Source of the DNA: a virus
Lineage: Duplodnaviria; Caudoviricetes
DNA: 64,000 nucleotides
Strand: one strand, 5' to 3'
Virus record (IMG/VR): IMGVR_UViG_3300040811_000504
Location: 2,732 to 66,731 of that record
Of this stretch, positions 1 through 64,000 are shown piece by piece. A program made the position numbers and the translations under genes. How positions within the stretch are numbered: the stretch's first letter is position 1; each line of letters opens with the position of its first letter. Under the pieces are notes generated by a model that was given only the letters and a program-made list of their open reading frames with translations, searched no databases and had not been told where the DNA came from.

Positions 1-1894
1 AATTATCAGAATTCAATATGTTTTTCTCATCTAATAATGATGATTCCACTCTATCATCATCGATTTTTAAAGATTCTATGATTATTTTCTTACTCTTTAC
101 TTTCTTTTTCATATTTGATAACATAGAATTAGTTACCTCTTTATTCAATACTTCATTTGCGTTGTAAGAATGCCGTATTGAATCTGATTTTACATCAATT
201 CCTTTATTACCTAATGGGTCTCTACCAAATGGTGATTTATCTTTACCATATGTACCAGTTTCTTTGGGTCTACCTGCACCTTCATATCCACCTTCAGGTG
301 AACCACCTTCATTTTCACCAAAAGGAGAACCACCTTCACCACCATCATCACCACTTTGTTGTGATAACGCAGCTAAATCATGTGGAGTACCAAATGATTC
401 ACCAGTCTTAGCAGGGTCATTACCTTCTGATTCAATCTGTTCGTGTCTAAATCCAAGTTTCAAATCGTTGATAACTCTGTATTGTTCCATCTTCCACTCA
501 TCTTCACTCATATTGAATACGTTTTTATACATCCACTCTTGAGATAACATTTTAAGGTCTTTCATATCTCTAACTAAAGATACTTTTTCAGACCAAAGGT
601 TTGCTTTCTCTTGTTCGTAAATAATAGATGGTGTGGTAAGTTCTAATTCGAAGTTTACTAAATCCTCATTCTCATAACCCTGTGCATATAAGTGTACAAC
701 TGCAATCTTAGTTAATTCTGAAAGAACAATCTTTTGGATTCTCTCAACTGACCGTGCGAATCTGATATCTTCTTGTGCAAGAGTTGCTTTACCTTCAACA
801 CCTTCTTCGTATCCAATAAATGCTTTTGGAACTTTGAGTGCTGCCATCATTCTGTTCTTTAGGTATTCAATATCATCAATACCACCGAACTCCATACCAC
901 TAAGAGAATCAATCTCAGTACCACTCTGTCCACCTCTAACAGGCAGATAGTAATCTTCCAACATATTTTGAAGATTGAACTTTAGGTTGTACTCACCTGT
1001 TGTTTCATCAACATAAGGAACTTTCTTCATCTGGTCGATGATGTTCTGCATATATGTATCAACCTCTGCAGGTGGAATATTACCAATATCAATCTTAAAG
1101 ATTCTCTTTTCAGGTGCTCTCATAATTCTATGAATCATCATAGCATCTTCCATAAGAATTAATTGTTTCCAAGTCTTTCTGGCACCTTCTAATAGTGAAC
1201 GACCATAAGGTAGGAAGTTTGTATCTGTAAGTAATCTAAAGTGAGCTACTTGGAATGATTCTAAAAACTTAGTGTTGTTTCTTTGTGAGATTGCGTTTGT
1301 GTTTTGTTCTTCAACTTCGAAACGTACTGAGTATGGGTTATCCATATCGTAACCTTCTTCTCTTCTCGTTTCGTATGCTGATAATGGTGATGCGTTTACA
1401 ATTCCCAACTCATCATCAATATCTAAATACAAATAGTAATCACCATATTTGTTCATACCTCTAACCCAAGACCAAAGGTTGAACTCAATGTTCAATACAT
1501 CATAAAATAAGTTGTGAAGTGTTTTCTTTAGTTTCTCATCTGATGAGTTGATTCTGAGTACATCACCCATATCGTTTTTAAGTGTACACTCATCTGAGTA
1601 GATATCTAATACTGATGAAATAATGGAATCTTTATCCATTGCTTCATAATCAGTATATAGTTCTAATTTGTTTGAATGATAATTAAATCGTTCATTGTAG
1701 GTTTGCCAATTCTTTCGTGAATTTGAACCATGCAATCTACCATATCTATCGTAGTACGCTGAACCTCTACGATTACCATCACCTTGTAAGCGGGATGAAT
1801 CGACTACCTTTAATTTATTTTTACCGACCTTTCTTACAACTACTTGAGTTGAGAATAATCGTTGGAGTCTACTAAATAATGATTTATCTGCCAT
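1..1894 (-). CDS. Portal protein (T4 gp20-like), 631 aa; stop codon runs off the window edge
   Basis: Manual translation from ATG at 1894 (MADKSLFSRL...). Contains YGRSLLEGARKTWKQLILMEDAMMIHRIMRAPEKRIFKIDIGN and EDYYLPVRGG, typical of gp20-type portals. Adjacent to terL. Confidence 0.9.
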   Translation of the reverse strand, partial: MADKSLFSRLQRLFSTQVVVRKVGKNKLKVVDSSRLQGDGNRRGSAYYDRYGRLHGSNSRKNWQTYNERFNYHSNKLELYTDYEAMDKDSIISSVLDIYSDECTLKNDMGDVLRINSSDEKLKKTLHNLFYDVLNIEFNLWSWVRGMNKYGDYYLYLDIDDELGIVNASPLSAYETRREEGYDMDNPYSVRFEVEEQNTNAISQRNNTKFLESFQVAHFRLLTDTNFLPYGRSLLEGARKTWKQLILMEDAMMIHRIMRAPEKRIFKIDIGNIPPAEVDTYMQNIIDQMKKVPYVDETTGEYNLKFNLQNMLEDYYLPVRGGQSGTEIDSLSGMEFGGIDDIEYLKNRMMAALKVPKAFIGYEEGVEGKATLAQEDIRFARSVERIQKIVLSELTKIAVVHLYAQGYENEDLVNFELELTTPSIIYEQEKANLWSEKVSLVRDMKDLKMLSQEWMYKNVFNMSEDEWKMEQYRVINDLKLGFRHEQIESEGNDPAKTGESFGTPHDLAALSQQSGDDGGEGGSPFGENEGGSPEGGYEGAGRPKETGTYGKDKSPFGRDPLGNKGIDVKSDSIRHSYNANEVLNKEVTNSMLSNMKKKVKSKKIIIESLKIDDDRVESSLLDEKNILNSDN

Positions 1895-1928
1895 AATTTT
1901 TGTTCTTTATTACAATATCCCTACAAAC

Positions 1929-1937
1929 TATAAATAT
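1929..1937 (-). promoter_or_regulatory. Putative late promoter motif ATATTTAT(A), representative copy upstream of portal
   Basis: The same 8-mer occurs in 14 upstream positions (listed in findings). Confidence 0.55.
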
Positions 1938-1951
1938 GATAAAAAATAGAT

Positions 1952-3523
1952 TTACAATAACCAAGTTATATCTTCATCACCTCTACCAGTTTTTACCTTC
2001 CACGAATCTTTTCCTTTTGATTGATTCGTTCTGAATACACCTGTGTTTTTAGAAGTTAATGATAATGCTCTTTTATTGAGTTCGATACCCTGTTGCCTTA
2101 ATTTTAATGCGGTATCTCTTACCCATAGAGATGTTGAGAAGGAAATTACCAAGTCATCATTGTAACCCTGTTGTGCTTCTGCTCTACTACCATTCCAAAT
2201 GAATACAAACAATTCATCTATCAACCTTTTAGAACGAATAATAGGAACTCTTTCTCTCATATAGGTATCTAACTTAGATATCACCAATGGTCTGGTTCTA
2301 CTTGTCATTGAGAAACCAGGCACCATCTGAGATTTATCTTTTAAATCATATCCTTTTTGTAAATGAATATCATCATCTACATATCCAAACTCTTTGTAGG
2401 AATAATATAAGTTTGAATAATTTCTATCAATTGCTTCTTGGATTACTGCCCATCCAATATTTGCGTTTTCAATTACTAATAATGCATCGTTCCATTCGGT
2501 TGCAACATTTACCAACATATTACCATAATGTTTGGTTTCAATCTTACCTCTGTATTCTGCAACCTGTTCAACCGATTCTACATCAATAACGTGAAATGCC
2601 GAATAATCAGCACCATCTCCCCTCGCAACATCCGCTACCACAATGTAATCTTTTGCGTAGTTTGGTTGTTGCCAAATCCAATAGTTTCCATCAAACCCTC
2701 TTTTCTCAACCGGCTCTTGTACATGAGTTTCTTCATACCATTGTAGAAGTTGCCCATCAACAACTGTATAACCAGATGAAATGAAATCACAATCACATTC
2801 TTGTGCTGCCATCTTTTCACCCAATAGTTGAGTTTGTTCTGCTCTCCACTTTTTGTTTCGTTCTGGATGAACTGTCCAATGGAGTTTGATTGGATTCCAA
2901 CCATCACCCCCTTCACCCTTTAACCATGTCTTATGAAAGAAGTTACCAACCCCATTTGGAGTTGATAGTACAATTGCTTTACCACCAGTCGAAAGTGTTG
3001 ATTGTGCAGATGCCCAAATTGAATCAATACCTTTGATAAACGCAGCCTCATCAATAATCAACATTGATAGTGCTTCGGAACGACCCGCATCACCACTTGC
3101 TGATGTTGCTTTGATTGTTGAGCCATTACCTAACCTAAGTGATAGTTTGTTATCTTCTACGGTATCACCTCTTAACCAACTTGGTAGGTTCTCATGCATA
3201 TACCTAACTTTGGTAACTAAGTTTTTAGCTACCTCTTGTTTGGTTGCGATTACCAAAATGTTTTTATCTTCGTGGAATAACATCATCCATAATGAATAAC
3301 CTGCGGATAATGTTGAGATACCTAACTGACGGGATTTAAGGATTACATTGAATCGATGTTCATTGAACTCATCCATTACATCTTCTTGAAAAGGATACAA
3401 ATCAAATAGAATCTTTCCCCTTTTAGGATGTTGGATGTAACAATACTTTTTAAAAAAGTAAACTGGGTTTTGAGCACATTTAACGTACTCTTCTCTAATA
3501 AGTTCTTTTATACTCTGCCCCAT
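1952..3523 (-). CDS. terL: Terminase large subunit (T4 gp17-like)
   Basis: LYPFQ adenine motif, KSRQLGIST Walker A, LIIDEAAF Walker B, STPNG, nuclease DVARGDGADYS and NDDLV. Confidence 0.95.
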   Translation of the reverse strand: MGQSIKELIREEYVKCAQNPVYFFKKYCYIQHPKRGKILFDLYPFQEDVMDEFNEHRFNVILKSRQLGISTLSAGYSLWMMLFHEDKNILVIATKQEVAKNLVTKVRYMHENLPSWLRGDTVEDNKLSLRLGNGSTIKATSASGDAGRSEALSMLIIDEAAFIKGIDSIWASAQSTLSTGGKAIVLSTPNGVGNFFHKTWLKGEGGDGWNPIKLHWTVHPERNKKWRAEQTQLLGEKMAAQECDCDFISSGYTVVDGQLLQWYEETHVQEPVEKRGFDGNYWIWQQPNYAKDYIVVADVARGDGADYSAFHVIDVESVEQVAEYRGKIETKHYGNMLVNVATEWNDALLVIENANIGWAVIQEAIDRNYSNLYYSYKEFGYVDDDIHLQKGYDLKDKSQMVPGFSMTSRTRPLVISKLDTYMRERVPIIRSKRLIDELFVFIWNGSRAEAQQGYNDDLVISFSTSLWVRDTALKLRQQGIELNKRALSLTSKNTGVFRTNQSKGKDSWKVKTGRGDEDITWLL

Positions 3524-3526
3524 ATA

Positions 3527-4117
3527 CTACTTACCCAATTTCCATAGGAACTGAGTAGATAGTATTGGTTGTAAATTTTCATTGATACCAACTCCCAGTC
3601 CGAATGCTTGTTTTTTTCTTGTTCTATAAAGGAGTTGACCACCAACATAATTAAATTGATTTTGTGTACCATTTAAACCGAAACCAATATAAAATTCTCT
3701 TGGATTAATATATTTGGTTTCGGTAACGGTTACTGTTGGGTATATTAAATCGTATTGAATGTTTCTTGCCATAATTTTATTCTGAGATACACTATCAGTA
3801 ATTCGTAAATTTAACGAATCTAAATTCTGTACATCTTCATAAACATATGTTGCGAAATAATCTTCAAGTATAGATAGTGTATCAATCGGTTGTAGTACAT
3901 TTACTGTATCAACCTCTTTAACTATTCTTGTAACTACTTTTGGAATATACTTTGGAATCTCCTTTGTAATTGTATCATATTTTACTTCGGTTTTTGTAAC
4001 AATAGTTGGTTCAGTTGGTGTTACTTCACCACTACCACTACACTGTCTCATTAGTAAGATAACAATTATCAATACTAAGATTATTACATTTCTAATATCG
4101 CCGAAGTATTTATTCAT
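3527..4117 (-). CDS. Membrane-anchored hypothetical protein (possible lipoprotein or spanin-like)
   Basis: N-terminal hydrophobic helix followed by QC; C-terminal beta-rich segment. Confidence 0.45.
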   Translation of the reverse strand: MNKYFGDIRNVIILVLIIVILLMRQCSGSGEVTPTEPTIVTKTEVKYDTITKEIPKYIPKVVTRIVKEVDTVNVLQPIDTLSILEDYFATYVYEDVQNLDSLNLRITDSVSQNKIMARNIQYDLIYPTVTVTETKYINPREFYIGFGLNGTQNQFNYVGGQLLYRTRKKQAFGLGVGINENLQPILSTQFLWKLGK

Positions 4118-4540
4118 TTATTTTTTGTGATACAATCCGTACACCTTATTTACTAAGTTTGTTTTTGTTAAGTTAGAATCTAACTCAACTTTAAAATCTT
4201 TCTTAGCTAATTTAAGTAACTCATCTTTTTTCATTACTCTTAAAGAACTCTTTGTTGGTTTGGTTGACTTTCTACCCTTTCGTTTAGAACCCCCTGCTGC
4301 TTCTGCAACATCAACAATTTGTTCTTTTAAATCTTTTGCAGATTTTTTAACGTCTTTGAGTTCTTCTTTTACTCTCTTAACTCTACGTTTGGTTTCTGAT
4401 TTAACTTCCTCTACTTTGTCCTCAACAACATCAGGAATTAAATCACCATCTTCATCTTTAATCTTACCTGTCTTTTGTAAGATAACGATTGCTATTGCTA
4501 AAACTGTCGCAATCGCCAAAATAACTAAAATTGTGTTCAT
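4118..4540 (-). CDS. Membrane-anchored protein with C-terminal Rho-N/SAP-like helical domain
   Basis: N-terminal TM helix, charged coil, C-terminal MKKDELLKLAK...TKTNLVNKV. Confidence 0.5.
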   Translation of the reverse strand: MNTILVILAIATVLAIAIVILQKTGKIKDEDGDLIPDVVEDKVEEVKSETKRRVKRVKEELKDVKKSAKDLKEQIVDVAEAAGGSKRKGRKSTKPTKSSLRVMKKDELLKLAKKDFKVELDSNLTKTNLVNKVYGLYHKK

Positions 4541-4579
4541 AATAATACTTGTTTTAAGTTTAACTGTTTAGAATAAATA

Positions 4580-4867
4580 TTAAACTTTTTTTAATAAACG
4601 TATTTTTAGATTTGTATCACCTTTTATGATTCTGTGATACTCTAACTTTTTGATACTGATTGTATCACCCTCTTTTAATTCGAATGGTAGTTCATCATCG
4701 TATTGAAACTTCCAACCCTTACCTTCTAAGATTGTAACTTCTCTATCTTCTTTATCTCTGTGCCAAACCAATTCTGATGAATCGGTATCTACTGAGAATT
4801 CTCTAATGTAAGTATTGTTTCCTTTACTTACTTCGTTGTATGGATTACCACCACTGTCCACCACCAC
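4580..4867 (-). CDS. Small cupin-fold protein
   Basis: WHRD...E...LEG.GW and YHRII cupin metal motifs. Confidence 0.6.
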   Translation of the reverse strand: MVVDSGGNPYNEVSKGNNTYIREFSVDTDSSELVWHRDKEDREVTILEGKGWKFQYDDELPFELKEGDTISIKKLEYHRIIKGDTNLKIRLLKKV

Positions 4868-5375
4868 TTAAACCTAATGATTTTGCGTAACGAGGTAATC
4901 TACAACTCCAATATGATGCAGTTGTTTTATCTTTGGTTTGTTCACATTTGTGTCTTGCTTTGAAAGCTGCTTTTGCTTTCGGGTCTTTTAACTTAACAGC
5001 CAATTTACCACCACCACTATCTGCACCAAATGTAATCTTACGAATGTTTCCACTCTTTGGGTCTTTTACATATACTTTGAACTTACCACCACCACTATTG
5101 TTTCTCATTGGTTTTGATAGTTCAACTTTCTTACCCTGATATTCTGCCTCTACTAACATTGGAAAATCTAAAAGTACATCGTTACCTTCGTATACACCAA
5201 CCTTACCGATATCAGAACTTAGAAACATATCTAAATCTTCTGAAACTACTTCTAATTTTAATGCTCTTAAATCGTTATAGTACTCAAAGAATTTTGTAGA
5301 ACCATATCTGTATGGGTTTTTGTGTAATGCGATTTTATTATCCACATTGTACATTATACCTTCGTTGATTTTCAT
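4845..5375 (-). CDS. Conserved basic phage protein, probably head-packaged
   Basis: KFKVYVKDPKSGNIRKITFG...FKARHKC...ASYWSCR resembles a conserved myophage hypothetical; MKINE start and LVEAE linker. Confidence 0.55.
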   Translation of the reverse strand: MKINEGIMYNVDNKIALHKNPYRYGSTKFFEYYNDLRALKLEVVSEDLDMFLSSDIGKVGVYEGNDVLLDFPMLVEAEYQGKKVELSKPMRNNSGGGKFKVYVKDPKSGNIRKITFGADSGGGKLAVKLKDPKAKAAFKARHKCEQTKDKTTASYWSCRLPRYAKSLGLSGGGQWW

Positions 5376-5386
5376 AATATGATTCC

Positions 5387-7711
5387 TTAGTTAATATATG
5401 ATGTTAATTCGAATTTACCACTATCCATTCCATATAATGAAATGTTTAATGCTTTTCTTTGTGGTTTGCCATTCTTTGTTAATCCAACTGAGAATGAATG
5501 TGTTTTACCAACACCTGGTCTTAAACGATTGTGTTTACCACCCATTGCGATTTGAGTTTGCCAATCATCTTCATCAATTTCAAAACCTTTTTTCTCAGCG
5601 TACTTTCTTGCAGCATCTGCTGCATCCGATGCAGATTTATAATAATCTTCATTTATTGATTCTGAAAATTGTTTGATTATTTTCTTTTGAACTGGATTTC
5701 CTGGTCTACCTGCTAATGCTGATACAATTGCCATTCTTTCTGGAAGTTTACCCTTTTCAACAAATTTAAGAAGTTTAGTAATATTTAATCCATGTTTAGA
5801 AACGAAATCCTCAACTGCTTCGGGTCTTGTACCTGTGTAGTATGCAATCTTTTTGATTTGTGGTTCAATACCTTCATTCACCTTTACACCAACGGGTTTG
5901 TTAGATTTTACAACCATTCCCTTACCACCATCTTTCTCAACTGATTTTAAGAATTTCTTAGCATCAACTTCTTTTGTATATGCAGCCGAAGAAGGTTTTA
6001 CATTTCTATTAGGTAAGTCTTTTTTAACTTTGTACATTACTACAAATACTTTATCCTTACCTTCGTTTACTGATTCACCTAATGACTTACCATGTAGTTT
6101 ATGTAATTGTTTGATTGTATTTGTATTTTTAAGTTCCATGTGGTCACCTTCGAAATCTACAAAGTAATACTTATCACCATCAACATATACATAATTAACA
6201 CCTGGCATATAACCACCAAGACCATTAACCTTAATCTTTTTCATTCCTTTTAGAAACTTCTTAGAGGTAGGATTAACTTTTTGTGCTTCGTTTACTGATT
6301 TTATTATTTCATTTAATCTATTAGTTCGTTCTGTTAGAAATCTAAGTTTAGTCTTATCACCTTTATATTTCTTAGTTAAAGCAGATAAGTAATTTCTGAA
6401 TAGGGTGAAGTTTTGTAGTATATCACCTCTTGTTGGTTTAATTTGAGCATCACTTCCATTATCTCCACGAACAGCTTTCATAGCATCTAAAAACTTATCA
6501 TCTAACACTTTAAGATAATCAACAAATGTCATATCTTTTGCTTCGTTTACTGATTCATTTTTCTTAATTTGTTTTTTTAACTTATCAATTTCTTTTTTTA
6601 CTTTAGAAACTAATGGTTTGTATTGGTCATCATTTGTAATATATCCTAATAAACTTTCAAATTTAGATATTTTTTGTAATACTTCTTTTTCAACTCTACC
6701 TTCGTTTACTGATTCTCTCACATATTTCTTCCAGTCATTGTATTCAGGTGCCATTCCGACGGGTTGTATGTATTTTACTAACTCTCTCTGGTCTCTTAGT
6801 TCATAGATTGATGTAGCGAATTTTGATTTCAAATCAACGTAAAAATGTTCACCATAGTAATCAATAACATATGCACCCTTCTTACCTTTAAGGTAACCAT
6901 CTTTATTATGAAGTAAAACACCAGTAGCACCAGTTGGGTTTGATTGTGATTCAATATATTTTACAGGTGCATCTTTGATTAGCTGATAGTACTTGTGCCC
7001 TCTACGTGGTTCAACCATACCTTCATTCTTTTTTTCATCTGAACTTTTGCCAAATGTAGAATGTACTAACTTATCTAACTTCTTATGAAATTCATCTTCT
7101 TCCGTAGACGTTGCTTCACTTTTTTTAGTTCTCCAACCACCACCTGCTGCTTTGTATTGTTTTGCTGCCCAAGCATTTGCATATGCTGATGGGTATACAT
7201 CGAACTTCTTCTTTGCCTGTGATTTGTAGTAAGACCATTTAGATGGATTAGTTGGAACATTCTCTTCAGTAAGTTTCATTACTCTTTCTTCCAAACCCTT
7301 TTCTTTTACTACTTTCTCAATCGTATCAACGTGTCCTTGTATGTAATCATGTTCTTTTTCTAATCCCATCAGTTTAGCCATCTTCATAATGTTCTTAGCG
7401 ATGTTTTTAGCAACCATTACATAATCTCTTTCTGGTTTATATCCATCTCTTTGGATATGTTCTTCTACAAAGTAAAGTGCATCTTGTAATCTTGCACTTC
7501 TTTCAGCCATATCCATATCAACACCTTTAGATTCTATATCACCATATAGTTTTGATGCACCTGGACAAACGTGGAAATATTTTGTTTGATAATTTCCTAC
7601 TGAAATTTCTTGTGGGTCATTTTCATCTTCACCCATTTGACTCATATCTTCATACTCATGTGAGTGAGTTACCTCTTTAATGTAGTTATTTACCCATTCA
7701 TTTAATTTCAT
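5387..7711 (-). CDS. 774-aa modular polyprotein with repeated (E)SVNE linkers; putative internal head protein precursor
   Basis: Modules separated by ESVNE/KSVNE/ESINE/KVNE/KKNE; includes the AKKKFDVYPSAYANAWAAKQYKAAGGGW module seen in myophage hypotheticals. Confidence 0.6.
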   Translation of the reverse strand: MKLNEWVNNYIKEVTHSHEYEDMSQMGEDENDPQEISVGNYQTKYFHVCPGASKLYGDIESKGVDMDMAERSARLQDALYFVEEHIQRDGYKPERDYVMVAKNIAKNIMKMAKLMGLEKEHDYIQGHVDTIEKVVKEKGLEERVMKLTEENVPTNPSKWSYYKSQAKKKFDVYPSAYANAWAAKQYKAAGGGWRTKKSEATSTEEDEFHKKLDKLVHSTFGKSSDEKKNEGMVEPRRGHKYYQLIKDAPVKYIESQSNPTGATGVLLHNKDGYLKGKKGAYVIDYYGEHFYVDLKSKFATSIYELRDQRELVKYIQPVGMAPEYNDWKKYVRESVNEGRVEKEVLQKISKFESLLGYITNDDQYKPLVSKVKKEIDKLKKQIKKNESVNEAKDMTFVDYLKVLDDKFLDAMKAVRGDNGSDAQIKPTRGDILQNFTLFRNYLSALTKKYKGDKTKLRFLTERTNRLNEIIKSVNEAQKVNPTSKKFLKGMKKIKVNGLGGYMPGVNYVYVDGDKYYFVDFEGDHMELKNTNTIKQLHKLHGKSLGESVNEGKDKVFVVMYKVKKDLPNRNVKPSSAAYTKEVDAKKFLKSVEKDGGKGMVVKSNKPVGVKVNEGIEPQIKKIAYYTGTRPEAVEDFVSKHGLNITKLLKFVEKGKLPERMAIVSALAGRPGNPVQKKIIKQFSESINEDYYKSASDAADAARKYAEKKGFEIDEDDWQTQIAMGGKHNRLRPGVGKTHSFSVGLTKNGKPQRKALNISLYGMDSGKFELTSYIN
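6061..6715 (-). repeat. In-frame 16-bp direct repeat GAATCAGTAAACGAAG (coding strand), 4 copies plus 1 degenerate
   Basis: Copies at 6061-6076, 6286-6301 (1 mismatch), 6541-6556 and 6700-6715; degenerate copy at 5647-5662. Confidence 0.9.
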
Positions 7712-7720
7712 AGTATTACC

Positions 7721-8008
7721 TTACTTTAATTTTTTAGAAATAGAATAAAAATCTAAAACAAACCCATATCCAGCACCATTATAAGTTCTATCAATTTCCA
7801 TTGGTAATTTTAATTTACTCTCCAATACTTTTAGAATGATATAATCAATCAATTCATCACCACCTGCTCGCGCAGCAATAGCACTTTGTAATTTATCTAA
7901 ATCCTTAGATGATTTAGCCATTGCAACTAAACCTTTATTTTTTATTTGGGGAGTGATGTTAAAATCTACGTTATATTTCTCACTACCTGCTTTGATATTT
8001 ACTTTCAT
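7721..8008 (-). CDS. Hypothetical protein
   Basis: In-strand ORF, tightly packed. Confidence 0.6.
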   Translation of the reverse strand: MKVNIKAGSEKYNVDFNITPQIKNKGLVAMAKSSKDLDKLQSAIAARAGGDELIDYIILKVLESKLKLPMEIDRTYNGAGYGFVLDFYSISKKLK

Positions 8009-8010
8009 TA

Positions 8011-8427
8011 TTATGCTCCAGTTTTACTGTTTGTTGGTGTTTTACCTTTATTACGATTTCCACCTTTTTTAGAATCACCGGCTTTCTTTTGTGCTGCACG
8101 TTTTCTTCTTACAAATGTGGCTCTACCTTTTGGTCCTAATTTGTTGGCTTTCTCTTTCGATAAACAAGCAGCATATGCACCACCTTCTTCACCATCACCA
8201 CACTTACCTAACTTCTGACCATCCGAACCATATCTATCCCAACCACCACCACTTGCAGTACCAGTCTTTCCTTTACCGAACCATTTTCTTAAATCTTCAG
8301 TCATCATATTCTTTTGAATCAGATGTTCGTACATATCAGATTTTACATACTCTAACGCAAGTGATTCTTCTACGCCATCTTTAGTGTAGGTTTCATATAC
8401 GTTCTGAATGTACTCTCTTAGATTCAT
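8011..8427 (-). CDS. Conserved basic phage protein, probably head-packaged
   Basis: MNLRE start; EDLRKWFGKG...GGGW...GKCG...C.SK..A...FVRRKRA motif known from myophage hypotheticals. Confidence 0.55.
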   Translation of the reverse strand: MNLREYIQNVYETYTKDGVEESLALEYVKSDMYEHLIQKNMMTEDLRKWFGKGKTGTASGGGWDRYGSDGQKLGKCGDGEEGGAYAACLSKEKANKLGPKGRATFVRRKRAAQKKAGDSKKGGNRNKGKTPTNSKTGA

Positions 8428-8672
8428 TTATTTTCTTCTTCTTTCTTACCCCAAATCTTATCAACTGATGCTAATCCTAATGCTCCAAATGCAAGAGCTG
8501 CAACTGCGTTGATTAAAACGGGTGAAGGTGCAATGTGTTCTTCAGTAAATTGGTTTGCGAATAAAGTTACACATAATGATAACCCTGCAATGATACCAAT
8601 AAATCTTTTTGATGAAGGTGTACCCTTTTCATCTTTTAATAATCCTGAAATCCAGTTAATTACTTTCTTCAT
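8424..8672 (-). CDS. Small two-TM membrane protein (holin-like)
   Basis: SSKR followed by two hydrophobic helices and a charged C-terminus. Confidence 0.45.
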   Translation of the reverse strand: MKKVINWISGLLKDEKGTPSSKRFIGIIAGLSLCVTLFANQFTEEHIAPSPVLINAVAALAFGALGLASVDKIWGKKEEENK

Positions 8673-9249
8673 TTTGTTCTCCCTTTAGTTTATCAATGAA
8701 GTTTGTTTTAAACTTCTCAAAACCATCATCAATCTTAGCAGTGATTTCATCTTCAGATAAACCATCCCATTCTTCAATAGAACCATCCTCATTAATGAAT
8801 GATGCTTTGATTGTTGTTTTTAGAACTTCTTTTTCTATTTCAGCCTGTTTCAACCAAGACTCAGCATTATTTAAAAGTTTTGTACGTTCGTATTCTTCGT
8901 ACTCCCCTTTTAATTTTAAATCATGCTCCATATCAGTAACACAATCTAAACACATACCATGATATGCCTTCATCTTTAAATCAGCAGAACCAGGGTCTGT
9001 ACAAGTACAAACATCTTTTTTACAATTTGGAAATCCTTTTAACTCTTCTCTTAGTTTGGCGAGTTTCCCAACCTTTACTTTGTAACCTTTACGTTGTTCC
9101 CATCGTTGACCTTTATCATCAGTCCAAACTTCTCCAACTTCTCTTCTTACAACTTCTTTTGTATCAAACGCAACCGTCTTTTTAGTTTGGGTTTTGTGTT
9201 TACCCTCTAACATTTCACTAACTGCTTTGATGTTCTTTAATTTTGCCAT
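8656..9249 (-). CDS. Hypothetical protein with Cys cluster (possible Zn-binding)
   Basis: CKKDVCTC...CLDC. Confidence 0.55.
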   Translation of the reverse strand: MAKLKNIKAVSEMLEGKHKTQTKKTVAFDTKEVVRREVGEVWTDDKGQRWEQRKGYKVKVGKLAKLREELKGFPNCKKDVCTCTDPGSADLKMKAYHGMCLDCVTDMEHDLKLKGEYEEYERTKLLNNAESWLKQAEIEKEVLKTTIKASFINEDGSIEEWDGLSEDEITAKIDDGFEKFKTNFIDKLKGEQNEESN

Positions 9250-9282
9250 AACTTTATTTTGTATATAAATATCTAAATATAT

Positions 9283-11898
9283 TTAAAAATACATTAAACC
9301 TAATATTTGGTTTAATGATGCGAATGCCCCAGTCAACTTATAAGTGTTTCCTTTGTAAACAAATACGATTCCTTCATTTGGTACAATCTTATCTTTACCA
9401 CCTACTGCAGCCAATCTTTCCAATTCCATTCTTAATTTTGCAATCTTAGCTACATCACCCGATTTCTTAACGGCTTTTACTGTGTTATCCAATTCCTTCT
9501 GCATATCTCTCAATGCTTTATTTGGATTCACTACTAATACTGAACTCATAAATGAAAGTACCTCTGCACCAACACCTAAGAAAATATCTTCAAACTTACG
9601 AAGATTATCTTTTGATATTTTTGCCTGGTCTTGTTTATCGGTTTTCTTTGCCCAATCTAATACTTTGGAATCTTTGATGTTTTTATTATCTAATCTGAAT
9701 GATTTATCTAAGAATGCCCATCTTTTTACCAACCCCATTTTAGTTTTGTTATCCAATGATGATGGTGAGTTTTTATCAACCCAATTTTCCCACCAAGCCT
9801 GATGATAATTCGCAACACCATCTGAATCTTTTAGTTTAAATTCTTTTTGAAGTTTATTCAATTGTGAATTAAACTTACCCTGCATTGATGAAAGGTTTTT
9901 ATTCTTTGGTAATTGAGTTACAGGTGGTCCTTGAATTGTGTAATTATCTTGCACATCTTTGTTGATTTGTTTAATCATACCTGCCAATGTTCTTGCAGTT
10001 GATGTATCTGCACCAATTGCTTCACCATCTTCATTATAATCCATAGTTCCGTGGAATACCAATAATGGTTGACCATAAGGTACTACATTAACTGAAGTTG
10101 GGTAGATAACTTCTAAGTTCATAAACGATGAACCTTGTTTGAATATCTTATCTCTTTGTGCTTTTGATAGTGATTTAATCGCTGATGTTAAATCTTTCAT
10201 AGCAAAATTGTATGCATCGGTTAAACCACCTCTACCTTGAAACTTAGATGCAACTCCACTAATATCTAATGCGTTTTCACCACTATTTTTGAGGTGTCCT
10301 TTATTTCTTGCTGCTATTAAACCTTTATCATCTCTCCAACTAATTGCTAATGCTTGACCATCGGTTTTTTCTCTTGCGAATTCTAAGTTACCATTTAATG
10401 CGTTTGATATAATGGTTTTTAAATCACCAAAAGTTAAATTCATTTCAATATCAAATGGGTGATTCATATGACCATATGCACCACCTTCCATAATCAAACC
10501 CTCCCTCATAGGTTCAGTTTCTACATCTTGTGTAAAGTTAAACTTAGGTTCTTTTACAGGTGCATCTTTAGTATCTTCAATACCCTGCTCGGCATCTAAG
10601 AAGTCAACCAACTTATATCCTACGATTGTAGCAACACCTTTGATTTTATCAGCCCATGCTTTATATGCCGCATTACCTCTTAAATCGGTATATCTTTGTG
10701 ATTGTGCATCCAAACCTGCTTTACCAGATGGGAAGTACGATACTGGATACTTATCATCTATACTTCTTGCACCATCTGCGAAGATTGAATCATCATCGTT
10801 TCCTAAAATATAATCCACAACTTGCCACCCTAATGCCTCTGCTGCATCATTACCAATTTTCTTATATGTTTTTGAATTACCATATGTAAATCCCGGCCCA
10901 TCATCAACCACACTCTTTCCACTAGCTGGTGTAGCGGATGCTTCATCAATCTTGTTCAATTCCTCACCCTTAGAACCAACACCAGATGTAACGTAATCAT
11001 CAGTTTCAATTGGTTCTTTTAATGCTTTGTTGGGTTCTACTTTTTTGACAACTGAGAATGCTGCTTTATCCGAATTAATTGAATCTTTTGAGTAAATGTA
11101 ATCCGCCTCTGGAAAATGTAATTGCTCATAACCACCTCTATTAAACCAGGGTTCAGGTTTTCCAGAATCAGTTCCCAATTTCCGTTTGTATCCACCAGGG
11201 AGATATCCAGTTTCAGGTTCTCCGGCATCCGCATAATACATACTTGCTTCTATGATAACATCGTTCATATCAAATGTAGATAAAAACGCCTCCACCTTTC
11301 CAAATATCTTTGTTAATCGTGTTGTAATCAATGTGAAGATTTTAGAATCAAACTTACCATCATACACTTTTTTGAATCCATTGATTTTATCGGATTCAGA
11401 ACCTTGTGATAAAAGTTTTCTTGCTTCAGTTCCACTCATACCACCACCACTTGATGGTGCTACATAAACATATCCCTTATCCTCATATCCCTTATCGATT
11501 CTATCTGGATGGTATGGTTCAAAGTATTTACCTTTTAATCTGTATCTATCTTTCTCGCCAACAACAGTTACGAAGGCAGTTGTTTTATTATCGAACTTAC
11601 CAATAATTTCTTTAGGTGCATATGGGTTTTTAATTTCAACGATTTTGCTCGATGGGATACCAAACATCTTCATCATAATCATTTTCTTTTCTTTGAATTT
11701 AAAAGGTGATTTGATGTTATCAGTTTTATTAGATGTTCCAATGTAAACATTATCTTTACCAAACTTTTTTACTAAGTGTTGGTATGTACCATAATGCCCC
11801 TTATGAAATGGTTGAAATCTACCTGCGTAAACAACTACCTCTTTTTTTATATCTTCAGTTAAGATTCCCTTAACCCACTCTTTTATTAGATTCCCCAT
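9283..11898 (-). CDS. Multidomain protein: N-terminal HxGH nucleotidyltransferase plus C-terminal ATP-dependent ligase-like domain
   Basis: GRFQPFHKGH and SGTEAR (nucleotidyltransferase); KTDG, NLEVIY, NEGIVF, TYKLTG (covalent nucleotidyltransferase motifs I, III, IV, V). Confidence 0.65.
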   Translation of the reverse strand: MGNLIKEWVKGILTEDIKKEVVVYAGRFQPFHKGHYGTYQHLVKKFGKDNVYIGTSNKTDNIKSPFKFKEKKMIMMKMFGIPSSKIVEIKNPYAPKEIIGKFDNKTTAFVTVVGEKDRYRLKGKYFEPYHPDRIDKGYEDKGYVYVAPSSGGGMSGTEARKLLSQGSESDKINGFKKVYDGKFDSKIFTLITTRLTKIFGKVEAFLSTFDMNDVIIEASMYYADAGEPETGYLPGGYKRKLGTDSGKPEPWFNRGGYEQLHFPEADYIYSKDSINSDKAAFSVVKKVEPNKALKEPIETDDYVTSGVGSKGEELNKIDEASATPASGKSVVDDGPGFTYGNSKTYKKIGNDAAEALGWQVVDYILGNDDDSIFADGARSIDDKYPVSYFPSGKAGLDAQSQRYTDLRGNAAYKAWADKIKGVATIVGYKLVDFLDAEQGIEDTKDAPVKEPKFNFTQDVETEPMREGLIMEGGAYGHMNHPFDIEMNLTFGDLKTIISNALNGNLEFAREKTDGQALAISWRDDKGLIAARNKGHLKNSGENALDISGVASKFQGRGGLTDAYNFAMKDLTSAIKSLSKAQRDKIFKQGSSFMNLEVIYPTSVNVVPYGQPLLVFHGTMDYNEDGEAIGADTSTARTLAGMIKQINKDVQDNYTIQGPPVTQLPKNKNLSSMQGKFNSQLNKLQKEFKLKDSDGVANYHQAWWENWVDKNSPSSLDNKTKMGLVKRWAFLDKSFRLDNKNIKDSKVLDWAKKTDKQDQAKISKDNLRKFEDIFLGVGAEVLSFMSSVLVVNPNKALRDMQKELDNTVKAVKKSGDVAKIAKLRMELERLAAVGGKDKIVPNEGIVFVYKGNTYKLTGAFASLNQILGLMYF

Positions 11899-11913
11899 AA
11901 TGATAAATATCCT

Positions 11914-14900
11914 TTAATTAGTAGAACCACTTTCTAAGGTTTCAATTCTACTTTGTAAATCTTTTATTATTTGTTGTTGGTCTTGAATTGCTTTAATCAT
12001 TGGTGATATGAACTCTTCATATTTCAATGATAAATATCCTTCGTTTCCATTATAACCACCAAAATCATCTATATGTACATCAAACTCAGCAAGAGATTGT
12101 GATACTTCCTGTGCAATCAATCCATAGTGAGTTGTATTATCATCTTTGAAATCATACTTAACTGGTTTCAAAGATTCTATAAATCCTAAACCTAATGGAG
12201 AAATTTCTATATTCTTTTTTAGGTTTCTATCTGAGAGTGTATCTACTGAATTTTTAAGATATGCGGTTTGCCATCTTTGTTTTGGCCTACCCAATGTATA
12301 TCTTGAACCTGATACAGATTCAAATAACGATGATGTAATAATTGGTGCAAAGTGTCCTTTATGTGCGGTTACCTCTTTACCATCCCATGTTAAGTAAGTA
12401 TCTTTAAAGTGAAGTGTTTGTGTATCAATAGCAGCAACTCTTGCGGGTTCAACCATTCTCATTTCAGTTAATGCCCAACCCAATCCATTTACACCACTAC
12501 CAACAGTACCAGTTGCATTTGAACCACTATACAACATTCCAATTCTAACTTTAAATGAATTTTCAATTGATTTATTGGAATTGTTTGTTGCTTCTATTTC
12601 TAAAATATCGGATATCGGAATATCAAATACAGTCCAACTTTTTTCAGTTGCGTTTTCATCTTTATACACTTTTGTGTAGTATGTGGTTGAACCTGAAATT
12701 ATATCAATTTTATATTGTGGGAAGAATCCAGTAAATCCACCACTATGTGGGTGAGTAGTTCCCCTTACGGCAAATTGTAAATGTGCGTTCTTATATTCAG
12801 AACCTGCGAATGATTCTGAAATATGTATAAACTCCGATGTTAATGTTTTGTATACATTTGAACCTGTTCTAAATGTATTTTCCTTATTAAATACTAATTG
12901 ATTTCCTATTAGGGTTGGTGATAAAGATGAACTTGCGTTAGCAACGTCTTGTTGAGTAAAATCATTTATAAATTTATAATCTTTACTAACACCACTTATA
13001 TCATACCAACTTTTAAATTCAGCAGGATATCCCACACCATCTAACGCAGAACCTGTAACCAACATTTGTGGTGTAGATTGGAAAACCGAAGATAATGACC
13101 ACTTACCATGTGAACCTTGAAATGATGTTTTAGAAGAACCAGTTAAGGATGTTAATCTTACATCCGTTGATGATGTTGAATATGTTTCAATGAATGGTAA
13201 TTGGTATCTAATTGATGGTACAACTGGGTTTTGTACTCCTAATTCTACAATTTTACCACCTAAGTAAGTATCTTGTATAAAACCACTACTAGCTCTTAAA
13301 TCTCCTTTAACTTCTAATGTAGTATCAGTTAATGAGAATAACGAAGAACTAATAATTAATGAACCATTAGAACCTGATATAAACCCACCGGCTGCTCCAA
13401 AATCAAATTGATTTGCGTTAATATTTAAATCAGAACCTGAAATAGTACCACCCGAAAAGTTTACCTGAGAACCTGTAATGTTACCCGATTCATCTACAAA
13501 GAATTTAGATGAACTTATCTCACCACTACCACTTATAGAGAATGTTACTTTTTCTACAAATGAGCCCGATTGATACCCCATAGAGATTTTACCACCTTGT
13601 GTGGTAGAGTTGTATGTGTTTGTTGATTCATAATCAACTGCGAATTTATTAAAAGATATAGTATTAAATGTCTCATCATCAGGATAAAGAGATGCTAATT
13701 CAGCAGCGGTTAAATCGGTTTGAACTCGTATGTTATCTAATCGTTGAGTTACATTTACTGGGTCACCGCCTCTATCTACAACTAATCCTAAAGCTTGGTT
13801 TAAAGGAAATTCTGGTGTTCCAACTTCAATAGAACCTGATTCTGCAATATCCAATGGCCATATACCATTTATGATTTCTAATTCAGATGAAGATGTGGTT
13901 TCTGTTATTGCAAACGTATGTCTAAGTTTTAGTGGTAATCCCCTACTACCACCCTGCCAAGATGGAATATCTAATGAGCCTGGACTTGTATTCCACGTTG
14001 TTAAACTACCAGATGTTTCTATTTCAAACCAACCTGCAAGTGAACCTGTTGTAGTATCAATACCATTTAATATACTAATTACATCTGGATTTACAAACCA
14101 TCCAGGTTTTAATAATGCAGCGTATACTGATGCTTCATTATTAGTATAGTTTTGTGGAGTAATTTCACCAGTACTAGAGAATGCGAATTCTGATGTAATT
14201 CCCAAAAGTTCAGCTGTACCTGAGTATCTAAGCCCTTCCCCAAATGCATTGACCAATCCTTTTGTTAAGTATTCTGACCAAGTGTTTGGAGAAACACCAC
14301 CAAATTCTGCTATCTGTTGAATATACACAAAAGATGAACCAGTTATTGTATTGAATTGTGATACCGTTATTGAATTTCCACTATAAACTGTTGTTGATTT
14401 CGTTGGTGCAAGCAAATAGGCATTTGGGTCATCTGTAACAGCGGTATATGATGCAGTTAAAAAGAAAGTGTGGAAGCCAGTACCATCTCCATTTCCATCT
14501 AACTCACTTAAATTAACCGAACCACTTGAAACCCAAATATATTGTGGGTTTGGTGAATATGTAAATGCTGATGCAGTCCAATATGCATTTATAAAATCAG
14601 TTTCGGGTGATGTAGAATTTGTATTACGTGCAAATCCTACGATTGGTACGAATGATTCATAATTAGTTGCGAGCGTAAATTCTTGTGAATCTACTGGCGA
14701 CCAATCCTGTATAGATAGGTTAACATCAGAAGAAGATACTGTAGTTGATGATAATGAACCTGTTAATTGTGATAAATCATCTATATTGATATCTACGAAT
14801 CCATCTAAATCCAGTCCATTTGGAAAAAGCCCAACTCTATCATCCAATGGAACTCCTCTGACATCTGTAAATAGTGATATTCCAAAGAAATCTGATGTTG

Positions 14901-17900
14901 GGTTAATATTATAAGCAGGGTTATCAGGTAACTCGAATGCAAGTGCATCTACACCCTCTACCGTTGATAAGAATTCACTCAAAACATCAAAGTTTTGGAA
15001 TTCAGAATCAAAGGCAAATTGACCATTAACTATTGATGATGAATATGCGGCAATAGATGCTGTTGGATATGCTACTGATATAGATGATGATTGAAATTTC
15101 GCACTAACTGCTACTGATTGATTAGCTGCTGAATTGTATTGTAGTGATTCTGTATAGAATATTTCAAAATCAGAATTTTGTGCAAATACATTAACACTAT
15201 CTAATGTTATAGTTGTATCTACTACACTTTCTATACCCATATTTGATGAGGTAACGCCTGTTATGTTGATGGTTGCTCTACTATCAACATATAATGGAAT
15301 TTCGGCGCCCCGAGTACTACCACTGCGTTCACTAATTGGAGTAAATTCTTCCACCAATCGTAATGCATCAAATTTAGATGATGAGATTATAAAGGATGCG
15401 ATTCTACCTGATTCTGCAAATATTTGGCCAGATGAACTTAAAATCAGTAATGAGTTTGATGATGATATTGTCGTTTCATTTATACCAAACCCACCAATTT
15501 CACCAAAAGTAGCTTTGATACCACCTTGTAAGAATACATTGTTTGTTGCTAATCCATATCCTGGTGTTGAACTTCCAAATACATAATCACTTCCGGCCAA
15601 TCCACTTAAATCACCAAGTCTCGCAGCAAGAGTTACATCGTAAATATCAGAACCTGTTCGTTCTACTATATCCATAAATGGTGTTGCGGTATCAGATGGG
15701 TTTGCGTTTAATTTTATATATCCCGTCCCAACTTTTCCAGTAGATACTACAACTTGTCCATCCTCATACAATTGTGATGCTGATGCAACATCCCCAACAA
15801 AATCACCAGATGAACCTGAACCATATCCTCTTGTTACATAAATTCTACCATAATTTTCATCTTCATTACTTTGATTACCATCAACTGATGATGAATTTAC
15901 TAAAATGTATTCTGTTTGAAATCCAGTACCATCTACTTTTTTTGCAATTAGGATTTCACCACTTTCAAATCCTTTTACGTTTTTAACAGACATTGTTGCA
16001 TCAGTAGTTAAAACTGAACCTGTAATTGTTGTTGAATTAGCAACCCATAATTGACCACCAACTGCGTTTACAGATTCTTTTTCGAATGTTGTGGTTCTCA
16101 TTGTACCTCTGATTCGAACATTTTCGAATTCAGCAATACCATTACCTTCTGAAGAAATCTTCCAACCCTTTACACCTGTTGTAAAATCTCTTGTTTGTAG
16201 AATACCCTCAGGTTTCATTAAAAGGTTTCCACCTTCTATTGAGGCGGTTGTTATGTCCCAACCACCAATGGATGCTGATACAAATCTAGCAAAACCATCC
16301 GAATCAATAGAAGATGATGAATTTGTTCTTGTTGATGGAGACCCGTTAATTATAGCAGGTGTTCTTAAATTATTAACACTTAAATCTGCGTTAATAACTG
16401 CATCTGCCCCAATTACTAATAAATCATTTACTGGGTCTAAATGAAATAACGATGAACTAATTTCTATATTACCATCAGAACCACTAATAAATTGTGAATC
16501 AGTTGTACCAATAAAAAACTTATCAGTTTTAACATCTAATAAACCACCATCATGTGTTGTAAATATGAAATGCCTATCATCGTTATCACCAATCATCTGT
16601 AAACCTACACCTTGTAGGTAATCATCTCCAACTCTTAATGCATTAGAACCACTATAAATAATAAAACCACCTGGCCCTTTACCTAACGATGCGGAAGTTT
16701 GTCCTTCAAATCCAACTGAACGTATGAATCCACTACTTGCACCACCCACTTCAATACCACTACCAATTGCGTTTGATATAAAGATAGAACCTGTTATAAG
16801 GTTATCCCCACCACCAAAGTAGAAGTTACCACCTTGAAATACAAATGGACTTGTAATAGTTTCAGTTCTTGATATTTCACCAATAGAGTTTAGATATTGT
16901 ATTTTTAATAATTTTGGGTCTTGTAGGTTTTCCGATGGGATTGGTACTTTTACACTAAATGATGAACTATATGGTACAGTTACCTCATTTAGTAATTCGT
17001 ATTCACCTGGTAACCCATCTGATTTAATTAATACTTTTACTTTATCAACTACACCTGCAATTGGATTTACATTTGTTAATGTTAAGTTAGCAAATGAACG
17101 TTGATTTTCAGTAACTATATTAGAACCCGTTTGAAAGTATTGAATACTATAATTCGCAGATTCAATATTATTGTAAGTGTGTAGTAACTCTTCTCTATCT
17201 GCAAATGAAGTTGTATATGGGGTTTTTAAAACAGCCGTAGTTACATCTAATACTTGAGATATAGATGAACTATAAAATGTATCACTATTTGGATTTGGAT
17301 ATTTTGATATTGGTTCTGCGGGAGTTTCGTAATTTGATAGTACGAATGAGTACCCCAACATTTCTTCATTGAATTGAGAACCATCTGTAAGTTGTACAAT
17401 TGGTGTAGTACCTCTAAATAAATATCGGGCACCATTTCCGGTTTGAGATTGGAGTAATAACTCATTACCACTTTGAGGTTGGTTTTGATATGCCTCAATA
17501 CTTTCAGAAATTGCAACTGAAGGTAATGTGTTTGATTTAAAAATTACAGATGATGTATTTTTTCTATCTCTATCTACATTTACAGTAGTCTGCCATCTAA
17601 CATTAGGTTTACCTCTGAATCTCTCAGGTATTGGCTCTCCATTGTTACCAACTTTTGATATACCAACTAATGTAATTACTGCATCGCCATTTGCAGTATT
17701 ATCATCACCTTTATCGTTATAAATCCAAATTGAAATTACCCTACTCTTATCTGCTTCTAAATAATCGGGTATTTCAAAGTATATTGCATTTCCATTAGAA
17801 TCCCTTACATCCACAAGAATTTGTGAACCTTCTACCAAATTAGTAGGGTGTGCTGATATCCTTAATAGGTTCTTACCTTTTTGTAAAACTTGAGGAACAT

Positions 17901-18003
17901 CAGATACTCTAAAGTATTTTGGCGATGTGTTCGTTGTATCATCAATATACACCGAAACATTCGATAAATTTTCTCTTGCTGCTTTTTTAAATATTAAAGA
18001 CAT
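11914..18003 (-). CDS. Long tail fibre/spike with C-terminal intramolecular chaperone (peptidase S74-like)
   Basis: SDRNLKKNI...LKPVKYDF...YGLIAQEV...L.YEEFISPMIKAIQ plus terminal coiled coil; Ser/Gly/Thr-rich beta repeats. Confidence 0.85.
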   Translation of the reverse strand: MSLIFKKAARENLSNVSVYIDDTTNTSPKYFRVSDVPQVLQKGKNLLRISAHPTNLVEGSQILVDVRDSNGNAIYFEIPDYLEADKSRVISIWIYNDKGDDNTANGDAVITLVGISKVGNNGEPIPERFRGKPNVRWQTTVNVDRDRKNTSSVIFKSNTLPSVAISESIEAYQNQPQSGNELLLQSQTGNGARYLFRGTTPIVQLTDGSQFNEEMLGYSFVLSNYETPAEPISKYPNPNSDTFYSSSISQVLDVTTAVLKTPYTTSFADREELLHTYNNIESANYSIQYFQTGSNIVTENQRSFANLTLTNVNPIAGVVDKVKVLIKSDGLPGEYELLNEVTVPYSSSFSVKVPIPSENLQDPKLLKIQYLNSIGEISRTETITSPFVFQGGNFYFGGGDNLITGSIFISNAIGSGIEVGGASSGFIRSVGFEGQTSASLGKGPGGFIIYSGSNALRVGDDYLQGVGLQMIGDNDDRHFIFTTHDGGLLDVKTDKFFIGTTDSQFISGSDGNIEISSSLFHLDPVNDLLVIGADAVINADLSVNNLRTPAIINGSPSTRTNSSSSIDSDGFARFVSASIGGWDITTASIEGGNLLMKPEGILQTRDFTTGVKGWKISSEGNGIAEFENVRIRGTMRTTTFEKESVNAVGGQLWVANSTTITGSVLTTDATMSVKNVKGFESGEILIAKKVDGTGFQTEYILVNSSSVDGNQSNEDENYGRIYVTRGYGSGSSGDFVGDVASASQLYEDGQVVVSTGKVGTGYIKLNANPSDTATPFMDIVERTGSDIYDVTLAARLGDLSGLAGSDYVFGSSTPGYGLATNNVFLQGGIKATFGEIGGFGINETTISSSNSLLILSSSGQIFAESGRIASFIISSSKFDALRLVEEFTPISERSGSTRGAEIPLYVDSRATINITGVTSSNMGIESVVDTTITLDSVNVFAQNSDFEIFYTESLQYNSAANQSVAVSAKFQSSSISVAYPTASIAAYSSSIVNGQFAFDSEFQNFDVLSEFLSTVEGVDALAFELPDNPAYNINPTSDFFGISLFTDVRGVPLDDRVGLFPNGLDLDGFVDINIDDLSQLTGSLSSTTVSSSDVNLSIQDWSPVDSQEFTLATNYESFVPIVGFARNTNSTSPETDFINAYWTASAFTYSPNPQYIWVSSGSVNLSELDGNGDGTGFHTFFLTASYTAVTDDPNAYLLAPTKSTTVYSGNSITVSQFNTITGSSFVYIQQIAEFGGVSPNTWSEYLTKGLVNAFGEGLRYSGTAELLGITSEFAFSSTGEITPQNYTNNEASVYAALLKPGWFVNPDVISILNGIDTTTGSLAGWFEIETSGSLTTWNTSPGSLDIPSWQGGSRGLPLKLRHTFAITETTSSSELEIINGIWPLDIAESGSIEVGTPEFPLNQALGLVVDRGGDPVNVTQRLDNIRVQTDLTAAELASLYPDDETFNTISFNKFAVDYESTNTYNSTTQGGKISMGYQSGSFVEKVTFSISGSGEISSSKFFVDESGNITGSQVNFSGGTISGSDLNINANQFDFGAAGGFISGSNGSLIISSSLFSLTDTTLEVKGDLRASSGFIQDTYLGGKIVELGVQNPVVPSIRYQLPFIETYSTSSTDVRLTSLTGSSKTSFQGSHGKWSLSSVFQSTPQMLVTGSALDGVGYPAEFKSWYDISGVSKDYKFINDFTQQDVANASSSLSPTLIGNQLVFNKENTFRTGSNVYKTLTSEFIHISESFAGSEYKNAHLQFAVRGTTHPHSGGFTGFFPQYKIDIISGSTTYYTKVYKDENATEKSWTVFDIPISDILEIEATNNSNKSIENSFKVRIGMLYSGSNATGTVGSGVNGLGWALTEMRMVEPARVAAIDTQTLHFKDTYLTWDGKEVTAHKGHFAPIITSSLFESVSGSRYTLGRPKQRWQTAYLKNSVDTLSDRNLKKNIEISPLGLGFIESLKPVKYDFKDDNTTHYGLIAQEVSQSLAEFDVHIDDFGGYNGNEGYLSLKYEEFISPMIKAIQDQQQIIKDLQSRIETLESGSTN

Positions 18004-18027
18004 CTACACTCCATACATTCTTTATTA

Positions 18028-21000
18028 TTATAAATATCTAATAGATGAAAATCCACCTACCTTTGTAATATCTATAATTTGGTCAACCATATCTCTTGTC
18101 TTATCAATGTGTGATATAGTTACTAAGAAATCAAATTGGTTTTTAAGGTAATCAAATAATAAATATAATGAATTAAAGTTATCACTATCCAATGAACCAA
18201 ATCCCTCATCAATTGCGATAAAGTTTGGACGGGGTAGGTTTGATACATTTGTGAGTGCAGTTCTAATCGCAACTGATGAAATAAACTTTTCCATACCACT
18301 TGTTAATTCTAATGGCCAATATTCATCTTCACCATATGCGATATATGAATTTATATTTTTACCATCAGTATTTAGTAGAATTTGGAAATCTACAAGTGGT
18401 TGTAGTATGTTGTTAATTTCTACCTCTAATTTTGGTAACACATCTGATATTAGTTCATATGGAATCCCATCTCTCTTTACACATTGTAGATAATACTCAT
18501 ATCCCTCATACTTTGTTTCCATATCTTCCAATCGGTTGATAGAATCATTTACAGTTTTAATTGTATTTTCTGCTATCTTAACTTCACCACTTACATCAAT
18601 CAAAATATCATTTGTATCATATATTAAATCTTCAATTTCTTTTAGATTTTCTTTGTATTTATCAATTTCTTTTTGTACCTTTGTATTATGCTCTACTGAT
18701 ACTTTTTGCTCAATTGATTTTTGAATATCAGAATCTACCTTATCAATTCTGTTTTGAAGTTCGGTGAGTTCTAAGTTACAAGATTTTGTTTGTAATTCAA
18801 CCTTTTCTATTTGGTTAGTGTAATTATCTATTTTAGATTTTAAGGTTTGAATTTCTGCTAGTATTGATGTAACATCATATTTTGCTTTGTTCATAGATGC
18901 TTCATCGTATTCACCAGAACGTGTCAATCTTATAAGTGAGGATTCTTTTATTTCCCTTTCCAATGATTGTGCCTGTTGTGCGAATGGTGTATTCTTATTT
19001 TTTACACAATGGTCACATCCATCATCAAAAGTAAGAGAACCAATCCCATCTAAGTGTTTTTTCTTATGTTCAATCTCTCTATCCAAATCATCTATTTGTG
19101 ATTGGATATCAACCATCATCTTTGAGTATGATTCATATTTTAAGTGCTTTTCTTTCAAATCAACTAAATCATATCTATTAAATTCTGATTGGGATTTTTT
19201 TAGTTTAGATTCTAAATCAACTAAAGTGTCTACATACTCATTACATTCAGTTGCCTTTGTGTTTGCACTTTCTTCTAACTCTTCTTTTAATTTTATAAGA
19301 TTATCAGTATCAGTTACAGATGAATCTACTGAAATTAATTTACCCAATAATTCTTCAATACGGAGTCCAACCTTAATCCTACGTTCTTTGTATTCATCCA
19401 ATAGGGTTTGTGTTTCAGTTACCTTCTTTTTATTTTCAATTAAACTTTCTTCTGCATCTGATAACTTCTCAGTAAAGTTTTGATTTTTATAATCTTTAAG
19501 TAATGCACTTAGTTCTTTGATTTCTTCATTTGCAACTTGATACAACTGCTCAAACACATCCATATCTAAGAATTGTGCGAGAAGTTCTTTTCTCTCCTTT
19601 TGGGATTTTTCAATAAACCCACCACTATTTGATTGGTTTGACATTGCAGTTAGAATGAAATCATCATAAGAACCTACATACTGTCTGATGATTGAGTTTG
19701 TATCTCTACGTTCTTCACCATTTAGGGATTCGGTTGAACCATCTTCATTGATTCGATAGAAGTTTACATCTACTTTAACAGTACCCCTCTTAGGTGATTT
19801 TTTACCAATCCTCTCAATATAATAATCAACACCATTAATCTCAAAGTTAAACTTACAATTAAATTGAGATTTTGAATAGTTGAGTACATCAGCTGCTTTT
19901 GAGGTACGAGAACATTTATCATATATACAAAACGATAGAGCATCCCACAATGATGATTTACCACTTGCGTTGGGTGCAAATACACCATACGCCCCTTTCA
20001 TTTGTGAAAAATCTATAATATTAGATGGACCATATGAGAACATATTTGAAAACTCAAACGTTTTAGGCTTCCATATAATGTTCTTCATACCAACAGATGT
20101 ACCTAATTTAGTATTAATATCATTATTGATACCTCTGATAACATCCAAATGTTCCTCACCAACAACATATCTCTCTGATAGGAAATCTTCAATAAGTTTA
20201 TTTTGGAATCCAACATCTCTTACATTTTGAAGTATAATATTTGAACCACCACTATAATCTTTTTTATCAGTAATTACTTTTTGGATTGATACCTCTTGTA
20301 CTTTTCTACCAACTCTTATTTTTGCAAGAACTTTCTTTAATTCAGATTGGGGTGTATCCTTTACTCTAACCCTCATACGAGGTTTATTTGGTATGGTTGG
20401 GTTACCAACTATCTTTCCACCCTCTACATCAATTGTAACGTACCCATAATCGTTATGAATTGGAACAAACTCAGATTTCTTAGAATCAACATCCCATACT
20501 AAAATACCATGTTCTGGATATTTTGCTTCCGAATGATTTTGCATGATTGTAGAACCACAATACTTAATTGTACCTTCTGAATTTAAGGATTGATTGGGAA
20601 CGTGAATATCACCTAACAAAACCAAATCATATCCATCAAATGATTCTACATTTACATTTTTATTTTCAATCTCAAAACCATGTTCAGTTTTTACCTTATC
20701 AACAGGCGCATGATATAATGCAATCTTATAATCACCATGAACCTCAGATGATGGGATAATTGCCTTTGATTCAGAAAAAATAGATGAGTGTGAAAAGGAA
20801 ATGCCTCCCATTTTCCAAACTCCATCATCTTTCAGATAATGTAGATTTGGGTGTCCTAATGCGTTTACAATAGGTGATAACGCATCTAATCTCGAATGAT
20901 TATTTAGGTTTGCATCGTGATTACCTGGTATCAGAATTGTTGGTAACATATCTGATAACCTTTTTAGAAATGTTTGTGTCATCTCAATCACTTCTGGCGT

Positions 21001-21201
21001 CATATCGGTTTTAGCATGAACAATATCACCCACCAAAACTATGATTGAATCTTCTGTTTTTGTATCTGAAATGTATTCGTACAATCGTTCAAATACTTCT
21101 CTATACTCTTTGTGTCTTTTTAGATTTCTGATGTGTACATCAGCTATGTGGTAAATCTTTTTGATATTACCATCATAGTTAATCTTTTTTGATTTTCTCA
21201 T
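18028..21201 (-). CDS. Fused SbcD/Mre11 nuclease and SbcC/Rad50 ATPase (T4 gp47-gp46-like)
   Basis: ADVH, GDIVH, GNHD, GDIH phosphoesterase motifs; APNASGKSS Walker A; coiled coil with CDHC hook; TSGME signature; IDEGFGSLD Walker B. Confidence 0.92.
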   Translation of the reverse strand: MRKSKKINYDGNIKKIYHIADVHIRNLKRHKEYREVFERLYEYISDTKTEDSIIVLVGDIVHAKTDMTPEVIEMTQTFLKRLSDMLPTILIPGNHDANLNNHSRLDALSPIVNALGHPNLHYLKDDGVWKMGGISFSHSSIFSESKAIIPSSEVHGDYKIALYHAPVDKVKTEHGFEIENKNVNVESFDGYDLVLLGDIHVPNQSLNSEGTIKYCGSTIMQNHSEAKYPEHGILVWDVDSKKSEFVPIHNDYGYVTIDVEGGKIVGNPTIPNKPRMRVRVKDTPQSELKKVLAKIRVGRKVQEVSIQKVITDKKDYSGGSNIILQNVRDVGFQNKLIEDFLSERYVVGEEHLDVIRGINNDINTKLGTSVGMKNIIWKPKTFEFSNMFSYGPSNIIDFSQMKGAYGVFAPNASGKSSLWDALSFCIYDKCSRTSKAADVLNYSKSQFNCKFNFEINGVDYYIERIGKKSPKRGTVKVDVNFYRINEDGSTESLNGEERRDTNSIIRQYVGSYDDFILTAMSNQSNSGGFIEKSQKERKELLAQFLDMDVFEQLYQVANEEIKELSALLKDYKNQNFTEKLSDAEESLIENKKKVTETQTLLDEYKERRIKVGLRIEELLGKLISVDSSVTDTDNLIKLKEELEESANTKATECNEYVDTLVDLESKLKKSQSEFNRYDLVDLKEKHLKYESYSKMMVDIQSQIDDLDREIEHKKKHLDGIGSLTFDDGCDHCVKNKNTPFAQQAQSLEREIKESSLIRLTRSGEYDEASMNKAKYDVTSILAEIQTLKSKIDNYTNQIEKVELQTKSCNLELTELQNRIDKVDSDIQKSIEQKVSVEHNTKVQKEIDKYKENLKEIEDLIYDTNDILIDVSGEVKIAENTIKTVNDSINRLEDMETKYEGYEYYLQCVKRDGIPYELISDVLPKLEVEINNILQPLVDFQILLNTDGKNINSYIAYGEDEYWPLELTSGMEKFISSVAIRTALTNVSNLPRPNFIAIDEGFGSLDSDNFNSLYLLFDYLKNQFDFLVTISHIDKTRDMVDQIIDITKVGGFSSIRYL

Positions 21202-22139
21202 ACACCAACCAACTTATACTCCATTAACCTTCGTAATGTTAATGGTTCAGTATTTTTTATTTTTTTATTAATTTCATCAAATCCCATTTCGGATGGGTCT
21301 GAATTATTTAATTCTACTACATAAACTTCTATACCCTCATTCATAAGGGTTTCTGCAAATCTCAGTGCATTTTCAAACGCATCTGAATCTAACGCTATAT
21401 ATACTTTTTCTACACCTCTACGAATTATTTCTTTTTGTAATTCTGATTGTGGTGATTTACCGAATATTGGAATTGCATTCATACGAATTGCCATAGCATC
21501 AAATACACCCTCACATATTACAATTGGTAAATCCCAATTTACCATCATCTCAAATCCTACTACATCTTTAGATACATCTGGGTTCTTATGTTTAAAGTTA
21601 GAATCATAAAAACTTCTACCTACAAAATAGTTTAATCTCCCATCCCTATTGTATGATGGTACAATTACTTTGTGTTTGTAAACACCCTCTTCACAATATC
21701 CAATTTCATACTTAATAATCTCAGATGGAGTTACACCCCTACCATTTAGATATCGTAATGCATGTTTTCTAATTACTGAATTAGATGATTTCCAAAGTGG
21801 AATGTATTCTTTTGGAAGTTGAACCAGCTCAGTTTTACCATTATTTTCAGAATTTGGTAAATTTGAGTATCTATACTTTCTACTGAAGATTGAATTGTGT
21901 TCATCCCAAACATCTTTGGATACTTTGATTTTTCTGAAGAGAGAACGTATTGATTTACCCTTCTCATCGGATACCCAACAATGCCAGGGGTTATCACCAG
22001 AAGAATTTAATGATATGTTTATCTCTAACTTTGGTTTATAGTGTTCTACAAACGGAGAGTAAAACGCATAGTTATCACCCGATGTTTTCTTAGCCTTACC
22101 TAAGACAGATTCCAATAAAGAGAGCAGTCTATCTTCCAT
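21198..22139 (-). CDS. DNA primase (TOPRIM)
   Basis: ICEGVFDA and ALDSDA TOPRIM motifs; N-terminal WHCW remnant of a Zn ribbon. Confidence 0.85.
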   Translation of the reverse strand: MEDRLLSLLESVLGKAKKTSGDNYAFYSPFVEHYKPKLEINISLNSSGDNPWHCWVSDEKGKSIRSLFRKIKVSKDVWDEHNSIFSRKYRYSNLPNSENNGKTELVQLPKEYIPLWKSSNSVIRKHALRYLNGRGVTPSEIIKYEIGYCEEGVYKHKVIVPSYNRDGRLNYFVGRSFYDSNFKHKNPDVSKDVVGFEMMVNWDLPIVICEGVFDAMAIRMNAIPIFGKSPQSELQKEIIRRGVEKVYIALDSDAFENALRFAETLMNEGIEVYVVELNNSDPSEMGFDEINKKIKNTEPLTLRRLMEYKLVGV

Positions 22140-22146
22140 ATAACTA

Positions 22147-22178
22147 CTAATATACGAAATATATTTTAATTATCCAAA
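22147..22178 (-). promoter_or_regulatory. Bacteroidota-type promoter (primase/SbcCD)
   Basis: TTTG-N20-TATATTAG. Confidence 0.65.
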
Positions 22179-22592
22179 GAAATTTACTTTTTCTTTTTCA
22201 TCTATCCAATCTTGGGGTATTTCCTTCTTAGCCCATTTGAATCCGTGCTTCTCGCACCACTCCGCATATGTTGTTTTTGAACCTTTGTATATTTTTCCAT
22301 TTGGTGATTGTAGAACAAACCTTAAATCCATATCAGGATTTTGTTCTTTAATCAGTAGATGTTTTTTTCTATCTTCTGGTAAGAACCATCCTTTGGATTC
22401 TATATAGATTCCGTTTGGTAGTTTGAAATCTGGTTTGTATGTATGTGTTGATGCTGGGATGGTGTATGATACTTCATGCTGTTCGTATTCACCATCAATA
22501 CCTTGTGATTTGAGTTGTTCATCTATACGAGTTTCCAACCCACTTTTATGTCCTTTCATCTTTTGGATGTGAGACCAATTTCCTTTTGCCAT
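22170..22592 (-). CDS. T7 endonuclease I-like junction resolvase
   Basis: KSGLE...YKPDF.LPNGIYIESKG.F..EDRKKHLLIKEQ.P..DLRFV. Confidence 0.9.
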   Translation of the reverse strand: MAKGNWSHIQKMKGHKSGLETRIDEQLKSQGIDGEYEQHEVSYTIPASTHTYKPDFKLPNGIYIESKGWFLPEDRKKHLLIKEQNPDMDLRFVLQSPNGKIYKGSKTTYAEWCEKHGFKWAKKEIPQDWIDEKEKVNFFG

Positions 22593-22596
22593 AACT

Positions 22597-24495
22597 TTAT
22601 TCGTTTACACCGATATTAGGTCTATCAAATTTATTCCAAATAAACCGTCCATCTTTTGTTTTTGTGATGGTTGCTGGTCTACCAACAGGTTCTAATGAAC
22701 CAGTTGTTGGAGTTCCAAACGGACCATCTAAATCAAATCTTACTTTTACTGTAATATCAACATCACTCCTATTTTGAATTGCAGATGCCAATTTTCCAAC
22801 TGCTATCAAATCTCCATTTGGATTGTATAATCCAATTGTTGTAAAATAGTTTCTAAAATCAGAACCTGTTACAAAATCTTGTAAGAATTCACTATTAGGG
22901 TTATTGTTTACTTTTAGGGATGGGTTTTGTGATATATTGAATTCATCTGCTCCAATCTCACACATTACAGAAACTTCATGCAGTTGTTTTGTGGATTTAT
23001 ATTTTACCTTCCACCCAAACTCTTTTCGATTTACATTTTCAAACTCGTCCTGAGTACCATAATCCCAACTTCCACTCGCACCCACCAATACGTTTTTATA
23101 AAGTGGTCTTGGGTCAGATACTACCATAATCCCATGTTTATAAAATACCTCACCCACAACATTGGTTTGGTATGCTGAGCCTGTTACATAATCATTATTT
23201 GATAATCCTTCAATTTCAGATTGTGATAACCCTCGTCTATAAAATCTAACTTCATCTAAAGAACCACTCAATACACCATTCCCTTCTGTTGAGAAATCAG
23301 TAAATCCATCTGAAAGGTGTCTTGCACCAAATAACATATCATAATCATTTGCTATTTGAGATTTTAATCCTATTGATGATGATACTTCCTTTACACCATC
23401 TACCCATAGTTCTAAAAGAGAGCCTGTTTTGTTAAAACATATGTGGTGTTCTGATACATCGTTTATTTGTGTTGATGAAGTTACTTCAACATTTCTTAAT
23501 CCGTCTGAGAGTGATGCAACTACCTTACCATTGTTAGATGTATTTTGGTTGTAAACTTTTAAATCAAATGGGAATATTGGGTTTCGTTTATTTTCTCTTC
23601 TAAGAACATCTCTTAGTTTTTTATCTTGTCCATAATCTCTAAATGTACCAGATTTATTAACCAACCAATTATAATCTAAAATGTTATCAGATTGTGATGT
23701 TGGTAAAACTGTCCAAAGAGAAATTGAATAATCGTTACCTTTATAGAAATCAATTTGCTTATTATGGTCTACTCTGATATATGAATCAGAACCATTAAAT
23801 GTTACTTTAGTACCAGATGGTAATTGTTCATTACCTGTTGTTGTGATACCACCATCGTAGTATAATTCTTTACCATATGCATGATGGAGATACCCGCTCC
23901 TATCTTCTATATATGTATCTAAAGATGTTCGGCGTGGTACTACTTCATCATTAAATCCCCAATATCCAACTAAATCACCAAACGGAACATATGAACCTGT
24001 GTTTAGTTCCGAATCATATAGGTATCCATGTTGTTCATCTAATTTAATATCTAATATATCAATCTGGTCTGTAATTGAACCTGTAACACTATAATCAAGT
24101 ATTTCTATTGATTCTGGTTTAATACCATCCCCCATTCTATTATGGGGTACTGAAAATATAGAAGCCGATACATACAAATCTCTCTCTACCCTAGCCCTAT
24201 GTTTAAAAAACATTTGATTAAGACCAGACCACACAACTTTTTGATGTTTTGATTTTAAAAACTCTGTTGAATTTGAGTTTGAATTATCTAATTGGTCGAC
24301 TTCTCTATACGCTGGGATTGATATAGATTCTGAAACATTAATTTTTTCATTGTAAAGTGGTGAGATACCCTTCAATACAGATACCGAATAATAATCATTT
24401 CTATAATTATCATCAGTAACAACCCATCTTTTGTGAGTGTTATATGGGTAGAGTTGAAATCCACCACCATTTATCGGTTTTAGTGCTTCTGCCAT
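22597..24495 (-). CDS. Virion structural protein with LamG/concanavalin-like domain
   Basis: VGYWGF...SISLW...HHIC...LWVDG...GSLDEVRFYRRGLS; C-terminal TTIGLY...LIAVGKL. Confidence 0.7.
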   Translation of the reverse strand: MAEALKPINGGGFQLYPYNTHKRWVVTDDNYRNDYYSVSVLKGISPLYNEKINVSESISIPAYREVDQLDNSNSNSTEFLKSKHQKVVWSGLNQMFFKHRARVERDLYVSASIFSVPHNRMGDGIKPESIEILDYSVTGSITDQIDILDIKLDEQHGYLYDSELNTGSYVPFGDLVGYWGFNDEVVPRRTSLDTYIEDRSGYLHHAYGKELYYDGGITTTGNEQLPSGTKVTFNGSDSYIRVDHNKQIDFYKGNDYSISLWTVLPTSQSDNILDYNWLVNKSGTFRDYGQDKKLRDVLRRENKRNPIFPFDLKVYNQNTSNNGKVVASLSDGLRNVEVTSSTQINDVSEHHICFNKTGSLLELWVDGVKEVSSSIGLKSQIANDYDMLFGARHLSDGFTDFSTEGNGVLSGSLDEVRFYRRGLSQSEIEGLSNNDYVTGSAYQTNVVGEVFYKHGIMVVSDPRPLYKNVLVGASGSWDYGTQDEFENVNRKEFGWKVKYKSTKQLHEVSVMCEIGADEFNISQNPSLKVNNNPNSEFLQDFVTGSDFRNYFTTIGLYNPNGDLIAVGKLASAIQNRSDVDITVKVRFDLDGPFGTPTTGSLEPVGRPATITKTKDGRFIWNKFDRPNIGVNE

Positions 24496-24543
24496 TAGAT
24501 GTATCCTATCATTCTAATATAAATATTAAAATATTTAAAATAA

Positions 24544-24565
24544 AACCCCATATTACTATGGGGTT
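24544..24565 (-). terminator. Intrinsic terminator
   Basis: AACCCCATA-GTAA-TATGGGGTT followed by TTATTTT on the minus strand. Confidence 0.7.
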
Positions 24566-24627
24566 GAAACTCTTACGAGTCAGTCCCCAGATTCTATCAC
24601 AGGGAGCTGTTATTTTATTTTTCTATT

Positions 24628-25707
24628 TTAGAAATCTAATTTAACCTTAACCAATACTTCATTAGAGAATGATTTTAAAATTGGTTGAGATAACTTAGCA
24701 ACTGCTAATAATTCTTGTGCACTACTATACAATCCAACAGTTGTAATATAAGATTTTGGATTATTTGCAAATGTTGGTTGTCTAAATGCTCCGTTAGAAC
24801 CTGTTACAAATGATGGGTTGTTTGAGAAGTTATATTCACCATTCTTAGCTCTTACAAAGTAATATGTTGATTGAACTCTTTCTTCATTTCTTGCTGCAAA
24901 TCCATAATTTGAATTAATAGCAGCTGCCCCACTAATGGATGTTAATAATTTAAATGCATTATCACCATTTGTGTTTGATGCGGTTACAGAACCAAATGAT
25001 AACGTCGTATCCATTGTATCTGCGTTTAAGATGATAACACCCTGCTCTGGAAATACTTGTCCATAATAAGTTTTAGGTGAATACACTCCATTAAGGATTG
25101 AGCCCGATACTAAGTTATACGTTCTACCAATTTGAGTTGCAGCCTGTTGAGTATCACCACTATCATCAATTAACTTAATAATTTTGTTTGATGATGATAC
25201 TGCTAAATTAGAACCTGTATTATATATAAGTTCAGCACTACCAGATAGTTCTGCTAAATTCAATTGGAAGTTACCTGGGTCTAATCTATCTTTTATTCTA
25301 GCCCTATTGATGTTAATAGCATAAATCTGCTCAGATGAAACATCATTAAATGTAAACGTTCTTTGTTGGTCTGGAAGTAGGATTTGTGCATATTGTGAAT
25401 AGATGGCATTTGAAGGAGAATCTTCATTCTGCCCCAAAGAACCACTACCCGCGTTGTGACCATATGTTACTGAGAATTGTGCTTCGGATGTAGAATTAGT
25501 ACTAATCCCATCAAAAATCTCATAATAATATTCTTTCTGAGTAGCTGATTGTGCTGAAGATGTGTAGAATGATGTTAACGTTCCTACGTTACCACTCCAT
25601 AAACCTCTCGTTACTTTTTCTACACCACCTTCTACAACATCCCCTACTTTAAATGCTGTATAAACTCTTTTTGATGTATTGAACGAACCTGCTGGTAAAA
25701 TTGCCAT
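24628..25707 (-). CDS. Tail/baseplate structural protein
   Basis: C-terminal YITTVGLY...LLAVAKLSQP...VKVKLDF, paralogous to the neighbouring gene; lies in the baseplate module. Confidence 0.6.
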   Translation of the reverse strand: MAILPAGSFNTSKRVYTAFKVGDVVEGGVEKVTRGLWSGNVGTLTSFYTSSAQSATQKEYYYEIFDGISTNSTSEAQFSVTYGHNAGSGSLGQNEDSPSNAIYSQYAQILLPDQQRTFTFNDVSSEQIYAININRARIKDRLDPGNFQLNLAELSGSAELIYNTGSNLAVSSSNKIIKLIDDSGDTQQAATQIGRTYNLVSGSILNGVYSPKTYYGQVFPEQGVIILNADTMDTTLSFGSVTASNTNGDNAFKLLTSISGAAAINSNYGFAARNEERVQSTYYFVRAKNGEYNFSNNPSFVTGSNGAFRQPTFANNPKSYITTVGLYSSAQELLAVAKLSQPILKSFSNEVLVKVKLDF

Positions 25708-25727
25708 ATCTATTTCCTTTTAATCTG

Positions 25728-26393
25728 TTATCCTAATGTTGAATCTAATGTGTTACCAACTGTAATATCAGGATTGTTAGTTACAGTTAATGTAATCTCA
25801 CTACGTCCACCTGTTTCATTACCAACTACAAAAATCTTAGTTGAAATATCAGTATTATCTGCTAACACTTTTGAAACAATTGTAAATGTTGAATTTGTAC
25901 TAATGGTAACACTTCTTCTATCTTCGTTAGCACCTACATTATCTTCGTTATTTGCGATACCACCACCATCACCGATAATAGTTGCTGCATCTGAGTTAAG
26001 AAGTGTTACGGTGTAGCCTAATGTTTCGTTTCCACCATTTTTAGTTTCAATAGAAACAACTTGTCTACTTCCGGCTTCTTCTACACTAATTGAACTTGGG
26101 TTTGTTTGAATAATTGGAATACGAATTGTATTTTTCGGTAATGTTAATAGTTTGTATCTTAACGAATAATTTTCGTCAGTAACTGCCTCAACTACTGGCA
26201 TGTTTTCAATAATGATTCCGTAGTAATCAGAACCAAGTGGATGTGCTGGATTCCATAGTTCGTAATCAACCTCGTCATCTGCTAATGCGAACTGGCTAAT
26301 CACAAAGAAATCTCTTCCTTTTGCTAATAACTCTCTACCCTTTTTGGTGAGAATTGCGTCTACTGTTATCGATGAATTATCTAAGTATCCCAT
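25728..26393 (-). CDS. Conserved virion structural protein
   Basis: MGYLDN..ITVDAILTKKGRELLA...FALADDEVDY motif of myophage tail/baseplate proteins. Confidence 0.6.
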   Translation of the reverse strand: MGYLDNSSITVDAILTKKGRELLAKGRDFFVISQFALADDEVDYELWNPAHPLGSDYYGIIIENMPVVEAVTDENYSLRYKLLTLPKNTIRIPIIQTNPSSISVEEAGSRQVVSIETKNGGNETLGYTVTLLNSDAATIIGDGGGIANNEDNVGANEDRRSVTISTNSTFTIVSKVLADNTDISTKIFVVGNETGGRSEITLTVTNNPDITVGNTLDSTLG

Positions 26394-26468
26394 AATTTTT
26401 TTACCTTTTTACAATATTATTCAACTATAAATATGTGAATAAAATAAATTAAGTTAATTTTTTGCATT

Positions 26469-27527
26469 CTACTTTAAAGTAGATGCATAATCTTCCTCAC
26501 TTCTTTGGTTTGAATTGAGTTCGTTTCTTAAAATTTCCAAACGATTCTCTTTCTGCCTTTTATTAAACTCTTCTTCTACATTCATAGGTCTTATCAAAAT
26601 ATCAGTTGGGTTAGTCATTGAATTTGAATCAAAATCAGATTCTTCACTTTCAACTATATCTCTATGAGGAACAATTGGTCTCCCCATTCTAATTTCCATT
26701 TCTTCTATTTCTCTAATTTGTTTTTGAACTGGATTTAGATTTTCTATTTGAGGATTCTGAGCAATCTTTTCCTTCTGTTCTATAATTATCTCTTCTTCAA
26801 AAAAAGTTTGAACTTCACCTTCTGTAAGTTTATTTAATCTAAGTTGAGATTCTACTAACTTACGTTCTTTCTCTCTTTCTAATCGTTCTATCTTTTTCCT
26901 TTGCAATTCTTTTACCTTAGTAGAGTTTTCTTCTTTCTTACGTTTGATATCCGCTTGATTTTTTTGTTTGTCTCCATCTGTAATATTTCTATCGCCAACA
27001 AACTCAGGAAAAGTATTTTTAAGATACAACTCAAACTCAGCTTTCATAATTTTGATTTTTTCATCAAATTGAACTCTACGTTCTTGTTCTTCTAAGAATG
27101 CGTTTTCAAAATCAAATCTTCTTTGGTTACTAATTGTTCTACGTTTATCTTCTTCTAAAATCAAACGTGCTTTATCTTCTTCAGTAAAGAACTCATCATT
27201 TGAATCAATTACAGGTGGTACTGATTTGGTAGGTATAATTGGTTTGGATACTACATCTGCAATATCCTCAGGCCGAACTCTATCTCTATCTCTGATTAGT
27301 TTGTTATCATCTAATAACTCACCTGTGTTTACAATATCTTCTAAAGGTTGAATACTACGTTCCAATTCGTATTGTTCCGATTCTACATCCATTGGAGATT
27401 TAATAAGAGGACGTTCGGATGTGGGTGCAAGTTTTTGTCTTACAACCTCTTCCATATCAGAACCAACTTCTCTATTATCATCAGGTCTTTGTGGTTCGCC
27501 CCTTAAATTCATTTCTTCTTCTCTCAT
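26469..27527 (-). CDS. Highly charged coiled-coil hypothetical protein
   Basis: E/R/K-rich 352-aa ORF with the late-type motif upstream. Confidence 0.55.
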   Translation of the reverse strand: MREEEMNLRGEPQRPDDNREVGSDMEEVVRQKLAPTSERPLIKSPMDVESEQYELERSIQPLEDIVNTGELLDDNKLIRDRDRVRPEDIADVVSKPIIPTKSVPPVIDSNDEFFTEEDKARLILEEDKRRTISNQRRFDFENAFLEEQERRVQFDEKIKIMKAEFELYLKNTFPEFVGDRNITDGDKQKNQADIKRKKEENSTKVKELQRKKIERLEREKERKLVESQLRLNKLTEGEVQTFFEEEIIIEQKEKIAQNPQIENLNPVQKQIREIEEMEIRMGRPIVPHRDIVESEESDFDSNSMTNPTDILIRPMNVEEEFNKRQKENRLEILRNELNSNQRSEEDYASTLK

Positions 27528-27538
27528 ATCAATAAATA

Positions 27539-30500
27539 TTAAACATCGGTAATTCTATTAGGTCGATTTATTATATCAAACTCTTCTCTTCGTTGCTGTT
27601 CCAATTCAAATCGGATTCTCTCTTCTTCGTATCTCAAATCAAACTCAGTTCGTCTACCACCTTCAATCTGAATTAGTTTTTCTATTTCTTTTCTAAACTT
27701 AGCAACGGCTTCTTTATATTCTTGCTCCCTACTCCACTTAATATCATCATTAACTTTTAAATCTTCTAATTTAAGAGTTGGTAGATTCGTAGAAGTATCA
27801 ACATCTAAATTACCTTCTTCTGCGGTTTGTGATGTGTAGATAAGTACATTCGGGTCAGCCTCAAATATCTCAATTACAGGTCTACCATCTGGTGTATCTG
27901 GTGAATTAGTTGTGAGTGAATCGGATGTCATCTTACATCCCAAATATCTTAGGTTTTCTAATGATAATGGTAATTCATCAGTAGATACTGATGCTGGAAC
28001 TAATGATGATGAGTTACTTAATCTTAATGATGCTGATAACTCAGTATTATAGAAGTATATGGTTTTAAGTGCATACTTAGATGGTTTACCCACTACTGCG
28101 TTAGATGATGTTACATTATAATTCCAATACCCATTTGAACCCGTAGTCCACCCACTACCAAATCCAATATCAGCTGATGCTGAATAGTTTAGGATTGTGT
28201 ATCTATATGTTGATGGTGAGTACATATTTCTGATAGTAGGATTACCCACCGATTCTACATCATCTTTTTGTGCAATTATGTTACGAAGTTCAGTAGTATC
28301 AATACTTGATGTATAATCATGCTTAGTAGCCACTACCAATGTTTGATGTGGTATTGTAGTTTCATAAAGGATATAATCAGCACTTTCACTACGAGGAGCC
28401 GTTATGACTGTATCGTAGTGGATGTATTCTGCACTTTCACTACGAGGTGCGGTAATTATTGTATCATAATGAATGTACTCAGATATTACAGGTACCTCAT
28501 TAGTTATTACAACATCATATTGTGGTTGAGTATATGATAGATTAGTTTTTGATTTAACCTTAGGTCTTTCTAAGATATGTGGTTCAATCAAAATACCCGA
28601 ATTGTAATCAACCCTCGCAGGCATTGTTTGTCTGATTTGTTCAAATACTGAAAAATCATATCGAGCCAATATATCAATAGTATCATTGATTAAGTTTTTA
28701 GAACTATACTTTTTAAATACTTGTCTACGAACATAATCTAATTCTTCGTTCTGTTCAGTATAACCTGGTCGTCTATCAGGATTACCAATATAATCATCAA
28801 TCTCAAAATATCCAGTGTGATTGTAGATATCCTCATTATACATCTTTGTAGCAGACATATAAACACCAACCTGATTAGAATCTACTGGTGCTGAATCATA
28901 TTGTGATTTTTCTTTCTTTTGTTCTGGGTCTAAGATTCCCGTCAATCGATTTGATTCAACTCTAACCTTATTATTCATAATATTGTTAGCACCTGCAGAT
29001 GGAACTTTAGTGTAGTATTCTTCAGTTACACCCCTTAAATCATCAGATTCAAAACTAAATAAAGATGCAGATAATATGTAACCTGATTCACTACCACTAA
29101 TTCTTTGGTTAGGATGTTGTGATAAGATACCATCGTAAGATTCACTAACATTCTTTAATTGTGAATCTGGTATGAATCTAAACTTTAAATCAAAATAAGA
29201 TGAAGTCGCAGAGTTACCATGATAAGATTCTCTTGATAGCGTATGTTCATCTACAACAATATCTTTGAGTGGTTGTGCCCAATATCGTATTTCTTGTATT
29301 GAACCACTCATATATTCCGCATCTGCCCAAATTGATGGGGTATTCGATGTTGGTAATGTGTTACTAAACGTTACTGTACCACTACCCGTCCAAGCAGCGT
29401 TGTATGATGATTCAGTAGAACCATTAATATCAATACTAGCAGATTTTGATGTACTGATTCTATCTTTTCTATTTTTTCTATATTGAATTTTATATTCATT
29501 ATTTTGTGTGATATCATCTACTGATGTTTCTCTTTGAACTAATAGAGTACCCATCTTAGAATCAAAAACAGGTACATTTTCAATAGATGCTGATTTGTAA
29601 CCATTACTACCACTTAAATATAAATGAATGTTACCCTTACCAGATGTTCTCGATGTTGGTTCTAATAATACTGCAAAATCAGAACCCTTATGTAATAAGG
29701 ATGATGTTCTAATTAAGTTTTGTTGGAACTGAATTTCAATTGTATCAATTGGATTAGGGTCTCTGTTTAAATAAGTTTGAGGGTCTATATCTGCAATCTT
29801 ATCCCAAGGTGCTGTAATATAGTTATCTGTATCCATTCTCAAATGGTATACAAATCTATCATGTTCCCAAATGTGTCTTTTATCTTCTATTGCAGGTCCA
29901 CCATATTCTCTGATTGATAAGAATGATTGTGGGATTCCGTATGTTGCAATTAATGCTTTAACTGCTCTAGCAGAACCTTTGGTTTTGAGTAAGTACGGAA
30001 TGTTATTTACAATCCTTCTCCAAACCTCATAATTAATTTGTTCATCTGTTTTAGTTTGTAAAGAACCAGTTTGTGCATAATTACCAAACTTATCAGTACC
30101 TGCTGCGAACTTCCATAAATCGGAACGGTCTTTACCATGTGTAAGTTTCCATCCCATAGATTTTGCAACATCATATAATAACTCATTTGGCATACCATCA
30201 TATGGATGTTCTTCTCTTTCATTAATAGAAGTCAATGCTTTTATATAACTCCACGTAATATCAAAGTGATGACCAATCATATCAATGAATAAAATGTAAT
30301 CTAAGTTTAGCGGGTCCTCAGCCATTGATGATGGGATTGTTTTTGTCAATCTCGCATCATTAAATGTATCATATATACTTGCTGAATCAATTAACCCATT
30401 ATAGTGTGATATAGCTTGTGATGATGTTACACTATAAAGTTTTTTTGGAAATTCATCATAATGCGGCCATGGGTTTATAACATATGATGATGCACTATAA

Positions 30501-31963
30501 TGTGTATATAAAGAACCTGTGGTTTCATAATACATCCATTTTTCCCAACCATCCATACCACTAATTACATTTGATTTTCTTTGTAGTGATTGTGATATAT
30601 TAGTTAGTGCTGATGAACCACTAATTAAATTTAATGTATTGATTCTACTATCATAAGATTCTATGAGTTCTAATTTATACTTTAAGTTTTTAACACGCTC
30701 TACTGCTGATGAATAATTAACAAAGTTTTTGAAATTAGAATAATCTATGTTTAAGGTAGTATTACCAATTGAACCTGATAAGTATTTATCAACTATTTGT
30801 TGTGAGGTTGATAGAGTGGTATCTAATAAAGAATTCCAAGTTTTTAAATCAGTACCTTGTGATTTACCATAATTACCCATATCAATATTAAAATTAGCAT
30901 ATGAAAAATCTTCATAAGTTTCTTCTTTGATATATGGGTATACTAATACTCTTTCAATATAATCTTCTCTTAAAGAAAGTGATATCTTTGGAATTTTATT
31001 TTCAAATTCAACTGGTAATTCTGTGTATAGTTTTACAACAACATTTTTTATTTTATTTGAAGCTGCCGTATATGGGTTAAATATTTTAAACTTAGAGAAT
31101 GGGTGTGTACCATAGTATATATTATCGAATATATCATCAGGTACTCTCAATCCAGATTCTATTTCATACCTTCTATCAAATTCTTGTGAATTCTTTGAAA
31201 AAAATATTTGAGTACCATTAACATCTCTTAATGGTTCAAATTTTATATCTCGAGTTTTTTCATCTACAATTGGTGTAAATGATGTAGCTCTACCAGTTGT
31301 TAATCTTGTTTGTTTATAAACCTCTATCCAAATATTTTTATCCCCATCTTCCTCTGATGGGAAGTATGTAACATCACGGCCGTTGTATTTACCTAATGGG
31401 TGTTTTGGCCAACGTTGTTGTTCGCCAATTACTTCGTTATTAGCAAAACTAATATCCGTTATTGTGAATAGGTTGTTCTTACCAAAATTTAAAACTAAAT
31501 TATCTTTATAGTTTTTACCACTATTTACTAAATCATATAATTTTTTCAGACTGTAGTTTGAATTATCTACCTCTAATTCAATCTCAGTAGAATCTGCTGA
31601 AATGTTTTTTATTTTTAACTCTGAAGAAAATGTTTTTAGAAAATTATATACGATGTTATATGTACCACGTGGTACATCTGCTTTTCTAACATCCTTTTCA
31701 GGTGTTAGTAATATATCATATGTATAGTTTGCTTTATCCTCAGAAGTTACTTCATATTGTAATGGTGATACTGATGAGTGTAATAAATTATTCTCAGAAT
31801 AGATGTGTTTATGTACATACGATTGGTTTAACAATTCTTGAGTTAAAACCAATGGTGTTTTACTTAAACGTGCCGAGTCTAAAAAAGAATATACGGCAAC
31901 ACTATCTACTGGTGTTTTCACATCAGTTAGTATTTCTGGTTTTTGATATCTATCTATTGCCAT
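27539..31963 (-). CDS. Large baseplate wedge-like protein (gp7-like motif)
   Basis: YLLKTKGSARAVKALIATYG resembles the KG(T/S)...I..L motif of wedge proteins; context upstream of gp6. Confidence 0.6.
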   Translation of the reverse strand: MAIDRYQKPEILTDVKTPVDSVAVYSFLDSARLSKTPLVLTQELLNQSYVHKHIYSENNLLHSSVSPLQYEVTSEDKANYTYDILLTPEKDVRKADVPRGTYNIVYNFLKTFSSELKIKNISADSTEIELEVDNSNYSLKKLYDLVNSGKNYKDNLVLNFGKNNLFTITDISFANNEVIGEQQRWPKHPLGKYNGRDVTYFPSEEDGDKNIWIEVYKQTRLTTGRATSFTPIVDEKTRDIKFEPLRDVNGTQIFFSKNSQEFDRRYEIESGLRVPDDIFDNIYYGTHPFSKFKIFNPYTAASNKIKNVVVKLYTELPVEFENKIPKISLSLREDYIERVLVYPYIKEETYEDFSYANFNIDMGNYGKSQGTDLKTWNSLLDTTLSTSQQIVDKYLSGSIGNTTLNIDYSNFKNFVNYSSAVERVKNLKYKLELIESYDSRINTLNLISGSSALTNISQSLQRKSNVISGMDGWEKWMYYETTGSLYTHYSASSYVINPWPHYDEFPKKLYSVTSSQAISHYNGLIDSASIYDTFNDARLTKTIPSSMAEDPLNLDYILFIDMIGHHFDITWSYIKALTSINEREEHPYDGMPNELLYDVAKSMGWKLTHGKDRSDLWKFAAGTDKFGNYAQTGSLQTKTDEQINYEVWRRIVNNIPYLLKTKGSARAVKALIATYGIPQSFLSIREYGGPAIEDKRHIWEHDRFVYHLRMDTDNYITAPWDKIADIDPQTYLNRDPNPIDTIEIQFQQNLIRTSSLLHKGSDFAVLLEPTSRTSGKGNIHLYLSGSNGYKSASIENVPVFDSKMGTLLVQRETSVDDITQNNEYKIQYRKNRKDRISTSKSASIDINGSTESSYNAAWTGSGTVTFSNTLPTSNTPSIWADAEYMSGSIQEIRYWAQPLKDIVVDEHTLSRESYHGNSATSSYFDLKFRFIPDSQLKNVSESYDGILSQHPNQRISGSESGYILSASLFSFESDDLRGVTEEYYTKVPSAGANNIMNNKVRVESNRLTGILDPEQKKEKSQYDSAPVDSNQVGVYMSATKMYNEDIYNHTGYFEIDDYIGNPDRRPGYTEQNEELDYVRRQVFKKYSSKNLINDTIDILARYDFSVFEQIRQTMPARVDYNSGILIEPHILERPKVKSKTNLSYTQPQYDVVITNEVPVISEYIHYDTIITAPRSESAEYIHYDTVITAPRSESADYILYETTIPHQTLVVATKHDYTSSIDTTELRNIIAQKDDVESVGNPTIRNMYSPSTYRYTILNYSASADIGFGSGWTTGSNGYWNYNVTSSNAVVGKPSKYALKTIYFYNTELSASLRLSNSSSLVPASVSTDELPLSLENLRYLGCKMTSDSLTTNSPDTPDGRPVIEIFEADPNVLIYTSQTAEEGNLDVDTSTNLPTLKLEDLKVNDDIKWSREQEYKEAVAKFRKEIEKLIQIEGGRRTEFDLRYEEERIRFELEQQRREEFDIINRPNRITDV
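28380..28500 (-). repeat. 51-bp tandem repeat (17 aa: EYIHYDTxITAPRSESA), about 2.5 copies
   Basis: ISEYIHYDTIITAPRSESAEYIHYDTVITAPRSESADYILYET in the translation. Confidence 0.85.
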
Positions 31964-31974
31964 AGTTTACCTTA

Positions 31975-33135
31975 TTATCCTGCACCTGTCGGTGAACCAC
32001 CAGATGAACCTACACCAGCACCACTATTAGTTGTTCCACTACCCGAACCACTTCCCGTACCCGCACCACTTCGAGGATTGGATGTTTGATTCCCAGCCCC
32101 GGTTGGTGAACCTGATGTGCCTACACCCACGCCCATATTGGTTGGAACATCAGGAAGAACAAGCTCATCTATTGGAGTACCGTCGTTAACATCAACGGCC
32201 AATGTTTCTATGAATGATTCCATGTTAACAGAGAGTTTTTTAGTTGTGGTTGGAACTAATGGAGTATCTATTACATCTACTTTAAATATAGATTTATTAC
32301 CATATAAGTAACATCCCCTATAAGAAGTGGTTACCTGTCCTTGAAGTTCCCAAATATCACCAACTTGCATTTTAGAATTTAATACATCAAACTCTACTTT
32401 TATAAATGGATAACTTCCTCTATTAACAGATTCATACCTTGCGTTTCCTAAACTATCGTATATATTTGGAACGTATGGTTTTCTGATTCTATTAAATTTA
32501 AATTTAAACGTAACTGGTAAATCGTTGGCGTTGCCAGCACCATCGACAAGTTGATTTGCAACTCCGATTATTGCAGTAAGTTTTAAACTCTTACCACTAT
32601 CTTTAAGTTCTTGTGTGATTACATAACCACCATTTTCTAAACCAGGGCCTTCTTCAGCCCTATCAAATGGGATGGTACGATACCCACTATGATTAAAATT
32701 ATCTCTATGGTTTCCGAATGATGAAACACTACCGGGAGTTACATATGGGTTAATATAGTGATGGTCTTTATATCCACTCCAAGACTTACCACCACCTGGA
32801 ACTTCAGCTGCACCATCGGTTATTGCGTATCTACCACTAAACGTATCTTCAAATTCAGGTTCACCAGATGGTGTTAGAAATTGTACATAATTTAATGTTT
32901 GTTCGATGATTCTTAAATCACCCACATTTGATATTAATTCGGTTGATAATCTATCAATAGATTTATCATAGGATTCTGCTGAGTATACCACCGATTGAGC
33001 AGGTAACCTCTTATATCCATATTTTAACTTACCATCTTCAGGTAATCCATAGGATATAATTTGATTAGAGAAATTTCTTCGAATATCCCGTCTCTCTACC
33101 TTTTCTGCAACTTTATCTACTTTTGTTTCTGCCAT
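31975..33135 (-). CDS. Structural-module hypothetical protein with Gly/Ser-rich C-terminal tail
   Basis: C-terminal GSPTGAG repeated twice; lies in the baseplate module. Confidence 0.5.
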   Translation of the reverse strand: MAETKVDKVAEKVERRDIRRNFSNQIISYGLPEDGKLKYGYKRLPAQSVVYSAESYDKSIDRLSTELISNVGDLRIIEQTLNYVQFLTPSGEPEFEDTFSGRYAITDGAAEVPGGGKSWSGYKDHHYINPYVTPGSVSSFGNHRDNFNHSGYRTIPFDRAEEGPGLENGGYVITQELKDSGKSLKLTAIIGVANQLVDGAGNANDLPVTFKFKFNRIRKPYVPNIYDSLGNARYESVNRGSYPFIKVEFDVLNSKMQVGDIWELQGQVTTSYRGCYLYGNKSIFKVDVIDTPLVPTTTKKLSVNMESFIETLAVDVNDGTPIDELVLPDVPTNMGVGVGTSGSPTGAGNQTSNPRSGAGTGSGSGSGTTNSGAGVGSSGGSPTGAG

Positions 33136-35165
33136 TATCTAACCACTTTAAATATAGGTCCTTCAAAGTACTCGCTTTTTCCATTTCTATCTACTCTGAA
33201 ATCAAAACGATAGAATCTTTCTGGTTGAAGAGTGTTAAACCAAAAATCAAAATAGTTTCCAGTTGAATCACAATTCACTTTTGTGTAAGTTGTATCATAT
33301 GGAATTATTGATAAATTAGTTTCTACATCTTTTACTTGATAATAAGTAGTTTCCGGCAAATATTTAATAGTAGTATATGGGTATGTATCAGAGAATGTTC
33401 TTTGTGGATATTTAGCCCTACCAACTAATCTAAGTTTTGCTTTAGAAGTTTCCTTATACTCAGTAAGTATATTCTTAACGTATAATGTAATGTTATCATC
33501 AGTAAGTTCACTTAGTGAACCAGTTTTAAATGAACCAGTAGCCCATCTTACTTCTAATGTAGGTACATAAATTGTATTGGTTTCATTTGAAAAGAATTTT
33601 GATTGACCATATCTAATAGAATCACTTTCTTGTGATGCGGGTCTTTTGATAAGGAATCCATTATTTTCTCTACTACCACTTAACCAATCATTAACATAAT
33701 CGGTAACCTCAACATTTAAATCTTTAGTGTATTTGTTAAATGTTTGAGATACGGTGGTGTTACTTACTGATGAAGTGTACCACGTTGCTCCACCTTCGTT
33801 TTTATAGTATCCAGCTTCAATTTGTGGTGGGACAGTTACTGAACCTGAATATACTAATTTAAAGTTATCCAATGAACCACTTGCACCTGCAGAACCTGAA
33901 TCAAAGAATGTGTATGCGAATATATAATCACCGGCAATTTGTGGTGTAAATACTATCGATTGAGTTTGGGGTGTTGTAAATGATGAAGATAAGCTTGTAA
34001 CACCACTTCTGTATTTTAAACCATTTGGGTCGTATATAGTAAATCCTATTTCAGGATAATCACCCGGGTCAACCTCACAACTTAAAGTATATTCTAAATC
34101 GGTTGATAGAGTTTCAATGTATGTTGCATCACCACCACCAATATTATCTGCATATAAATTTAATTTAGATTGTGATGCAAACATACGTGGTAATTTTAGA
34201 TTGGTGTTTTTAACAACATTTCTTAATTGAAAATCACCTTCATTAAATGCAAAGGTTTCATACGCAAGTGTATTTCCAATTTTTTCATAAACATATATCT
34301 CATCAAATGAACCAGTCGTTGATGTTCCATCACCACTACCATCGAAGAATGTAAATTGTAATTGATACTCCCCTGCTGTTGTGGATGTTAAATCAAACGA
34401 TTGTGTTGATGGTGTTGTAATTCTACCTACAAAACCTTCATAATCACTATCTGCTTTTAAAACACCATCTGCATCTAAAACTCTAAATTGTATATCATCA
34501 AACGAACCAGGGTCGATTTGAAACTGAACACCATATGTTTGGTTCTCATCTAATTGTGCTGGGAATGCTAATGTTGTACCTGCAAAATTAGATGCGGATA
34601 TAAGTAATCTATTATCACTTATAGATATGGATGGGGAGTTACCCCTAATATCATTGATTGATTGTGTTAAAAATAAAGAACCAGTTCCTTCAGAAAATCC
34701 TTCATATAATACGATACCTTCGGTTGGAGCTCCAATTTTTCTGATACCATTGAAGGTTTGTGCGGATGAAACATTCCATAATATATTATCATGTCTGTGT
34801 GTCCATGAAGAACCATTGGTATTGGGGGGGTTTGTATTAAAACTACCAATACCATTTGACCAACTCTCAGAAACCTGTCTTACGTCTAATGTATATTCTG
34901 ATTCAACTTCGTTCTCATCAATAGATGTTAAATTAAGATAGAATTTTTTTGTACCAGATATATCACCATTTGAAATCAAATCAGATATTGGTGTTAAATC
35001 AAATTGAGTAAGTATTCTAGTATTACCAAGCAACTTCAAAGGGTCACTTCCTAAAACATAGAATTTAGTTATCTCCAATATCTCATCATTACCTGTGTTC
35101 TGATTCTTACGCACTGTCCACTCGTAAATTGTAGTATCCTTCTGTCCGTATATTCTATATATCAT
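33135..35165 (-). CDS. Virion protein with two duplicated beta-sandwich inserts
   Basis: MIYRIYGQKDTTIYE...NTG.DEILE and W...V..W..G..NNGFLIK scaffold; internal repeats DPGSF...FTFFD and DPGDY...YTFFD. Confidence 0.55.
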   Translation of the reverse strand: MIYRIYGQKDTTIYEWTVRKNQNTGNDEILEITKFYVLGSDPLKLLGNTRILTQFDLTPISDLISNGDISGTKKFYLNLTSIDENEVESEYTLDVRQVSESWSNGIGSFNTNPPNTNGSSWTHRHDNILWNVSSAQTFNGIRKIGAPTEGIVLYEGFSEGTGSLFLTQSINDIRGNSPSISISDNRLLISASNFAGTTLAFPAQLDENQTYGVQFQIDPGSFDDIQFRVLDADGVLKADSDYEGFVGRITTPSTQSFDLTSTTAGEYQLQFTFFDGSGDGTSTTGSFDEIYVYEKIGNTLAYETFAFNEGDFQLRNVVKNTNLKLPRMFASQSKLNLYADNIGGGDATYIETLSTDLEYTLSCEVDPGDYPEIGFTIYDPNGLKYRSGVTSLSSSFTTPQTQSIVFTPQIAGDYIFAYTFFDSGSAGASGSLDNFKLVYSGSVTVPPQIEAGYYKNEGGATWYTSSVSNTTVSQTFNKYTKDLNVEVTDYVNDWLSGSRENNGFLIKRPASQESDSIRYGQSKFFSNETNTIYVPTLEVRWATGSFKTGSLSELTDDNITLYVKNILTEYKETSKAKLRLVGRAKYPQRTFSDTYPYTTIKYLPETTYYQVKDVETNLSIIPYDTTYTKVNCDSTGNYFDFWFNTLQPERFYRFDFRVDRNGKSEYFEGPIFKVVR

Positions 35166-35176
35166 TTTGTATCTCC

Positions 35177-37117
35177 TTAGAATGATTGTGTTATCACTTG
35201 CCCTCTAATATCGGAATTTGGAAATTTTACTTCAAATATTGATGGGTCTAACGCTGGATAAATTACGCCATTTTTTGTAGCATTATTAATACTATATTTG
35301 TTAGGTGAATAGTTACCATTAAATTTGTTATATATTTGTAAACCACCAATTCCATCTTTATCGGGTCTTACAACACTCTGAACACCATCTACCTGGTCTA
35401 ATAATACATAAATTTTAGATAGTTGAATTGGTTCATTAATTCTCCAATTATCAATATTAAAATATTCTTTTAATGCATTTATACATCTTAAAAGAACTTC
35501 GTTTGAATTATATTGTGGTAACACCGTAATTTCAAAATCAATACCAATGTTAATAATATGTGCATCTTTTATGTTAACTGCATCTGTTAACAATCTATAA
35601 TATGATATATAGTTTCTAAGATTGTTCTTTGTTGCAGGGTTTAGAGGTACTAACTTTTTAGTATCATCATAACCCATTGTGTATAAATTTAATGCCAAAG
35701 GGTTTGGTATCTCAGATGATATAGTAGAACCATCGGATTTTTTATTTTCAATCTGATAATCTTGTGCTAGGTAAGCCTTTGCACAAGAACCAAATTGTGG
35801 TGGTAATGCGTAACACCTCATAACATAATCTTCTCTAGTTACAGTTCTATTTTGAGCAGCAAAGAACGACATTGCGTTGTTACGAATTTCTTCTAATGTT
35901 TCTTCACTACGACCACCTCGCGCTGGTTCTGGGTTTGTAACTGCTACTGAGTTTCTGATAAATCCAGTTACGGTAGTATCTAAATTTCTTTCATTTGCAA
36001 ATGATGTATCTATGGATACTATGTTTGTTAAATCTTTAGCAGGAACATTGTCTACTATACCATTACCAACTAAATACTCAACAGTTAATGTTGTATTTGA
36101 TGGTGCTACTCCATATGTTTTAGTATATAAAAAGTTAGATGGGTCAATACCCTGGTCTAAATCACCAACTATGTTATATAGATTAGAACCCACATTATCT
36201 GGGTTTGGTATGATTTCCTCATCTGCATTTTGTGATATACCAGCCCCAAACTGAATTACTACTACCCCACTATCTTCAAATCTTGTAATAAATCTTTTAG
36301 GTACTCTCTTCAATTCTAATAGGTATGGTGTATCACCACTATACTCTACAAACGCAGTTGAGTTATCTTCGTTATTCTCAATCTGTTCAAATACAGTATC
36401 TTGTGCTAAGTATGGTACGTGTGTCCATTCATCGCTATCATCATCTACTATTGATTTGATTCTTATAAAGTTAGGTTCTTCTATTTTTATTTTATCGTAA
36501 ATTTTTGGAGAACCAAATGTGAAGGTTTTTGTTGCAACAGTACCACTTGATACTTTTACTTTTTTCTTTAACAAATAGTATATAGGTTCATTTGTGTTTT
36601 CATCAACTTGATATACAGATACTTCCGTTGTATCAAATGATGATGAGAATGCAAAATCAATATTTTTCGATGCTATAAAGTTTACAACGTTTACCTCGGA
36701 AGAACCAATTTGCATACCCTCTGCTATTTTTAATGCATAATCAAAATCAGGTCTTACATCATCGCCACTTCCTTTAGATGGAACTAATTGAAATACATCT
36801 AAGTTAGTTGTAGCAGGTACATAATTTTTAGGTTTGTAACCATATGCAGCTGCTAGATTAAATAGATTTGAACTTTCTTCAGCGTTTGTTAAAACTGATT
36901 CTCTTAATTGAGTATCTGTGTAAAAAGAAAGTACATCACCTACATACGATGCCATTTCCATAAACATCATACCAGGCGATGATTCGTTAAAATCATTGTA
37001 GGTGTTTGGAAAATAGTTTTTTGAAAAATCTATTAGATTCTTACGAATCTCACCAAAGTCTCTACCTATTAACGATACATCTTTTTGTACTAAATCATTG
37101 TTAATTTTCTTTGCCAT
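35177..37117 (-). CDS. Baseplate wedge protein (T4 gp6/J-like)
   Basis: RDFGEIRKNL...YNDFNESSPGMMFMEMASYVGDVLSFY; ETLEEIR...AQNRTVTREDY. Confidence 0.9.
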   Translation of the reverse strand: MAKKINNDLVQKDVSLIGRDFGEIRKNLIDFSKNYFPNTYNDFNESSPGMMFMEMASYVGDVLSFYTDTQLRESVLTNAEESSNLFNLAAAYGYKPKNYVPATTNLDVFQLVPSKGSGDDVRPDFDYALKIAEGMQIGSSEVNVVNFIASKNIDFAFSSSFDTTEVSVYQVDENTNEPIYYLLKKKVKVSSGTVATKTFTFGSPKIYDKIKIEEPNFIRIKSIVDDDSDEWTHVPYLAQDTVFEQIENNEDNSTAFVEYSGDTPYLLELKRVPKRFITRFEDSGVVVIQFGAGISQNADEEIIPNPDNVGSNLYNIVGDLDQGIDPSNFLYTKTYGVAPSNTTLTVEYLVGNGIVDNVPAKDLTNIVSIDTSFANERNLDTTVTGFIRNSVAVTNPEPARGGRSEETLEEIRNNAMSFFAAQNRTVTREDYVMRCYALPPQFGSCAKAYLAQDYQIENKKSDGSTISSEIPNPLALNLYTMGYDDTKKLVPLNPATKNNLRNYISYYRLLTDAVNIKDAHIINIGIDFEITVLPQYNSNEVLLRCINALKEYFNIDNWRINEPIQLSKIYVLLDQVDGVQSVVRPDKDGIGGLQIYNKFNGNYSPNKYSINNATKNGVIYPALDPSIFEVKFPNSDIRGQVITQSF

Positions 37118-37125
37118 TTTTAAAC

Positions 37126-37566
37126 CTATTCTATTGTGGTAGTTCCCGCATTATCTATAAATAGAATTATTTGTTGGTTAGCACCTTGTTCGGTAACTCT
37201 AAAAGATAGTTCTATCCTAACATAATTTCTATCTTCTATAACTTCAATATTTATATCATCAATAATTATGTAGGGTAACCAATATTCTATATCAGCACGT
37301 AAAGATTCATCTAAGTTTGAAGCTAAATTTGGTTCAATTTGTTCAAACAATAAAGAATACACATCAGCCCCAAACTCAGGTTGAAACAACCGTTCACCTT
37401 TTCTAGTCAATAGTAAATTTTTTAGATTTGAAATAGATTGCTGTTCGGTTGTGTAACTTAATTGAAATAAACCTGTTGGTTTACCAAACGGTAACATTAC
37501 ACCAATTGCAACATCTTTCTGTAAATCTAATGGGTTGTACGAATATTCTTTACGTTGTTTAGCCAT
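37126..37566 (-). CDS. Baseplate protein gp25-like
   Basis: NLKNLLLTRKGERLFQPEFG...LLFE...WLPY. Confidence 0.9.
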   Translation of the reverse strand: MAKQRKEYSYNPLDLQKDVAIGVMLPFGKPTGLFQLSYTTEQQSISNLKNLLLTRKGERLFQPEFGADVYSLLFEQIEPNLASNLDESLRADIEYWLPYIIIDDINIEVIEDRNYVRIELSFRVTEQGANQQIILFIDNAGTTTIE

Positions 37567-37569
37567 TTA

Positions 37570-38064
37570 TTATTTCCCCTTCTTAGCATTGATAGTTTTC
37601 ATCAATGAAGAATAATCTCTTGTTAAAGCATCACCAACTGCAGTACCTTCGATATTAACATTCATAGGTTTACCATCTGGGTCTAAAGTTGGTGTCATAT
37701 TTGTTGTGGTTGCAACACCATCACCATATCCTAACATCTCTGCCATTTGTGTTCTATTGAATCCTTGTGCCTGTTGTGATGTAAATGTAGAATCCATACT
37801 TCTCCATTCACCACTCTGTGCGGTTTCATTCAACATATCATTTAGTAATGGGTTTTCTGAGAACTTTTGTACTTTTGGTTTTTTAGTTTCTAATAGACCT
37901 GAAATATCTAATGGGTCTTTAGTTACCCTACTATTATCCACTGCACGTTCTCTGATAATTGGTTTAGAACTTTGTTTAACCTCTTTTAAGATTGGTTTAA
38001 GCTCTTCCCTTACCACTTTTCTAACGATTACTTCTAATAATTGTGCTAATTCTTTTGCCTTCAT
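37570..38064 (-). CDS. Conserved hypothetical protein
   Basis: In-strand ORF; IVRKVVREE N-terminus; late-type motif upstream. Confidence 0.6.
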   Translation of the reverse strand: MKAKELAQLLEVIVRKVVREELKPILKEVKQSSKPIIRERAVDNSRVTKDPLDISGLLETKKPKVQKFSENPLLNDMLNETAQSGEWRSMDSTFTSQQAQGFNRTQMAEMLGYGDGVATTTNMTPTLDPDGKPMNVNIEGTAVGDALTRDYSSLMKTINAKKGK

Positions 38065-38102
38065 AATAATATACTTTTATATAAATATCAAATTGTTTTG
38101 TT

Positions 38103-38714
38103 TTATACTACACCACTCCATTTAAATGGTTTGTTAACGATTGGTGGGCTTGGAGTTGCAGGTGTTCCTGGTGTGACTGTAAGATAATGTGTTCCTTTAA
38201 CGGATTGTAAATGTGATATAAACGCAGTAGATAATTCAGTAGCAAATGGAATGCCGTATTTTATCTTCTGAGGTTCCTGGTCAAACACCCTATGTAAATC
38301 TTTTTTTAGTTTATCTACATTACCACCATTTGATACTATGTGTGAAATTGGTATTGGAACTCCTGCAGTACCTGTGGATTCTATCATAGATTGTGGGTGA
38401 AATGGTGCTGGTGAGAATTGTGATTTTTTCCAATAATCCACCACTGCCTTTGCCCAATCTGTGAATTGTTCTGGTCTAGCTTTCTTTTCAGATTCTCTTA
38501 TATTATCAAAAGTTTTTAATATAGCATTTTTAATTGGTAAGTATGGGGGTCTTACCATAACCAAGTTTGGATATAATATTACCTGTACAGTAGATACCGC
38601 AGTGTGATATGATGAAGCAATCTTTTCAGCAGTTTCTTCATGTGTCTTACCCTCTTTAGGGTCGTTTAAGTAGTTACCCACTTGTGTTATAAATGTTGGC
38701 CAGATTGCAGGCAT
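38103..38714 (-). CDS. Hypothetical protein (baseplate module)
   Basis: In-strand ORF, Pro-rich. Confidence 0.55.
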   Translation of the reverse strand: MPAIWPTFITQVGNYLNDPKEGKTHEETAEKIASSYHTAVSTVQVILYPNLVMVRPPYLPIKNAILKTFDNIRESEKKARPEQFTDWAKAVVDYWKKSQFSPAPFHPQSMIESTGTAGVPIPISHIVSNGGNVDKLKKDLHRVFDQEPQKIKYGIPFATELSTAFISHLQSVKGTHYLTVTPGTPATPSPPIVNKPFKWSGVV

Positions 38715-38715
38715 T

Positions 38716-39660
38716 TTATTGTTTCATCTTTTTTAGTTCATCGAAAATCTTTTGAACTTTAGCAGCATTTGTAGCAGGACCAGTTGGGCCCACACCAGTT
38801 GCATATGTTGCTTTAGCCGAAGTTAAATCTACCAACTCACTTACCAAATCTTCCATAAGGGTGAAAAATTTATCCATCTCCATAGCCCATTTAGGAGTTG
38901 CGTTTACAATATCTTTCTTACCAGATATGATAACCCTCTCATCTCTTGCGTTTAGGAATAACCTATCTGAATTTAAAACGATTGATGGGTCTTTCCATAG
39001 ATTTGGATTCTTAACACCCTCACCTATTTTTTTCTGAGATGGTTTTAGTTTTAGTTGTTGTTTGGATGTTAACCATATCGATGATAAATCATCGTTAATA
39101 TCTTCTATAATAAACTTATTAAACCTACCACCACTTTTTCTACCATTAGATAATATGGTGATTGGTTCAGATACTTTTCCTGGTGCATCCCAACTTGGTC
39201 TTTTAGATGTTCTTGCTAAAATAGGAGTATATCCAAATCTCAATGAATGACCAAATCTACCTTCTATTAGAACATCACCTAAGAATGGTTGTAACGACCC
39301 AACATCATCTCTTTCTTCAAATCCAGTTGGGAGACCAATTCCCCCTCCCGTAAAACCCACACTATCTGCGTTGAGTAGTGCGTTATTATGAACGTTCAAT
39401 TGTACTGCAGTTGGATTTAGATAATAAGAACGAGTTGCCTGTTTGCCCGGAGATTTACCAGGAGATGTTGCTTTTATCACAACGACTTGCTCACCAACTA
39501 ATGGTACTCTTTTAATATTTGCATCTAATGGGTATGCAGTTAAAGTACTACCCACACCCTGTGTTCTTACTGCTATACTAAGAACTGTATTTGGGTCGTT
39601 ATCAGTAAGTGTTATTGATGTAACCGTTCCACTTGTTACGAGTGTACCCGATGCTGCCAT
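38716..39660 (-). CDS. Baseplate hub/spike protein (gp5/Vgr-like N-terminus)
   Basis: P..GEQVVV OB-fold-like motif; GDVLIEGRFGHSLRFG. Confidence 0.6.
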   Translation of the reverse strand: MAASGTLVTSGTVTSITLTDNDPNTVLSIAVRTQGVGSTLTAYPLDANIKRVPLVGEQVVVIKATSPGKSPGKQATRSYYLNPTAVQLNVHNNALLNADSVGFTGGGIGLPTGFEERDDVGSLQPFLGDVLIEGRFGHSLRFGYTPILARTSKRPSWDAPGKVSEPITILSNGRKSGGRFNKFIIEDINDDLSSIWLTSKQQLKLKPSQKKIGEGVKNPNLWKDPSIVLNSDRLFLNARDERVIISGKKDIVNATPKWAMEMDKFFTLMEDLVSELVDLTSAKATYATGVGPTGPATNAAKVQKIFDELKKMKQ

Positions 39661-40028
39661 TATTCATCTCCTTCGTTTTGAAGAGAATCTATTTTAGCAT
39701 CAATTGCCTTTGCATTTTCTAAAAGTTGTTTCTTCTCTTCTTCAGATAATCCTAAACCACCACCCATTTCATCTGAGTTAGCGTCTTTCATCATTCTTTG
39801 AACGATTGCTGCAAGTTTTACAATTTGTTCATCGTTCTTAACAGATACTTCCATATACTCTTTAATCAATGGAACTACAACCGTTGCATCGTTTATATTT
39901 TTAACCAATGGTTCTAACTGAGCGATTAGAAGTTTTAACTGTCTATCTTTCTTTTTAGAGTTATTGTAGATATCCGACATGATATCTGCAAATGTTTTAC
40001 CTTTAAATAATTCAGTATCCTTATCCAT
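39660..40028 (-). CDS. Conserved hypothetical protein
   Basis: In-strand ORF; VPLIKEYMEVSVKNDEQIVKLA. Confidence 0.6.
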   Translation of the reverse strand: MDKDTELFKGKTFADIMSDIYNNSKKKDRQLKLLIAQLEPLVKNINDATVVVPLIKEYMEVSVKNDEQIVKLAAIVQRMMKDANSDEMGGGLGLSEEEKKQLLENAKAIDAKIDSLQNEGDE

Positions 40029-40737
40029 TACTATCCTTTAATTTATACATCACTGTAATATGACCTGTTTTGTTGTACTCAGTATAAAGTTCTGCATAAA
40101 TAAGTTTTAATCTACCAACTACCTTTGTGATATACTGAGTATGAACTCCAGTTCTCTCTCTAATAAGTATATAAAGTGCTTTCTTATTGTACGAATATAA
40201 ATCGTTTCTGTTTTTAAATAACTCATTTATAGAATCTGCTATTGCCTTATCTCTATCTTTTACAAATAAATTATCCAAATGATAATCAATGTATTGAGTG
40301 TAGTGGTCTATAAAATCTGATTTAGATTCTTGCATTTGTTGACTAACCACCTCATTAACAATATTACGAGATGAATCAACTTTGGTTAAATCATCTCTAG
40401 ATTTCATTCGTGCATAGTTGGCATTGTTTTCATTGAACAAATAGTTTCTTGCTACTACTGTAAAATATGAAAATGCTCTACCATTATCACCATTAAACTT
40501 ATGAATCTTTTCATTAAGAAACGCAACTACATTTGCTTTAACATCCTCATATGGTACATCAAAATAATAGGTTTTGTAAGTGTGTATTACGTTCTCTGAT
40601 AATTTATCAAATGGGTAATGTATAAATCTGTTATAGATTTTATTTTTTAGTTTCTGGTCATCACATCCATTATATGCGTTAATAGCAATCTCAGTAATCT
40701 TTGTGAAATATCTTTTATTCTTTCTCTTCCTCGGCAT
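40021..40737 (-). CDS. Putative late sigma factor (T4 gp55-like)
   Basis: ...KIHKFN...AFSYFTVVARNYL resembles the gp55 region-2 motif (NPFAYFT); YFT N-terminus. Confidence 0.5.
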   Translation of the reverse strand: MPRKRKNKRYFTKITEIAINAYNGCDDQKLKNKIYNRFIHYPFDKLSENVIHTYKTYYFDVPYEDVKANVVAFLNEKIHKFNGDNGRAFSYFTVVARNYLFNENNANYARMKSRDDLTKVDSSRNIVNEVVSQQMQESKSDFIDHYTQYIDYHLDNLFVKDRDKAIADSINELFKNRNDLYSYNKKALYILIRERTGVHTQYITKVVGRLKLIYAELYTEYNKTGHITVMYKLKDSNG

Positions 40738-41008
40738 CTAAGTTATATGTTTCGTTTAATTGTTCCAATGCGGATTTAATCTCTTCAAAGATATACCCAC
40801 TCTCATCATCAGCCTCAAACGAACCTAACCTATCCACCTTCTTCATTCTACCATATGCATTTTTCATAGATGTATATGTAGACTCTAAATACGTGTCTGC
40901 GAACTCCACCTCATCTTCTAATGCTTCGTTTTTACGAAGGAGATTGTATGTTGTGTATCCTAATAGTAAGGTTGAAACTGATAATATTACTATGAATAAT
41001 AATTCCAT
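40715..41008 (-). CDS. Single-TM coiled-coil protein
   Basis: N-terminal hydrophobic helix. Confidence 0.6.
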   Translation of the reverse strand: MELLFIVILSVSTLLLGYTTYNLLRKNEALEDEVEFADTYLESTYTSMKNAYGRMKKVDRLGSFEADDESGYIFEEIKSALEQLNETYNLDAEEEKE

Positions 41009-41010
41009 AA

Positions 41011-41781
41011 TTATGCTTCCTCTACTTCACCAAAGATAGATTTAAAATCAATCTTCTCCGGCATAGTTACGTTTTCTAATTTTTGTTTCTTAGTTGGTCT
41101 ACCACCTACATTTTTTGGAGATTCACCTTGCTTTAATTTTCTCCATCTCTCCCATTCGAATCTAGTAGCCATAATATCAGCTTGGTGCATCAAAAATGGA
41201 AATGATGATTTAAGAGCTTTATTAGGGTCATATGAAATATAATATTCTTTATTAGCTTCATCGTATAACCCATCAGTAAGTTGAATGGCAATCCATTCGT
41301 TTTCCTCAACTTTTACTCCAAACTGATTTAATAACCAAAATGTTCTTCCTGTCAAATTCATAAAGTTCATATCTGGGTTTGCTTTGTATATTTTACCTTG
41401 ATTCTCAATATGCCATTGAGAGTCATTTGGTAAGTACCAACTCTCATCCAATGTCCCAACCTTACCCAAATCGTGATGGAGTGCTGAGAAGATTACGTTT
41501 TCTTTTGTAAACTCACCCAACCCAATTCCTAATTCCGTATACAGGTCATACAACTTAACTGCATTTCGAGTAACCCTCAAAATATGGTCAATATATCCAC
41601 CAGCAAATGCATTATGGAAATGTTCCATTGATGATGCTGGTGTAAGGATTATTCTATCCTCAAGATGGTCATACATTTTGTTAAGAGCTTCTAATCTCTC
41701 ACCTGTAAACGTTTGGTTAATTAACTTACGAAACTTTTCGTAGTTTTCTGCTATTTGATTTTCATCTAAAATGTGTATCAT
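41011..41781 (-). CDS. HD-domain phosphohydrolase
   Basis: H.AF.GG..DH, HHDLGK, HQAD. Confidence 0.85.
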   Translation of the reverse strand: MIHILDENQIAENYEKFRKLINQTFTGERLEALNKMYDHLEDRIILTPASSMEHFHNAFAGGYIDHILRVTRNAVKLYDLYTELGIGLGEFTKENVIFSALHHDLGKVGTLDESWYLPNDSQWHIENQGKIYKANPDMNFMNLTGRTFWLLNQFGVKVEENEWIAIQLTDGLYDEANKEYYISYDPNKALKSSFPFLMHQADIMATRFEWERWRKLKQGESPKNVGGRPTKKQKLENVTMPEKIDFKSIFGEVEEA

Positions 41782-41797
41782 AACTTTTAATTTTTAT

Positions 41798-42094
41798 TTA
41801 TTTTTCTTCTAATACAGATAACAACTCACTTTCTCTATAAATGTTATAAGTATCTTTACCATTTCGGTGTTTAAATCCAGTTCCCTCTAACAGAACTAAA
41901 TCACCGACCTTAACGGTCATTGGGATTGAATCTCCCGTCTGAGTAAATAACCCATTACCAACTGCGATAACTTCACCCAACATTGTGGTATCTGAACCAG
42001 ATGGTTTGTATAAACCACCTGCTGTTTTTTCATCGTGTCGTTTTACAATTTTTACGACAACTCTATCTCCTAAAGGTTTGTAACTAAATTCCAT
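41798..42094 (-). CDS. groES: Co-chaperonin GroES
   Basis: PLGDRVVVK...TAGGL...GEVIAVGNG...VKVGDLVL...RESELL. Confidence 0.92.
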   Translation of the reverse strand: MEFSYKPLGDRVVVKIVKRHDEKTAGGLYKPSGSDTTMLGEVIAVGNGLFTQTGDSIPMTVKVGDLVLLEGTGFKHRNGKDTYNIYRESELLSVLEEK

Positions 42095-42097
42095 ATC

Positions 42098-42739
42098 TTA
42101 AATTATTTTATCGATTATACCTAATTCTAATGCATCGTTTGCTGATAAGAAGTAATCGTTTTGTTGATTCTCTTCCCACCACTTCTTATCCTTCTTTGTA
42201 CACTCTTCCATAATTGTATTACAATCATCTTCTAATTGTTCTGCAAACTTTGCGTTTGATTTTAAATCTGAAAGTTTACCTGCTGCGAATGATGATAGTT
42301 GGTGAACCATAATCTTAGAATGTTTAGATGCTGCTCTAACACCAGTACCTGCTGCGAGTAATAACGCTGCTGCACTCATTGCTGAACCTCTACATACAAT
42401 GTTGGTTTTAATACCTTCGTTGGTATCTAATGACCGAATGTAATCTATTAATCCTAAAGTTTCAACAACATCACCACCTGGTGAGTTAAGAAGAATTGTT
42501 ATTGATTTTAAATCTGAGTTTATTTTTCTAAGTAATCTTACTTTCGATATAACATCAAATGTTAAACCTTGAATGATTTCGTCTTGAACTAAAATAACAT
42601 TATCTCTGATATCTAATCCATAATCGAACTCTCTAAACTCTTGAAACCACTTCTCTTTTTCAGATGGAGTAGTTTCGTATCTTGCTTCAATATTACCACC
42701 AGTTGTAGTGGTTCTACCTTCGTTATACAAATCACTCAT
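42098..42739 (-). CDS. clpP: ClpP-family protease subunit
   Basis: NSPGGDV, AMSAAALL (Ser), MVHQ (His), NDYFLSA (Asp), LGIID. Confidence 0.88.
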   Translation of the reverse strand: MSDLYNEGRTTTTGGNIEARYETTPSEKEKWFQEFREFDYGLDIRDNVILVQDEIIQGLTFDVISKVRLLRKINSDLKSITILLNSPGGDVVETLGLIDYIRSLDTNEGIKTNIVCRGSAMSAAALLLAAGTGVRAASKHSKIMVHQLSSFAAGKLSDLKSNAKFAEQLEDDCNTIMEECTKKDKKWWEENQQNDYFLSANDALELGIIDKII

Positions 42740-42774
42740 AATTTTTTAAAGCCTTTTTTTAAAGTTTGTTTATA

Positions 42775-42806
42775 CAAATATACGAATAAAATTTGAATTA
42801 TCCAAA
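42775..42806 (-). promoter_or_regulatory. Bacteroidota consensus promoter (clpP-groES-HD-sigma)
   Basis: TTTG-N20-TATATTTG. Confidence 0.8.
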
Positions 42807-42807
42807 T

Positions 42808-43917
42808 TTATTTTCTACCTTCTGCTGCTGCAACCGAATCATTGTATTTCTTTTTTGTAGGTTCGCCATATATGTTTATGGTATCTTTATCAGTAGGTAT
42901 GAATTTTACCTCTTCGATTTCTTCTTTATGGCCTTCCACCTTTTCTTTTGGAGTTTCTTTTCTTTTTTCTCCCACTTCTGGTTTAGGTACTGATATTGAT
43001 TCCCCAACCGTCTCATCATTGATGGGTACTTCCACAATCCTAGTATCCCTAAACAACTGAGTGTTAGTACTATTACTATTTCTATATTCATCCTTATTTA
43101 AAAGTTTATTTAATGCGATTACCATTGAGATTGCAAGCGGGTCAAATACAAATACAATTAGTAGTGTAAACCAGTTTACAATCACCCCCATTGATTTTCC
43201 TGTAATCTCCGCCATATATCGTAATGGGCCAACTTCTGCTGCAATCTCATTGTTTGATTCTAAATCTAAAATCTTCAAATCCAATTTGGTTATTGAATCT
43301 GTTAATGCTTCCATTTTAATTGATACACCATCACGTTGTTTTTTCATATCGTTTAATTGTTCAGTAAGAACTCTACGAGTGGATGATGATGTGGTGGTTA
43401 TAATCTCACCGGTCTCTCTATCTTTGTACTGAATAGTGTTATTAGATAACCCTTTGGTGAGTTCTGTAATAGAACCATTTAACTGAGTTCTTTCCAATGT
43501 ATATCCATTTAGAGATTCTTCAAATCTACTTTTCTTTAGTTCAACAACTTCAACTTGCTTATCTAATACTCCTAATTGGTCAGCAGTTTTTTGATATGCT
43601 GATGTTAGGAATCCATAGATACCTGCGGATGTGATTAACATAAGTGTTACTAATGCTATTGTGAGATACCACCTCATCCAACCAGCACGTTTCCAATGGT
43701 TGTGTAGGTATGATGCGAGTATAAGTTTAGAGAACTCTAAAGCAGATGCCATAATGATAACTTCAAATCGTGCACCAGCAAACAAAGAACTTAGTCCAAA
43801 TACTGAGTAGTATGCTGCTGAACCTGCTAATGCAAGGGTACTTAAACTCATCAAAATGATGAACCAAGTTCTTTTTGAAAAAAAGTTATCAACAAATTTA
43901 CTTATTTTTAGTTTCAT
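42808..43917 (-). CDS. Multi-TM coiled-coil hypothetical protein
   Basis: Three N-terminal TM helices, coil, FVFDPLAI TM segment. Confidence 0.65.
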   Translation of the reverse strand: MKLKISKFVDNFFSKRTWFIILMSLSTLALAGSAAYYSVFGLSSLFAGARFEVIIMASALEFSKLILASYLHNHWKRAGWMRWYLTIALVTLMLITSAGIYGFLTSAYQKTADQLGVLDKQVEVVELKKSRFEESLNGYTLERTQLNGSITELTKGLSNNTIQYKDRETGEIITTTSSSTRRVLTEQLNDMKKQRDGVSIKMEALTDSITKLDLKILDLESNNEIAAEVGPLRYMAEITGKSMGVIVNWFTLLIVFVFDPLAISMVIALNKLLNKDEYRNSNSTNTQLFRDTRIVEVPINDETVGESISVPKPEVGEKRKETPKEKVEGHKEEIEEVKFIPTDKDTINIYGEPTKKKYNDSVAAAEGRK

Positions 43918-44049
43918 TAAATTCCTGAATTGTATTTATATCAAATTCTTTCTTATAAGAAGAATGGAGTTGTTAATACAACCCCATAAATCTAATAATA
44001 AATATTAAAAAGAAATTAATTAAGATACTTAATCAAGCTTAACCCCATA

Positions 44050-44952
44050 TTATGCGTTAACGCTTCTGTATTCTAAAAGGGTTAATTCTTTAGCCTTTGC
44101 CTCTATCATCACATCTACATCTAACCCATAAGTATTAATATAATCAGATATATAATCTGAATGTGCCTGAGGTTTAATTGATTCATTACCTTCATGTAAT
44201 GATTTACTCTCAGAGTAATGTACAACTGGTTTTATATCACCCCAAGTACTAGCAGCGAGTCTAAGAGCTTCCTTTTCAGTTAAACCACCTGTATTGAATT
44301 TATGGTGATGGTAATCGAACACAATAGGAATACCAATACGTTCATGTATGTACATCAAATCCTTTACTGAATACATACTAGCTTTATCATCATTCTCTAC
44401 AGTCAAACGTGTTTGTACGGATTCAGGCAATCTCTCAAAGTTCTTACAGAATCTATCCATAGCGGAAATCTTATCACCATACACACCATTACAATGTATG
44501 TTAAGCTTGTTGTAAGGAGTTCTACTTAATCCCATCATATCAAACACCTCACCATGTATAGAAAGGTCTGTGATGGTGTTTTGTACTACTCTTTCGTTTG
44601 GAGATACCAATACATTGAAAGGGCCAGGATGTGATGTGATACGATGACCATATTTGTTAACAAGATGACCAGCACCAGATAATAAGTTTTTAATACGATG
44701 GTAATGTGGTAGTTCTGATAATGGATACTCAGATGACCAAGGGAACACATTAGAACTCATTCTAAAGAACTTAATACCATTCTGTTCATTCCATTTGATA
44801 ATCTCAATTAAATCCCTTACGTTCTGAATACTGAGTTCAGATGCATACGGAATACCTTTTTCATTAAAGGTACGTTTAATCATACTACGATTAGTAGTAA
44901 TACCTTTTTTACCTAGCGTCATATTAATACACGCATATCCTAAATTTCCCAT
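44050..44952 (-). CDS. uvsE: UV-damage endonuclease (UVDE)
   Basis: LGYACIN, FFRMSS, HPGPF, ENDD, FDYHHH, HYSES, HSDY, IEAKAKE. Confidence 0.93.
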   Translation of the reverse strand: MGNLGYACINMTLGKKGITTNRSMIKRTFNEKGIPYASELSIQNVRDLIEIIKWNEQNGIKFFRMSSNVFPWSSEYPLSELPHYHRIKNLLSGAGHLVNKYGHRITSHPGPFNVLVSPNERVVQNTITDLSIHGEVFDMMGLSRTPYNKLNIHCNGVYGDKISAMDRFCKNFERLPESVQTRLTVENDDKASMYSVKDLMYIHERIGIPIVFDYHHHKFNTGGLTEKEALRLAASTWGDIKPVVHYSESKSLHEGNESIKPQAHSDYISDYINTYGLDVDVMIEAKAKELTLLEYRSVNA

Positions 44953-44954
44953 AA

Positions 44955-45089
44955 CTATTGTTCTTTGTTTTTGTGTTTATTTTTACGAGTATATTTCTTC
45001 TTATTCTTATGGACGTTACCACGCATAGCCTGCCATATCTCCTGTATGGTAAACTCAGTCTTTTGTAGTTTGTCTTTGTTATCACCCAT
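44955..45089 (-). CDS. Small basic protein (44 aa)
   Basis: Manual ORF MGDNKDKLQK...HKNKKKYTRKNKHK; below the track cutoff; promoters upstream. Confidence 0.55.
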   Translation of the reverse strand: MGDNKDKLQKTEFTIQEIWQAMRGNVHKNKKKYTRKNKHKNKEQ

Positions 45090-45123
45090 AATACTATAAA
45101 TATACTATCTCTTAATTACCCTA

Positions 45124-45179
45124 CTAAGATAATAAAAAAAGGGGAGTTTTCCAACTCCCCTATGTTAAGTTTATGTTAA
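45124..45179 (-). promoter_or_regulatory. Bacteroidota-type promoter with tandem TTAACA box
   Basis: GTTG-N20-TATCTTAG; TTAACA at 45163-68 and 45174-79. Confidence 0.6.
45134..45160 (-). terminator. Intrinsic terminator overlapping the promoter
   Basis: GGGGAGTT-GGAA-AACTCCCC-TTTTTTT. Confidence 0.85.
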
Positions 45180-45364
45180 GTTTCTTCTATTGGTTCAACA
45201 TCTACAATTTCCTCACAAAAATAATAGAATGGTTCTTTCTTCAAAACGATATCGGCTCTGAGGTGTTCACGCCAAGTCTGAACAATTGGATTATGTGTAA
45301 CCCGAATCTTCCTTAGAACTATGTAGAGTTTCCCCCCTTTTTCTATAACTTCTTTACAAAACAC
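45176..45364 (-). CDS. Hypothetical protein
   Basis: In-strand ORF. Confidence 0.55.
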   Translation of the reverse strand: MFCKEVIEKGGKLYIVLRKIRVTHNPIVQTWREHLRADIVLKKEPFYYFCEEIVDVEPIEET

Positions 45365-45727
45365 TTACTTAACTTTTACCTCAATCACTTTAGCTTTCTT
45401 TTCTTCCAACTTAGGAATACTGATTGTTAATACACCATCCTTAGTTTCGGCGGTAGTTTTAGAAACATCCCAATCTTCAGAAATCTTATAACTCTTATTG
45501 AATGTTCTACTATCATTTTCACCTGTGATTGATAGAATATTATCCTCTACCTTAACTGAGATATCTTTTTTAGATAACCCTGGTACATCAAACTCCATTG
45601 ATAATACATCATCTTCAATTTTCATATTGCGATTAAAGTAATCTGATGGATGCGGTCTGTTCCACATATGTAAATTACCATCCCTAAGTAGGTCATTTAC
45701 TAATTGCTCTGTTGTTTTAAAAATCAT
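45365..45727 (-). CDS. Small heat-shock protein (Hsp20)
   Basis: DVPGL.K.DI.V...NILSITGE...FNKSY...A...DGVL.I.IPK...IEV. Confidence 0.88.
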   Translation of the reverse strand: MIFKTTEQLVNDLLRDGNLHMWNRPHPSDYFNRNMKIEDDVLSMEFDVPGLSKKDISVKVEDNILSITGENDSRTFNKSYKISEDWDVSKTTAETKDGVLTISIPKLEEKKAKVIEVKVK

Positions 45728-45825
45728 ATTCTCCTTTTTTAATGTTTAAACTTACACATAGTATATTTCAACTTGTGTACCATTTTAATAAATTGGAAAT
45801 TATGTCATAATGAACTGACAGATTG

Positions 45826-46221
45826 TCAGTTAAGTGAGATTGGTGAACCTTCACCAATTAAATCAAAAGTTAAAATTACATCCCAAGGTTCGTATTTTGT
45901 AAATTCAACATTTTGATTTGATAGTATAAGACCATTTAACATCATATCGTTAGCAACCTTCATCAATACGGCTAACTCAGAACCTGTAAACATTATTTTA
46001 CCGTCTGATGTAAATTGTAAGGTTACATCTTGCCTTATCTCATCCATAGGTTCTTCTTCGAACTCTATTTCAAAAATATTATCAATATGCTCACCATTAT
46101 ATTCGTGCACAAACTCACCGACCATTAAATCGTAAACATATAATAGCTTATCAACATCTTCTAATGTATTGAAGAAATTGAACTCACCCTCATCCCAATA
46201 TTCATTATCGTGCATAATCAC
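45826..46221 (-). CDS. Acidic hypothetical protein
   Basis: In-strand ORF. Confidence 0.6.
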   Translation of the reverse strand: MIMHDNEYWDEGEFNFFNTLEDVDKLLYVYDLMVGEFVHEYNGEHIDNIFEIEFEEEPMDEIRQDVTLQFTSDGKIMFTGSELAVLMKVANDMMLNGLILSNQNVEFTKYEPWDVILTFDLIGEGSPISLN

Positions 46222-46408
46222 TACTCCTATATGTTCTGTTTATCTCATATGCTAACCAAGCGGCATCTACATTTAGAGATTTAAAATAATCTTCAGTTAA
46301 CATATATACTTTTAATTTACGGAGTCTAGCATCCGAATCAGATTCAGACTTTAGGATTTCTAATATCCTATTCTTAAATGGTTCTTTGACTGTGTCTATA
46401 CTCATCAT
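46205..46408 (-). CDS. Hypothetical protein
   Basis: In-strand ORF; late-type motif upstream. Confidence 0.55.
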   Translation of the reverse strand: MMSIDTVKEPFKNRILEILKSESDSDARLRKLKVYMLTEDYFKSLNVDAAWLAYEINRTYRSSDYAR

Positions 46409-46420
46409 ATATAAATATCA

Positions 46421-46846
46421 TTATTTTATCTTTCCTTTGTATAATTGGTTTAAATATCCTAAAACTTCTTTTGGAAATATCATTCGCTTTGTGTGGAGTT
46501 GTTCCACCAAAACATCTAAGAATTTATGTATGTGGTTATAAATATCATCAGATGATTGTAGCTTATCTTTTAAAACTTTAATCCTATAATCGAATTTCTC
46601 TATATAATCATCCGATGCTGATTCGTTTGATTGAAGATATCTACTTATCATATACCTTTCAGAAAACCATAGGTGTGGTTTTGCATCATCTGTAACTGTT
46701 TTCTTTAATACCGTATCTACGAATTCAGATAGGGTTAGTATATCAGGAACAGCTTCTTCAAACTTGGTGTAGGAAACCCATTCACGGGCTTTCTCCATAT
46801 CCGGGTCTCCTAAACCTAATTGTTTAAAGAATTCGTTTGTTTCCAT
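46421..46846 (-). CDS. Hypothetical protein
   Basis: In-strand ORF. Confidence 0.6.
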   Translation of the reverse strand: METNEFFKQLGLGDPDMEKAREWVSYTKFEEAVPDILTLSEFVDTVLKKTVTDDAKPHLWFSERYMISRYLQSNESASDDYIEKFDYRIKVLKDKLQSSDDIYNHIHKFLDVLVEQLHTKRMIFPKEVLGYLNQLYKGKIK

Positions 46847-46849
46847 TCA

Positions 46850-47140
46850 TTAGAATAATCCTAATCGGATTTTTTGTCGATGTGTTTGTTGAGCCGTTTC
46901 TAAGGTTTCCATAATCTTACTACATTCAGACCATGTTAAATCAATCGAAACGTTACCAACTTCCAAAGTACCAATTGGGATACTTCTATCAGAATAGTTA
47001 GATTCGTTCATTTTATCAGTCATAGCAAAATCAATTGAATTGTAATTTTTACCTAACTTTCTTAAACGCTCTCTATCTTTTTCAGTTGATGCCCCACCAT
47101 GATTAACGTAACCTCTTGGTTTTCCATTGTATCTTTTCAT
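46850..47140 (-). CDS. Hypothetical protein
   Basis: In-strand ORF; late-type motif upstream. Confidence 0.6.
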   Translation of the reverse strand: MKRYNGKPRGYVNHGGASTEKDRERLRKLGKNYNSIDFAMTDKMNESNYSDRSIPIGTLEVGNVSIDLTWSECSKIMETLETAQQTHRQKIRLGLF

Positions 47141-47202
47141 AACATTGTAATTAAGTGTTAAACTATTTACAATAAATATGAAAATATCTTTAATGAAATC
47201 AA

Positions 47203-47493
47203 CTATTTACGTTTATTTCTATTTGAAATTCTATTGAACTTTTTCTCAAAAGATGCGGAGTCCATTCGGTTAGGATTAGTTCTCTCTATATTCTGATGTA
47301 CTTTCATAGTTTCACTAACCACTAACCACGCATCAGAAACACTTTGTTGTGGTGGTATCATATACTCACTAACAACAGAATCTTCTGTTCCAGTTGATAC
47401 ATAATACAATCCATCTTTAGATATTCTTGTAGTTGCTTTAGGATACTTTTTTAGTACTCTCTTCTTTATACGATTAAACTTCTTCTTTTCCAC
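47203..47493 (-). CDS. Hypothetical protein
   Basis: In-strand ORF. Confidence 0.6.
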   Translation of the reverse strand: MEKKKFNRIKKRVLKKYPKATTRISKDGLYYVSTGTEDSVVSEYMIPPQQSVSDAWLVVSETMKVHQNIERTNPNRMDSASFEKKFNRISNRNKRK

Positions 47494-47707
47494 TTTCTTT
47501 AGATTTAGTAAACGACTTTGTAAGACTACTATTTATAAATGATTCTGCGTTTTTATCATCAACGTAAACATTTTCATGCACCTTACCATCTTCTGATTTG
47601 ATTGTGTATTTATATCCTTTCTTAGTTGGTAGCTTTTCAACTACACTCCCAACCTTTAAAACTTTAAATACACTCACAATTACAGTTGAACCTGTTACAT
47701 AATTCAT
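47474..47707 (-). CDS. Hypothetical protein (SH3-like possible)
   Basis: In-strand ORF. Confidence 0.5.
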   Translation of the reverse strand: MNYVTGSTVIVSVFKVLKVGSVVEKLPTKKGYKYTIKSEDGKVHENVYVDDKNAESFINSSLTKSFTKSKESGKEEV

Positions 47708-47716
47708 TAATTACTC

Positions 47717-47917
47717 CTAGCTAATAACCTTTATGATTTTAGTTTCCAATACTGATGTAACTTCGAATTCCAAACCATCGTTCTTAAACTCTTCATGTAC
47801 TTTTGTTTCTGCATCGGTTACCGATACTGCGTGTACACAATATTGTTCCATCGTTTTCTTTTGACGACCCTTGTCATCAGTTGTAACTACTTTTACTTTT
47901 GCAATGTAATACTTCAT
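47717..47917 (-). CDS. DUF4494-like protein (Bacteroidota family)
   Basis: Y..KVK....D.G..KK..E.Y.V.A.S.T.AE... Confidence 0.7.
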   Translation of the reverse strand: MKYYIAKVKVVTTDDKGRQKKTMEQYCVHAVSVTDAETKVHEEFKNDGLEFEVTSVLETKIIKVIS

Positions 47918-47927
47918 AACTTTGTTT

Positions 47928-48335
47928 TTAATTATATTTAATGTTAAATTTTTCTTCTAATTCTTTTTCGGTAAGTAGTGCATATGAACCATTACACTCA
48001 CCCAATTCCATATCTTCGGTAAGTGTATGGTAATACGATACCACCTCTTCACCATTGTGTTGTCTACCTGCTGGAATAACCATCATTTGAATTGGTAGAA
48101 ACACATTTTGAAATTGTTTAAATAAACGAGGCCCAATCTCATCTGGTCCTTTTTTAAATCTATCTCTGAGATGGTCATAATATTGCTCATCCATTTCATT
48201 CCACTCATCCATAGGTTGAGATAAATACTCTTCCATCTCATTTGCCGCAGCCTGTAATGCTTCCATCTCTTCTTGAGAAACATCACCTGTATTCCAATAC
48301 TCTTCTGGTATAGGATTTTCGTTTTCTTTACTCAT
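47928..48335 (-). CDS. Acidic hypothetical protein
   Basis: In-strand ORF. Confidence 0.6.
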   Translation of the reverse strand: MSKENENPIPEEYWNTGDVSQEEMEALQAAANEMEEYLSQPMDEWNEMDEQYYDHLRDRFKKGPDEIGPRLFKQFQNVFLPIQMMVIPAGRQHNGEEVVSYYHTLTEDMELGECNGSYALLTEKELEEKFNIKYN

Positions 48336-48645
48336 AACTTATATCTACATTTTCATTTAATACATAACCAATTTCACCATCTTCAGTTTCAACCTCATTG
48401 AGTATTCCTTTATCTTTTAATTCGGAAACTGTATTATCTACATTCTCTTTGATAATCTCTTTGGTGATTTCCAAAACCAAATCCATAATAGATTCAGCAT
48501 CTAAATTATTTTCAGTAACAACTGAGTTACTCATCGTTTTATAGAATCTAGCTTTAAACTTATGCCCATCTATAAACTCACTTTCAAAGAATCCATCTTC
48601 TAAAAGGGATTCGTAAATATCGTTTGTTAATCCTTTAATATCCAT
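48328..48645 (-). CDS. Hypothetical protein (start revised to MDIKG)
   Basis: A promoter at 48667-48698 lies inside the track's longer ORF, so the downstream ATG at 48645 is preferred. Confidence 0.55.
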   Translation of the reverse strand: MDIKGLTNDIYESLLEDGFFESEFIDGHKFKARFYKTMSNSVVTENNLDAESIMDLVLEITKEIIKENVDNTVSELKDKGILNEVETEDGEIGYVLNENVDISYE

Positions 48646-48666
48646 ATCATAGTAATAGTTGTTTGA

Positions 48667-48698
48667 TAAATATACAAAAAATAAAGTTATTATCCAAA
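48667..48698 (-). promoter_or_regulatory. Bacteroidota-type promoter
   Basis: TTTG-N20-TATATTTA. Confidence 0.55.
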
Positions 48699-48713
48699 TC
48701 TTTTTTAAAATAA

Positions 48714-48733
48714 ACCCCACATCAAAGTGGGGT
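48714..48733 (-). terminator. Intrinsic terminator after the MoxR gene
   Basis: ACCCCAC-TTTGAT-GTGGGGT followed by TTATTTT. Confidence 0.7.
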
Positions 48734-48759
48734 CTACTTTAAGAGAGTTAAACAATATC

Positions 48760-50028
48760 TTAGAATGGGTTACTCAAATCTTCAGTTTCAGTATTGAACA
48801 AGTTCTCTTCTTCAGAAGAACCAACAAACTTTTGAACGAACTGTCGAATGTAAGTACGTTCTGATTGAGCACCACCTGCATCATCGAATAGTGGGTAGAT
48901 TGTAATCTCAGCAGCCTCAGCCAGATTAAACCCATCATAGAGTAGAGAACCAATCTCAACTGCTGTACGAGTCGATAATGAGTTAGTAAGTTGTGGAGTT
49001 TCTTTCTTAACCTCAGAACGGGTCATTGAAGTAATCTCAGCAACTGAGTTGATTAAGTTCACATCAACTGAAGGATACATCATTTGAAGTAGTGATTTTT
49101 CTTCATCAGATGTTAAAGTATCCATCTCAATAATTGTGAATCGGTCAACAATCGCACGGTCAAGTTGACGAGTGGCGGTGTATTCATTACCGATGTTAGC
49201 TGATGCAATGAAGGAAACACCCTCAGCAACTTTCACAACAGGCGAATCAGATGCCTCATCCAATCGTAAGTAACGTTGTCCGGCATCCAACACTGTCATT
49301 AGAATGTTGTGAGCCTCAGGGTGAGCCCGGCTAATCTCATCCAACACAATCACAGTGTTTGGAGTTTGAATTGCTTTAACGAATGGTGATGGTGAGAACA
49401 CAGTTCCTTTCTTAGTATCGAACTGAGTGTTACCAATCAGAGTAGCACGGGGGTCTTGTGTAGAACCTAAGTTGAAGATTTCCATATTGTAACCTTCGAT
49501 GGAATTAGCAGCTGCTTTAGCGGCCATAGTTTTACCACAACCAGCAGGCCCAGTCATCATAATATTCTTACCACGAAGAATGTTACGAATCAGATACTTC
49601 CATTTTAGTTCACTCATAAACAACATCTTTGGTTTCAAACCATTAGCCTCAGAGTGAATGAACTTTAGGAAATCTTCTTCCATTGGTTTCTCAACTGCTT
49701 CTGAAGGTGGTGGTGTACTAACCATTTTGAATGCTTCCAAACCACCATTGGGTTGATTAAAGTTCTCAACAGGCTCAGCCCCATTGAACTTCTCAGCAGG
49801 AACTCTACCGAACTCTACCGAACCTTCTGATAGGTTACCCTTTACACGTGCTTTGAAACAATACTTAGAAGGATTGTTAGCCGATGCAACGGCTCGTTTA
49901 TAAAGTGAAGTTCCCTTCTCATTGATTTCAGGAACCAAAAATTCAACACCATTCGTGTCTACTAAAACTAACTCTTTGTTCTCATTACGAACAACTTTAA
50001 GGAATACGGAACGCTGTGCTTTAGCCAT
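48760..50028 (-). CDS. MoxR/CbbQ-type AAA+ ATPase
   Basis: GPAGCGKT, IVLDEISRA, ASANIG, LDRAIVDRF, STR sensor. Confidence 0.9.
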   Translation of the reverse strand: MAKAQRSVFLKVVRNENKELVLVDTNGVEFLVPEINEKGTSLYKRAVASANNPSKYCFKARVKGNLSEGSVEFGRVPAEKFNGAEPVENFNQPNGGLEAFKMVSTPPPSEAVEKPMEEDFLKFIHSEANGLKPKMLFMSELKWKYLIRNILRGKNIMMTGPAGCGKTMAAKAAANSIEGYNMEIFNLGSTQDPRATLIGNTQFDTKKGTVFSPSPFVKAIQTPNTVIVLDEISRAHPEAHNILMTVLDAGQRYLRLDEASDSPVVKVAEGVSFIASANIGNEYTATRQLDRAIVDRFTIIEMDTLTSDEEKSLLQMMYPSVDVNLINSVAEITSMTRSEVKKETPQLTNSLSTRTAVEIGSLLYDGFNLAEAAEITIYPLFDDAGGAQSERTYIRQFVQKFVGSSEEENLFNTETEDLSNPF

Positions 50029-50079
50029 AATTTTATTTTTTAATTGTTTAACTTTTATTAATTATCTCTCTTTACTATG

Positions 50080-50135
50080 TAAAGATACTACTTTACTTTT
50101 ATATATCCAAACTTTCAATGTTAAGTTTATGTTAA
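50080..50135 (-). promoter_or_regulatory. Promoter with tandem TTAACA box (MoxR gene)
   Basis: TTTG-N20-TATCTTTA; boxes at 50119-24 and 50130-35. Confidence 0.7.
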
Positions 50136-50350
50136 CTTTTCATATGGTAGTGGCGAGAGTAATAACCCTCATCACCTACATTCGCATCATTCAATGGAGT
50201 ATAACCATTATACTGATTGGTATCATACAACATTCGTTCAATCATCGTACACATACCAGCTTTAAACTTATCATCACAATACTCATCAGTACGTTGGAGT
50301 TGGTTGTTAACGTAATCTAAAACTTTTTTTACTTCAATTGTTTTTCTCAT
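50132..50350 (-). CDS. Hypothetical protein (start revised to MRKTI)
   Basis: A promoter overlaps the longer track start. Confidence 0.55.
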   Translation of the reverse strand: MRKTIEVKKVLDYVNNQLQRTDEYCDDKFKAGMCTMIERMLYDTNQYNGYTPLNDANVGDEGYYSRHYHMKS

Positions 50351-50369
50351 ATCTCTCAATCTTACAGTA

Positions 50370-50425
50370 CTAAAGTACGACATATTATTGATATTTCCAA
50401 ATTTCTAATGTTAAGAAATCGTTAA
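50370..50425 (-). promoter_or_regulatory. Promoter with tandem TTAACA box
   Basis: TTTG-N20-TACTTTAG; boxes at 50409-14 and 50420-25 (TTAACG). Confidence 0.6.
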
Positions 50426-50611
50426 ATCTGTTAACAAAGTTTCATAAGCAGATGTGGCGTTTTCTACATAAAACACATCAGTTAACCCATCCAATTGATA
50501 TTTGTTTTGGAGAAACTGGCCGAATCTCAAGTCATCTGAGTTTCGACCATCCCCATTATCAACAGTCCACGATAGGTATTCCAAATTTAATCTCTCAATA
50601 TTCAGTACCAT
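50411..50611 (-). CDS. Hypothetical protein
   Basis: In-strand ORF; DLRFGQ motif. Confidence 0.55.
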   Translation of the reverse strand: MVLNIERLNLEYLSWTVDNGDGRNSDDLRFGQFLQNKYQLDGLTDVFYVENATSAYETLLTDLTIS

Positions 50612-52770
50612 TATTCAAACATTTTGTTTAGTGTTCGTGTCAAAGGAATCAGAGAAGTAACATCAATTGCTTCAGCAGATTTACCATACATTGCTTTAAA
50701 GTTATCAATAGCTCCACCGTATCTACCTTCTTCAATGAAGTAAGATAAAACGTTTACTCCAGCCATTCTCATTTTCTTAACCTGATTGGCAGTGTGGTTA
50801 ACCGCAGCCTCACCACCATATTCAATATCACTATTAGAAAAGCCTGGCCATCCATCGGAGAAGTTAATGAAGTAACTCTCAGCACCTTTGTTAGTTTTAG
50901 TGATATCATCTAAGATAGATTCGAAACACAATCCCTCAGGAGTAGTTCCACATGGATTAATGTATTGAAACAATTGTTGAATCTTAGAGAACTTATCAGT
51001 ACGAGAATCATATGCAATCAACATCAAAGGTTGAACCGATTGATGTGAACCACCACCTTGTTGAATTGAACGATAAGAAATCACAACATGAAGATTAGAG
51101 GTCATCGAAGCGGCCTTAGCGATTGCCACAGCAGCCGTTTGTGAATTAGTCCACTTCTTACCACCCATCGAAGAACTCGCATCAATGGAGATGTGAATCA
51201 ACGCAGGTTTGTGTTTGTTAACCACTGTCTGGTCAAAGATTTGAACATTACCCATACCCAACTCATGTAACAAACGACCTGAGATTTTACCATTCTTCAT
51301 ACGAGGTGTAACCAATGAACGTTCCTCAGAACGAACTTTCAAACGCTTACCAAGCATAGTACCAATCTGAACACCTTTAGTGATTGCAGGTTGGTTACGT
51401 TCACAATACCAACTGTATGTAGATAACATATCAATGGTATCAGAATCAATCAAACCTTTGGTAAAGTTACGAACCACAACAACAGATGTTGCTTTATCCT
51501 GTTTCCAATAACGACCTGATTGATAATCCTTACCAGCCAGCTTTTCATCGATACCAGCTTTAGAAAGTGTATCTAATTTTTGATTCTCACCTTTACCAAC
51601 TTTCTTCTTTTTGATATCACCATTTTGGAAATCTTTTTGTTTCTTAATAGCGTTATCCAATTGTTTTTTCTGGCGGTCTGAAAGTTCCCCCTCACCACTA
51701 CTAACTTTGTTATCAGCGATTTTATTGTTAGAACCATCACCACCCGCACCATTCGGATTGTAAGAAGAACGACCTGATTTTACATCATCACCTTCAGCAT
51801 CACCTTTGGTATCATCAATACCATTTGAATCTTGCTTTGATTGACCATCACTCTCAGGCCCTTCAGTATTATCAGTACCATTGGTTTCAGAGTTATCTCC
51901 ACCACCACCAGTACCTTCACCTGATTGTTGTTCGGTATCATCAGAGTTACCCTCACCATTACCATCACCATTCTCAGGTTGTTCAGATGGTGGAAGTGAA
52001 TCTTCTACTAATTTGAAAACCTCACAGGCCAATTCAAACGCCTGTTGAGTATTTTGTAATCGGTTGATGTTTTTCAAATCAATCAACTCCCAAACTTTTC
52101 GTAACATTGGAAGTGCATCCAAATCACGATTAGAGTTGGTGATGTTAATGATACGGAACATATAAGATTCCCAATCCTCAGTACGATACTCTGAAGATTG
52201 AAGTCCTTTATCGATAATCTTAGCGTTGAAGTACTTATCGTACATTGCGTGGTAGTAACCTTTGTAACCAGGAGAAGTAGAATAGATGTAGTAATCAATT
52301 CTACGGTCCTCAATCACATTCAACAAATCTTTAACAACACCTGAAACCCAATTACGAACACGCTCATAACTCATATAGTGTTTAGCTTCCAAATCCGATA
52401 GGTAACTATACCCAATCGGTTGGGGGAAATCGTAATTACGAAGTTTATTTAGTGATGAAAAATCGGTTAACTTAATGTGAGAACCTTCATGCAGTGCCAG
52501 CCCAACAGTAGGGTCAAACTCCTTATCATCCATCTTAGATGAAATGGTAACAGTCTTACCATCAGTATAGGAATTATCACCACGCTGGTCAAACATCACT
52601 TTGATGTTCTCATTGGTAACGATGTTAACAAAATTCGATACTGCTCTTTTGTATGATGCAAGTGCAAGAAGATTTGATTGTTTCTTCTCAACTACATCAA
52701 CAACATCAGAGTCATCATCAAATAAATCATCTCGCAACCAGTACGAACTATATTTTGTGTTATCTCTCAT
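50611..52770 (-). CDS. vWA (MIDAS) protein with N-terminal HExxH domain (CobT-like MoxR partner)
   Basis: ALHEGSH...IEDRRID; acidic Gly-rich linker; IDASSSM, GTTPE, FSDG. Confidence 0.85.
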   Translation of the reverse strand: MRDNTKYSSYWLRDDLFDDDSDVVDVVEKKQSNLLALASYKRAVSNFVNIVTNENIKVMFDQRGDNSYTDGKTVTISSKMDDKEFDPTVGLALHEGSHIKLTDFSSLNKLRNYDFPQPIGYSYLSDLEAKHYMSYERVRNWVSGVVKDLLNVIEDRRIDYYIYSTSPGYKGYYHAMYDKYFNAKIIDKGLQSSEYRTEDWESYMFRIINITNSNRDLDALPMLRKVWELIDLKNINRLQNTQQAFELACEVFKLVEDSLPPSEQPENGDGNGEGNSDDTEQQSGEGTGGGGDNSETNGTDNTEGPESDGQSKQDSNGIDDTKGDAEGDDVKSGRSSYNPNGAGGDGSNNKIADNKVSSGEGELSDRQKKQLDNAIKKQKDFQNGDIKKKKVGKGENQKLDTLSKAGIDEKLAGKDYQSGRYWKQDKATSVVVVRNFTKGLIDSDTIDMLSTYSWYCERNQPAITKGVQIGTMLGKRLKVRSEERSLVTPRMKNGKISGRLLHELGMGNVQIFDQTVVNKHKPALIHISIDASSSMGGKKWTNSQTAAVAIAKAASMTSNLHVVISYRSIQQGGGSHQSVQPLMLIAYDSRTDKFSKIQQLFQYINPCGTTPEGLCFESILDDITKTNKGAESYFINFSDGWPGFSNSDIEYGGEAAVNHTANQVKKMRMAGVNVLSYFIEEGRYGGAIDNFKAMYGKSAEAIDVTSLIPLTRTLNKMFE

Positions 52771-52816
52771 ATATCTATATTTTTAATTTGATTACTAATT
52801 ATCTCTCTTTACTATG

Positions 52817-52872
52817 TAAAGATAAGGTATTTTACTTGAATAAACAAGCTTTTAATGTTAAATAATTGTTAA
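52817..52872 (-). promoter_or_regulatory. Promoter with tandem TTAACA box (vWA gene)
   Basis: CTTG-N20-TATCTTTA; boxes at 52856-61 and 52867-72. Confidence 0.7.
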
Positions 52873-52896
52873 AGTTATTAACAAGTTATCAACACT

Positions 52897-53094
52897 TTAA
52901 ATCAATGCTTTGTAAATTTTATTGTAGTTAATCGAACATAATCCGATTATACCTATCATAAATGACATAAATGCGAATCCCATCTCATTGAGAACACCCG
53001 CAAAATGTATTAGGGATTGAACTTTACCCAACATAGTTCCGATAGATAATCCGAACCCACCTAACACTAACAAAATCGCTTGATAATTTTTCAT
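52897..53094 (-). CDS. Small two-TM membrane protein
   Basis: Two hydrophobic segments. Confidence 0.55.
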   Translation of the reverse strand: MKNYQAILLVLGGFGLSIGTMLGKVQSLIHFAGVLNEMGFAFMSFMIGIIGLCSINYNKIYKALI

Positions 53095-53123
53095 ACTATA
53101 TAATCTTTATCTCTTTTACTATG

Positions 53124-53179
53124 TAAAGATAATAAAAAAAGGGGACTTTACCAAGCCCCCAATGTTAAGAAATTGTTAA
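53124..53179 (-). promoter_or_regulatory. Promoter with tandem TTAACA box
   Basis: CTTG-N20-TATCTTTA; boxes at 53163-68 and 53174-79. Confidence 0.65.
53134..53160 (-). terminator. Intrinsic terminator overlapping the promoter
   Basis: GGGGGCTT-GGTA-AAGTCCCC-TTTTTTT. Confidence 0.8.
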
Positions 53180-53188
53180 ATCTTTATC

Positions 53189-53511
53189 TTAATTTGATAA
53201 AGGTGCTTTAAGAGTTGGGTGTGATTCCTAACTCTTTTAATTGTTCGGTAGTTAATGGTTTAATTGGTTCAGGTTCTATAAACTTTGGATAAGTTCTTTT
53301 AAGTGGTTCTTTTTTAAAAGAATATCCGGTAATGTCTACATAACGTAATAATTCTTTATCACCTTCTATTTTTAGACCAGAACTAGAACTAATTTTAATC
53401 ATTGCAATTTTATATCCAAATTTGTTGGATATCCATTTAATAAATTTTATGTGTAATCTTTCCATAACTTTTTTTAATTTGATAAAGGTGCTTTAATTGT
53501 TGGGTGTGATT
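53189..53511 (-). repeat. 38-bp direct repeat (thyA 3' end) flanking an 85-aa ORF
   Basis: 53474-53511 and 53189-53226, 2 mismatches; they read SHPTIKAPLSN* and SHPTLKAPLSN*. Confidence 0.9.
53208..53465 (-). CDS. Hypothetical protein between the thyA-end repeats
   Basis: In-strand ORF. Confidence 0.55.
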   Translation of the reverse strand: MERLHIKFIKWISNKFGYKIAMIKISSSSGLKIEGDKELLRYVDITGYSFKKEPLKRTYPKFIEPEPIKPLTTEQLKELGITPNS

Positions 53512-54499
53512 GATAGTCAAATAGTACAAAATCATCAGGTGTTAAATCTGTTAAATCTTTATTATATTCTCCTTCTCTATAATCCAAACATATTTTAGGT
53601 AACTTCATAGGTTCTCTACCAATCTGTTCTTTTGCTTGTTTGATGTGGTTTAAATATAGATGAGTATCTCCTAAGTTACCAATCAGTTCATCAGGTACCA
53701 TATTAACTTCCTTTGCTATAATTTCTAATAGTAAACCATAAGATGCAATGTTAAAAGGCAAACCTAAGAATGTATCAACACTTCGTTGATTCCACATTAG
53801 AGATATCTTTCTTTTAGGTACATTACGTTCATTTAAATCACTATCATAAAAATGTTTTCCATACGATGTACTCTTACCGATAGATGATGTCCAATATTCA
53901 ATTCGTTCTTCTAGGCTTAACTCTCTCGTATAAACTTGGAATCCATAATGACAAGGTGGGAGTGTCATTGTTGGTAAATCAGATACGTTCCAAGCATTAA
54001 CCATCAAACGTCTTGAGTCTGGATTTGTTTTAAGGTCGTTGATTAGGTTTTGGATTTGGTCTGTATAATCATTAAACTGACCCCATTTTCTCCACTGCTT
54101 TCCGTAGATAGGACCTAACTCACCCCACTTCTTAGCAAACTCATTATCAGTTTTGATTTCGTTGATAAACTCATCCATTGATAAAATATCGACACCATAA
54201 GAATTAGCCATTGCATATTTCTCATATGCCTTATAAGCATCACCATTCCAAATATTACATCCGTTTTCAACCAAATATTTGATATTAGTATCCCCTCTTA
54301 AAAACCATAGTAACTCAGTTACCATAGTTTTGAATGCCATTTTCTTAGTTGTTAATAGAGGAAATCCTTCGCTCATATTATGGCGAATCTGTCTACCAAA
54401 TATAGAGATTGTACCAGTTCCAGTTCTATCTGATTTTTCTGTACCGAACTTTAGAATGGTTTGGAGTAATTCCTGATATTGTCTATCTAATGTATTCAT
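53474..54499 (-). CDS. thyA: Thymidylate synthase
   Basis: DRTGTGT, FPLLTTKK, PDSRR, LPPCH, QRSVD.FLGLPFNIASY, GDTHLY.NH. Confidence 0.97.
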   Translation of the reverse strand: MNTLDRQYQELLQTILKFGTEKSDRTGTGTISIFGRQIRHNMSEGFPLLTTKKMAFKTMVTELLWFLRGDTNIKYLVENGCNIWNGDAYKAYEKYAMANSYGVDILSMDEFINEIKTDNEFAKKWGELGPIYGKQWRKWGQFNDYTDQIQNLINDLKTNPDSRRLMVNAWNVSDLPTMTLPPCHYGFQVYTRELSLEERIEYWTSSIGKSTSYGKHFYDSDLNERNVPKRKISLMWNQRSVDTFLGLPFNIASYGLLLEIIAKEVNMVPDELIGNLGDTHLYLNHIKQAKEQIGREPMKLPKICLDYREGEYNKDLTDLTPDDFVLFDYQSHPTIKAPLSN

Positions 54500-54882
54500 T
54501 TATTATACTTATCTTTTACTCTTTGTGAAATTGGAATAGGGTCGTTGTTTTCATCAATACGAACAAACTTAATCTTAGTGGATAGGATAACTGATTGTTG
54601 ACCCGAATATACATTATGTGCTCTTGCCTCTAAATATAATGTTAATGATGTAGTACCAATGGAATCCACATTACCATATATCTTAATTAATTGACCTTCT
54701 TTAGCAGGACGTTTAAATATACATTCATCAATCTTTACAGTAACCATACGTGGGGTATCGGATACTTCCATTGCCATAGCAGCACCTGCAGCGTCTAACC
54801 ATGCAAGAAGTTTACCACCAAATAAATTTGCGTGGAAACCTAAATCTGATTTCTTAATCGGATGGGTGCTAATTAACTTCAT
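54496..54882 (-). CDS. Acyl-CoA thioesterase (hotdog fold, YciA-like)
   Basis: DLGFHANLFGGKLLAWLD...MVT...F..P...G...T.FV.ID. Confidence 0.85.
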   Translation of the reverse strand: MKLISTHPIKKSDLGFHANLFGGKLLAWLDAAGAAMAMEVSDTPRMVTVKIDECIFKRPAKEGQLIKIYGNVDSIGTTSLTLYLEARAHNVYSGQQSVILSTKIKFVRIDENNDPIPISQRVKDKYNK

Positions 54883-55253
54883 TTATTTTTGAAGTATTTA
54901 ATAAGAATATGTGCTGAACGATAGTTAGTTGCAAGTGGTACATCATGTACATCACATAACCTCATCAACATTGAAATATCAACATCATGTGGATGTTTAT
55001 CCAATGGGTCTCTGAAGAATACAACTCCATCAATCTCACCTCTTGTTACCATAGAACCAATCTCAGCATCACCACCCATTGGGCCCGATGAAACTTTTTG
55101 AACCTTATCTACTCCTGCGTGAGTAATCATTGTACCAGTTGTACCTGTTGCTACAATATCAACATCAGTACGTTTAAAGAACTCCAATCGTTTCATAACA
55201 AACGAAACCATATCAGCCTTCTTACCATCATGTGCTATTAAAGCTATTTTCAT
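54879..55253 (-). CDS. mgsA: Methylglyoxal synthase
   Basis: IALIAHD.KK, ATGTTG, SGPMGGD, FRDPL..HPHDVDI..L.RLCDVH..PLATN. Confidence 0.93.
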   Translation of the reverse strand: MKIALIAHDGKKADMVSFVMKRLEFFKRTDVDIVATGTTGTMITHAGVDKVQKVSSGPMGGDAEIGSMVTRGEIDGVVFFRDPLDKHPHDVDISMLMRLCDVHDVPLATNYRSAHILIKYFKNK

Positions 55254-55408
55254 TTTACCCATTCGTTAAATGCAATCTCATACGCCTCAACCTTAGAGAG
55301 TTTTGGATTCTCTTCCATCTCTTTCCTAGCCCAATCCATCACTTCAGTACGAAGTCCATATGCGGATGCCTCATATAGAATCTCTTCAATTTGTTCTTCG
55401 TTAGTCAT
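55250..55408 (-). CDS. Small hypothetical protein (52 aa)
   Basis: Manual ORF MTNEEQIEEILYEA...; ATGA overlap with mgsA. Confidence 0.6.
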   Translation of the reverse strand: MTNEEQIEEILYEASAYGLRTEVMDWARKEMEENPKLSKVEAYEIAFNEWVK

Positions 55409-55742
55409 ATTTAAGAATTTGTGATTTAACCTTATCCATAAGAGTTAGAACATCTGGTGTCAATGGAGATGTATTCATAACATCCATTATTTCGGATAGA
55501 AGTTCCTTCATATCTCTTTTAGATTTATCCTTAGAAAATTTAACGTTGGTACGTTCTACTTCATACAAATGATACGCAATCTCATCTATCTCTTTCAACT
55601 TATTCTCATACTTTGATATACGAGAATCTACATATCGATTATTAGATGAATTACTATTAGGAACATATCCTTTGTACAACTCATCCAACCTACCTTTAAG
55701 GTACTGAATTTCCATCAGTTTATGTATTGACTTGTAATCCAT
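55401..55742 (-). CDS. Hypothetical protein
   Basis: In-strand ORF. Confidence 0.6.
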   Translation of the reverse strand: MDYKSIHKLMEIQYLKGRLDELYKGYVPNSNSSNNRYVDSRISKYENKLKEIDEIAYHLYEVERTNVKFSKDKSKRDMKELLSEIMDVMNTSPLTPDVLTLMDKVKSQILKYD

Positions 55743-55757
55743 TACTTTTTAATTTAG

Positions 55758-55829
55758 AGCGGGAAGGTGGAACTGCCCCACCATCTCCGTACTGGAAGTA
55801 CGGCGAGTTTCTCTTAACTCTTTTCCCGC
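55758..55829 (-). tRNA. tRNA-Gly(UCC)-like, non-canonical core, copy 1
   Basis: GCGGGAA/TTCCCGC acceptor with U73; D stem GAGT/ACTC; anticodon CCGTA-CTTCCAG-TACGG; T arm GGTGG-GGCAGTT-CCACC; no CCA. Confidence 0.8.
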
Positions 55830-55834
55830 ATTAG

Positions 55835-55906
55835 AGCGGAAGGTTGGAACTGCCCCAACTTCTTCTGACTGGATGTCAGACGGGTTTCTCTTAACCCCTC
55901 TCCCGC
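55835..55906 (-). tRNA. tRNA-Gly(UCC)-like, non-canonical core with A33, copy 2
   Basis: GCGGGAG/CTTCCGC with U73; GGGT/ACCC; TCTGA-CATCCAG-TCAGA; GTTGG-GGCAGTT-CCAAC. Confidence 0.75.
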
Positions 55907-56157
55907 ATTTCTTTTTGTATGGTAGTTACTATTGAATCATCTATTTGATTTTCAATAGCAGTGTTCCATAACTTTCTCATAAACTCAATGTGATGGGGTT
56001 GAATTTCAAATCCCATCTCACCACTAAATGTGTTTTGAGAACCTGTAATCAATGCACGAACAATGTAGATATCACCTACATCAACACCTTCAGTATTCTC
56101 CATTAACTTCTTTAAGTAAAGAATCTTATCGGTTATATTTACACTATCCCATTTCAT
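55891..56157 (-). CDS. Hypothetical protein (start revised to MKWDS); last codons overlap tRNA-Gly copy 2
   Basis: Promoter at 56165-56196 precedes ATG 56157. Confidence 0.55.
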   Translation of the reverse strand: MKWDSVNITDKILYLKKLMENTEGVDVGDIYIVRALITGSQNTFSGEMGFEIQPHHIEFMRKLWNTAIENQIDDSIVTTIQKEMRERG

Positions 56158-56164
56158 TTGAATA

Positions 56165-56196
56165 CAAATATACAACTTATTTTTTAATTATACAAG
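56165..56196 (-). promoter_or_regulatory. Bacteroidota consensus promoter
   Basis: CTTG-N20-TATATTTG. Confidence 0.75.
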
Positions 56197-56216
56197 TCTT
56201 TTTTAAAATATTTTTG

Positions 56217-56301
56217 CGGAAGATGTAGGATTCGAACCTACGATACCTTTCGGTATGCTGGTTTTCAAGACCAGTGCAATCGACCACTCTGCCAATCTTC
56301 C
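56217..56301 (-). tRNA. tRNA-Ser(UGA)
   Basis: GGAAGAT/ATCTTCC, CTGGT-CTTGAAA-ACCAG, long variable arm, GGTTCGAATCC, G73. Confidence 0.95.
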
Positions 56302-56306
56302 AAAGT

Positions 56307-56417
56307 GAGAGAGGCTTCGGGTCTTTCGGGGTTTCTGGTTTGGTCTATTTACGCCTACTATAAACCCTTTTTCAGCGGAATTCTTAATTATACCCTAACA
56401 GCTTCACTTCCTCTCTC
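56307..56417 (-). ncRNA. Candidate structured RNA A (unknown family)
   Basis: 8-bp terminal stem GAGAGAGG/CCTCTCTC and internal GGTTTAT/ATAGACC hairpin; GC-rich; lies in the tRNA cluster. Confidence 0.4.
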
Positions 56418-56418
56418 T

Positions 56419-56456
56419 AAAAAAATGAGAGTAGATATTTGCAACTACCTACCCTC
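56419..56456 (-). terminator. Terminator-like hairpin inside the tRNA cluster
   Basis: GAGGGTAGGTA-GTTGCAAA-TATCTACTCTC then ATTTTTTT. Confidence 0.6.
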
Positions 56457-56522
56457 GCAAAAGACTTACCCTGGTACGCTCGACCGGGGACACCCCAATC
56501 CGTTAAAGCGTGATAAGTACTT

Positions 56523-56599
56523 TGGTACACCCGATAGGATTCGAACCTATGACCTACGCATTAGAAGTGCGTTGCTCTATCCAGCTGAGCTACGGGTGC
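56523..56599 (-). tRNA. tRNA-Arg(UCU), CCA encoded
   Basis: GCACCCG TAGCTCAG CTGG ATAGAGC; ACGCA-CTTCTAA-TGCGT; GGTTCGAATCC; ACCA. Confidence 0.96.
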
Positions 56600-56603
56600 A
56601 TAA

Positions 56604-56695
56604 TAGAGGGCTACCCTTATGATGAACACCCGTCAGTGCCATTTAACCAGTTGCGGCCATACCTACGTCTAGGATTTTACTTTTTACTCCCTCTA
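56604..56695 (-). ncRNA. Candidate structured RNA B (unknown family)
   Basis: 7-bp terminal stem TAGAGGG/CCCTCTA and CCTA-GACG-TAGG hairpin; fills the gap between tRNA-Leu and tRNA-Arg. Confidence 0.4.
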
Positions 56696-56784
56696 TGGTA
56701 CTCGGAGCGGGAATCGAACCCGCACGGCCATTACTGGCCATTGGATTTTAAGTCCAACGTGTCTACCTATTCCACCACCCGAGC
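56696..56784 (-). tRNA. tRNA-Leu(UAA), CCA encoded
   Basis: GCTCGGG TGGTGGAA TAGG TAGACAC; TTGGA-CTTAAAA-TCCAA; long variable arm; GGTTCGATTCC; ACCA. Confidence 0.96.
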
Positions 56785-56808
56785 TTCTTAAATATCAAAG
56801 AACTTTTA

Positions 56809-56840
56809 CAAATATACAAAATTAATTTCATATATCCAAA
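56809..56840 (-). promoter_or_regulatory. Bacteroidota consensus promoter of the tRNA operon
   Basis: TTTG-N20-TATATTTG, 25 nt upstream of tRNA-Leu. Confidence 0.8.
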
Positions 56841-56841
56841 T

Positions 56842-57324
56842 TTAATCCCACCATCCTCTGATGTTATGTGAGATGAATTCCCAAACTAATTTCTCAGCTC
56901 TCTTTTGTTTTTCCTGTGATTCCTTAAACAACTTATCGAATACCTTCTCTACATCAGATGAATCAGCTCTAAATTCCCACGCCTGTCTTAGATATGATGA
57001 ACCATCACCCTTACCAGTATCCTCAAACCAAAAATCTAAAATAGTAGAACCATACAGTTCTTTCATCTTAGTTTGATACTCACATCCATAGTCCTCATCA
57101 TAAACTTTTTGTAGAAGTTCAATAGCAGTTCGGATACGTTTAGCACGAATATCAGCATCAACAGTCATCACTTTATCAGATTCCATAAAATCAGCAGTAC
57201 GTTCTAATTGGTACTTAAACAAATTAATAGCATGAGAATAATCAAAATCATACCCCTTCCAAATGATAGGTAGGAAATCCCATACTCGTTTTAATCTACG
57301 AAAGAACCATTTTACATTTCTCAT
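56842..57324 (-). CDS. Conserved phage hypothetical protein
   Basis: In-strand ORF; W...D.DY N-terminus and WWD end. Confidence 0.65.
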   Translation of the reverse strand: MRNVKWFFRRLKRVWDFLPIIWKGYDFDYSHAINLFKYQLERTADFMESDKVMTVDADIRAKRIRTAIELLQKVYDEDYGCEYQTKMKELYGSTILDFWFEDTGKGDGSSYLRQAWEFRADSSDVEKVFDKLFKESQEKQKRAEKLVWEFISHNIRGWWD

Positions 57325-57551
57325 AAATCTAAGTTTATGTTATGTTCACTTATAATCTCACGAAGATGTTCTCTACACTTTTCGTAGGTTTCATATTTGT
57401 CCTCACTATATTCCTCATCGGGCATATATTTGTATTGTGCTCTCAACCATTGGTCCATATCCCACAATACGGAATGCATTTTAGAACCATTAACCGCTAA
57501 TTCAAATTCAGCGTTCTCTTCTGGTAAATTAAACTTTAAGGTAGCTTCCAT
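57321..57551 (-). CDS. Conserved phage hypothetical protein
   Basis: MEATLKFNLPEE...LWDMDQWLR. Confidence 0.65.
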   Translation of the reverse strand: MEATLKFNLPEENAEFELAVNGSKMHSVLWDMDQWLRAQYKYMPDEEYSEDKYETYEKCREHLREIISEHNINLDL

Positions 57552-57982
57552 AATTCGTAATTACTATTTTCTGTTTTAAACTTAACATAACCATCTCTCT
57601 CTTCTACAATCTCAGTAATGGTAGTTGTTTGCCAGGTGAAGTATTGACTGAATGGGGACATGATAAGTGAACGACCTACTGCAGGTGTATCATACTTATC
57701 CTTAAACCTACCCACTTCATCAAACTCAAGCCACATTACTTTATTTGATTCTTTAGTTAGTCCATCTCGTTCTCTAACTAACTTCCAATTGAATTCGTTT
57801 TCAATTACACCTTGTTCAACCGCAACCTTTAAGACACCATCTTCAGTTAATGTCATCGGTATTTTTGTTTGTTTTATCTTGCTCATATATTTAATATTTT
57901 GCTGTTCTTGTCGAATCTGATACTGGTCCTCTCCCTCTTGCGTTATGTTCATAACGTTTTTTCTTTTTATGTTCTTTAACAA
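57536..57982 (-). CDS. Hypothetical protein (true start probably downstream)
   Basis: In-strand ORF; FTWQTT.ITEI...F.T.NS.Y motif. Confidence 0.55.
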   Translation of the reverse strand: MLKNIKRKNVMNITQEGEDQYQIRQEQQNIKYMSKIKQTKIPMTLTEDGVLKVAVEQGVIENEFNWKLVRERDGLTKESNKVMWLEFDEVGRFKDKYDTPAVGRSLIMSPFSQYFTWQTTTITEIVEERDGYVKFKTENSNYELWKLP

Positions 57983-58063
57983 TACTATGTGTTGATAGTG
58001 ATACTATCGCAATTAAAGTTCCCCAAAATATACAAAAGAAACATTTACCATCCCAATAATAAT

Positions 58064-58228
58064 TCATAGTTCATTTTGGGAATCCTCTTTTCCAGACCGT
58101 CTGGCCAATTTTAATGAATACCCAACCAAACACCCACCAAAAAAAATTGATAGTAATGATGTTGTTGATGTAAACAATAACCCAATACACATTAGTATTA
58201 TTGCGTGTCCATATGTTGTTATTTTCAT
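58064..58228 (-). CDS. Small membrane protein (54 aa)
   Basis: Manual ORF MKITTYGHAIILMCIGLL... Confidence 0.45.
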   Translation of the reverse strand: MKITTYGHAIILMCIGLLFTSTTSLLSIFFGGCLVGYSLKLARRSGKEDSQNEL

Positions 58229-58232
58229 ATCT

Positions 58233-58439
58233 TTATAGTTCTCCTGCTTTAAGTTTATCTGATTCTATATCAGTAATCAACCATTTGATTCTTTCAGTTG
58301 CCATAGATGGACAATCATCCTCTAATAGATTTAGGATTTGGTTGAGGTTCTTTAGAACCAATCTCTTTGATACTAATGGGTTGGTTGCAGGTGTATATCC
58401 ACTTTCTACCCATTCTCTTACTTTATCTCTTAAACTCAT
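58233..58439 (-). CDS. Hypothetical protein
   Basis: In-strand ORF. Confidence 0.55.
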   Translation of the reverse strand: MSLRDKVREWVESGYTPATNPLVSKRLVLKNLNQILNLLEDDCPSMATERIKWLITDIESDKLKAGEL

Positions 58440-58443
58440 AACT

Positions 58444-58749
58444 TTATGCTGTTATCCAATCAATATCTTCTTCAAATCGGAAAGATTCAGCACCATCGTA
58501 TTCTTCAATGATGAATCTCGTACCCTCTTCAATCCAAGCTACTCTCAAATCTTGAACACCACCTGAGTAACCATCGGTCCAAGTCTTTTCTACAAAATCA
58601 ATTGCTTCTTGAACTTTTTGTTGTTCAACCAACTCAATCAAAGTTGGATTGAAGATTGCTTCAGTTGGGTAACCCCAAGTGTAGAATCCTGCTCCGTAAC
58701 CAGGTGAAATCAATACACCCACTTTTCCATCTTTAATTACTTTTTCCAT
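58444..58749 (-). CDS. Conserved phage hypothetical protein (start revised to MEKVI)
   Basis: SPGYGAG...IEEYDGAES motif; promoter directly upstream. Confidence 0.65.
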   Translation of the reverse strand: MEKVIKDGKVGVLISPGYGAGFYTWGYPTEAIFNPTLIELVEQQKVQEAIDFVEKTWTDGYSGGVQDLRVAWIEEGTRFIIEEYDGAESFRFEEDIDWITA

Positions 58750-58753
58750 AATA

Positions 58754-58785
58754 CAAATATACAAAATTTATTTTACAATTCCAAA
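58754..58785 (-). promoter_or_regulatory. Bacteroidota consensus promoter
   Basis: TTTG-N20-TATATTTG. Confidence 0.8.
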
Positions 58786-58786
58786 T

Positions 58787-59131
58787 TTAATCAAACCATT
58801 GTGAACGATGTGTTTTGATATTCTTAACATGCTTATCAGGTTCTTTCATATCCTTTTCAACCATCTTATCAATGATACGTTGTTGGTTTATCATATCACC
58901 CTCTTTACCAATCTTTTTTGCTGATTGAAACTCTTTATCCGTTAGTTGTTTACCTTGATGTGCAGCAGTTACGGCAGCATACCGTTTGGTGTGATATTCA
59001 CCTAGTGGTTTAGTGAATTGTTTTAGATGTTCAGCTTTCTGGTCTAAGTAATCTAAAAACGCATCAAAATCATCTTCACCTAATTTATTTAGTTGTTCTT
59101 CAGTCAATTCGTTATTTGGGTCGTACTTCAT
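58787..59131 (-). CDS. Hypothetical protein
   Basis: In-strand ORF. Confidence 0.6.
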   Translation of the reverse strand: MKYDPNNELTEEQLNKLGEDDFDAFLDYLDQKAEHLKQFTKPLGEYHTKRYAAVTAAHQGKQLTDKEFQSAKKIGKEGDMINQQRIIDKMVEKDMKEPDKHVKNIKTHRSQWFD

Positions 59132-59132
59132 A

Positions 59133-59334
59133 TTACTTTAATCCTTTAATTAGGTTTAATAAAAATTATTCGCCTAAGTCTTTTAAAACCATCTTTAAGA
59201 TATGTTTCTTTCCTTCCCATATATCTACTCTTTCATTATTGGGTTCTCTTTCTATAGCTTCTTCAAACAGTCTAATCATTCTTTTATAACTTTCAATATT
59301 TTCTTTGGTAACCATAATTTACTTTAATCCTTTA
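59133..59334 (-). repeat. 16-bp direct repeat TAAAGGATTAAAGTAA flanking a 49-aa ORF
   Basis: Exact copies at 59319-59334 (3' end of the upstream gene) and 59133-59148. Confidence 0.8.
59166..59315 (-). CDS. Small hypothetical protein (49 aa)
   Basis: Manual ORF MVTKENIESYKRMIRLFEEAIE... Confidence 0.55.
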   Translation of the reverse strand: MVTKENIESYKRMIRLFEEAIEREPNNERVDIWEGKKHILKMVLKDLGE

Positions 59335-59804
59335 GTTGTTTTTCTACCTAATTTAATTGCAAGTTCTGATGGTGTTGTTCCCATCTTACATTGTTTCTTA
59401 TACCACCAATACATATCTTCAGTAGTACCCTTACCACGTTGGCGTTCCATACACTTATCCCAAAGACACTTACCAAACTCAGATTCCAATTCTTTCTTTA
59501 GTTGATTCAATCGTATCTGTTCTTCTTCCCATGCCTTCTCTTCCAACTTCATTGCTTTGATTCGTTTCATCTTAGCGTGTTGGTGAGCTTCATGCTTCTT
59601 ATCATTGATATTCTGAATTAGAGATGTACGCATATATTCATCATACATCTTATCGTACATCTTATGATTATCTGCAGCTTCTTTATAGAAAGGTGAGTAT
59701 TCAAAATCACCATTACGAATCTTTAACAACAATGGTGCAGATGAGTATAGAGGTTTCTTACGGTACTTACCTGAGGTATACCAACGGAACGGATTGTATC
59801 CCAT
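59319..59804 (-). CDS. Conserved phage hypothetical protein
   Basis: YNPFRW...LLLKIRNGDF. Confidence 0.6.
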   Translation of the reverse strand: MGYNPFRWYTSGKYRKKPLYSSAPLLLKIRNGDFEYSPFYKEAADNHKMYDKMYDEYMRTSLIQNINDKKHEAHQHAKMKRIKAMKLEEKAWEEEQIRLNQLKKELESEFGKCLWDKCMERQRGKGTTEDMYWWYKKQCKMGTTPSELAIKLGRKTTKGLK

Positions 59805-60295
59805 TATACTAATTCTTTAATTCTTATTTTAATTGCGTTATAGTAATCTAAATCCCTTTGTTGTTGTCCTGATAAAGCAACACCTAGTTTTAGGTGCTTA
59901 GGGTATTCCTTAACGCCTTTATGTTCCATTCTTCTTTGTTCACTATCAAGGAACTTTAACTCTTCAAATTCTTCTGGTGCCATACTAGCGTTCAACTTAG
60001 ATTCTAACTTATCAATGAATTCATATGCTGATGTTTTACCACCCACATTCCATTGGGTGTTCTCAGTAATGGTGTATTCAACATCATATGTTTTCCAATC
60101 ATAGATAGTGAATACATTATCACCATCTACAATCACCCATTCTTTTTGAACCTTCTCATCACCGCTAGGTTCTGGTAGTGTTGGTTCTCCCATAAGGTTT
60201 ACTAAATCAGAATACGTCCATCCGAACAATGAACCAACCTTATAAGTACCACCGATAAGGTCTAATGCTTTTTTCTTACTAACTACTTTTCTCAT
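59804..60295 (-). CDS. Hypothetical protein (start revised to MRKVV)
   Basis: EW.......FTIYDWK...WNVGG motif. Confidence 0.6.
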   Translation of the reverse strand: MRKVVSKKKALDLIGGTYKVGSLFGWTYSDLVNLMGEPTLPEPSGDEKVQKEWVIVDGDNVFTIYDWKTYDVEYTITENTQWNVGGKTSAYEFIDKLESKLNASMAPEEFEELKFLDSEQRRMEHKGVKEYPKHLKLGVALSGQQQRDLDYYNAIKIRIKELV

Positions 60296-60313
60296 ATCTT
60301 TTCTTTTACAATT

Positions 60314-60369
60314 CAAAGATACAAAAAAGGTTTGGAATAACCAAACCTTAAATGTTAAATAATTGTTAA
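60314..60369 (-). promoter_or_regulatory. Promoter with tandem TTAACA box
   Basis: TTTG-N20-TATCTTTG; boxes at 60353-58 and 60364-69. Confidence 0.75.
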
Positions 60370-60376
60370 ATGTTTA

Positions 60377-60946
60377 TTAGTAATTCACATAATCATCTGG
60401 ATTCTTCTCTACATCTTCCAAAGTATTTTGGTATGCCTCTTTGTGGTCTAAAAGGACTTGATGTAAATCATTATGATATTCTTCTCTGAGTTCATCATTA
60501 TCCCAAAACTCTTCTACATTATATTCTTCGATATCAACCCACTCTACATCATCGTAATATTTAGAGGTAAAGTAAACACCTGCAAAGTTATAACCCTCAT
60601 CTTCAAAAGTATTATGAACCACAACATCTTCTTTGATTTGACGTAGGTTGTAAGCGAATCGCTCAATCCACCCATTAACCGGGTCCCATGCCGATACCAT
60701 CCGAACTACTTGTTCTTCATCGGAATCATCTTCGATAGAACCATATAACCACTTAGCACCACATTCTTCACAATACCAACCTCTATCATATTCTTCAGGT
60801 GCATCATTACCAAATACTCTCTTAGCTAGAGTTTCGGTATCAACTTCCCACTCACCTTCTTCAAGTTTGAATACACGTTGTACTTCTTTAAGAACTTCTT
60901 CATTTGAGTTCTCAATTGTAATATAATTTTCAATATGATTTGCCAT
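60377..60946 (-). CDS. YubB/DUF1281-like ferredoxin-fold protein
   Basis: MANH..N.ITI...W..E.CGAKW...SAW.P...FEDEG..FAG. Confidence 0.55.
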   Translation of the reverse strand: MANHIENYITIENSNEEVLKEVQRVFKLEEGEWEVDTETLAKRVFGNDAPEEYDRGWYCEECGAKWLYGSIEDDSDEEQVVRMVSAWDPVNGWIERFAYNLRQIKEDVVVHNTFEDEGYNFAGVYFTSKYYDDVEWVDIEEYNVEEFWDNDELREEYHNDLHQVLLDHKEAYQNTLEDVEKNPDDYVNY

Positions 60947-61314
60947 TAGTAATCTGTATTAAATTCTGCGTTAAACCCTGCGTACTTAGTGTACTCTTCA
61001 TCGATAACTCCACCTTCGATAATAATCTCATCACTCTTAGTTCGTGAATCAAACATCTCCTTAGTTGGATATTCTACAAATGTTTCATATAAAGAATCCA
61101 ATAGTTCATCAGAAAGGATACCTTCATTTGCTTCAATGTATTCTTCCGCTTCCCAATCAGATAAGTTATCTACAATGTACTCCCAAAAATCTTCAACTGT
61201 CTTACCCCCAAATGGTGGTTCTGCGTTTCTGAATTGTTCACTATCTAATGTGATGGGGTTTTCTGATACCTGTGTAATTGTGTAGGTAGTACGAGTTCTA
61301 AAATCTAACTTCAT
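60946..61314 (-). CDS. Acidic hypothetical protein
   Basis: In-strand ORF. Confidence 0.6.
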   Translation of the reverse strand: MKLDFRTRTTYTITQVSENPITLDSEQFRNAEPPFGGKTVEDFWEYIVDNLSDWEAEEYIEANEGILSDELLDSLYETFVEYPTKEMFDSRTKSDEIIIEGGVIDEEYTKYAGFNAEFNTDY

Positions 61315-61316
61315 AA

Positions 61317-61763
61317 TTAAATAATGTTATCGTTATATGTGTTCTTCCATTCAATCCAATTGGGTGTGGTATCATCCAATGTAGTGAATACCTGCCACCA
61401 TACAAAGAGTTTACGTTCAGACCAATCTTCATACTTATTTATCAAATCTTCGTAGTATTTGATTTGAGAATAAATTACATTCATCCGTTCTTCCAACTCT
61501 TCTGCTGCGGATTCCAAATCTCTTAACTTACGATTCAACCCTTCAGATGATACGCCATTTAAAGCAGACATAAGAATTGCATCCTTAATCTCAGATATCT
61601 CATTCTCCATCTTTTGGTGATGGATAAACATATCTTCATACTGAGGATTGAGTTTGTTTACCTTTTCAACGAACTCATCATAGTTTGATTGTAACTCACC
61701 ATCGGTAAGTTCAGATTGAAACTCTTTCCAAACCTTATTGTATTCTTTACTTTTCTTTGCCAT
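61317..61763 (-). CDS. Coiled-coil hypothetical protein
   Basis: In-strand ORF. Confidence 0.6.
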   Translation of the reverse strand: MAKKSKEYNKVWKEFQSELTDGELQSNYDEFVEKVNKLNPQYEDMFIHHQKMENEISEIKDAILMSALNGVSSEGLNRKLRDLESAAEELEERMNVIYSQIKYYEDLINKYEDWSERKLFVWWQVFTTLDDTTPNWIEWKNTYNDNII

Positions 61764-61911
61764 ATTCTTCTATAACTTTATGTATGTATTTAATACTATC
61801 AGATGGACCAATGAAAATCTCTACCTTATGATATAATTCCCAAATACGCTTCTCATCTAATTTTTCTAACTCTTCAATATCAGGAACGAATCTCTTACTC
61901 GGACCGCCCAT
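61747..61911 (-). CDS. Small hypothetical protein (54 aa)
   Basis: Manual ORF MGGPSKRFVPDI... Confidence 0.5.
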   Translation of the reverse strand: MGGPSKRFVPDIEELEKLDEKRIWELYHKVEIFIGPSDSIKYIHKVIEEYGKEK

Positions 61912-61912
61912 T

Positions 61913-62299
61913 TTATTTATCTCTATTCTTTAGATTGAACCAATTGGAAATGGATAGAGTGATACCACTAACCACCAACATACCACCAATGTATGCAAAC
62001 CCAATCCAATCACCAAAGATACTACTATTAGTAGTGATGTAAGATACAACACCACCTAATGATAGAATCCATATAAGAGGCCAAACAAATGTAGGTATTT
62101 TATCAACTACCTTCGATACCTTCTCTACTTTAGAATCATGCACTACTCTACTAAGAGCATCTTGCAGGTCTTTACCATACGCAGGAATCAATTCCGTTGT
62201 ACCATCTTCGTTGAGGATTTCAACCTCATACTTCATCCATTGGGGAAACGTTTCACTATCCTTCCGATAGGTTACGTTAATTACTTTACGCTTACTCAT
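61913..62299 (-). CDS. Two-TM hypothetical protein
   Basis: PAYGKD.QDAL motif followed by two hydrophobic helices. Confidence 0.6.
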   Translation of the reverse strand: MSKRKVINVTYRKDSETFPQWMKYEVEILNEDGTTELIPAYGKDLQDALSRVVHDSKVEKVSKVVDKIPTFVWPLIWILSLGGVVSYITTNSSIFGDWIGFAYIGGMLVVSGITLSISNWFNLKNRDK

Positions 62300-62326
62300 T
62301 ATACTATACTCAATGTTTATTTAATA

Positions 62327-62358
62327 CAAATATACAACTTATTTTTGATATATCCAAA
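62327..62358 (-). promoter_or_regulatory. Bacteroidota consensus promoter
   Basis: TTTG-N20-TATATTTG. Confidence 0.8.
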
Positions 62359-63039
62359 TTAAATTTCAAAAACATTTCCATGTGATGATAGTGTACCAAA
62401 CCTACCATCTTTTACTACTGAACCATTAGAGAAGATTGTATCCAATCCACTCAACTTCATTGTACCCTGATTGATGATATCTTCGTGATTATGTATGTGT
62501 CCAAACAAACACAACTTTGGGTTTACTTCCTTCACTCTATTCAGAAGAGATTTATCACCACATCGTTCGATACCACCATGTCTATCAGTAGATAAATCTA
62601 AGATACCTTTAGGTGGGCCGTGGTTGATTACAATATCAACATCTTCATCAATGATGTTTCTCCAAATTCTTTCTAACTTATTTCTATCTTTGTTGAACGC
62701 CCAACCATATCCAAATGTTGGGGTGTAGGGTGAACCGAAGATTTTCAATCCTTCAATGGTAACATCTTCGTTTTCTAAGTAGATGATATCATCTCGTTTA
62801 AAATCTTCTTTGGTTACTAATCGTTTTTCGATAGAAGTATCATGATTCCCTGCAACAAAAATCTTATATGGAATCTTTAGTGTACGATACCAATCAATAA
62901 ACCCTCTAACTTCAGGTTCATTATTATACGGGTCTCTTGGATTACTACAATCACCACTAAAAATAACCATATCAATATCGGTTGGAACTTCCAACAACCT
63001 ATGATAAGTGTGTGTATCTGATATATGCCAAATTCTCAT
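62359..63039 (-). CDS. Calcineurin-like metallophosphoesterase
   Basis: SDTH, GDCS, AGNHD, HGPP, GHIH. Confidence 0.9.
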   Translation of the reverse strand: MRIWHISDTHTYHRLLEVPTDIDMVIFSGDCSNPRDPYNNEPEVRGFIDWYRTLKIPYKIFVAGNHDTSIEKRLVTKEDFKRDDIIYLENEDVTIEGLKIFGSPYTPTFGYGWAFNKDRNKLERIWRNIIDEDVDIVINHGPPKGILDLSTDRHGGIERCGDKSLLNRVKEVNPKLCLFGHIHNHEDIINQGTMKLSGLDTIFSNGSVVKDGRFGTLSSHGNVFEI

Positions 63040-63040
63040 T

Positions 63041-63178
63041 TTATATTCTTATTACGATTTCCCATTTAAACCAACCAATGATAAGTTCTAAATCACCATT
63101 GAGTGTTCGGGTATGTGTCAACTTAATAAAGGGTAGGATATAAACCTGCCCCCATATACTACTTATTGATATTCTCAT
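63041..63178 (-). CDS. Small hypothetical protein (45 aa)
   Basis: Manual ORF MRISISSIWGQVYILPF... Confidence 0.5.
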   Translation of the reverse strand: MRISISSIWGQVYILPFIKLTHTRTLNGDLELIIGWFKWEIVIRI

Positions 63179-63261
63179 TCTTCTCTACTATCTTTTATGA
63201 TGATAAACAAACCTGTCAAAAGACAGGTAAGTAATAATATCATTATTGGAAACTCAATCAT
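63175..63261 (-). CDS. Small TM peptide (28 aa)
   Basis: MIEFPIMILLLTCLLTGLFIIIKDSREE*, starting at the ATG of a junction repeat. Confidence 0.45.
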   Translation of the reverse strand: MIEFPIMILLLTCLLTGLFIIIKDSREE

Positions 63262-63280
63262 CTCTCTTTGGTGTTAAAGG

Positions 63281-63508
63281 TTATTTAACTTCAATAAGTT
63301 CAGGTGTTTGAAACCAAAAATGAACAGGGTACTGCTCACCTAAATTGCTTGAAACTTCCCATTTGCCAGTTGGTACATCGTAAATACCTATACCAGTCAC
63401 CCAAGTATCATTAAATTGATTCCACATCTTTACAATACACTCAAAGGTGTTAGTGGGTAATTCATTTTTTACATCCTTGTACATAGTTTTTACTTCAATT
63501 GTTTTCAT
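63281..63508 (-). CDS. Hypothetical protein between junction repeats
   Basis: ORF track; starts at a repeat ATG. Confidence 0.6.
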   Translation of the reverse strand: MKTIEVKTMYKDVKNELPTNTFECIVKMWNQFNDTWVTGIGIYDVPTGKWEVSSNLGEQYPVHFWFQTPELIEVK

Positions 63509-63660
63509 TTCTCTTTGGTGTTAAAGGTTTCTATTTCTTTCTTATAGTTCTTGATGCATTCTTCCTCCATCAACTCTACCATTTTAGAGTAAGAGATTTC
63601 TCCTCTTGAGTGTTGCCATTCCAACTCTCTTACAAATCCTTGCTTTAAGTATTTACCCAT
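63505..63660 (-). CDS. Small hypothetical protein (51 aa) ending ...ETFNTKEK*
   Basis: Manual translation; the C-terminus is encoded by the repeat. Confidence 0.6.
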   Translation of the reverse strand: MGKYLKQGFVRELEWQHSRGEISYSKMVELMEEECIKNYKKEIETFNTKEK

Positions 63661-63664
63661 TGTT

Positions 63665-63925
63665 TTATTCTTCAAAATAGTTTATCATTTTTCCATTGCT
63701 GTCCATTAGACCAATACGAACAAGGTATTCTTTACCATCTTCTCTCAATAATCTACAGAATTGGTCATAGAGATTGTTTGTCTTTGGGTCGTAATAGCAC
63801 CACCAATAAGCATTGGTGTTAAAACACATAAAAGAATCTCTCTCCTTGTAGGTTATTACCGCATTCCCATCACCAAATGTAAATGCGTGAGTGCTGCCAT
63901 CTGCGAATTCATATTGTTGTTTCAT
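63665..63925 (-). CDS. Hypothetical protein starting at a repeat ATG
   Basis: ORF track. Confidence 0.6.
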   Translation of the reverse strand: MKQQYEFADGSTHAFTFGDGNAVITYKERDSFMCFNTNAYWWCYYDPKTNNLYDQFCRLLREDGKEYLVRIGLMDSNGKMINYFEE

Positions 63926-63937
63926 TTCTCTTTGGTG

Positions 63938-64000
63938 TTAAAGGTTTACCCATTTATATCCAAAACACAATCTCATCATAGTACGATGAAACCAATTTGG
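63938..64000 (-). CDS. 3' end of an ORF entering from the window edge (...GYKWVNL*)
   Basis: Open frame from 64000, stopping at the TAA within the repeat. Confidence 0.45.
   Translation of the reverse strand, partial: PNWFHRTMMRLCFGYKWVNL

Follow-up and report, generated by a model that had tools for sequence, protein, structure and literature searches.

A phage polyprotein gene with modules joined by a repeated in-frame 16-nt linker, a candidate for re-assortable T4-like capsid cargo

The gene P0001 occupies positions 5387 to 7711 (stop codon included) on the (−) strand of the window, i.e., the whole 64,000-nt stretch of viral DNA analyzed here, and was defined by ORF calling together with its homologues. 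An ORF check of the window found its 774-aa frame fully open. A 16-nt word, GAATCAGTAAACGAAG, recurs within this gene, with exact copies at positions 6061, 6541, and 6700, a copy with one mismatch at 6286, and a copy with two mismatches at 5647, all on the (−) strand. These five copies are in frame, are read as ESVNE, KSVNE, or ESINE, and are spaced by 159, 255, 225, and 414 bp, each in frame, which confirms the positions, mismatches, and spacings reported in an earlier note on this DNA. Across the entire window, six matches to the 16-mer were found at ≤3 mismatches (0.71 expected from shuffles). A 16-mer-like site at 16062 was considered as a related linker and rejected; it is read in frame as ESVNA within a conserved tail-fibre segment, a chance resemblance. 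At the protein level, the junction peptides of P0001 are ESVNE (three times), KSVNE, ESINE, VKVNE, and KKNE, besides the N-terminal MKLNE, and [LIV]NE motifs occur 8 times compared with 0.7 expected from the composition of the window, with no other ORF of comparable length exceeding its expectation. The probability of one ESVNE having exactly these codons is ~0.04 and that of two more copies matching the first is ~0.0016, indicating that codon usage does not explain the codon identity of the linkers; in the whole window, only 35% of the Asn codons that precede Glu are AAC.

P0001 comprises about 9–10 modules of 53 to 145 aa each, in rough agreement with the ~10 modules of 30 to 135 aa proposed earlier, and all of the features given below also lie on the (−) strand. 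The N-terminal leader MKLNE (aa 1–5; 7697 to 7711) may serve as a short peptide for capsid targeting and cleavage, and the WVNNYIKE behind it supplies another [LIV]-x-E site, at aa 13; an MKLNE or MNLNE start also occurs in L002, L003, L010, L011, and L013. Module A (aa 6–150; 7262 to 7696) is acidic (pI 5.0) and, according to the homologue map, usually N-terminal, with internal locations in P0054, P0058, and P0065; the VMKLTEE at its end looks, by its sequence, like a fossil leader. Module B (aa 151–230; 7022 to 7261) consists of a basic DUF5872-like core with the pattern WSYYK..YPSAYAN..GGGW and an acidic tail of ~30 aa that ends in KKNE and is found separately elsewhere (L044–L046 match aa 187–228 only). 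Homologue comparison delimited module C (aa 231–337; 6701 to 7021), which ends in ESVNE, whereas protein and DNA comparison delimited module D (aa 338–390; 6542 to 6700), module E (aa 391–475; 6287 to 6541), and, together with a structure model, module F (aa 476–550; 6062 to 6286). Module D and both of its flanking 16-mers form a 175-nt cassette, which is positioned elsewhere in L003 at 98.9% identity. The remaining modules, supported by relatives and by models, are module G (aa 551–613; 5873 to 6061), which ends in the degenerate linker VKVNE, the helical module H (aa 614–688; 5648 to 5872), which ends in ESINE, and module I (aa 689–774; 5390 to 5647), a predicted autonomous alpha/beta domain.

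The linkers between these modules, written with a slash after the linker Glu, vary in how closely they match the 16-mer. The B/C linker (7021 to 7036; EKKNE/G) is degenerate, and relatives carry ESVNE or ESVSE at the same place. The 16-mer search and DNA comparison identified the C/D linker (6700 to 6715; ESVNE/G) and the D/E linker (6541 to 6556; ESVNE/A) as exact copies and the E/F linker (6286 to 6301; KSVNE/A) as a copy with one mismatch. The other three are the F/G linker (6061 to 6076; exact, ESVNE/G), the degenerate G/H linker (5872 to 5887; VKVNE/G), and the H/I linker (5647 to 5662; two mismatches, ESINE/D), each modeled with a pLDDT of <50. A depletion of [LIV]-x-E inside the modules, which would have hinted at selection against internal cutting, was not seen; the motif is enriched there, and further linker variants still lie within what we call modules here.

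The genes on either side of P0001 are connected with it through fusions seen in relatives. Specifically, the C-terminal domain of the 176-aa neighbor (4845 to 5375; leader MKINE/G) ends polyproteins by fusion in 52 of the 262 collected relatives, the domain of the 95-aa neighbor (7721 to 8008) is a C-terminal polyprotein module in 24 of the 262, including a 598-aa protein of the complete 178-kb relative G002, and the domain of the 138-aa neighbor (8011 to 8427), which has the CTS-like leader MNLREYIQNVYE, is fused after module A in P0227. The ORF list and relatives define the first and third of these genes, and relatives the second.

Relatives of P0001 are numerous in public metagenomes, with at least 2,859 representatives at 50% identity that range from 71 to 1245 aa (a separate homologue search gave at least 984). 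Among the genome contigs scanned, the only match was an 8-kb contig binned in a Dehalococcoidia MAG; it is probably phage DNA that was binned wrongly, and it does not indicate the host. When 121 homologues were mapped by BLAST, modules with 90–100% identity appeared in different combinations and orders, e.g., A-B-C-G′-D-H-I, B-G-H-C, and B-F-A. A module can be preceded by as many as about 20 unrelated sequences (about 20 for module F), with similarity ending at ESVNE, and HSPs ended on a linker Glu in 227 of 2,902 cases compared with 50 of 5,590 at random positions. Nucleotide comparison of the relatives gave the same picture, with DNA blocks of 95–99% identity that begin and finish within the 16-mer. 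Module content and order therefore vary exactly at the linker, as the earlier note had supposed, and the stand-alone versions that it suggested looking for were also found: module E in P0165 and P0194 with the leader MNL(K/R)EFIQTEIKSQISE, module F behind a leader in P0131, and module I as a separate 99-aa gene in G002 with the leader MIKLKQLLNE. The modules are drawn from a large shared pool, as single genes or fusions, in a variable set and order. Some fusions clearly arose otherwise, judging from their sequences, because internal fossil leaders such as that in ESVNE-ESS-MKLTDILSE suggest that a stop codon and the intergenic spacer were lost.

Structure prediction with AlphaFold gave a pLDDT of 94.5 and a pTM of 0.79 for module I alone and a pLDDT of 83.9 and a pTM of 0.36 for F-G-H-I, in which only the three linkers fell below a pLDDT of 50. 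In these models, the modules appear as separate confident domains and the linkers (three tested) as disordered, in keeping with the modular architecture proposed earlier, and on the F-G-H-I model we rejected a single integrated fold spanning the linkers. Modules of 53 to 107 aa have a pI of 9.0 to 10.0; the exceptions are module A and, in module B, the acidic tail. Pfam and PHROGs searches of P0001 and its neighbors returned nothing above threshold, including no peptidase domain in P0001, and only weak matches to DUF4778, RasGAP_C, Nif11, and phrog_27331, the last of these in module B (aa 163–197; E = 4.7e-4). PF19197 (DUF5872), which also concerns module B, scored below the gathering cut-off (20 bits in the homologue P0097 versus 27.5). 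A tblastn search with the 774-aa sequence found nothing at E ≤ 1e-3 among 50,697 records of cultured and deposited phages, which includes no sequence homology to T4 IPI, IPII, or IPIII. The PDB sequence search yielded only designed toroid repeat proteins and further matches attributable to chance, the ESM Atlas nothing usable (whole-protein model pTM, 0.20), Foldseek against the PDB nothing at E ≤ 1e-3 for module I or F-G-H-I, and a wide VIA-align search with module I a top Z of 4.9, which is not meaningful. Matches in BFVD were uncharacterized proteins of uncultured phages only; a 1134-aa protein there annotated as Acb1 contains a module-I-like domain, a weak lead. No module was recognizable as a known anti-defence protein or solved fold, or by function, in the Pfam, PHROG, PDB, Foldseek, and VIA-align searches, and the literature searched held no description of the linker peptide or of phage polyprotein cargo.

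We consider it fairly probable that P0001 encodes capsid cargo comparable to the T4 internal proteins. The cargo would be synthesized as one polyprotein and released by cuts at the linkers, and recombination at the linker DNA would diversify it; that the modules are cleaved, packaged, and active as effectors is what we infer. The window, from an uncultured T4-like aquatic phage, encodes a T4-like TerL and a gp20-type portal, and P0001 lies beside head-assembly genes. The same position would suit an assembly core or scaffold that is cut at the linkers and whose fragments are degraded and expelled at maturation instead of being retained and injected, as happens to the T4 core and scaffold proteins gp22, gp67, and gp68. 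Module A is acidic, as scaffold proteins are, and in relatives the protein directly after the prohead protease, i.e., in the position of a core protein, starts with MKNLKELLNE/S and contains ESVNE. However, the modules are predicted to be compact, confidently folded, and basic, their content is extremely variable, which is unlike an essential scaffold, and the relatives have a separate acidic gp22-like scaffold gene, so that we regard a scaffold role as unlikely.

The prohead protease and the MCP are absent from the window itself and are deduced from relatives. A Peptidase_S77 (gp21-type) gene is present on the contig of the nearest relative (L001, 1006 to 1620), together with a 75%-identical polyprotein, as well as in G002; of five further large records, four have one too. 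Synteny extends to the cultured Flavobacterium phage immuto, in which genes of the corresponding block carry [LIV]-x-E/[AGS] leaders; its 841-aa gene product 191 has a single NESVNE/G site, and genes next to it have leaders ending in Glu. In T4, the capsid protein, the protease, and related head-gene products are processed proteins; in the relatives, the MCP starts with MNTNSLLNE/S or MNIRNILNE/G, i.e., with the same x-[LIV]-N-E motif, and the C-terminal region of the protease holds INE/S or VNE/S. The ClpP-like protease of the window (42098 to 42739) was rejected as the processing enzyme because it lies among UvdE and HD genes, far from the head genes, and because ClpP is not site-specific.

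Stand-alone modules carry, in place of the linker, a leader of 5 to 17 aa that ends in Glu (MIKLKELLNE, MKLTDLLNE, or MNLKEFIQTEIKSQISE), and the first mature residue is identical for the stand-alone and polyprotein forms of a module. A hydrophobic residue precedes the leader Glu by two positions in P0001, in its neighbors (MKINE and MNLREYIQNVYE), and in the stand-alone modules; some polyproteins, such as the 598-aa protein of G002, have no recognizable leader. The T4 CTS is MKTYQEFIAE (PMC8442874), in which targeting depends on residues 4 and 7 and processing on residues 8 and 10; a Glu-to-Asp change at its P1 prevents processing but leaves targeting intact (PMC9026906). MIKLKELLNE has L4, L7, L8, and E10, the register of the T4 peptide. 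The residue at P3 of the linkers and leaders is V, I, or L, with V in most linkers. For T4 gp21, L or I is preferred at this position, and the prevalence of Val is one point in favor of an unprocessed beads-on-a-string multidomain protein, virion-associated or not, in which the linker is an inherited hinge and its likeness to a protease site is coincidental; another is that a DNA repeat alone suffices for cassette exchange. Such a protein seems quite improbable to us, since the motif also ends the leaders of stand-alone modules and MCPs, where a hinge has no reason to be, since the terminal Glu and the small residue after it are conserved (A, G, or S follows the linker Glu in 66%), and since the S77 protease co-occurs with the polyprotein family. 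The prohead-protease-like site named in the earlier note is consistent with circumstantial evidence: the [LIV]-x-Glu fit and, in relatives, the S77 protease and motif-ended leaders of head proteins.

Across the family, ESVNE occurs 186 times in 151 representatives (0.075 expected), and the exact 16-mer is found in 50 of 99 distinct linkers. The codons of the linkers deviate strongly from the background, with TCA at 84% versus 46%, GTA at 98% of Val codons versus 48%, and AAC at 71% versus 40%. Among homologous copies of modules, however, codon conservation was 0.85 in the linker versus 0.79 in the adjacent module. Because this difference is small, common descent and recent exchange suffice to explain the identity, and active homogenization of the linker DNA, as suggested in the earlier note, does not appear to be required, although the linker codons are strongly biased family-wide. 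It is very improbable that the 16-nt word is kept for a nucleic-acid role, as the sequence recognized by a site-specific recombinase or a homing endonuclease or as a signal for RNA processing or translation, with the peptide being secondary: the codon choice, including the minor Asn codon AAC, would fit such a role, but Pfam and PHROG searches found no recombinase or homing endonuclease at the locus, the degenerate linkers VKVNE, ESINE, and KKNE alter the DNA and retain the peptide pattern, the leaders obey the same peptide rule with different DNA, and conservation of the linker codons does not clearly exceed that of the flanking module codons. At 16 nt, the word is short for homologous recombination, which counts against recombination at the linker DNA as the diversifying process.

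As capsid cargo, P0001 would be handled in four steps. The leader at the N-terminus (MKLNE in P0001 and MIKLKELLNE in stand-alone modules) would bring the chain into the assembling prohead core, like the 10-aa CTS of T4, and the gp21-type (Peptidase_S77) prohead protease would then cut behind each linker Glu, freeing pieces of 53 to 145 aa that would remain in the head with the DNA. The recombination-proficient replication machinery of a T4-like phage may delete, duplicate, move, and import modules and, because the same in-frame DNA word flanks every module, such exchange is proposed to preserve both the frame and the cleavage site; a single word would then be both protein-processing site and shuffling joint. 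In the last and weakest step, the freed proteins would be ejected with the DNA and act early, e.g., against host defences, as T4 Ip1–3 do. More tentatively, with a chance that we put a little short of even, the 16-nt word may have these two jobs throughout an abundant aquatic T4-like clade, serving as the in-frame recombination joint of an integron-like cassette array and as the maturation-protease site, so that a single leader would load re-assortable effectors and stand-alone and polyprotein forms would interconvert.

Parts of this arrangement resemble known systems. Ip1–3 of T4 are injected and inhibit Type IV restriction enzymes (PMC3012670, PMC9026906, PMC8442874, PMC12373910), and the IPs have been described as “highly basic” (PMC8442874). 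Like the modules here, Ip1, Ip2, Ip3, and Alt are small, basic, hypervariable, and encoded near or within head gene regions; their ~10-aa leaders share the hydrophobic residues and terminal Glu, with positions 4, 7, 8, and 10 aligned, and the [LIV]-x-Glu rule of gp21 fits, with a gp21-family protease in the lineage. However, T4 IPs are single genes whose products are cut once, whereas here up to ten putative cargo units are concatenated in one ORF, with internal copies of the site between them. PeSL (promoter-early stem-loop) elements mediate modular shuffling in T4-type phages, and PeSL-like motifs flank the T-even IP loci (PMC2839356, PMC4122927); for PeSLs, inverse PCR has been used to look for excised circles (PMC2839356). 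Both the PeSL and the 16-mer are short conserved DNA motifs around cassettes at which gain, loss, and replacement occur in hyperplastic T4-like regions. The PeSL, however, is an intergenic promoter and stem-loop of ~50 to 100 bp that moves whole genes, whereas the joint described here is 16 nt long, coding, and in frame, encodes a putative processing site, and shuffles modules within one ORF.

In giant phages of the phiKZ-like and SPN3US-like types, a gp21-related protease cuts inner-body and ejection proteins at several sites (PMC9026906, PMC5694885, PMC10052503). As proposed for P0001, these precursors lie inside the head, and a prohead protease related to that of T4 cleaves them after Glu, in some cases more than once per precursor, but the phiKZ motif is S/A/G-x-E, which differs from the V, I, or L at P3 here, and they lose propeptides instead of forming arrays of interchangeable unrelated domains. 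To our knowledge, neither a linker conserved at the DNA level nor an exchange of cassettes has been described for them. For polyvalent proteins, both delivery with the invading DNA and proteolytic release have been proposed (Iyer et al. 2017, PMC5512222). They combine many (2–15) unrelated domains per polypeptide, as P0001 does with its 9–10, but embed their own peptidase (MPTase or zincin) and recognizable enzymatic domains, with signature conflict domains among their defining traits, and the Pfam search found none of these in P0001; it would instead rely on the capsid maturation protease and one uniform linker.

If the cargo interpretation is true, the leader together with x-[VIL]-N-E would be a sequence rule for predicting capsid cargo in uncultured phages, and the small folded domains of no known function, which number in the hundreds, could then be considered as candidate host-takeover or anti-defence proteins that act early. 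A single construct built on this leader and linker pair is a natural design for loading a phage capsid with several proteins. The T4 internal-protein paradigm would be widened from three single genes to a pool that comprises thousands of variant architectures, and aquatic T4-like phages would diversify their injected proteins by domain-level exchange inside one gene rather than at the gene level, with each exchange of a cassette guaranteed to be in frame and processable.

Translation of the ORF at 5387..7711 on the minus strand, open throughout, yields the 774-aa cassette polyprotein P0001. Exact copies of the 16-nt linker word GAATCAGTAAACGAAG were found at 6061, 6541, and 6700 and near-copies within the ORF at 6286 (one mismatch) and 5647 (two mismatches), all on the coding strand; for matches with up to three mismatches, the window contains 6, versus 0.71 in shuffled windows. 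All linker copies are in frame, the first 15 nt encoding E/K-S-V/I-N-E and the final G opening the next codon, and VKVNE at 5872 and EKKNE at 7021 retain the peptide pattern with DNA that differs from the word. The N-terminus reads MKLNE, and the ORF contains eight [LIV]NE motifs against 0.7 expected, an excess seen in none of the other window ORFs of comparable length. Given codon usage, the probability that one ESVNE takes exactly the codons of GAATCAGTAAACGAAG is ~0.04; AAC makes up just 35% of the Asn codons preceding Glu window-wide, and the window has a G+C content of 33.5%. The word search and translation confirmed all linker coordinates, spacings, and peptides reported in the earlier note. 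A further near-copy (two mismatches, in-frame ESVNA) lies at 16062-16077 (−) within ORF 11914-18003, which encodes a 2,029-aa tail-fibre or spike protein; since the surrounding segment TFEKESVNAVGGQL is also conserved in the tail fibre of the complete relative G002, we rejected this site as a cassette joint and regard it as a chance resemblance.

The polyprotein belongs to a large family, with at least 984 homologues in a word-indexed search that scored 8,000 candidates and 2,859 representatives at 50% identity (E ≤ 1e-3; 71–1,245 aa) in an exhaustive search. The nine modules of P0001, mapped onto 121 homologues, recurred as 90–100% identical modules in different sets and orders: A-B-C-D-E-F-G-H-I in P0001 became A-B-C-G'-D-H-I in the metagenomic homologue P0003, A-B-C-G'-H-I in P0009, A-B-H-F in P0046, B-G-H-C in P0101, and B-F-A in P0058. 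When upstream contexts were listed for each module, ~20 unrelated sequences preceded module F and more than 20 preceded module H, with similarity always ending at ESVNE. In an all-against-all BLAST comparison, 227 of 2,902 internal HSP ends fell on the linker Glu, versus 50 of 5,590 random positions, and HSP starts peaked four residues upstream of it. At the DNA level, blocks 95–99% identical between the window and four other loci (L003, L004, L010, and L011) have both ends inside the 16-mer; specifically, ORF nt 997-1171, comprising module D and both flanking 16-mers, is 98.9% identical to an L003 segment that follows another module. The map, the HSP ends, and these DNA blocks bear out the proposal that module content and order vary exactly at the linker, and cassette exchange there is demonstrated by sequence comparison. 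The neighbour genes at 4845-5375, 7721-8008, and 8011-8427 are members of the module pool too: among the 262 collected relatives, 52, 24, and 3, respectively, have polyproteins that incorporate their domains.

The exact 16-mer occurs in 50 of 99 distinct ES[VI]NE linkers (32 loci), and linker codons are biased relative to the background of the same ORFs: TCA for Ser (84% vs 46%), GTA for Val (98% vs 48%), and AAC for Asn (71% vs 40%). The word is therefore common to junctions with unrelated flanks, as would be predicted of a recombination joint or of common descent of all joints; a rival explanation is that the word has a role at the nucleic-acid level. The earlier note had proposed DNA-level homogenisation, for which the biased codons and exact copies speak; however, codon identity among homologous module copies is barely higher in linkers (0.85) than inside modules (0.79), so no special homogenising force is needed and recent exchange suffices. 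Fossil leaders persist inside the G002 polyprotein (ESVNE-ESS-MKLTDILSE-NKYS; 19640-20617 (+) of its locus L024) and at the A/B boundary of P0001 (VMKLTEE; aa 144–150, about 7262-7282) and show that some fusions arose by loss or read-through of a stop codon and the spacer/start region rather than by linker-to-linker recombination.

Modelled alone (18 sequences), module I reached a pLDDT of 94.5 and a pTM of 0.79. The F-G-H-I model had a mean pLDDT of 83.9 and a pTM of 0.36, and its pLDDT fell below 50 only at residues 69–75, 131–137, and 209–212, i.e., the three linkers; for these reasons, the model excludes one integrated fold across the linkers and predicts separate ones, as the earlier note's reading requires, a pattern compatible with autonomous domains whose junctions are flexible and exposed. 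Fold searches with module I and F-G-H-I returned no solved-structure match. The modules have a pI of 9–10, except module A and the acidic tail of module B. Together with the exchange data, this shows P0001 to be built of modules that fold independently and can be exchanged, bounded by one conserved peptide/DNA word.

The window derives from a large myovirus whose head module is of the T4 type: the portal gene (2-1894) gives a match to Portal_T4/gp20, TerL (1952-3523) shares 56–58% identity with its counterparts in Microcystis phage Mel-JY01 and in Flavobacterium phage immuto, and the genes that follow encode a baseplate wedge, a primase, and SbcCD-like and endonuclease VII-like proteins. The window stops short of the prohead protease and capsid genes, which were read from relatives. 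On the 41.8-kb contig of the nearest relative found, whose 680-aa polyprotein (L002) is 75% identical to P0001, lies a gp21-type Peptidase_S77 (E = 1e-37) with motifs GELDHP and GISSRG. The entire arrangement is visible in G002 (178,076 bp, terminal repeats), in the order tail fibre; nucleotidyltransferase-ligase protein; 192- and 136-aa genes; 99-aa stand-alone module I; 598-aa polyprotein; 289-, 105-, and 193-aa genes; TerL and the portal; a pair of small genes followed by the S77 protease; the gene for a 325-aa protein and, after it, two small ORFs of 52 and 85 aa; and acidic scaffold and major capsid protein (MCP). Of five other large records that carry family members, four likewise have S77 and the fifth stops at the polyprotein, and the cultured phage immuto is syntenic over the head/polyprotein block. 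In the window, a ClpP-family protein at 42098-42739 (−) (Pfam CLP_protease, E = 2e-31), among UvdE and HD-domain genes and distant from the head genes, is probably an auxiliary rather than the prohead protease. Across 185,579 prokaryote species genomes, module I matched a single short contig (L054; JBJKVO010000008.1, 8.4 kb); it was assigned to a Dehalococcoidia MAG but most likely represents phage DNA placed there by mis-binning.

No other pentapeptide in the family comes close to ESVNE in frequency (found 186 times among 151 representatives, 0.075 expected), and A, G, or S follows the linker Glu in 66%. Stand-alone versions of modules, which the earlier note suggested seeking, carry short Glu-ending leaders instead (e.g., MIKLKELLNE, MKLTDLLNE, MKLNE, and MNLKEFIQTEIKSQISE) and begin at the identical residue as their polyprotein counterparts, showing that linker word and N-terminal leader swap either way. 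The capsid-targeting sequence of T4, MKTYQEFIAE, is 10 residues long (PMC8442874); residues 4 and 7 set targeting and residues 8 and 10 set gp21 processing (PMC9026906). At these positions, MIKLKELLNE carries Leu (4, 7, and 8) and Glu (10). The linker/leader motif is also found at places where processing is predicted from T4 biology: it begins two divergent MCPs (MNTNSLLNE|S and MNIRNILNE|G), lies in the C-terminal region of the S77 protease (INE|S or VNE|S), and starts the product of the gene after it (MKNLKELLNE|S), which also has ESVNE. Immuto carries [LIV]-x-E|[AGS] leaders on scaffold, MCP, protease, and genes upstream of TerL (MW353177, 2831-11906: nearly all genes from the NMNAT-like gene to TerL), and one NESVNE|G in its 841-aa gene product 191. 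MCPs of relatives (L047 1291-2889; L038 near 11994) hold three to four extra [LIV]-x-E sites within the first ~60 residues, e.g., GLLE|G and QLVSE|A, the latter matched in immuto as QIVSE|A. T4 gp23 matures at Glu65-Ala66, to which QLVSE|A may be equivalent. Also in the window, 9283-11898 (−) encodes an 871-aa protein that combines a cytidylyltransferase/NMNAT-like domain at its N-terminus (PHROG 395) with a KxDG region of ligase type. Since the window protein begins MGNLIKEWVKGILTE and the L022 and L041 orthologues begin MGKLINE|W, it may also be capsid-targeted and processed; at the matching position, immuto carries a gene for 907 aa that is annotated as NMNAT.

In function, the nearest analogue is the internal-protein system of T4, with its capsid-targeting sequence, gp21 processing, and hypervariable locus (PMC3012670, PMC9026906). 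The closest shuffling analogue is PeSL-mediated cassette exchange, including PeSL-like motifs at T-even internal-protein loci (PMC2839356), but it shuffles whole genes, whereas here protein modules are shuffled inside one ORF at a joint that is intracoding, in frame, and a putative processing site. Polyvalent proteins (Iyer et al., PMC5512222) likewise place many domains in one chain, but include a peptidase of their own as well as recognisable enzymes, neither of which occurs in P0001. No description of a linker-joined exchangeable polyprotein architecture was found in the searched literature.

The earlier note's interpretation is supported in part: the exchange stands comparatively, and cleavage, packaging, and effector function are what we infer. 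Good circumstantial support makes it probable that the prohead protease cuts at the linker word, that the leader targets the capsid, and that the products lie inside the head. Rival explanations are that the polyprotein is an unprocessed multidomain protein, or a core component that is degraded. T4 Ip1-3 all inhibit Type IV restriction enzymes (PMC12373910), and by this analogy our products could, tentatively, be ejected effectors. A BFVD match, the 1,134-aa A0A6J5LTH6, comes from an uncultured Caudovirales phage and bears the annotation anti-CBASS Acb1; one of its domains resembles module I in structure (TM 0.58 by query), a hint that anti-defence enzymes of known type can form part of such chains. 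With its Glu-ending leaders and the NESVNE|G in gene product 191, immuto offers a tractable system for virion proteomics.

Follow-up and report, generated by a model that had tools for sequence, protein, structure and literature searches.

The 64,000-nt stretch of DNA analysed here (the window), from a large marine Flavobacteriia phage, contains six copies of a 64-nt composite promoter, in which a tandem TTAACR box precedes a complete −33/−7 promoter, and the evidence favours a host response regulator as the reader of this box. We put the probability that the promoter class recruits a host regulator of the PhoP type at about 60%, and part of the gene expression of the phage probably depends on a stress or nutrient sensor of the host.

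Geometry of the composite promoters

TTAACR-N5-TTAACR has six exact matches in the window, all on the minus (coding) strand, compared with a chance expectation of 0.06, and none of 100 shuffles reached six. At every site the proximal hexamer is followed by a T, 7 nt, TTG, exactly 20 nt and an octamer, the latter conforming to TAYnTTwR across the set (Table 1). The six tandem-box promoters of fixed geometry described in the initial annotation, which gave the low ends of the octamers as promoter coordinates, are thus borne out, and its degenerate −7 octamers all read exactly as it gave them. A further feature, absent from that annotation, is a GTAA lying exactly 4 nt past the octamer at all six sites. 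Scanning the window with 2 mismatches returned 42 matches against 26.1 ± 6.2 expected and no convincing extra copies. Two other features are likewise absent from the annotation. At three of the six sites (45163, 53163 and 60353) the interval between box and −7 holds a terminator-like hairpin with a T-run, and this hairpin contains the TTG. At three sites the upstream ORF (ending at 45176, 50132 or 50411) terminates at a TAA that belongs to a box hexamer.

Table 1. Composite and box-less promoters in the window
Feature	Position	Strand	Box	TTG	−7 octamer	GTAA	Downstream or remark
Composite promoter 1	45116..45179	-	45163-45179	45152-45154	TATCTTAG 45124-45131	45116-45119	53-aa ORF (44924-45085), UvdE (44050-44952; Pfam)
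Terminator-like hairpin, promoter 1	45140-45161 + T-run	-					Embedded
Composite promoter 2	50072..50135	-	50119-50135	50108-50110	TATCTTTA 50080-50087	50072-50075	MoxR-like AAA_5/CbbQ_C ATPase (48760-50028; Pfam)
Composite promoter 3	50362..50425	-	50409-50425	50398-50400	TACTTTAG 50370-50377	50362-50365	Small ORF ending 50132, likely ATG ~11 nt past GTAA; distal hexamer TTAACG
Composite promoter 4	52809..52872	-	52856-52872	52845-52847	TATCTTTA 52817-52824	52809-52812	719-aa CobT/vWA-like protein (50611-52770; PHROGs)
Composite promoter 5	53116..53179	-	53163-53179	53152-53154	TATCTTTA 53124-53131	53116-53119	65-aa ORF (52897-53094)
Terminator-like hairpin, promoter 5	53141-53160	-					Embedded
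Composite promoter 6	60306..60369	-	60353-60369	60342-60344	TATCTTTG 60314-60321	60306-60309	ORF 59804-60316, likely ATG ~10 nt past GTAA
Terminator-like hairpin, promoter 6	60327-60349	-					Embedded
Box-less consensus promoter	62327..62357	-					TTGG..N..GTTGTATATTTG; TTG-N20-TA geometry as in box class
Box-less consensus promoter	58754..58784	-					ATG 4 nt past octamer
Box-less consensus promoter	56809..56839	-					Upstream of three tRNA genes
Box-less consensus promoter	56165..56195	-					Upstream of ORF 55891-56175
Box-less consensus promoter	42775..42805	-					Upstream of ClpP-like protease, GroES, HD genes

Box-less promoters had been described as mostly consensus, and five of seven indeed carry TTG-N20-TATATTTG (62327, 58754, 56809, 56165 and 42775). 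The other two candidates have variant octamers (TATATTTA at 48667 and TATATTAG at 22147), and a variant −7 is thus not exclusive to the box class. The promoter at 62327 resembles the host rRNA promoter core, and the mRNA made from 58754 may be leaderless given how closely the ATG follows the octamer.

The six sites can be read as a standardised phage cassette of ~64-80 nt for the host's Bacteroidota-type sigma-A RNA polymerase. Its core would comprise a −33 yTTGG, a 20-nt spacer, a −7 octamer one step from consensus (TAYnTTTA or TAYnTTAG instead of TAnnTTTG) and GTAA at the expected start. The two direct-repeat TTAACA hexamers, one helical turn apart at about −60 to −44, are the putative target of an OmpR-family response regulator from the host, similar in type to Riemerella PhoP; the phosphate-responsive Pho regulator is one possibility. 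A pair of such molecules would sit head to tail on the same helical face and assist or gate the polymerase at these slightly weakened promoters, such that transcription of an early/middle-region block (MoxR-like ATPase, vWA-like protein, UvdE and small unknowns) would follow the activity of a host sensor. With a good −33 and a near-consensus −7, the box promoters may also fire without an activator, and a regulator placed at −60 to −44 could repress or have no effect.

A phage cassette that shares its box with host promoters

The 64-nt composite recurs widely among phages as a promoter class. Its 26-base form was found at at least 155 loci in viral contigs and at 3 in 185,579 cellular genomes, and one of these three is clearly, another probably, phage DNA. 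For the comparison of viral and cellular instances, matches were chosen by box+T+N7+TTG alone, leaving the −7 unconstrained; a −7 at 19-21 nt was nevertheless present in 145/171 viral instances (with GTA in addition in 111/171), compared with 2/118 cellular matches (0/118 with GTA). Among 130 viral instances with a −7, the spacer is 20 nt in 125 and GTAA lies 4 nt past the octamer in 94, and only ~17 octamers end in TTTG. When the 31-nt interval was left free in the search, the TTG was still in place in 147/164. The box is preceded by an A-rich stretch (A 0.56-0.87 over the five positions just upstream), and an embedded terminator occurs in 26/171 viral copies. Five near-complete (90-97%) related phage genomes of ~175 kb hold 9-11 copies each, with 50/50 on one strand and none in the reversed control. 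Three copies, one of them with three repeats, are present in a phage whose terminase is unrelated (L346); this phage has no proteins in common with the others over 15.9 kb, and its cassette is identical. The box is missing from two cultured relatives with 56-58% TerL identity, one of which has a Flavobacterium host.

Whether taken from one genome or from several, copies hardly differ, and this extends to spacer and leader positions; recombinational spread of the cassette, rather than selection on each part, could be the cause. In that case the box might be a passenger or recombination handle, and the promoter(-terminator) cassette a mobile unit much like the promoter-stem-loop repeats known from T4-type phages; the embedded terminators, the occurrence in unrelated phages and the small, variable ORFs that the cassette flanks are all in keeping with such spread. 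We nevertheless regard this explanation as quite improbable, in that it accounts neither for the nucleotide-exact −33/−7 spacing amid varying bases nor for the positioned hexamer repeat in conserved host promoters; it is, moreover, compatible with reading by a host regulator and not exclusive of it.

The distribution of the bare box in chromosomes indicates that it is a conserved, intergenic, promoter-positioned host cis-element in Flavobacteriaceae. Across 61 genomes of this family it occurs 289 times, versus 147 for the reversed control, and it is intergenic at 21/22 sites (60/63 in an unselected set). Distances to a −7-like octamer peak at 18-21, 23-25 and 31 nt, and this clustering is confined to the downstream side. 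Upstream of moxR (AAA_3, Bat operon) a tandem box with ≤1 mismatch is present in 26/30 genomes, compared with 1/60 controls, and upstream of Porin_O_P at ≤2 mismatches in 16/30, compared with 2/60. In 4/7 genomes with a PstS match the porin is immediately followed by pstS-pstC-pstA, the box was not seen at 3/7 pstS loci, and regions upstream of PhoX are weakly enriched (4/16 versus 1/32). A TonB-dependent receptor whose domain architecture matches that of Fjoh_0545, listed as Pi-induced in Table 1 of PMC8115612, is preceded by a box of 3-4 repeats. Measured from proximal hexamer to octamer, the commonest gap is 9 nt for the porin (9/13), 20-21 nt for moxR (21/28) and 31 nt in the phage (6/6), which is an 11-bp ladder. 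Genes behind the host box (n=46) include DUF4442 (8), CoA_binding_2 (3), ribosomal protein S6 (3), CAP (3) and 20 with no family. As this regulon is heterogeneous and the box abuts the start codon of some host genes, a single regulator with a single signal is not established.

Candidate readers of the box

RNA polymerase itself might read the box through two alpha C-terminal domains, giving a constitutive boost with no sensing. The box lies at about −60 to −44, with its two subsites separated by one turn and an A-rich stretch just upstream, as in UP elements, and its presence ahead of the S6 gene (3 genomes) also fits this reading. Host rRNA promoters would be expected to carry such an element, but the box was found in 0/6 16S upstream regions, even at 2 mismatches, and these have A-tract regions instead. 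The C of the hexamer is invariant, and the commonest position of the host box, 18-21 nt from the octamer in place of the −33, is typical of a transcription-factor site. A purified regulator, furthermore, binds the hexamer (PMC9603813), and we consider direct reading by polymerase the least probable of the explanations.

That regulator is the OmpR-family PhoP of Riemerella anatipestifer (Flavobacteriales, Weeksellaceae), which in phosphorylated form gave a DAP-seq motif at 579/583 peaks whose 'most conserved nucleotides are TTTAACA' (PMC9603813). EMSA was positive for moxR, dnaG, a TonB-dependent receptor and an OM beta-barrel protein, and the published moxR probe contains two direct-repeat TTAACA hexamers 10 bp apart (PMC9603813). 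The motif was called highly similar to that of ArcA, and the system is reported to be up-regulated on phosphate starvation; the authors state that its activating signal is not known (PMC9603813). Weeksellaceae is a different family from the box-bearing Flavobacteriaceae, which weighs against a direct transfer of this result to the phage's host. Binding of the hexamer by a Flavobacteriales regulator is taken from the literature (PMC9603813); regulator binding at the phage sites, activation as opposed to repression, the start site and the sensed signal are what we infer.

The initial annotation proposed a promoter class dependent on an OmpR/PhoB-type activator, possibly one that senses host state, and left open whether this is a host response regulator or a phage factor. 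A phage-encoded reader, either a MotA-like activator or another early protein, would make these true middle promoters independent of any host regulator, and the host boxes would be unrelated or their regulator's specificity mimicked by the factor. In keeping with this, the composite, which has GTAA and a −7 type of its own, is specific to phages, and the absence of the box from the two cultured relatives would be expected if a lineage-specific factor were needed. The sites also cluster in a ~35-45-kb region of early/middle type, interspersed with consensus promoters in the manner of T4 early and middle promoters. Relatives encode a small winged-helix-like protein family downstream of MoxR, to which window ORF 48328-48720 is a marginal match (HTH_45 E = 3e-4, below cut-off; profile E = 8e-4). 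However, Trans_reg_C, the OmpR-type winged helix, was found in 0/5 box-bearing phage genomes (90-97% complete; positive controls 10/14), and no protein family is common to more than 10/76 locus groups within limited flanks. A phage factor seems rather unlikely on this account, and the identical cassette in the phage with the unrelated terminase likewise speaks against it. A regulator of the OmpR/PhoB type is supported, and a host one is favoured because the box is conserved and positioned in host promoters, the published PhoP binds TTTAACA (PMC9603813), Trans_reg_C is missing from all five phage genomes and an unrelated phage lineage uses the element.

Relation to known regulatory systems

T4 middle promoters similarly form a second class among consensus early ones, combining a host-sigma −10-type element with an upstream box. 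In T4, the MotA box takes the place of the −35, at about −30, and its reader is a phage protein, with AsiA remodelling sigma. MotA C-terminal and AsiA domains were found in 0/5 of the near-complete phage genomes, in searches run without a positive control. The likeness to MotA proposed earlier stands as a loose analogy, since the present box lies at about −60 to −44, upstream of a −33 that is retained and not replaced, and is also a host element. E. coli ArcA-P, like the regulator proposed here, is an OmpR-family global regulator acting on two to several direct repeats. These repeats are 11 bp apart centre to centre (PMC3798270, PMC4173790). ArcA is mainly a repressor, is proteobacterial and senses redox; we suggest neither homology nor a common signal.

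The PhoP regulon of R. anatipestifer has the same core of TTTAACA direct repeats, and its kinds of targets (moxR, TonB-dependent receptors and outer-membrane proteins) are those found behind the Flavobacteriaceae box, although its moxR probe has a repeat of 10 bp as opposed to 11, and its sites are chromosomal, with phage sites outside the scope of that work (PMC9603813). Host promoters usually carry the box in place of the −33 (gap 9 or 20 nt); phage promoters keep the −33 and have the box another two turns upstream (31 nt). The phage MoxR is of the AAA_5/CbbQ type, as opposed to the AAA_3 type of the Bat operon.

Wiring of phage promoters to a host sensor would be a variant of a known theme, as cyanophage promoters are also read by host PhoB. 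The T4-like marine myovirus S-PM2d has host OmpR/PhoB-family sites upstream of its own genes, as proposed here, with tandem direct repeats of the same 11-bp period; these genes extend beyond phosphate genes to Hsp20, UvsX, DNA polymerase and an ATPase, and phage transcription follows a host nutrient sensor. The boxes predicted in S-PM2d are degenerate, variably placed and, according to its authors, poorly predictive of binding. The present system, known from sequence alone, belongs to hosts of the phylum Bacteroidota, with −33/−7 promoters, and its box is exact and stands at invariant distances from −33, −7 and start, recurring 9-11 times per genome as a recognisable class common to unrelated phages.

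Architecture of the box promoters

The tandem pattern TTAACR-N5-TTAACR, referred to here as the box, matches the window exactly six times, where 0.06 matches are expected and no shuffle gave more than one. The arrangement is the same in 6/6 on the minus strand: the proximal hexamer (the one nearer to the -33 element) is followed by a T, 7 nt, a TTG-containing -33 element, a spacer of exactly 20 nt, the -7 octamer, 4 nt and GTAA, at which transcription probably starts. The six tandem-hexamer promoters described in the initial annotation are thus real and far beyond chance, and its octamers and coordinates, the latter being the low ends of the octamers, were correct. TTAACA recurs at an 11-bp period at every site, and the octamers are TATCTTAG (one promoter), TATCTTTA (three), TACTTTAG (one) and TATCTTTG (one). 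The -7 element had been called degenerate in five of the six, and the consensus TAnnTTTG is indeed exact only at 60314, the others having one substitution at position 7 or 8. When two mismatches were allowed in the box, 42 matches were found in the window against 26 expected, with nothing convincing beyond the six.

At 3/6 sites, a terminator-like hairpin with a T-run lies between the box and the -7 element, with the TTG inside the hairpin. Also at 3/6 sites, the TAA of a box hexamer is the stop codon of the upstream ORF, with gene end, regulator site, terminator and promoter packed together extremely tightly. The leaders of promoters 3 and 6 are only ~10-15 nt long and end in GAGAGATATG-like sequence. 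Near-identical pieces of the region are present in four metatranscriptomes from estuary and salt marsh, as assembled contigs that are blind to starts, ends and strand. RNA contigs from two studies end at 45119 and 45121 and depth drops past the site-1 hairpin, giving no more than a hint that this embedded hairpin terminates transcription. Contigs from relatives read through promoter 4 and are uninformative.

Promoters and associated features (window coordinates unless a locus number, L, denotes a viral contig or host genome locus)
Feature	Position	Strand	Detail
Box promoter 1	45163	minus (coding)	exact pattern match; 53-aa ORF and UvdE downstream; upstream stop codon 45176-45178
Box promoter 2	50119	minus (coding)	exact pattern match; MoxR-like ATPase (48760-50028) downstream; upstream stop codon 50132-50134
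Box promoter 3	50409	minus (coding)	exact pattern match; small ORF downstream; upstream stop codon 50411-50413
Box promoter 4	52856	minus (coding)	exact pattern match; vWA-like protein (50611-52770) downstream
Box promoter 5	53163	minus (coding)	exact pattern match; 65-aa ORF downstream
Box promoter 6	60353	minus (coding)	exact pattern match; ~165-aa ORF downstream
Embedded hairpin, site 1	45161-45140	minus	independent terminator scan
Embedded hairpin, site 5	53160-53141	minus	independent terminator scan
Embedded hairpin, site 6	60349-60327	minus	independent terminator scan
Box-less promoter	62327-62357	minus	TATATTTG, TTG-N20 geometry
Box-less promoter	58754-58784	minus	TATATTTG, TTG-N20 geometry
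Box-less promoter	56809-56839	minus	TATATTTG, TTG-N20 geometry
Box-less promoter	56165-56195	minus	TATATTTG, TTG-N20 geometry
Box-less promoter	42775-42805	minus	TATATTTG, TTG-N20 geometry
Box-less candidate	48667-48697		variant octamer; promoter of ORF 48328-48720
Box-less candidate	22147		variant octamer
tRNA-Ser (TGA)	56216-56301	minus	
tRNA-Arg (TCT)	56523-56599	minus	
tRNA-Leu (TAA)	56696-56784	minus	
Two tandem ~75-nt elements	~55745-55895	minus	between ORFs 55891-56175 and 55401-55742
ORF with marginal winged-helix-like match	48328-48720	minus	
DUF4442-type box sites (host)	L643, L649, L665, L669, L674, L680, L686, L693; also L589, L602		
Flavo-1 RNA (host)	L586:4640-4716	minus	Rfam RF01705, 52 bits

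Other promoters of the window have the TTG-N20-octamer geometry without the box. Five carry TATATTTG and have the same 20-nt TTG-to-TA spacing as the six box promoters, and two further candidates have variant octamers; the initial statement that most box-less promoters have the consensus octamer holds for the former five and has to be qualified for the latter two. The rRNA promoters of the hosts match TTG-N18-21-TAnnTTTG, and the core ending in GTTGTATATTTG is common to the box-less phage promoters and host 16S rRNA promoters (L722-L728). Because of this resemblance, the box-less class may be seen as a copy of a constitutive host type, and the comparison suggests that it copies the host's strongest constitutive promoters and the box class a regulated one. 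E. coli-type sigma-70 promoters were rejected as the promoter type of the window (79 found, 87.5 expected).

Downstream of the box-less promoter at 58754-58784, the ATG of the ORF lies 4 nt after the octamer, at the expected transcription start, and the mRNA may therefore be leaderless. Three tRNA genes are found just downstream of the promoter at 56809-56839; RNA-library depth there is very high, with tRNA-like loose ends that probably come from tRNAs of other organisms. Further along, two tandem GC-rich elements of ~75 nt together form a much more stable fold than shuffles do (-58.5 kcal/mol, z = -4.5), and they matched no Rfam family; they may represent a structured RNA pair.

A phage-specific promoter cassette

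The minus strand carries 76 of the 83 greedy ORF calls in the window. The encoded proteins include a T4-type large terminase, gp25- and gp6-like baseplate proteins, a 2029-aa fibre, an SbcCD-like nuclease, primase, endonuclease I, a ClpP-like protease, GroES, thymidylate synthase, Hsp20 and UvdE, together with a MoxR-like AAA_5/CbbQ_C ATPase and a 719-aa CobT/vWA-like protein. By terminase, the closest cultured relatives are Flavobacterium phage vB_FspM_immuto (160 kb) and 'Microcystis phage Mel-JY01' (56-58% identity), and the window is therefore part of a large T4-like Bacteroidota myovirus, in agreement with the -33/-7 promoter type and with the absence of E. coli-type promoter enrichment. 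A megablast of 6 kb against named phages gave no match, and the nearest record (G001; 41.8 kb, 23% complete) has no box, which says little, as it probably covers another part of the genome.

The box followed by T, N7 and TTG was found in at least 148 loci in viral contigs, often in several copies per contig on one strand. The sequence further downstream had been left unconstrained, and among the matches listed TAYNTT follows at 19-21 nt in 145/171 viral instances versus 2/118 cellular ones, and TAYNTT plus GTA in 111/171 versus 0/118. A recognisable -7 element is present in 130 of the 159 unique viral instances among the matches listed; within these 130, the spacer is 20 nt in 125, GTAA stands 4 nt past the octamer in 94, and the octamer has the canonical TTTG ending in ~17. 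The commonest octamers among the matches listed are TATCTTTA (44), TACTTTAG (20), TATATTAG (16) and TATATTTA (11). Since the off-consensus -7 element recurs across viral instances, it is a conserved property of the class and not decay. The earlier pattern had demanded TTG, and the scan was repeated with the whole 31-nt interval free: among the matches listed, TTG was in place in 147/164 unique viral instances, with -33 position frequencies of T.99, T.95, G.95 and G.82, and 9 of the 17 exceptions had TTAGG. A T precedes the distal hexamer in 76% of the phage instances among the matches listed, and 26/171 copies among these matches have an embedded terminator (hairpin <= -6 kcal/mol plus T-run).

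The full 64-nt composite, from the box to GTAA and with 26 specified bases, occurs in at least 155 loci in viral contigs. Cellular genomes (one per species, 185,579 species) gave three matches, all in MAG contigs, one of which is clearly phage DNA (a Schleiferiaceae bin with 18 matching segments) and another probably so. The cassette is a widespread, phage-specific promoter class. Pure chance as the source of the cellular box-plus-TTG matches still holds for the full composite; for the bare box it was given up, since that is a genuine host element.

Five relatives of ~175 kb (90-97% complete) have 9-11 copies each, most of them within 35-45 kb; all 50 copies are on one strand, and the reversed control gave none. 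Among the matches listed, many loci have the MoxR/vWA neighbourhood of the window, and other loci with the motif encode UvsX, a gp32-like SSB, a DnaB-type helicase, RNA ligase and polynucleotide kinase, representing further T4-like modules. The viral contig L346, by comparison, encodes a 405-aa terminase unrelated to that of the window, a 413-aa portal and an HNH nuclease, and has no protein in common with the T4-like group save one marginal 65-aa match. Just downstream of its terminase gene (5427-6313, minus) are three consecutive cassettes, identical in every feature, one of which has three TTAACA repeats at the 11-bp period. Spacers and leaders are near-identical among copies, suggesting that the cassette also spreads by recombination.

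The box in Flavobacteriaceae chromosomes

Exact boxes in five Flavobacteriaceae chromosomes were intergenic in 21 of 22 cases, as were 60/63 unselected host sites from 10 genomes (two sites of an eleventh genome, G050, where the contigs are very short, were excluded). Across 61 Flavobacteriaceae genomes, the box was found 289 times versus 147 for the reversed control, and in 58 of the genomes. The host sites form recurrent promoter groups common to several genera, and a -7-like octamer follows the proximal hexamer after 18-21 nt (12 sites), 23-25 nt (7) or 31 nt (5), with no such clustering on the opposite side. The bare box is a real, positioned host element in the promoters of a conserved regulon.

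The clearest members of this regulon are moxR and a porin. Upstream of Bat-operon-type moxR (AAA_3), a tandem box with at most one mismatch was present in 26 of 30 genomes versus 1/60 controls, and the ORF call had failed in three of the four misses; this box ends 20-21 nt before the octamer. Upstream of the phosphate-selective porin O/P, found behind the box in two genera, a tandem box with at most two mismatches was present in 16/30 genomes versus 2/60 controls. The porin promoter is conserved and has three units with an 11-bp period, the last of which stops 9 nt short of the octamer; the gene lies immediately upstream of pstS-pstC-pstA in four of the seven genomes with a PstS match. Boxes of three to four repeats occur at L586 and L587, and a TonB-dependent receptor follows a box of this kind; other genes behind the box encode further TonB-dependent receptors, TonB_C, a Metallophos_2 protein, DUF4442 (8/46, plus 2/13), CoA_binding_2 (3), ribosomal protein S6 (3), CAP-family secreted proteins (3) and 20 proteins without a family. 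The phage and host MoxR proteins differ: the former belongs to the AAA_5/CbbQ_C type and has a CobT/vWA-like partner, and the latter (L729-L758) to the AAA_3 Bat-operon type. One regulator motif thus fronts functionally analogous, non-orthologous MoxR-vWA pairs in phage and host.

In many Flavobacteriaceae genera, a conserved CATAGTACTAwAA flank precedes the box ~50 nt upstream of the DUF4442 (thioesterase-fold) gene. A MoxR paralog is found 4-6 kb away from this site in several genomes, which places the site close to the distal end of a Bat-type operon. A Flavo-1 RNA is encoded ~2 kb upstream of the Tenacibaculum TonB-dependent receptor with the 3-4-repeat box. At the CoA_binding_2 gene (L646, L655, L692; also L673), the box ends 1-3 nt before the ATG and must therefore overlap the core promoter or start, a placement that points away from activation and towards repression or a leaderless arrangement. 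The host regulon is heterogeneous, and boxes abutting the start codon suggest repression at some of its genes.

The distance between proximal hexamer and octamer links the host and phage promoters. The modal gap is 9 nt for the host porin (9/13), 20-21 nt for host moxR (21/28) and 31 nt in the window (6/6), an 11-bp ladder that would keep the regulator on one face of the helix. The repeats of the host promoters stand where the -33 element would be, whereas in the phage the -33 element is kept and the site lies two turns further upstream, at about -60 to -44. A different reader of such an upstream site could be the alpha-CTD of RNA polymerase, the box then being UP-element-like. The six host 16S upstream regions (four genomes) argue against this, being canonical promoters with A-tracts upstream and a sense-oriented tandem box (at most two mismatches) in 0/6.

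Proposed regulator of the box and comparison with known systems

The initial annotation proposed an activator-dependent, OmpR/PhoB-type class that is read by a host response regulator or a phage factor and possibly senses host state. The proposal is supported as far as sequence evidence can go, with the host regulator favoured. Such hexamer repeats are also known as sites of B. subtilis PhoP and E. coli ArcA. Closer to the hosts, the OmpR-family response regulator PhoP of Riemerella anatipestifer (Flavobacteriales) has been studied in phosphorylated form by DAP-seq, and its binding was confirmed by EMSA for several promoters, among them those of moxR, dnaG, a TonB-dependent receptor and an outer-membrane beta-barrel protein (PMC9603813). 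The moxR probe in Table S2 of that paper has two directly repeated TTAACA hexamers at a distance of 10 bp and, after them, a third unit that is degenerate, and a supplementary legend states that PhoP upstream of moxR enhances transcription of the Bat operon (PMC9603813). Judged by this source, the phage hexamer equals the motif that experiment has assigned to a regulator of the same order as the host, although R. anatipestifer belongs to another family than the hosts examined here. No other literature on the hexamer with phage, promoter or response regulator was found.

A regulator encoded by the phage itself, of the OmpR type or otherwise, would also account for a phage-specific class, and a small winged-helix-like protein family downstream of the MoxR-like gene in relatives is a weak candidate. 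Pfam searches of 93 recurrent families gave a single sub-threshold winged-helix hint (HTH_45, E = 3e-4; L314:5229-5576), and a window ORF at the same relative position, with its own box-less promoter, matches the winged-helix-like family profile marginally (E = 8e-4). Trans_reg_C, on the other hand, was found in 0/5 near-complete box-bearing genomes by a search that was positive in 10/14 control genomes, and no family co-occurred in more than 10 of 76 locus groups across 1.48 Mb of flanks, although only 80 loci had full flanks and a factor could be encoded elsewhere. MotA and AsiA (PF09158, PF09010) each gave 0/5 in the near-complete genomes, and no control genome matched either; in T4 middle promoters, the box is centred near -30 and replaces the -35/-33 element, whereas the phage box here ends 8 nt upstream of a retained TTG. 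Against a host regulator speaks the fact that vB_FspM_immuto and Mel-JY01 have no match to a relaxed box pattern, and so no cultured box-bearing model was found. Taken together, we put the probability that a host regulator reads the phage box promoters at about 0.6.

If so, the regulator is probably the phosphate-responsive Pho regulator. The porin-pstSCA operon, the Fjoh_0545-type receptor and the Metallophos_2 (PlcP-type Pfam) gene behind the box point to it; against it, the upstream region of the Pho marker PhoX is weakly enriched (4/16 versus 1/32, two with clear multi-unit arrays and porin-like geometry), and many genes of the box regulon are non-Pho. In F. johnsoniae, an OprP (pf07396) belongs to the phoBR cluster, as does a strongly Pi-induced TonB-dependent transporter that shares its three domains with the receptor behind the 3-4-repeat box; the main text of that study defines no Pho-box motif (PMC8115612). 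The PhoP system is described as up-regulated on phosphate starvation in the introduction of PMC9603813, and its activating signal as unknown in the discussion.

Promoter anatomy, conservation, phage specificity, the host regulon and the 11-bp ladder are established here, and the link between hexamer and regulator comes from print (PMC9603813). Because the -33 element is kept and the site lies two turns upstream, the class may be read as sigma-A promoters with a deliberately sub-optimal -7 element, whose output would increase, or at any rate change, under the phosphorylated host regulator. PhoB-type activators usually substitute for a missing upstream element. Here, a bound dimer at about -60 to -44 could assist the polymerase without replacing the -33 element. 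The regulator would then bind and activate at the phage sites in response to phosphate, redox or both, possibly with a temporal role, and the box promoters may also work without any factor.

To a wider proposal we give slightly less than even odds: a large group of marine Flavobacteriia phages from at least two unrelated lineages would use the global host PhoP-type regulator (phosphate- and/or redox-responsive) as master input for a whole gene block, by way of a portable, nucleotide-exact promoter(-terminator) cassette. Its relocation of the site, with the -33 element kept, would turn a class-II-type host site into a class-I-type enhancer of an otherwise autonomous promoter. Infection dynamics at sea would be tuned directly by host phosphorus or oxidative status, and the ~10 predicted high-affinity sites per replicating genome might titrate the regulator away from the host regulon. 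The gating of phage gene expression by the phosphorus or redox status of heterotrophic marine bacteria becomes testable, and since the sites are easily recognised, exact in sequence and constant in position, simple box mutations would suffice to probe dependence on the regulator. The signature would also identify many uncultured marine phages (at least 155 loci) and point to Flavobacteriales hosts, and a by-product is the outline of a conserved Flavobacteriaceae regulon comprising the moxR/Bat operon, porin-pstS, TonB-dependent receptors, and DUF4442 and CoA-binding genes.

A host two-component regulator reading phage promoters is a kind of system already known from cyanophages. Host PhoB binds the promoters of several genes of the T4-like cyanophage S-PM2d, in which the predicted boxes are described as degenerate and poorly predictive (PMC10976474). 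Should the present reading hold, this phage would be the first one other than a cyanophage to couple many of its promoters to a host two-component system, and the case would be far cleaner, with exact, fixed and recognisable sites. What is new compared with cyanophages is another phylum and promoter type, and an element that is nucleotide-exact, portable, present ~10 times per genome and found in unrelated phages.
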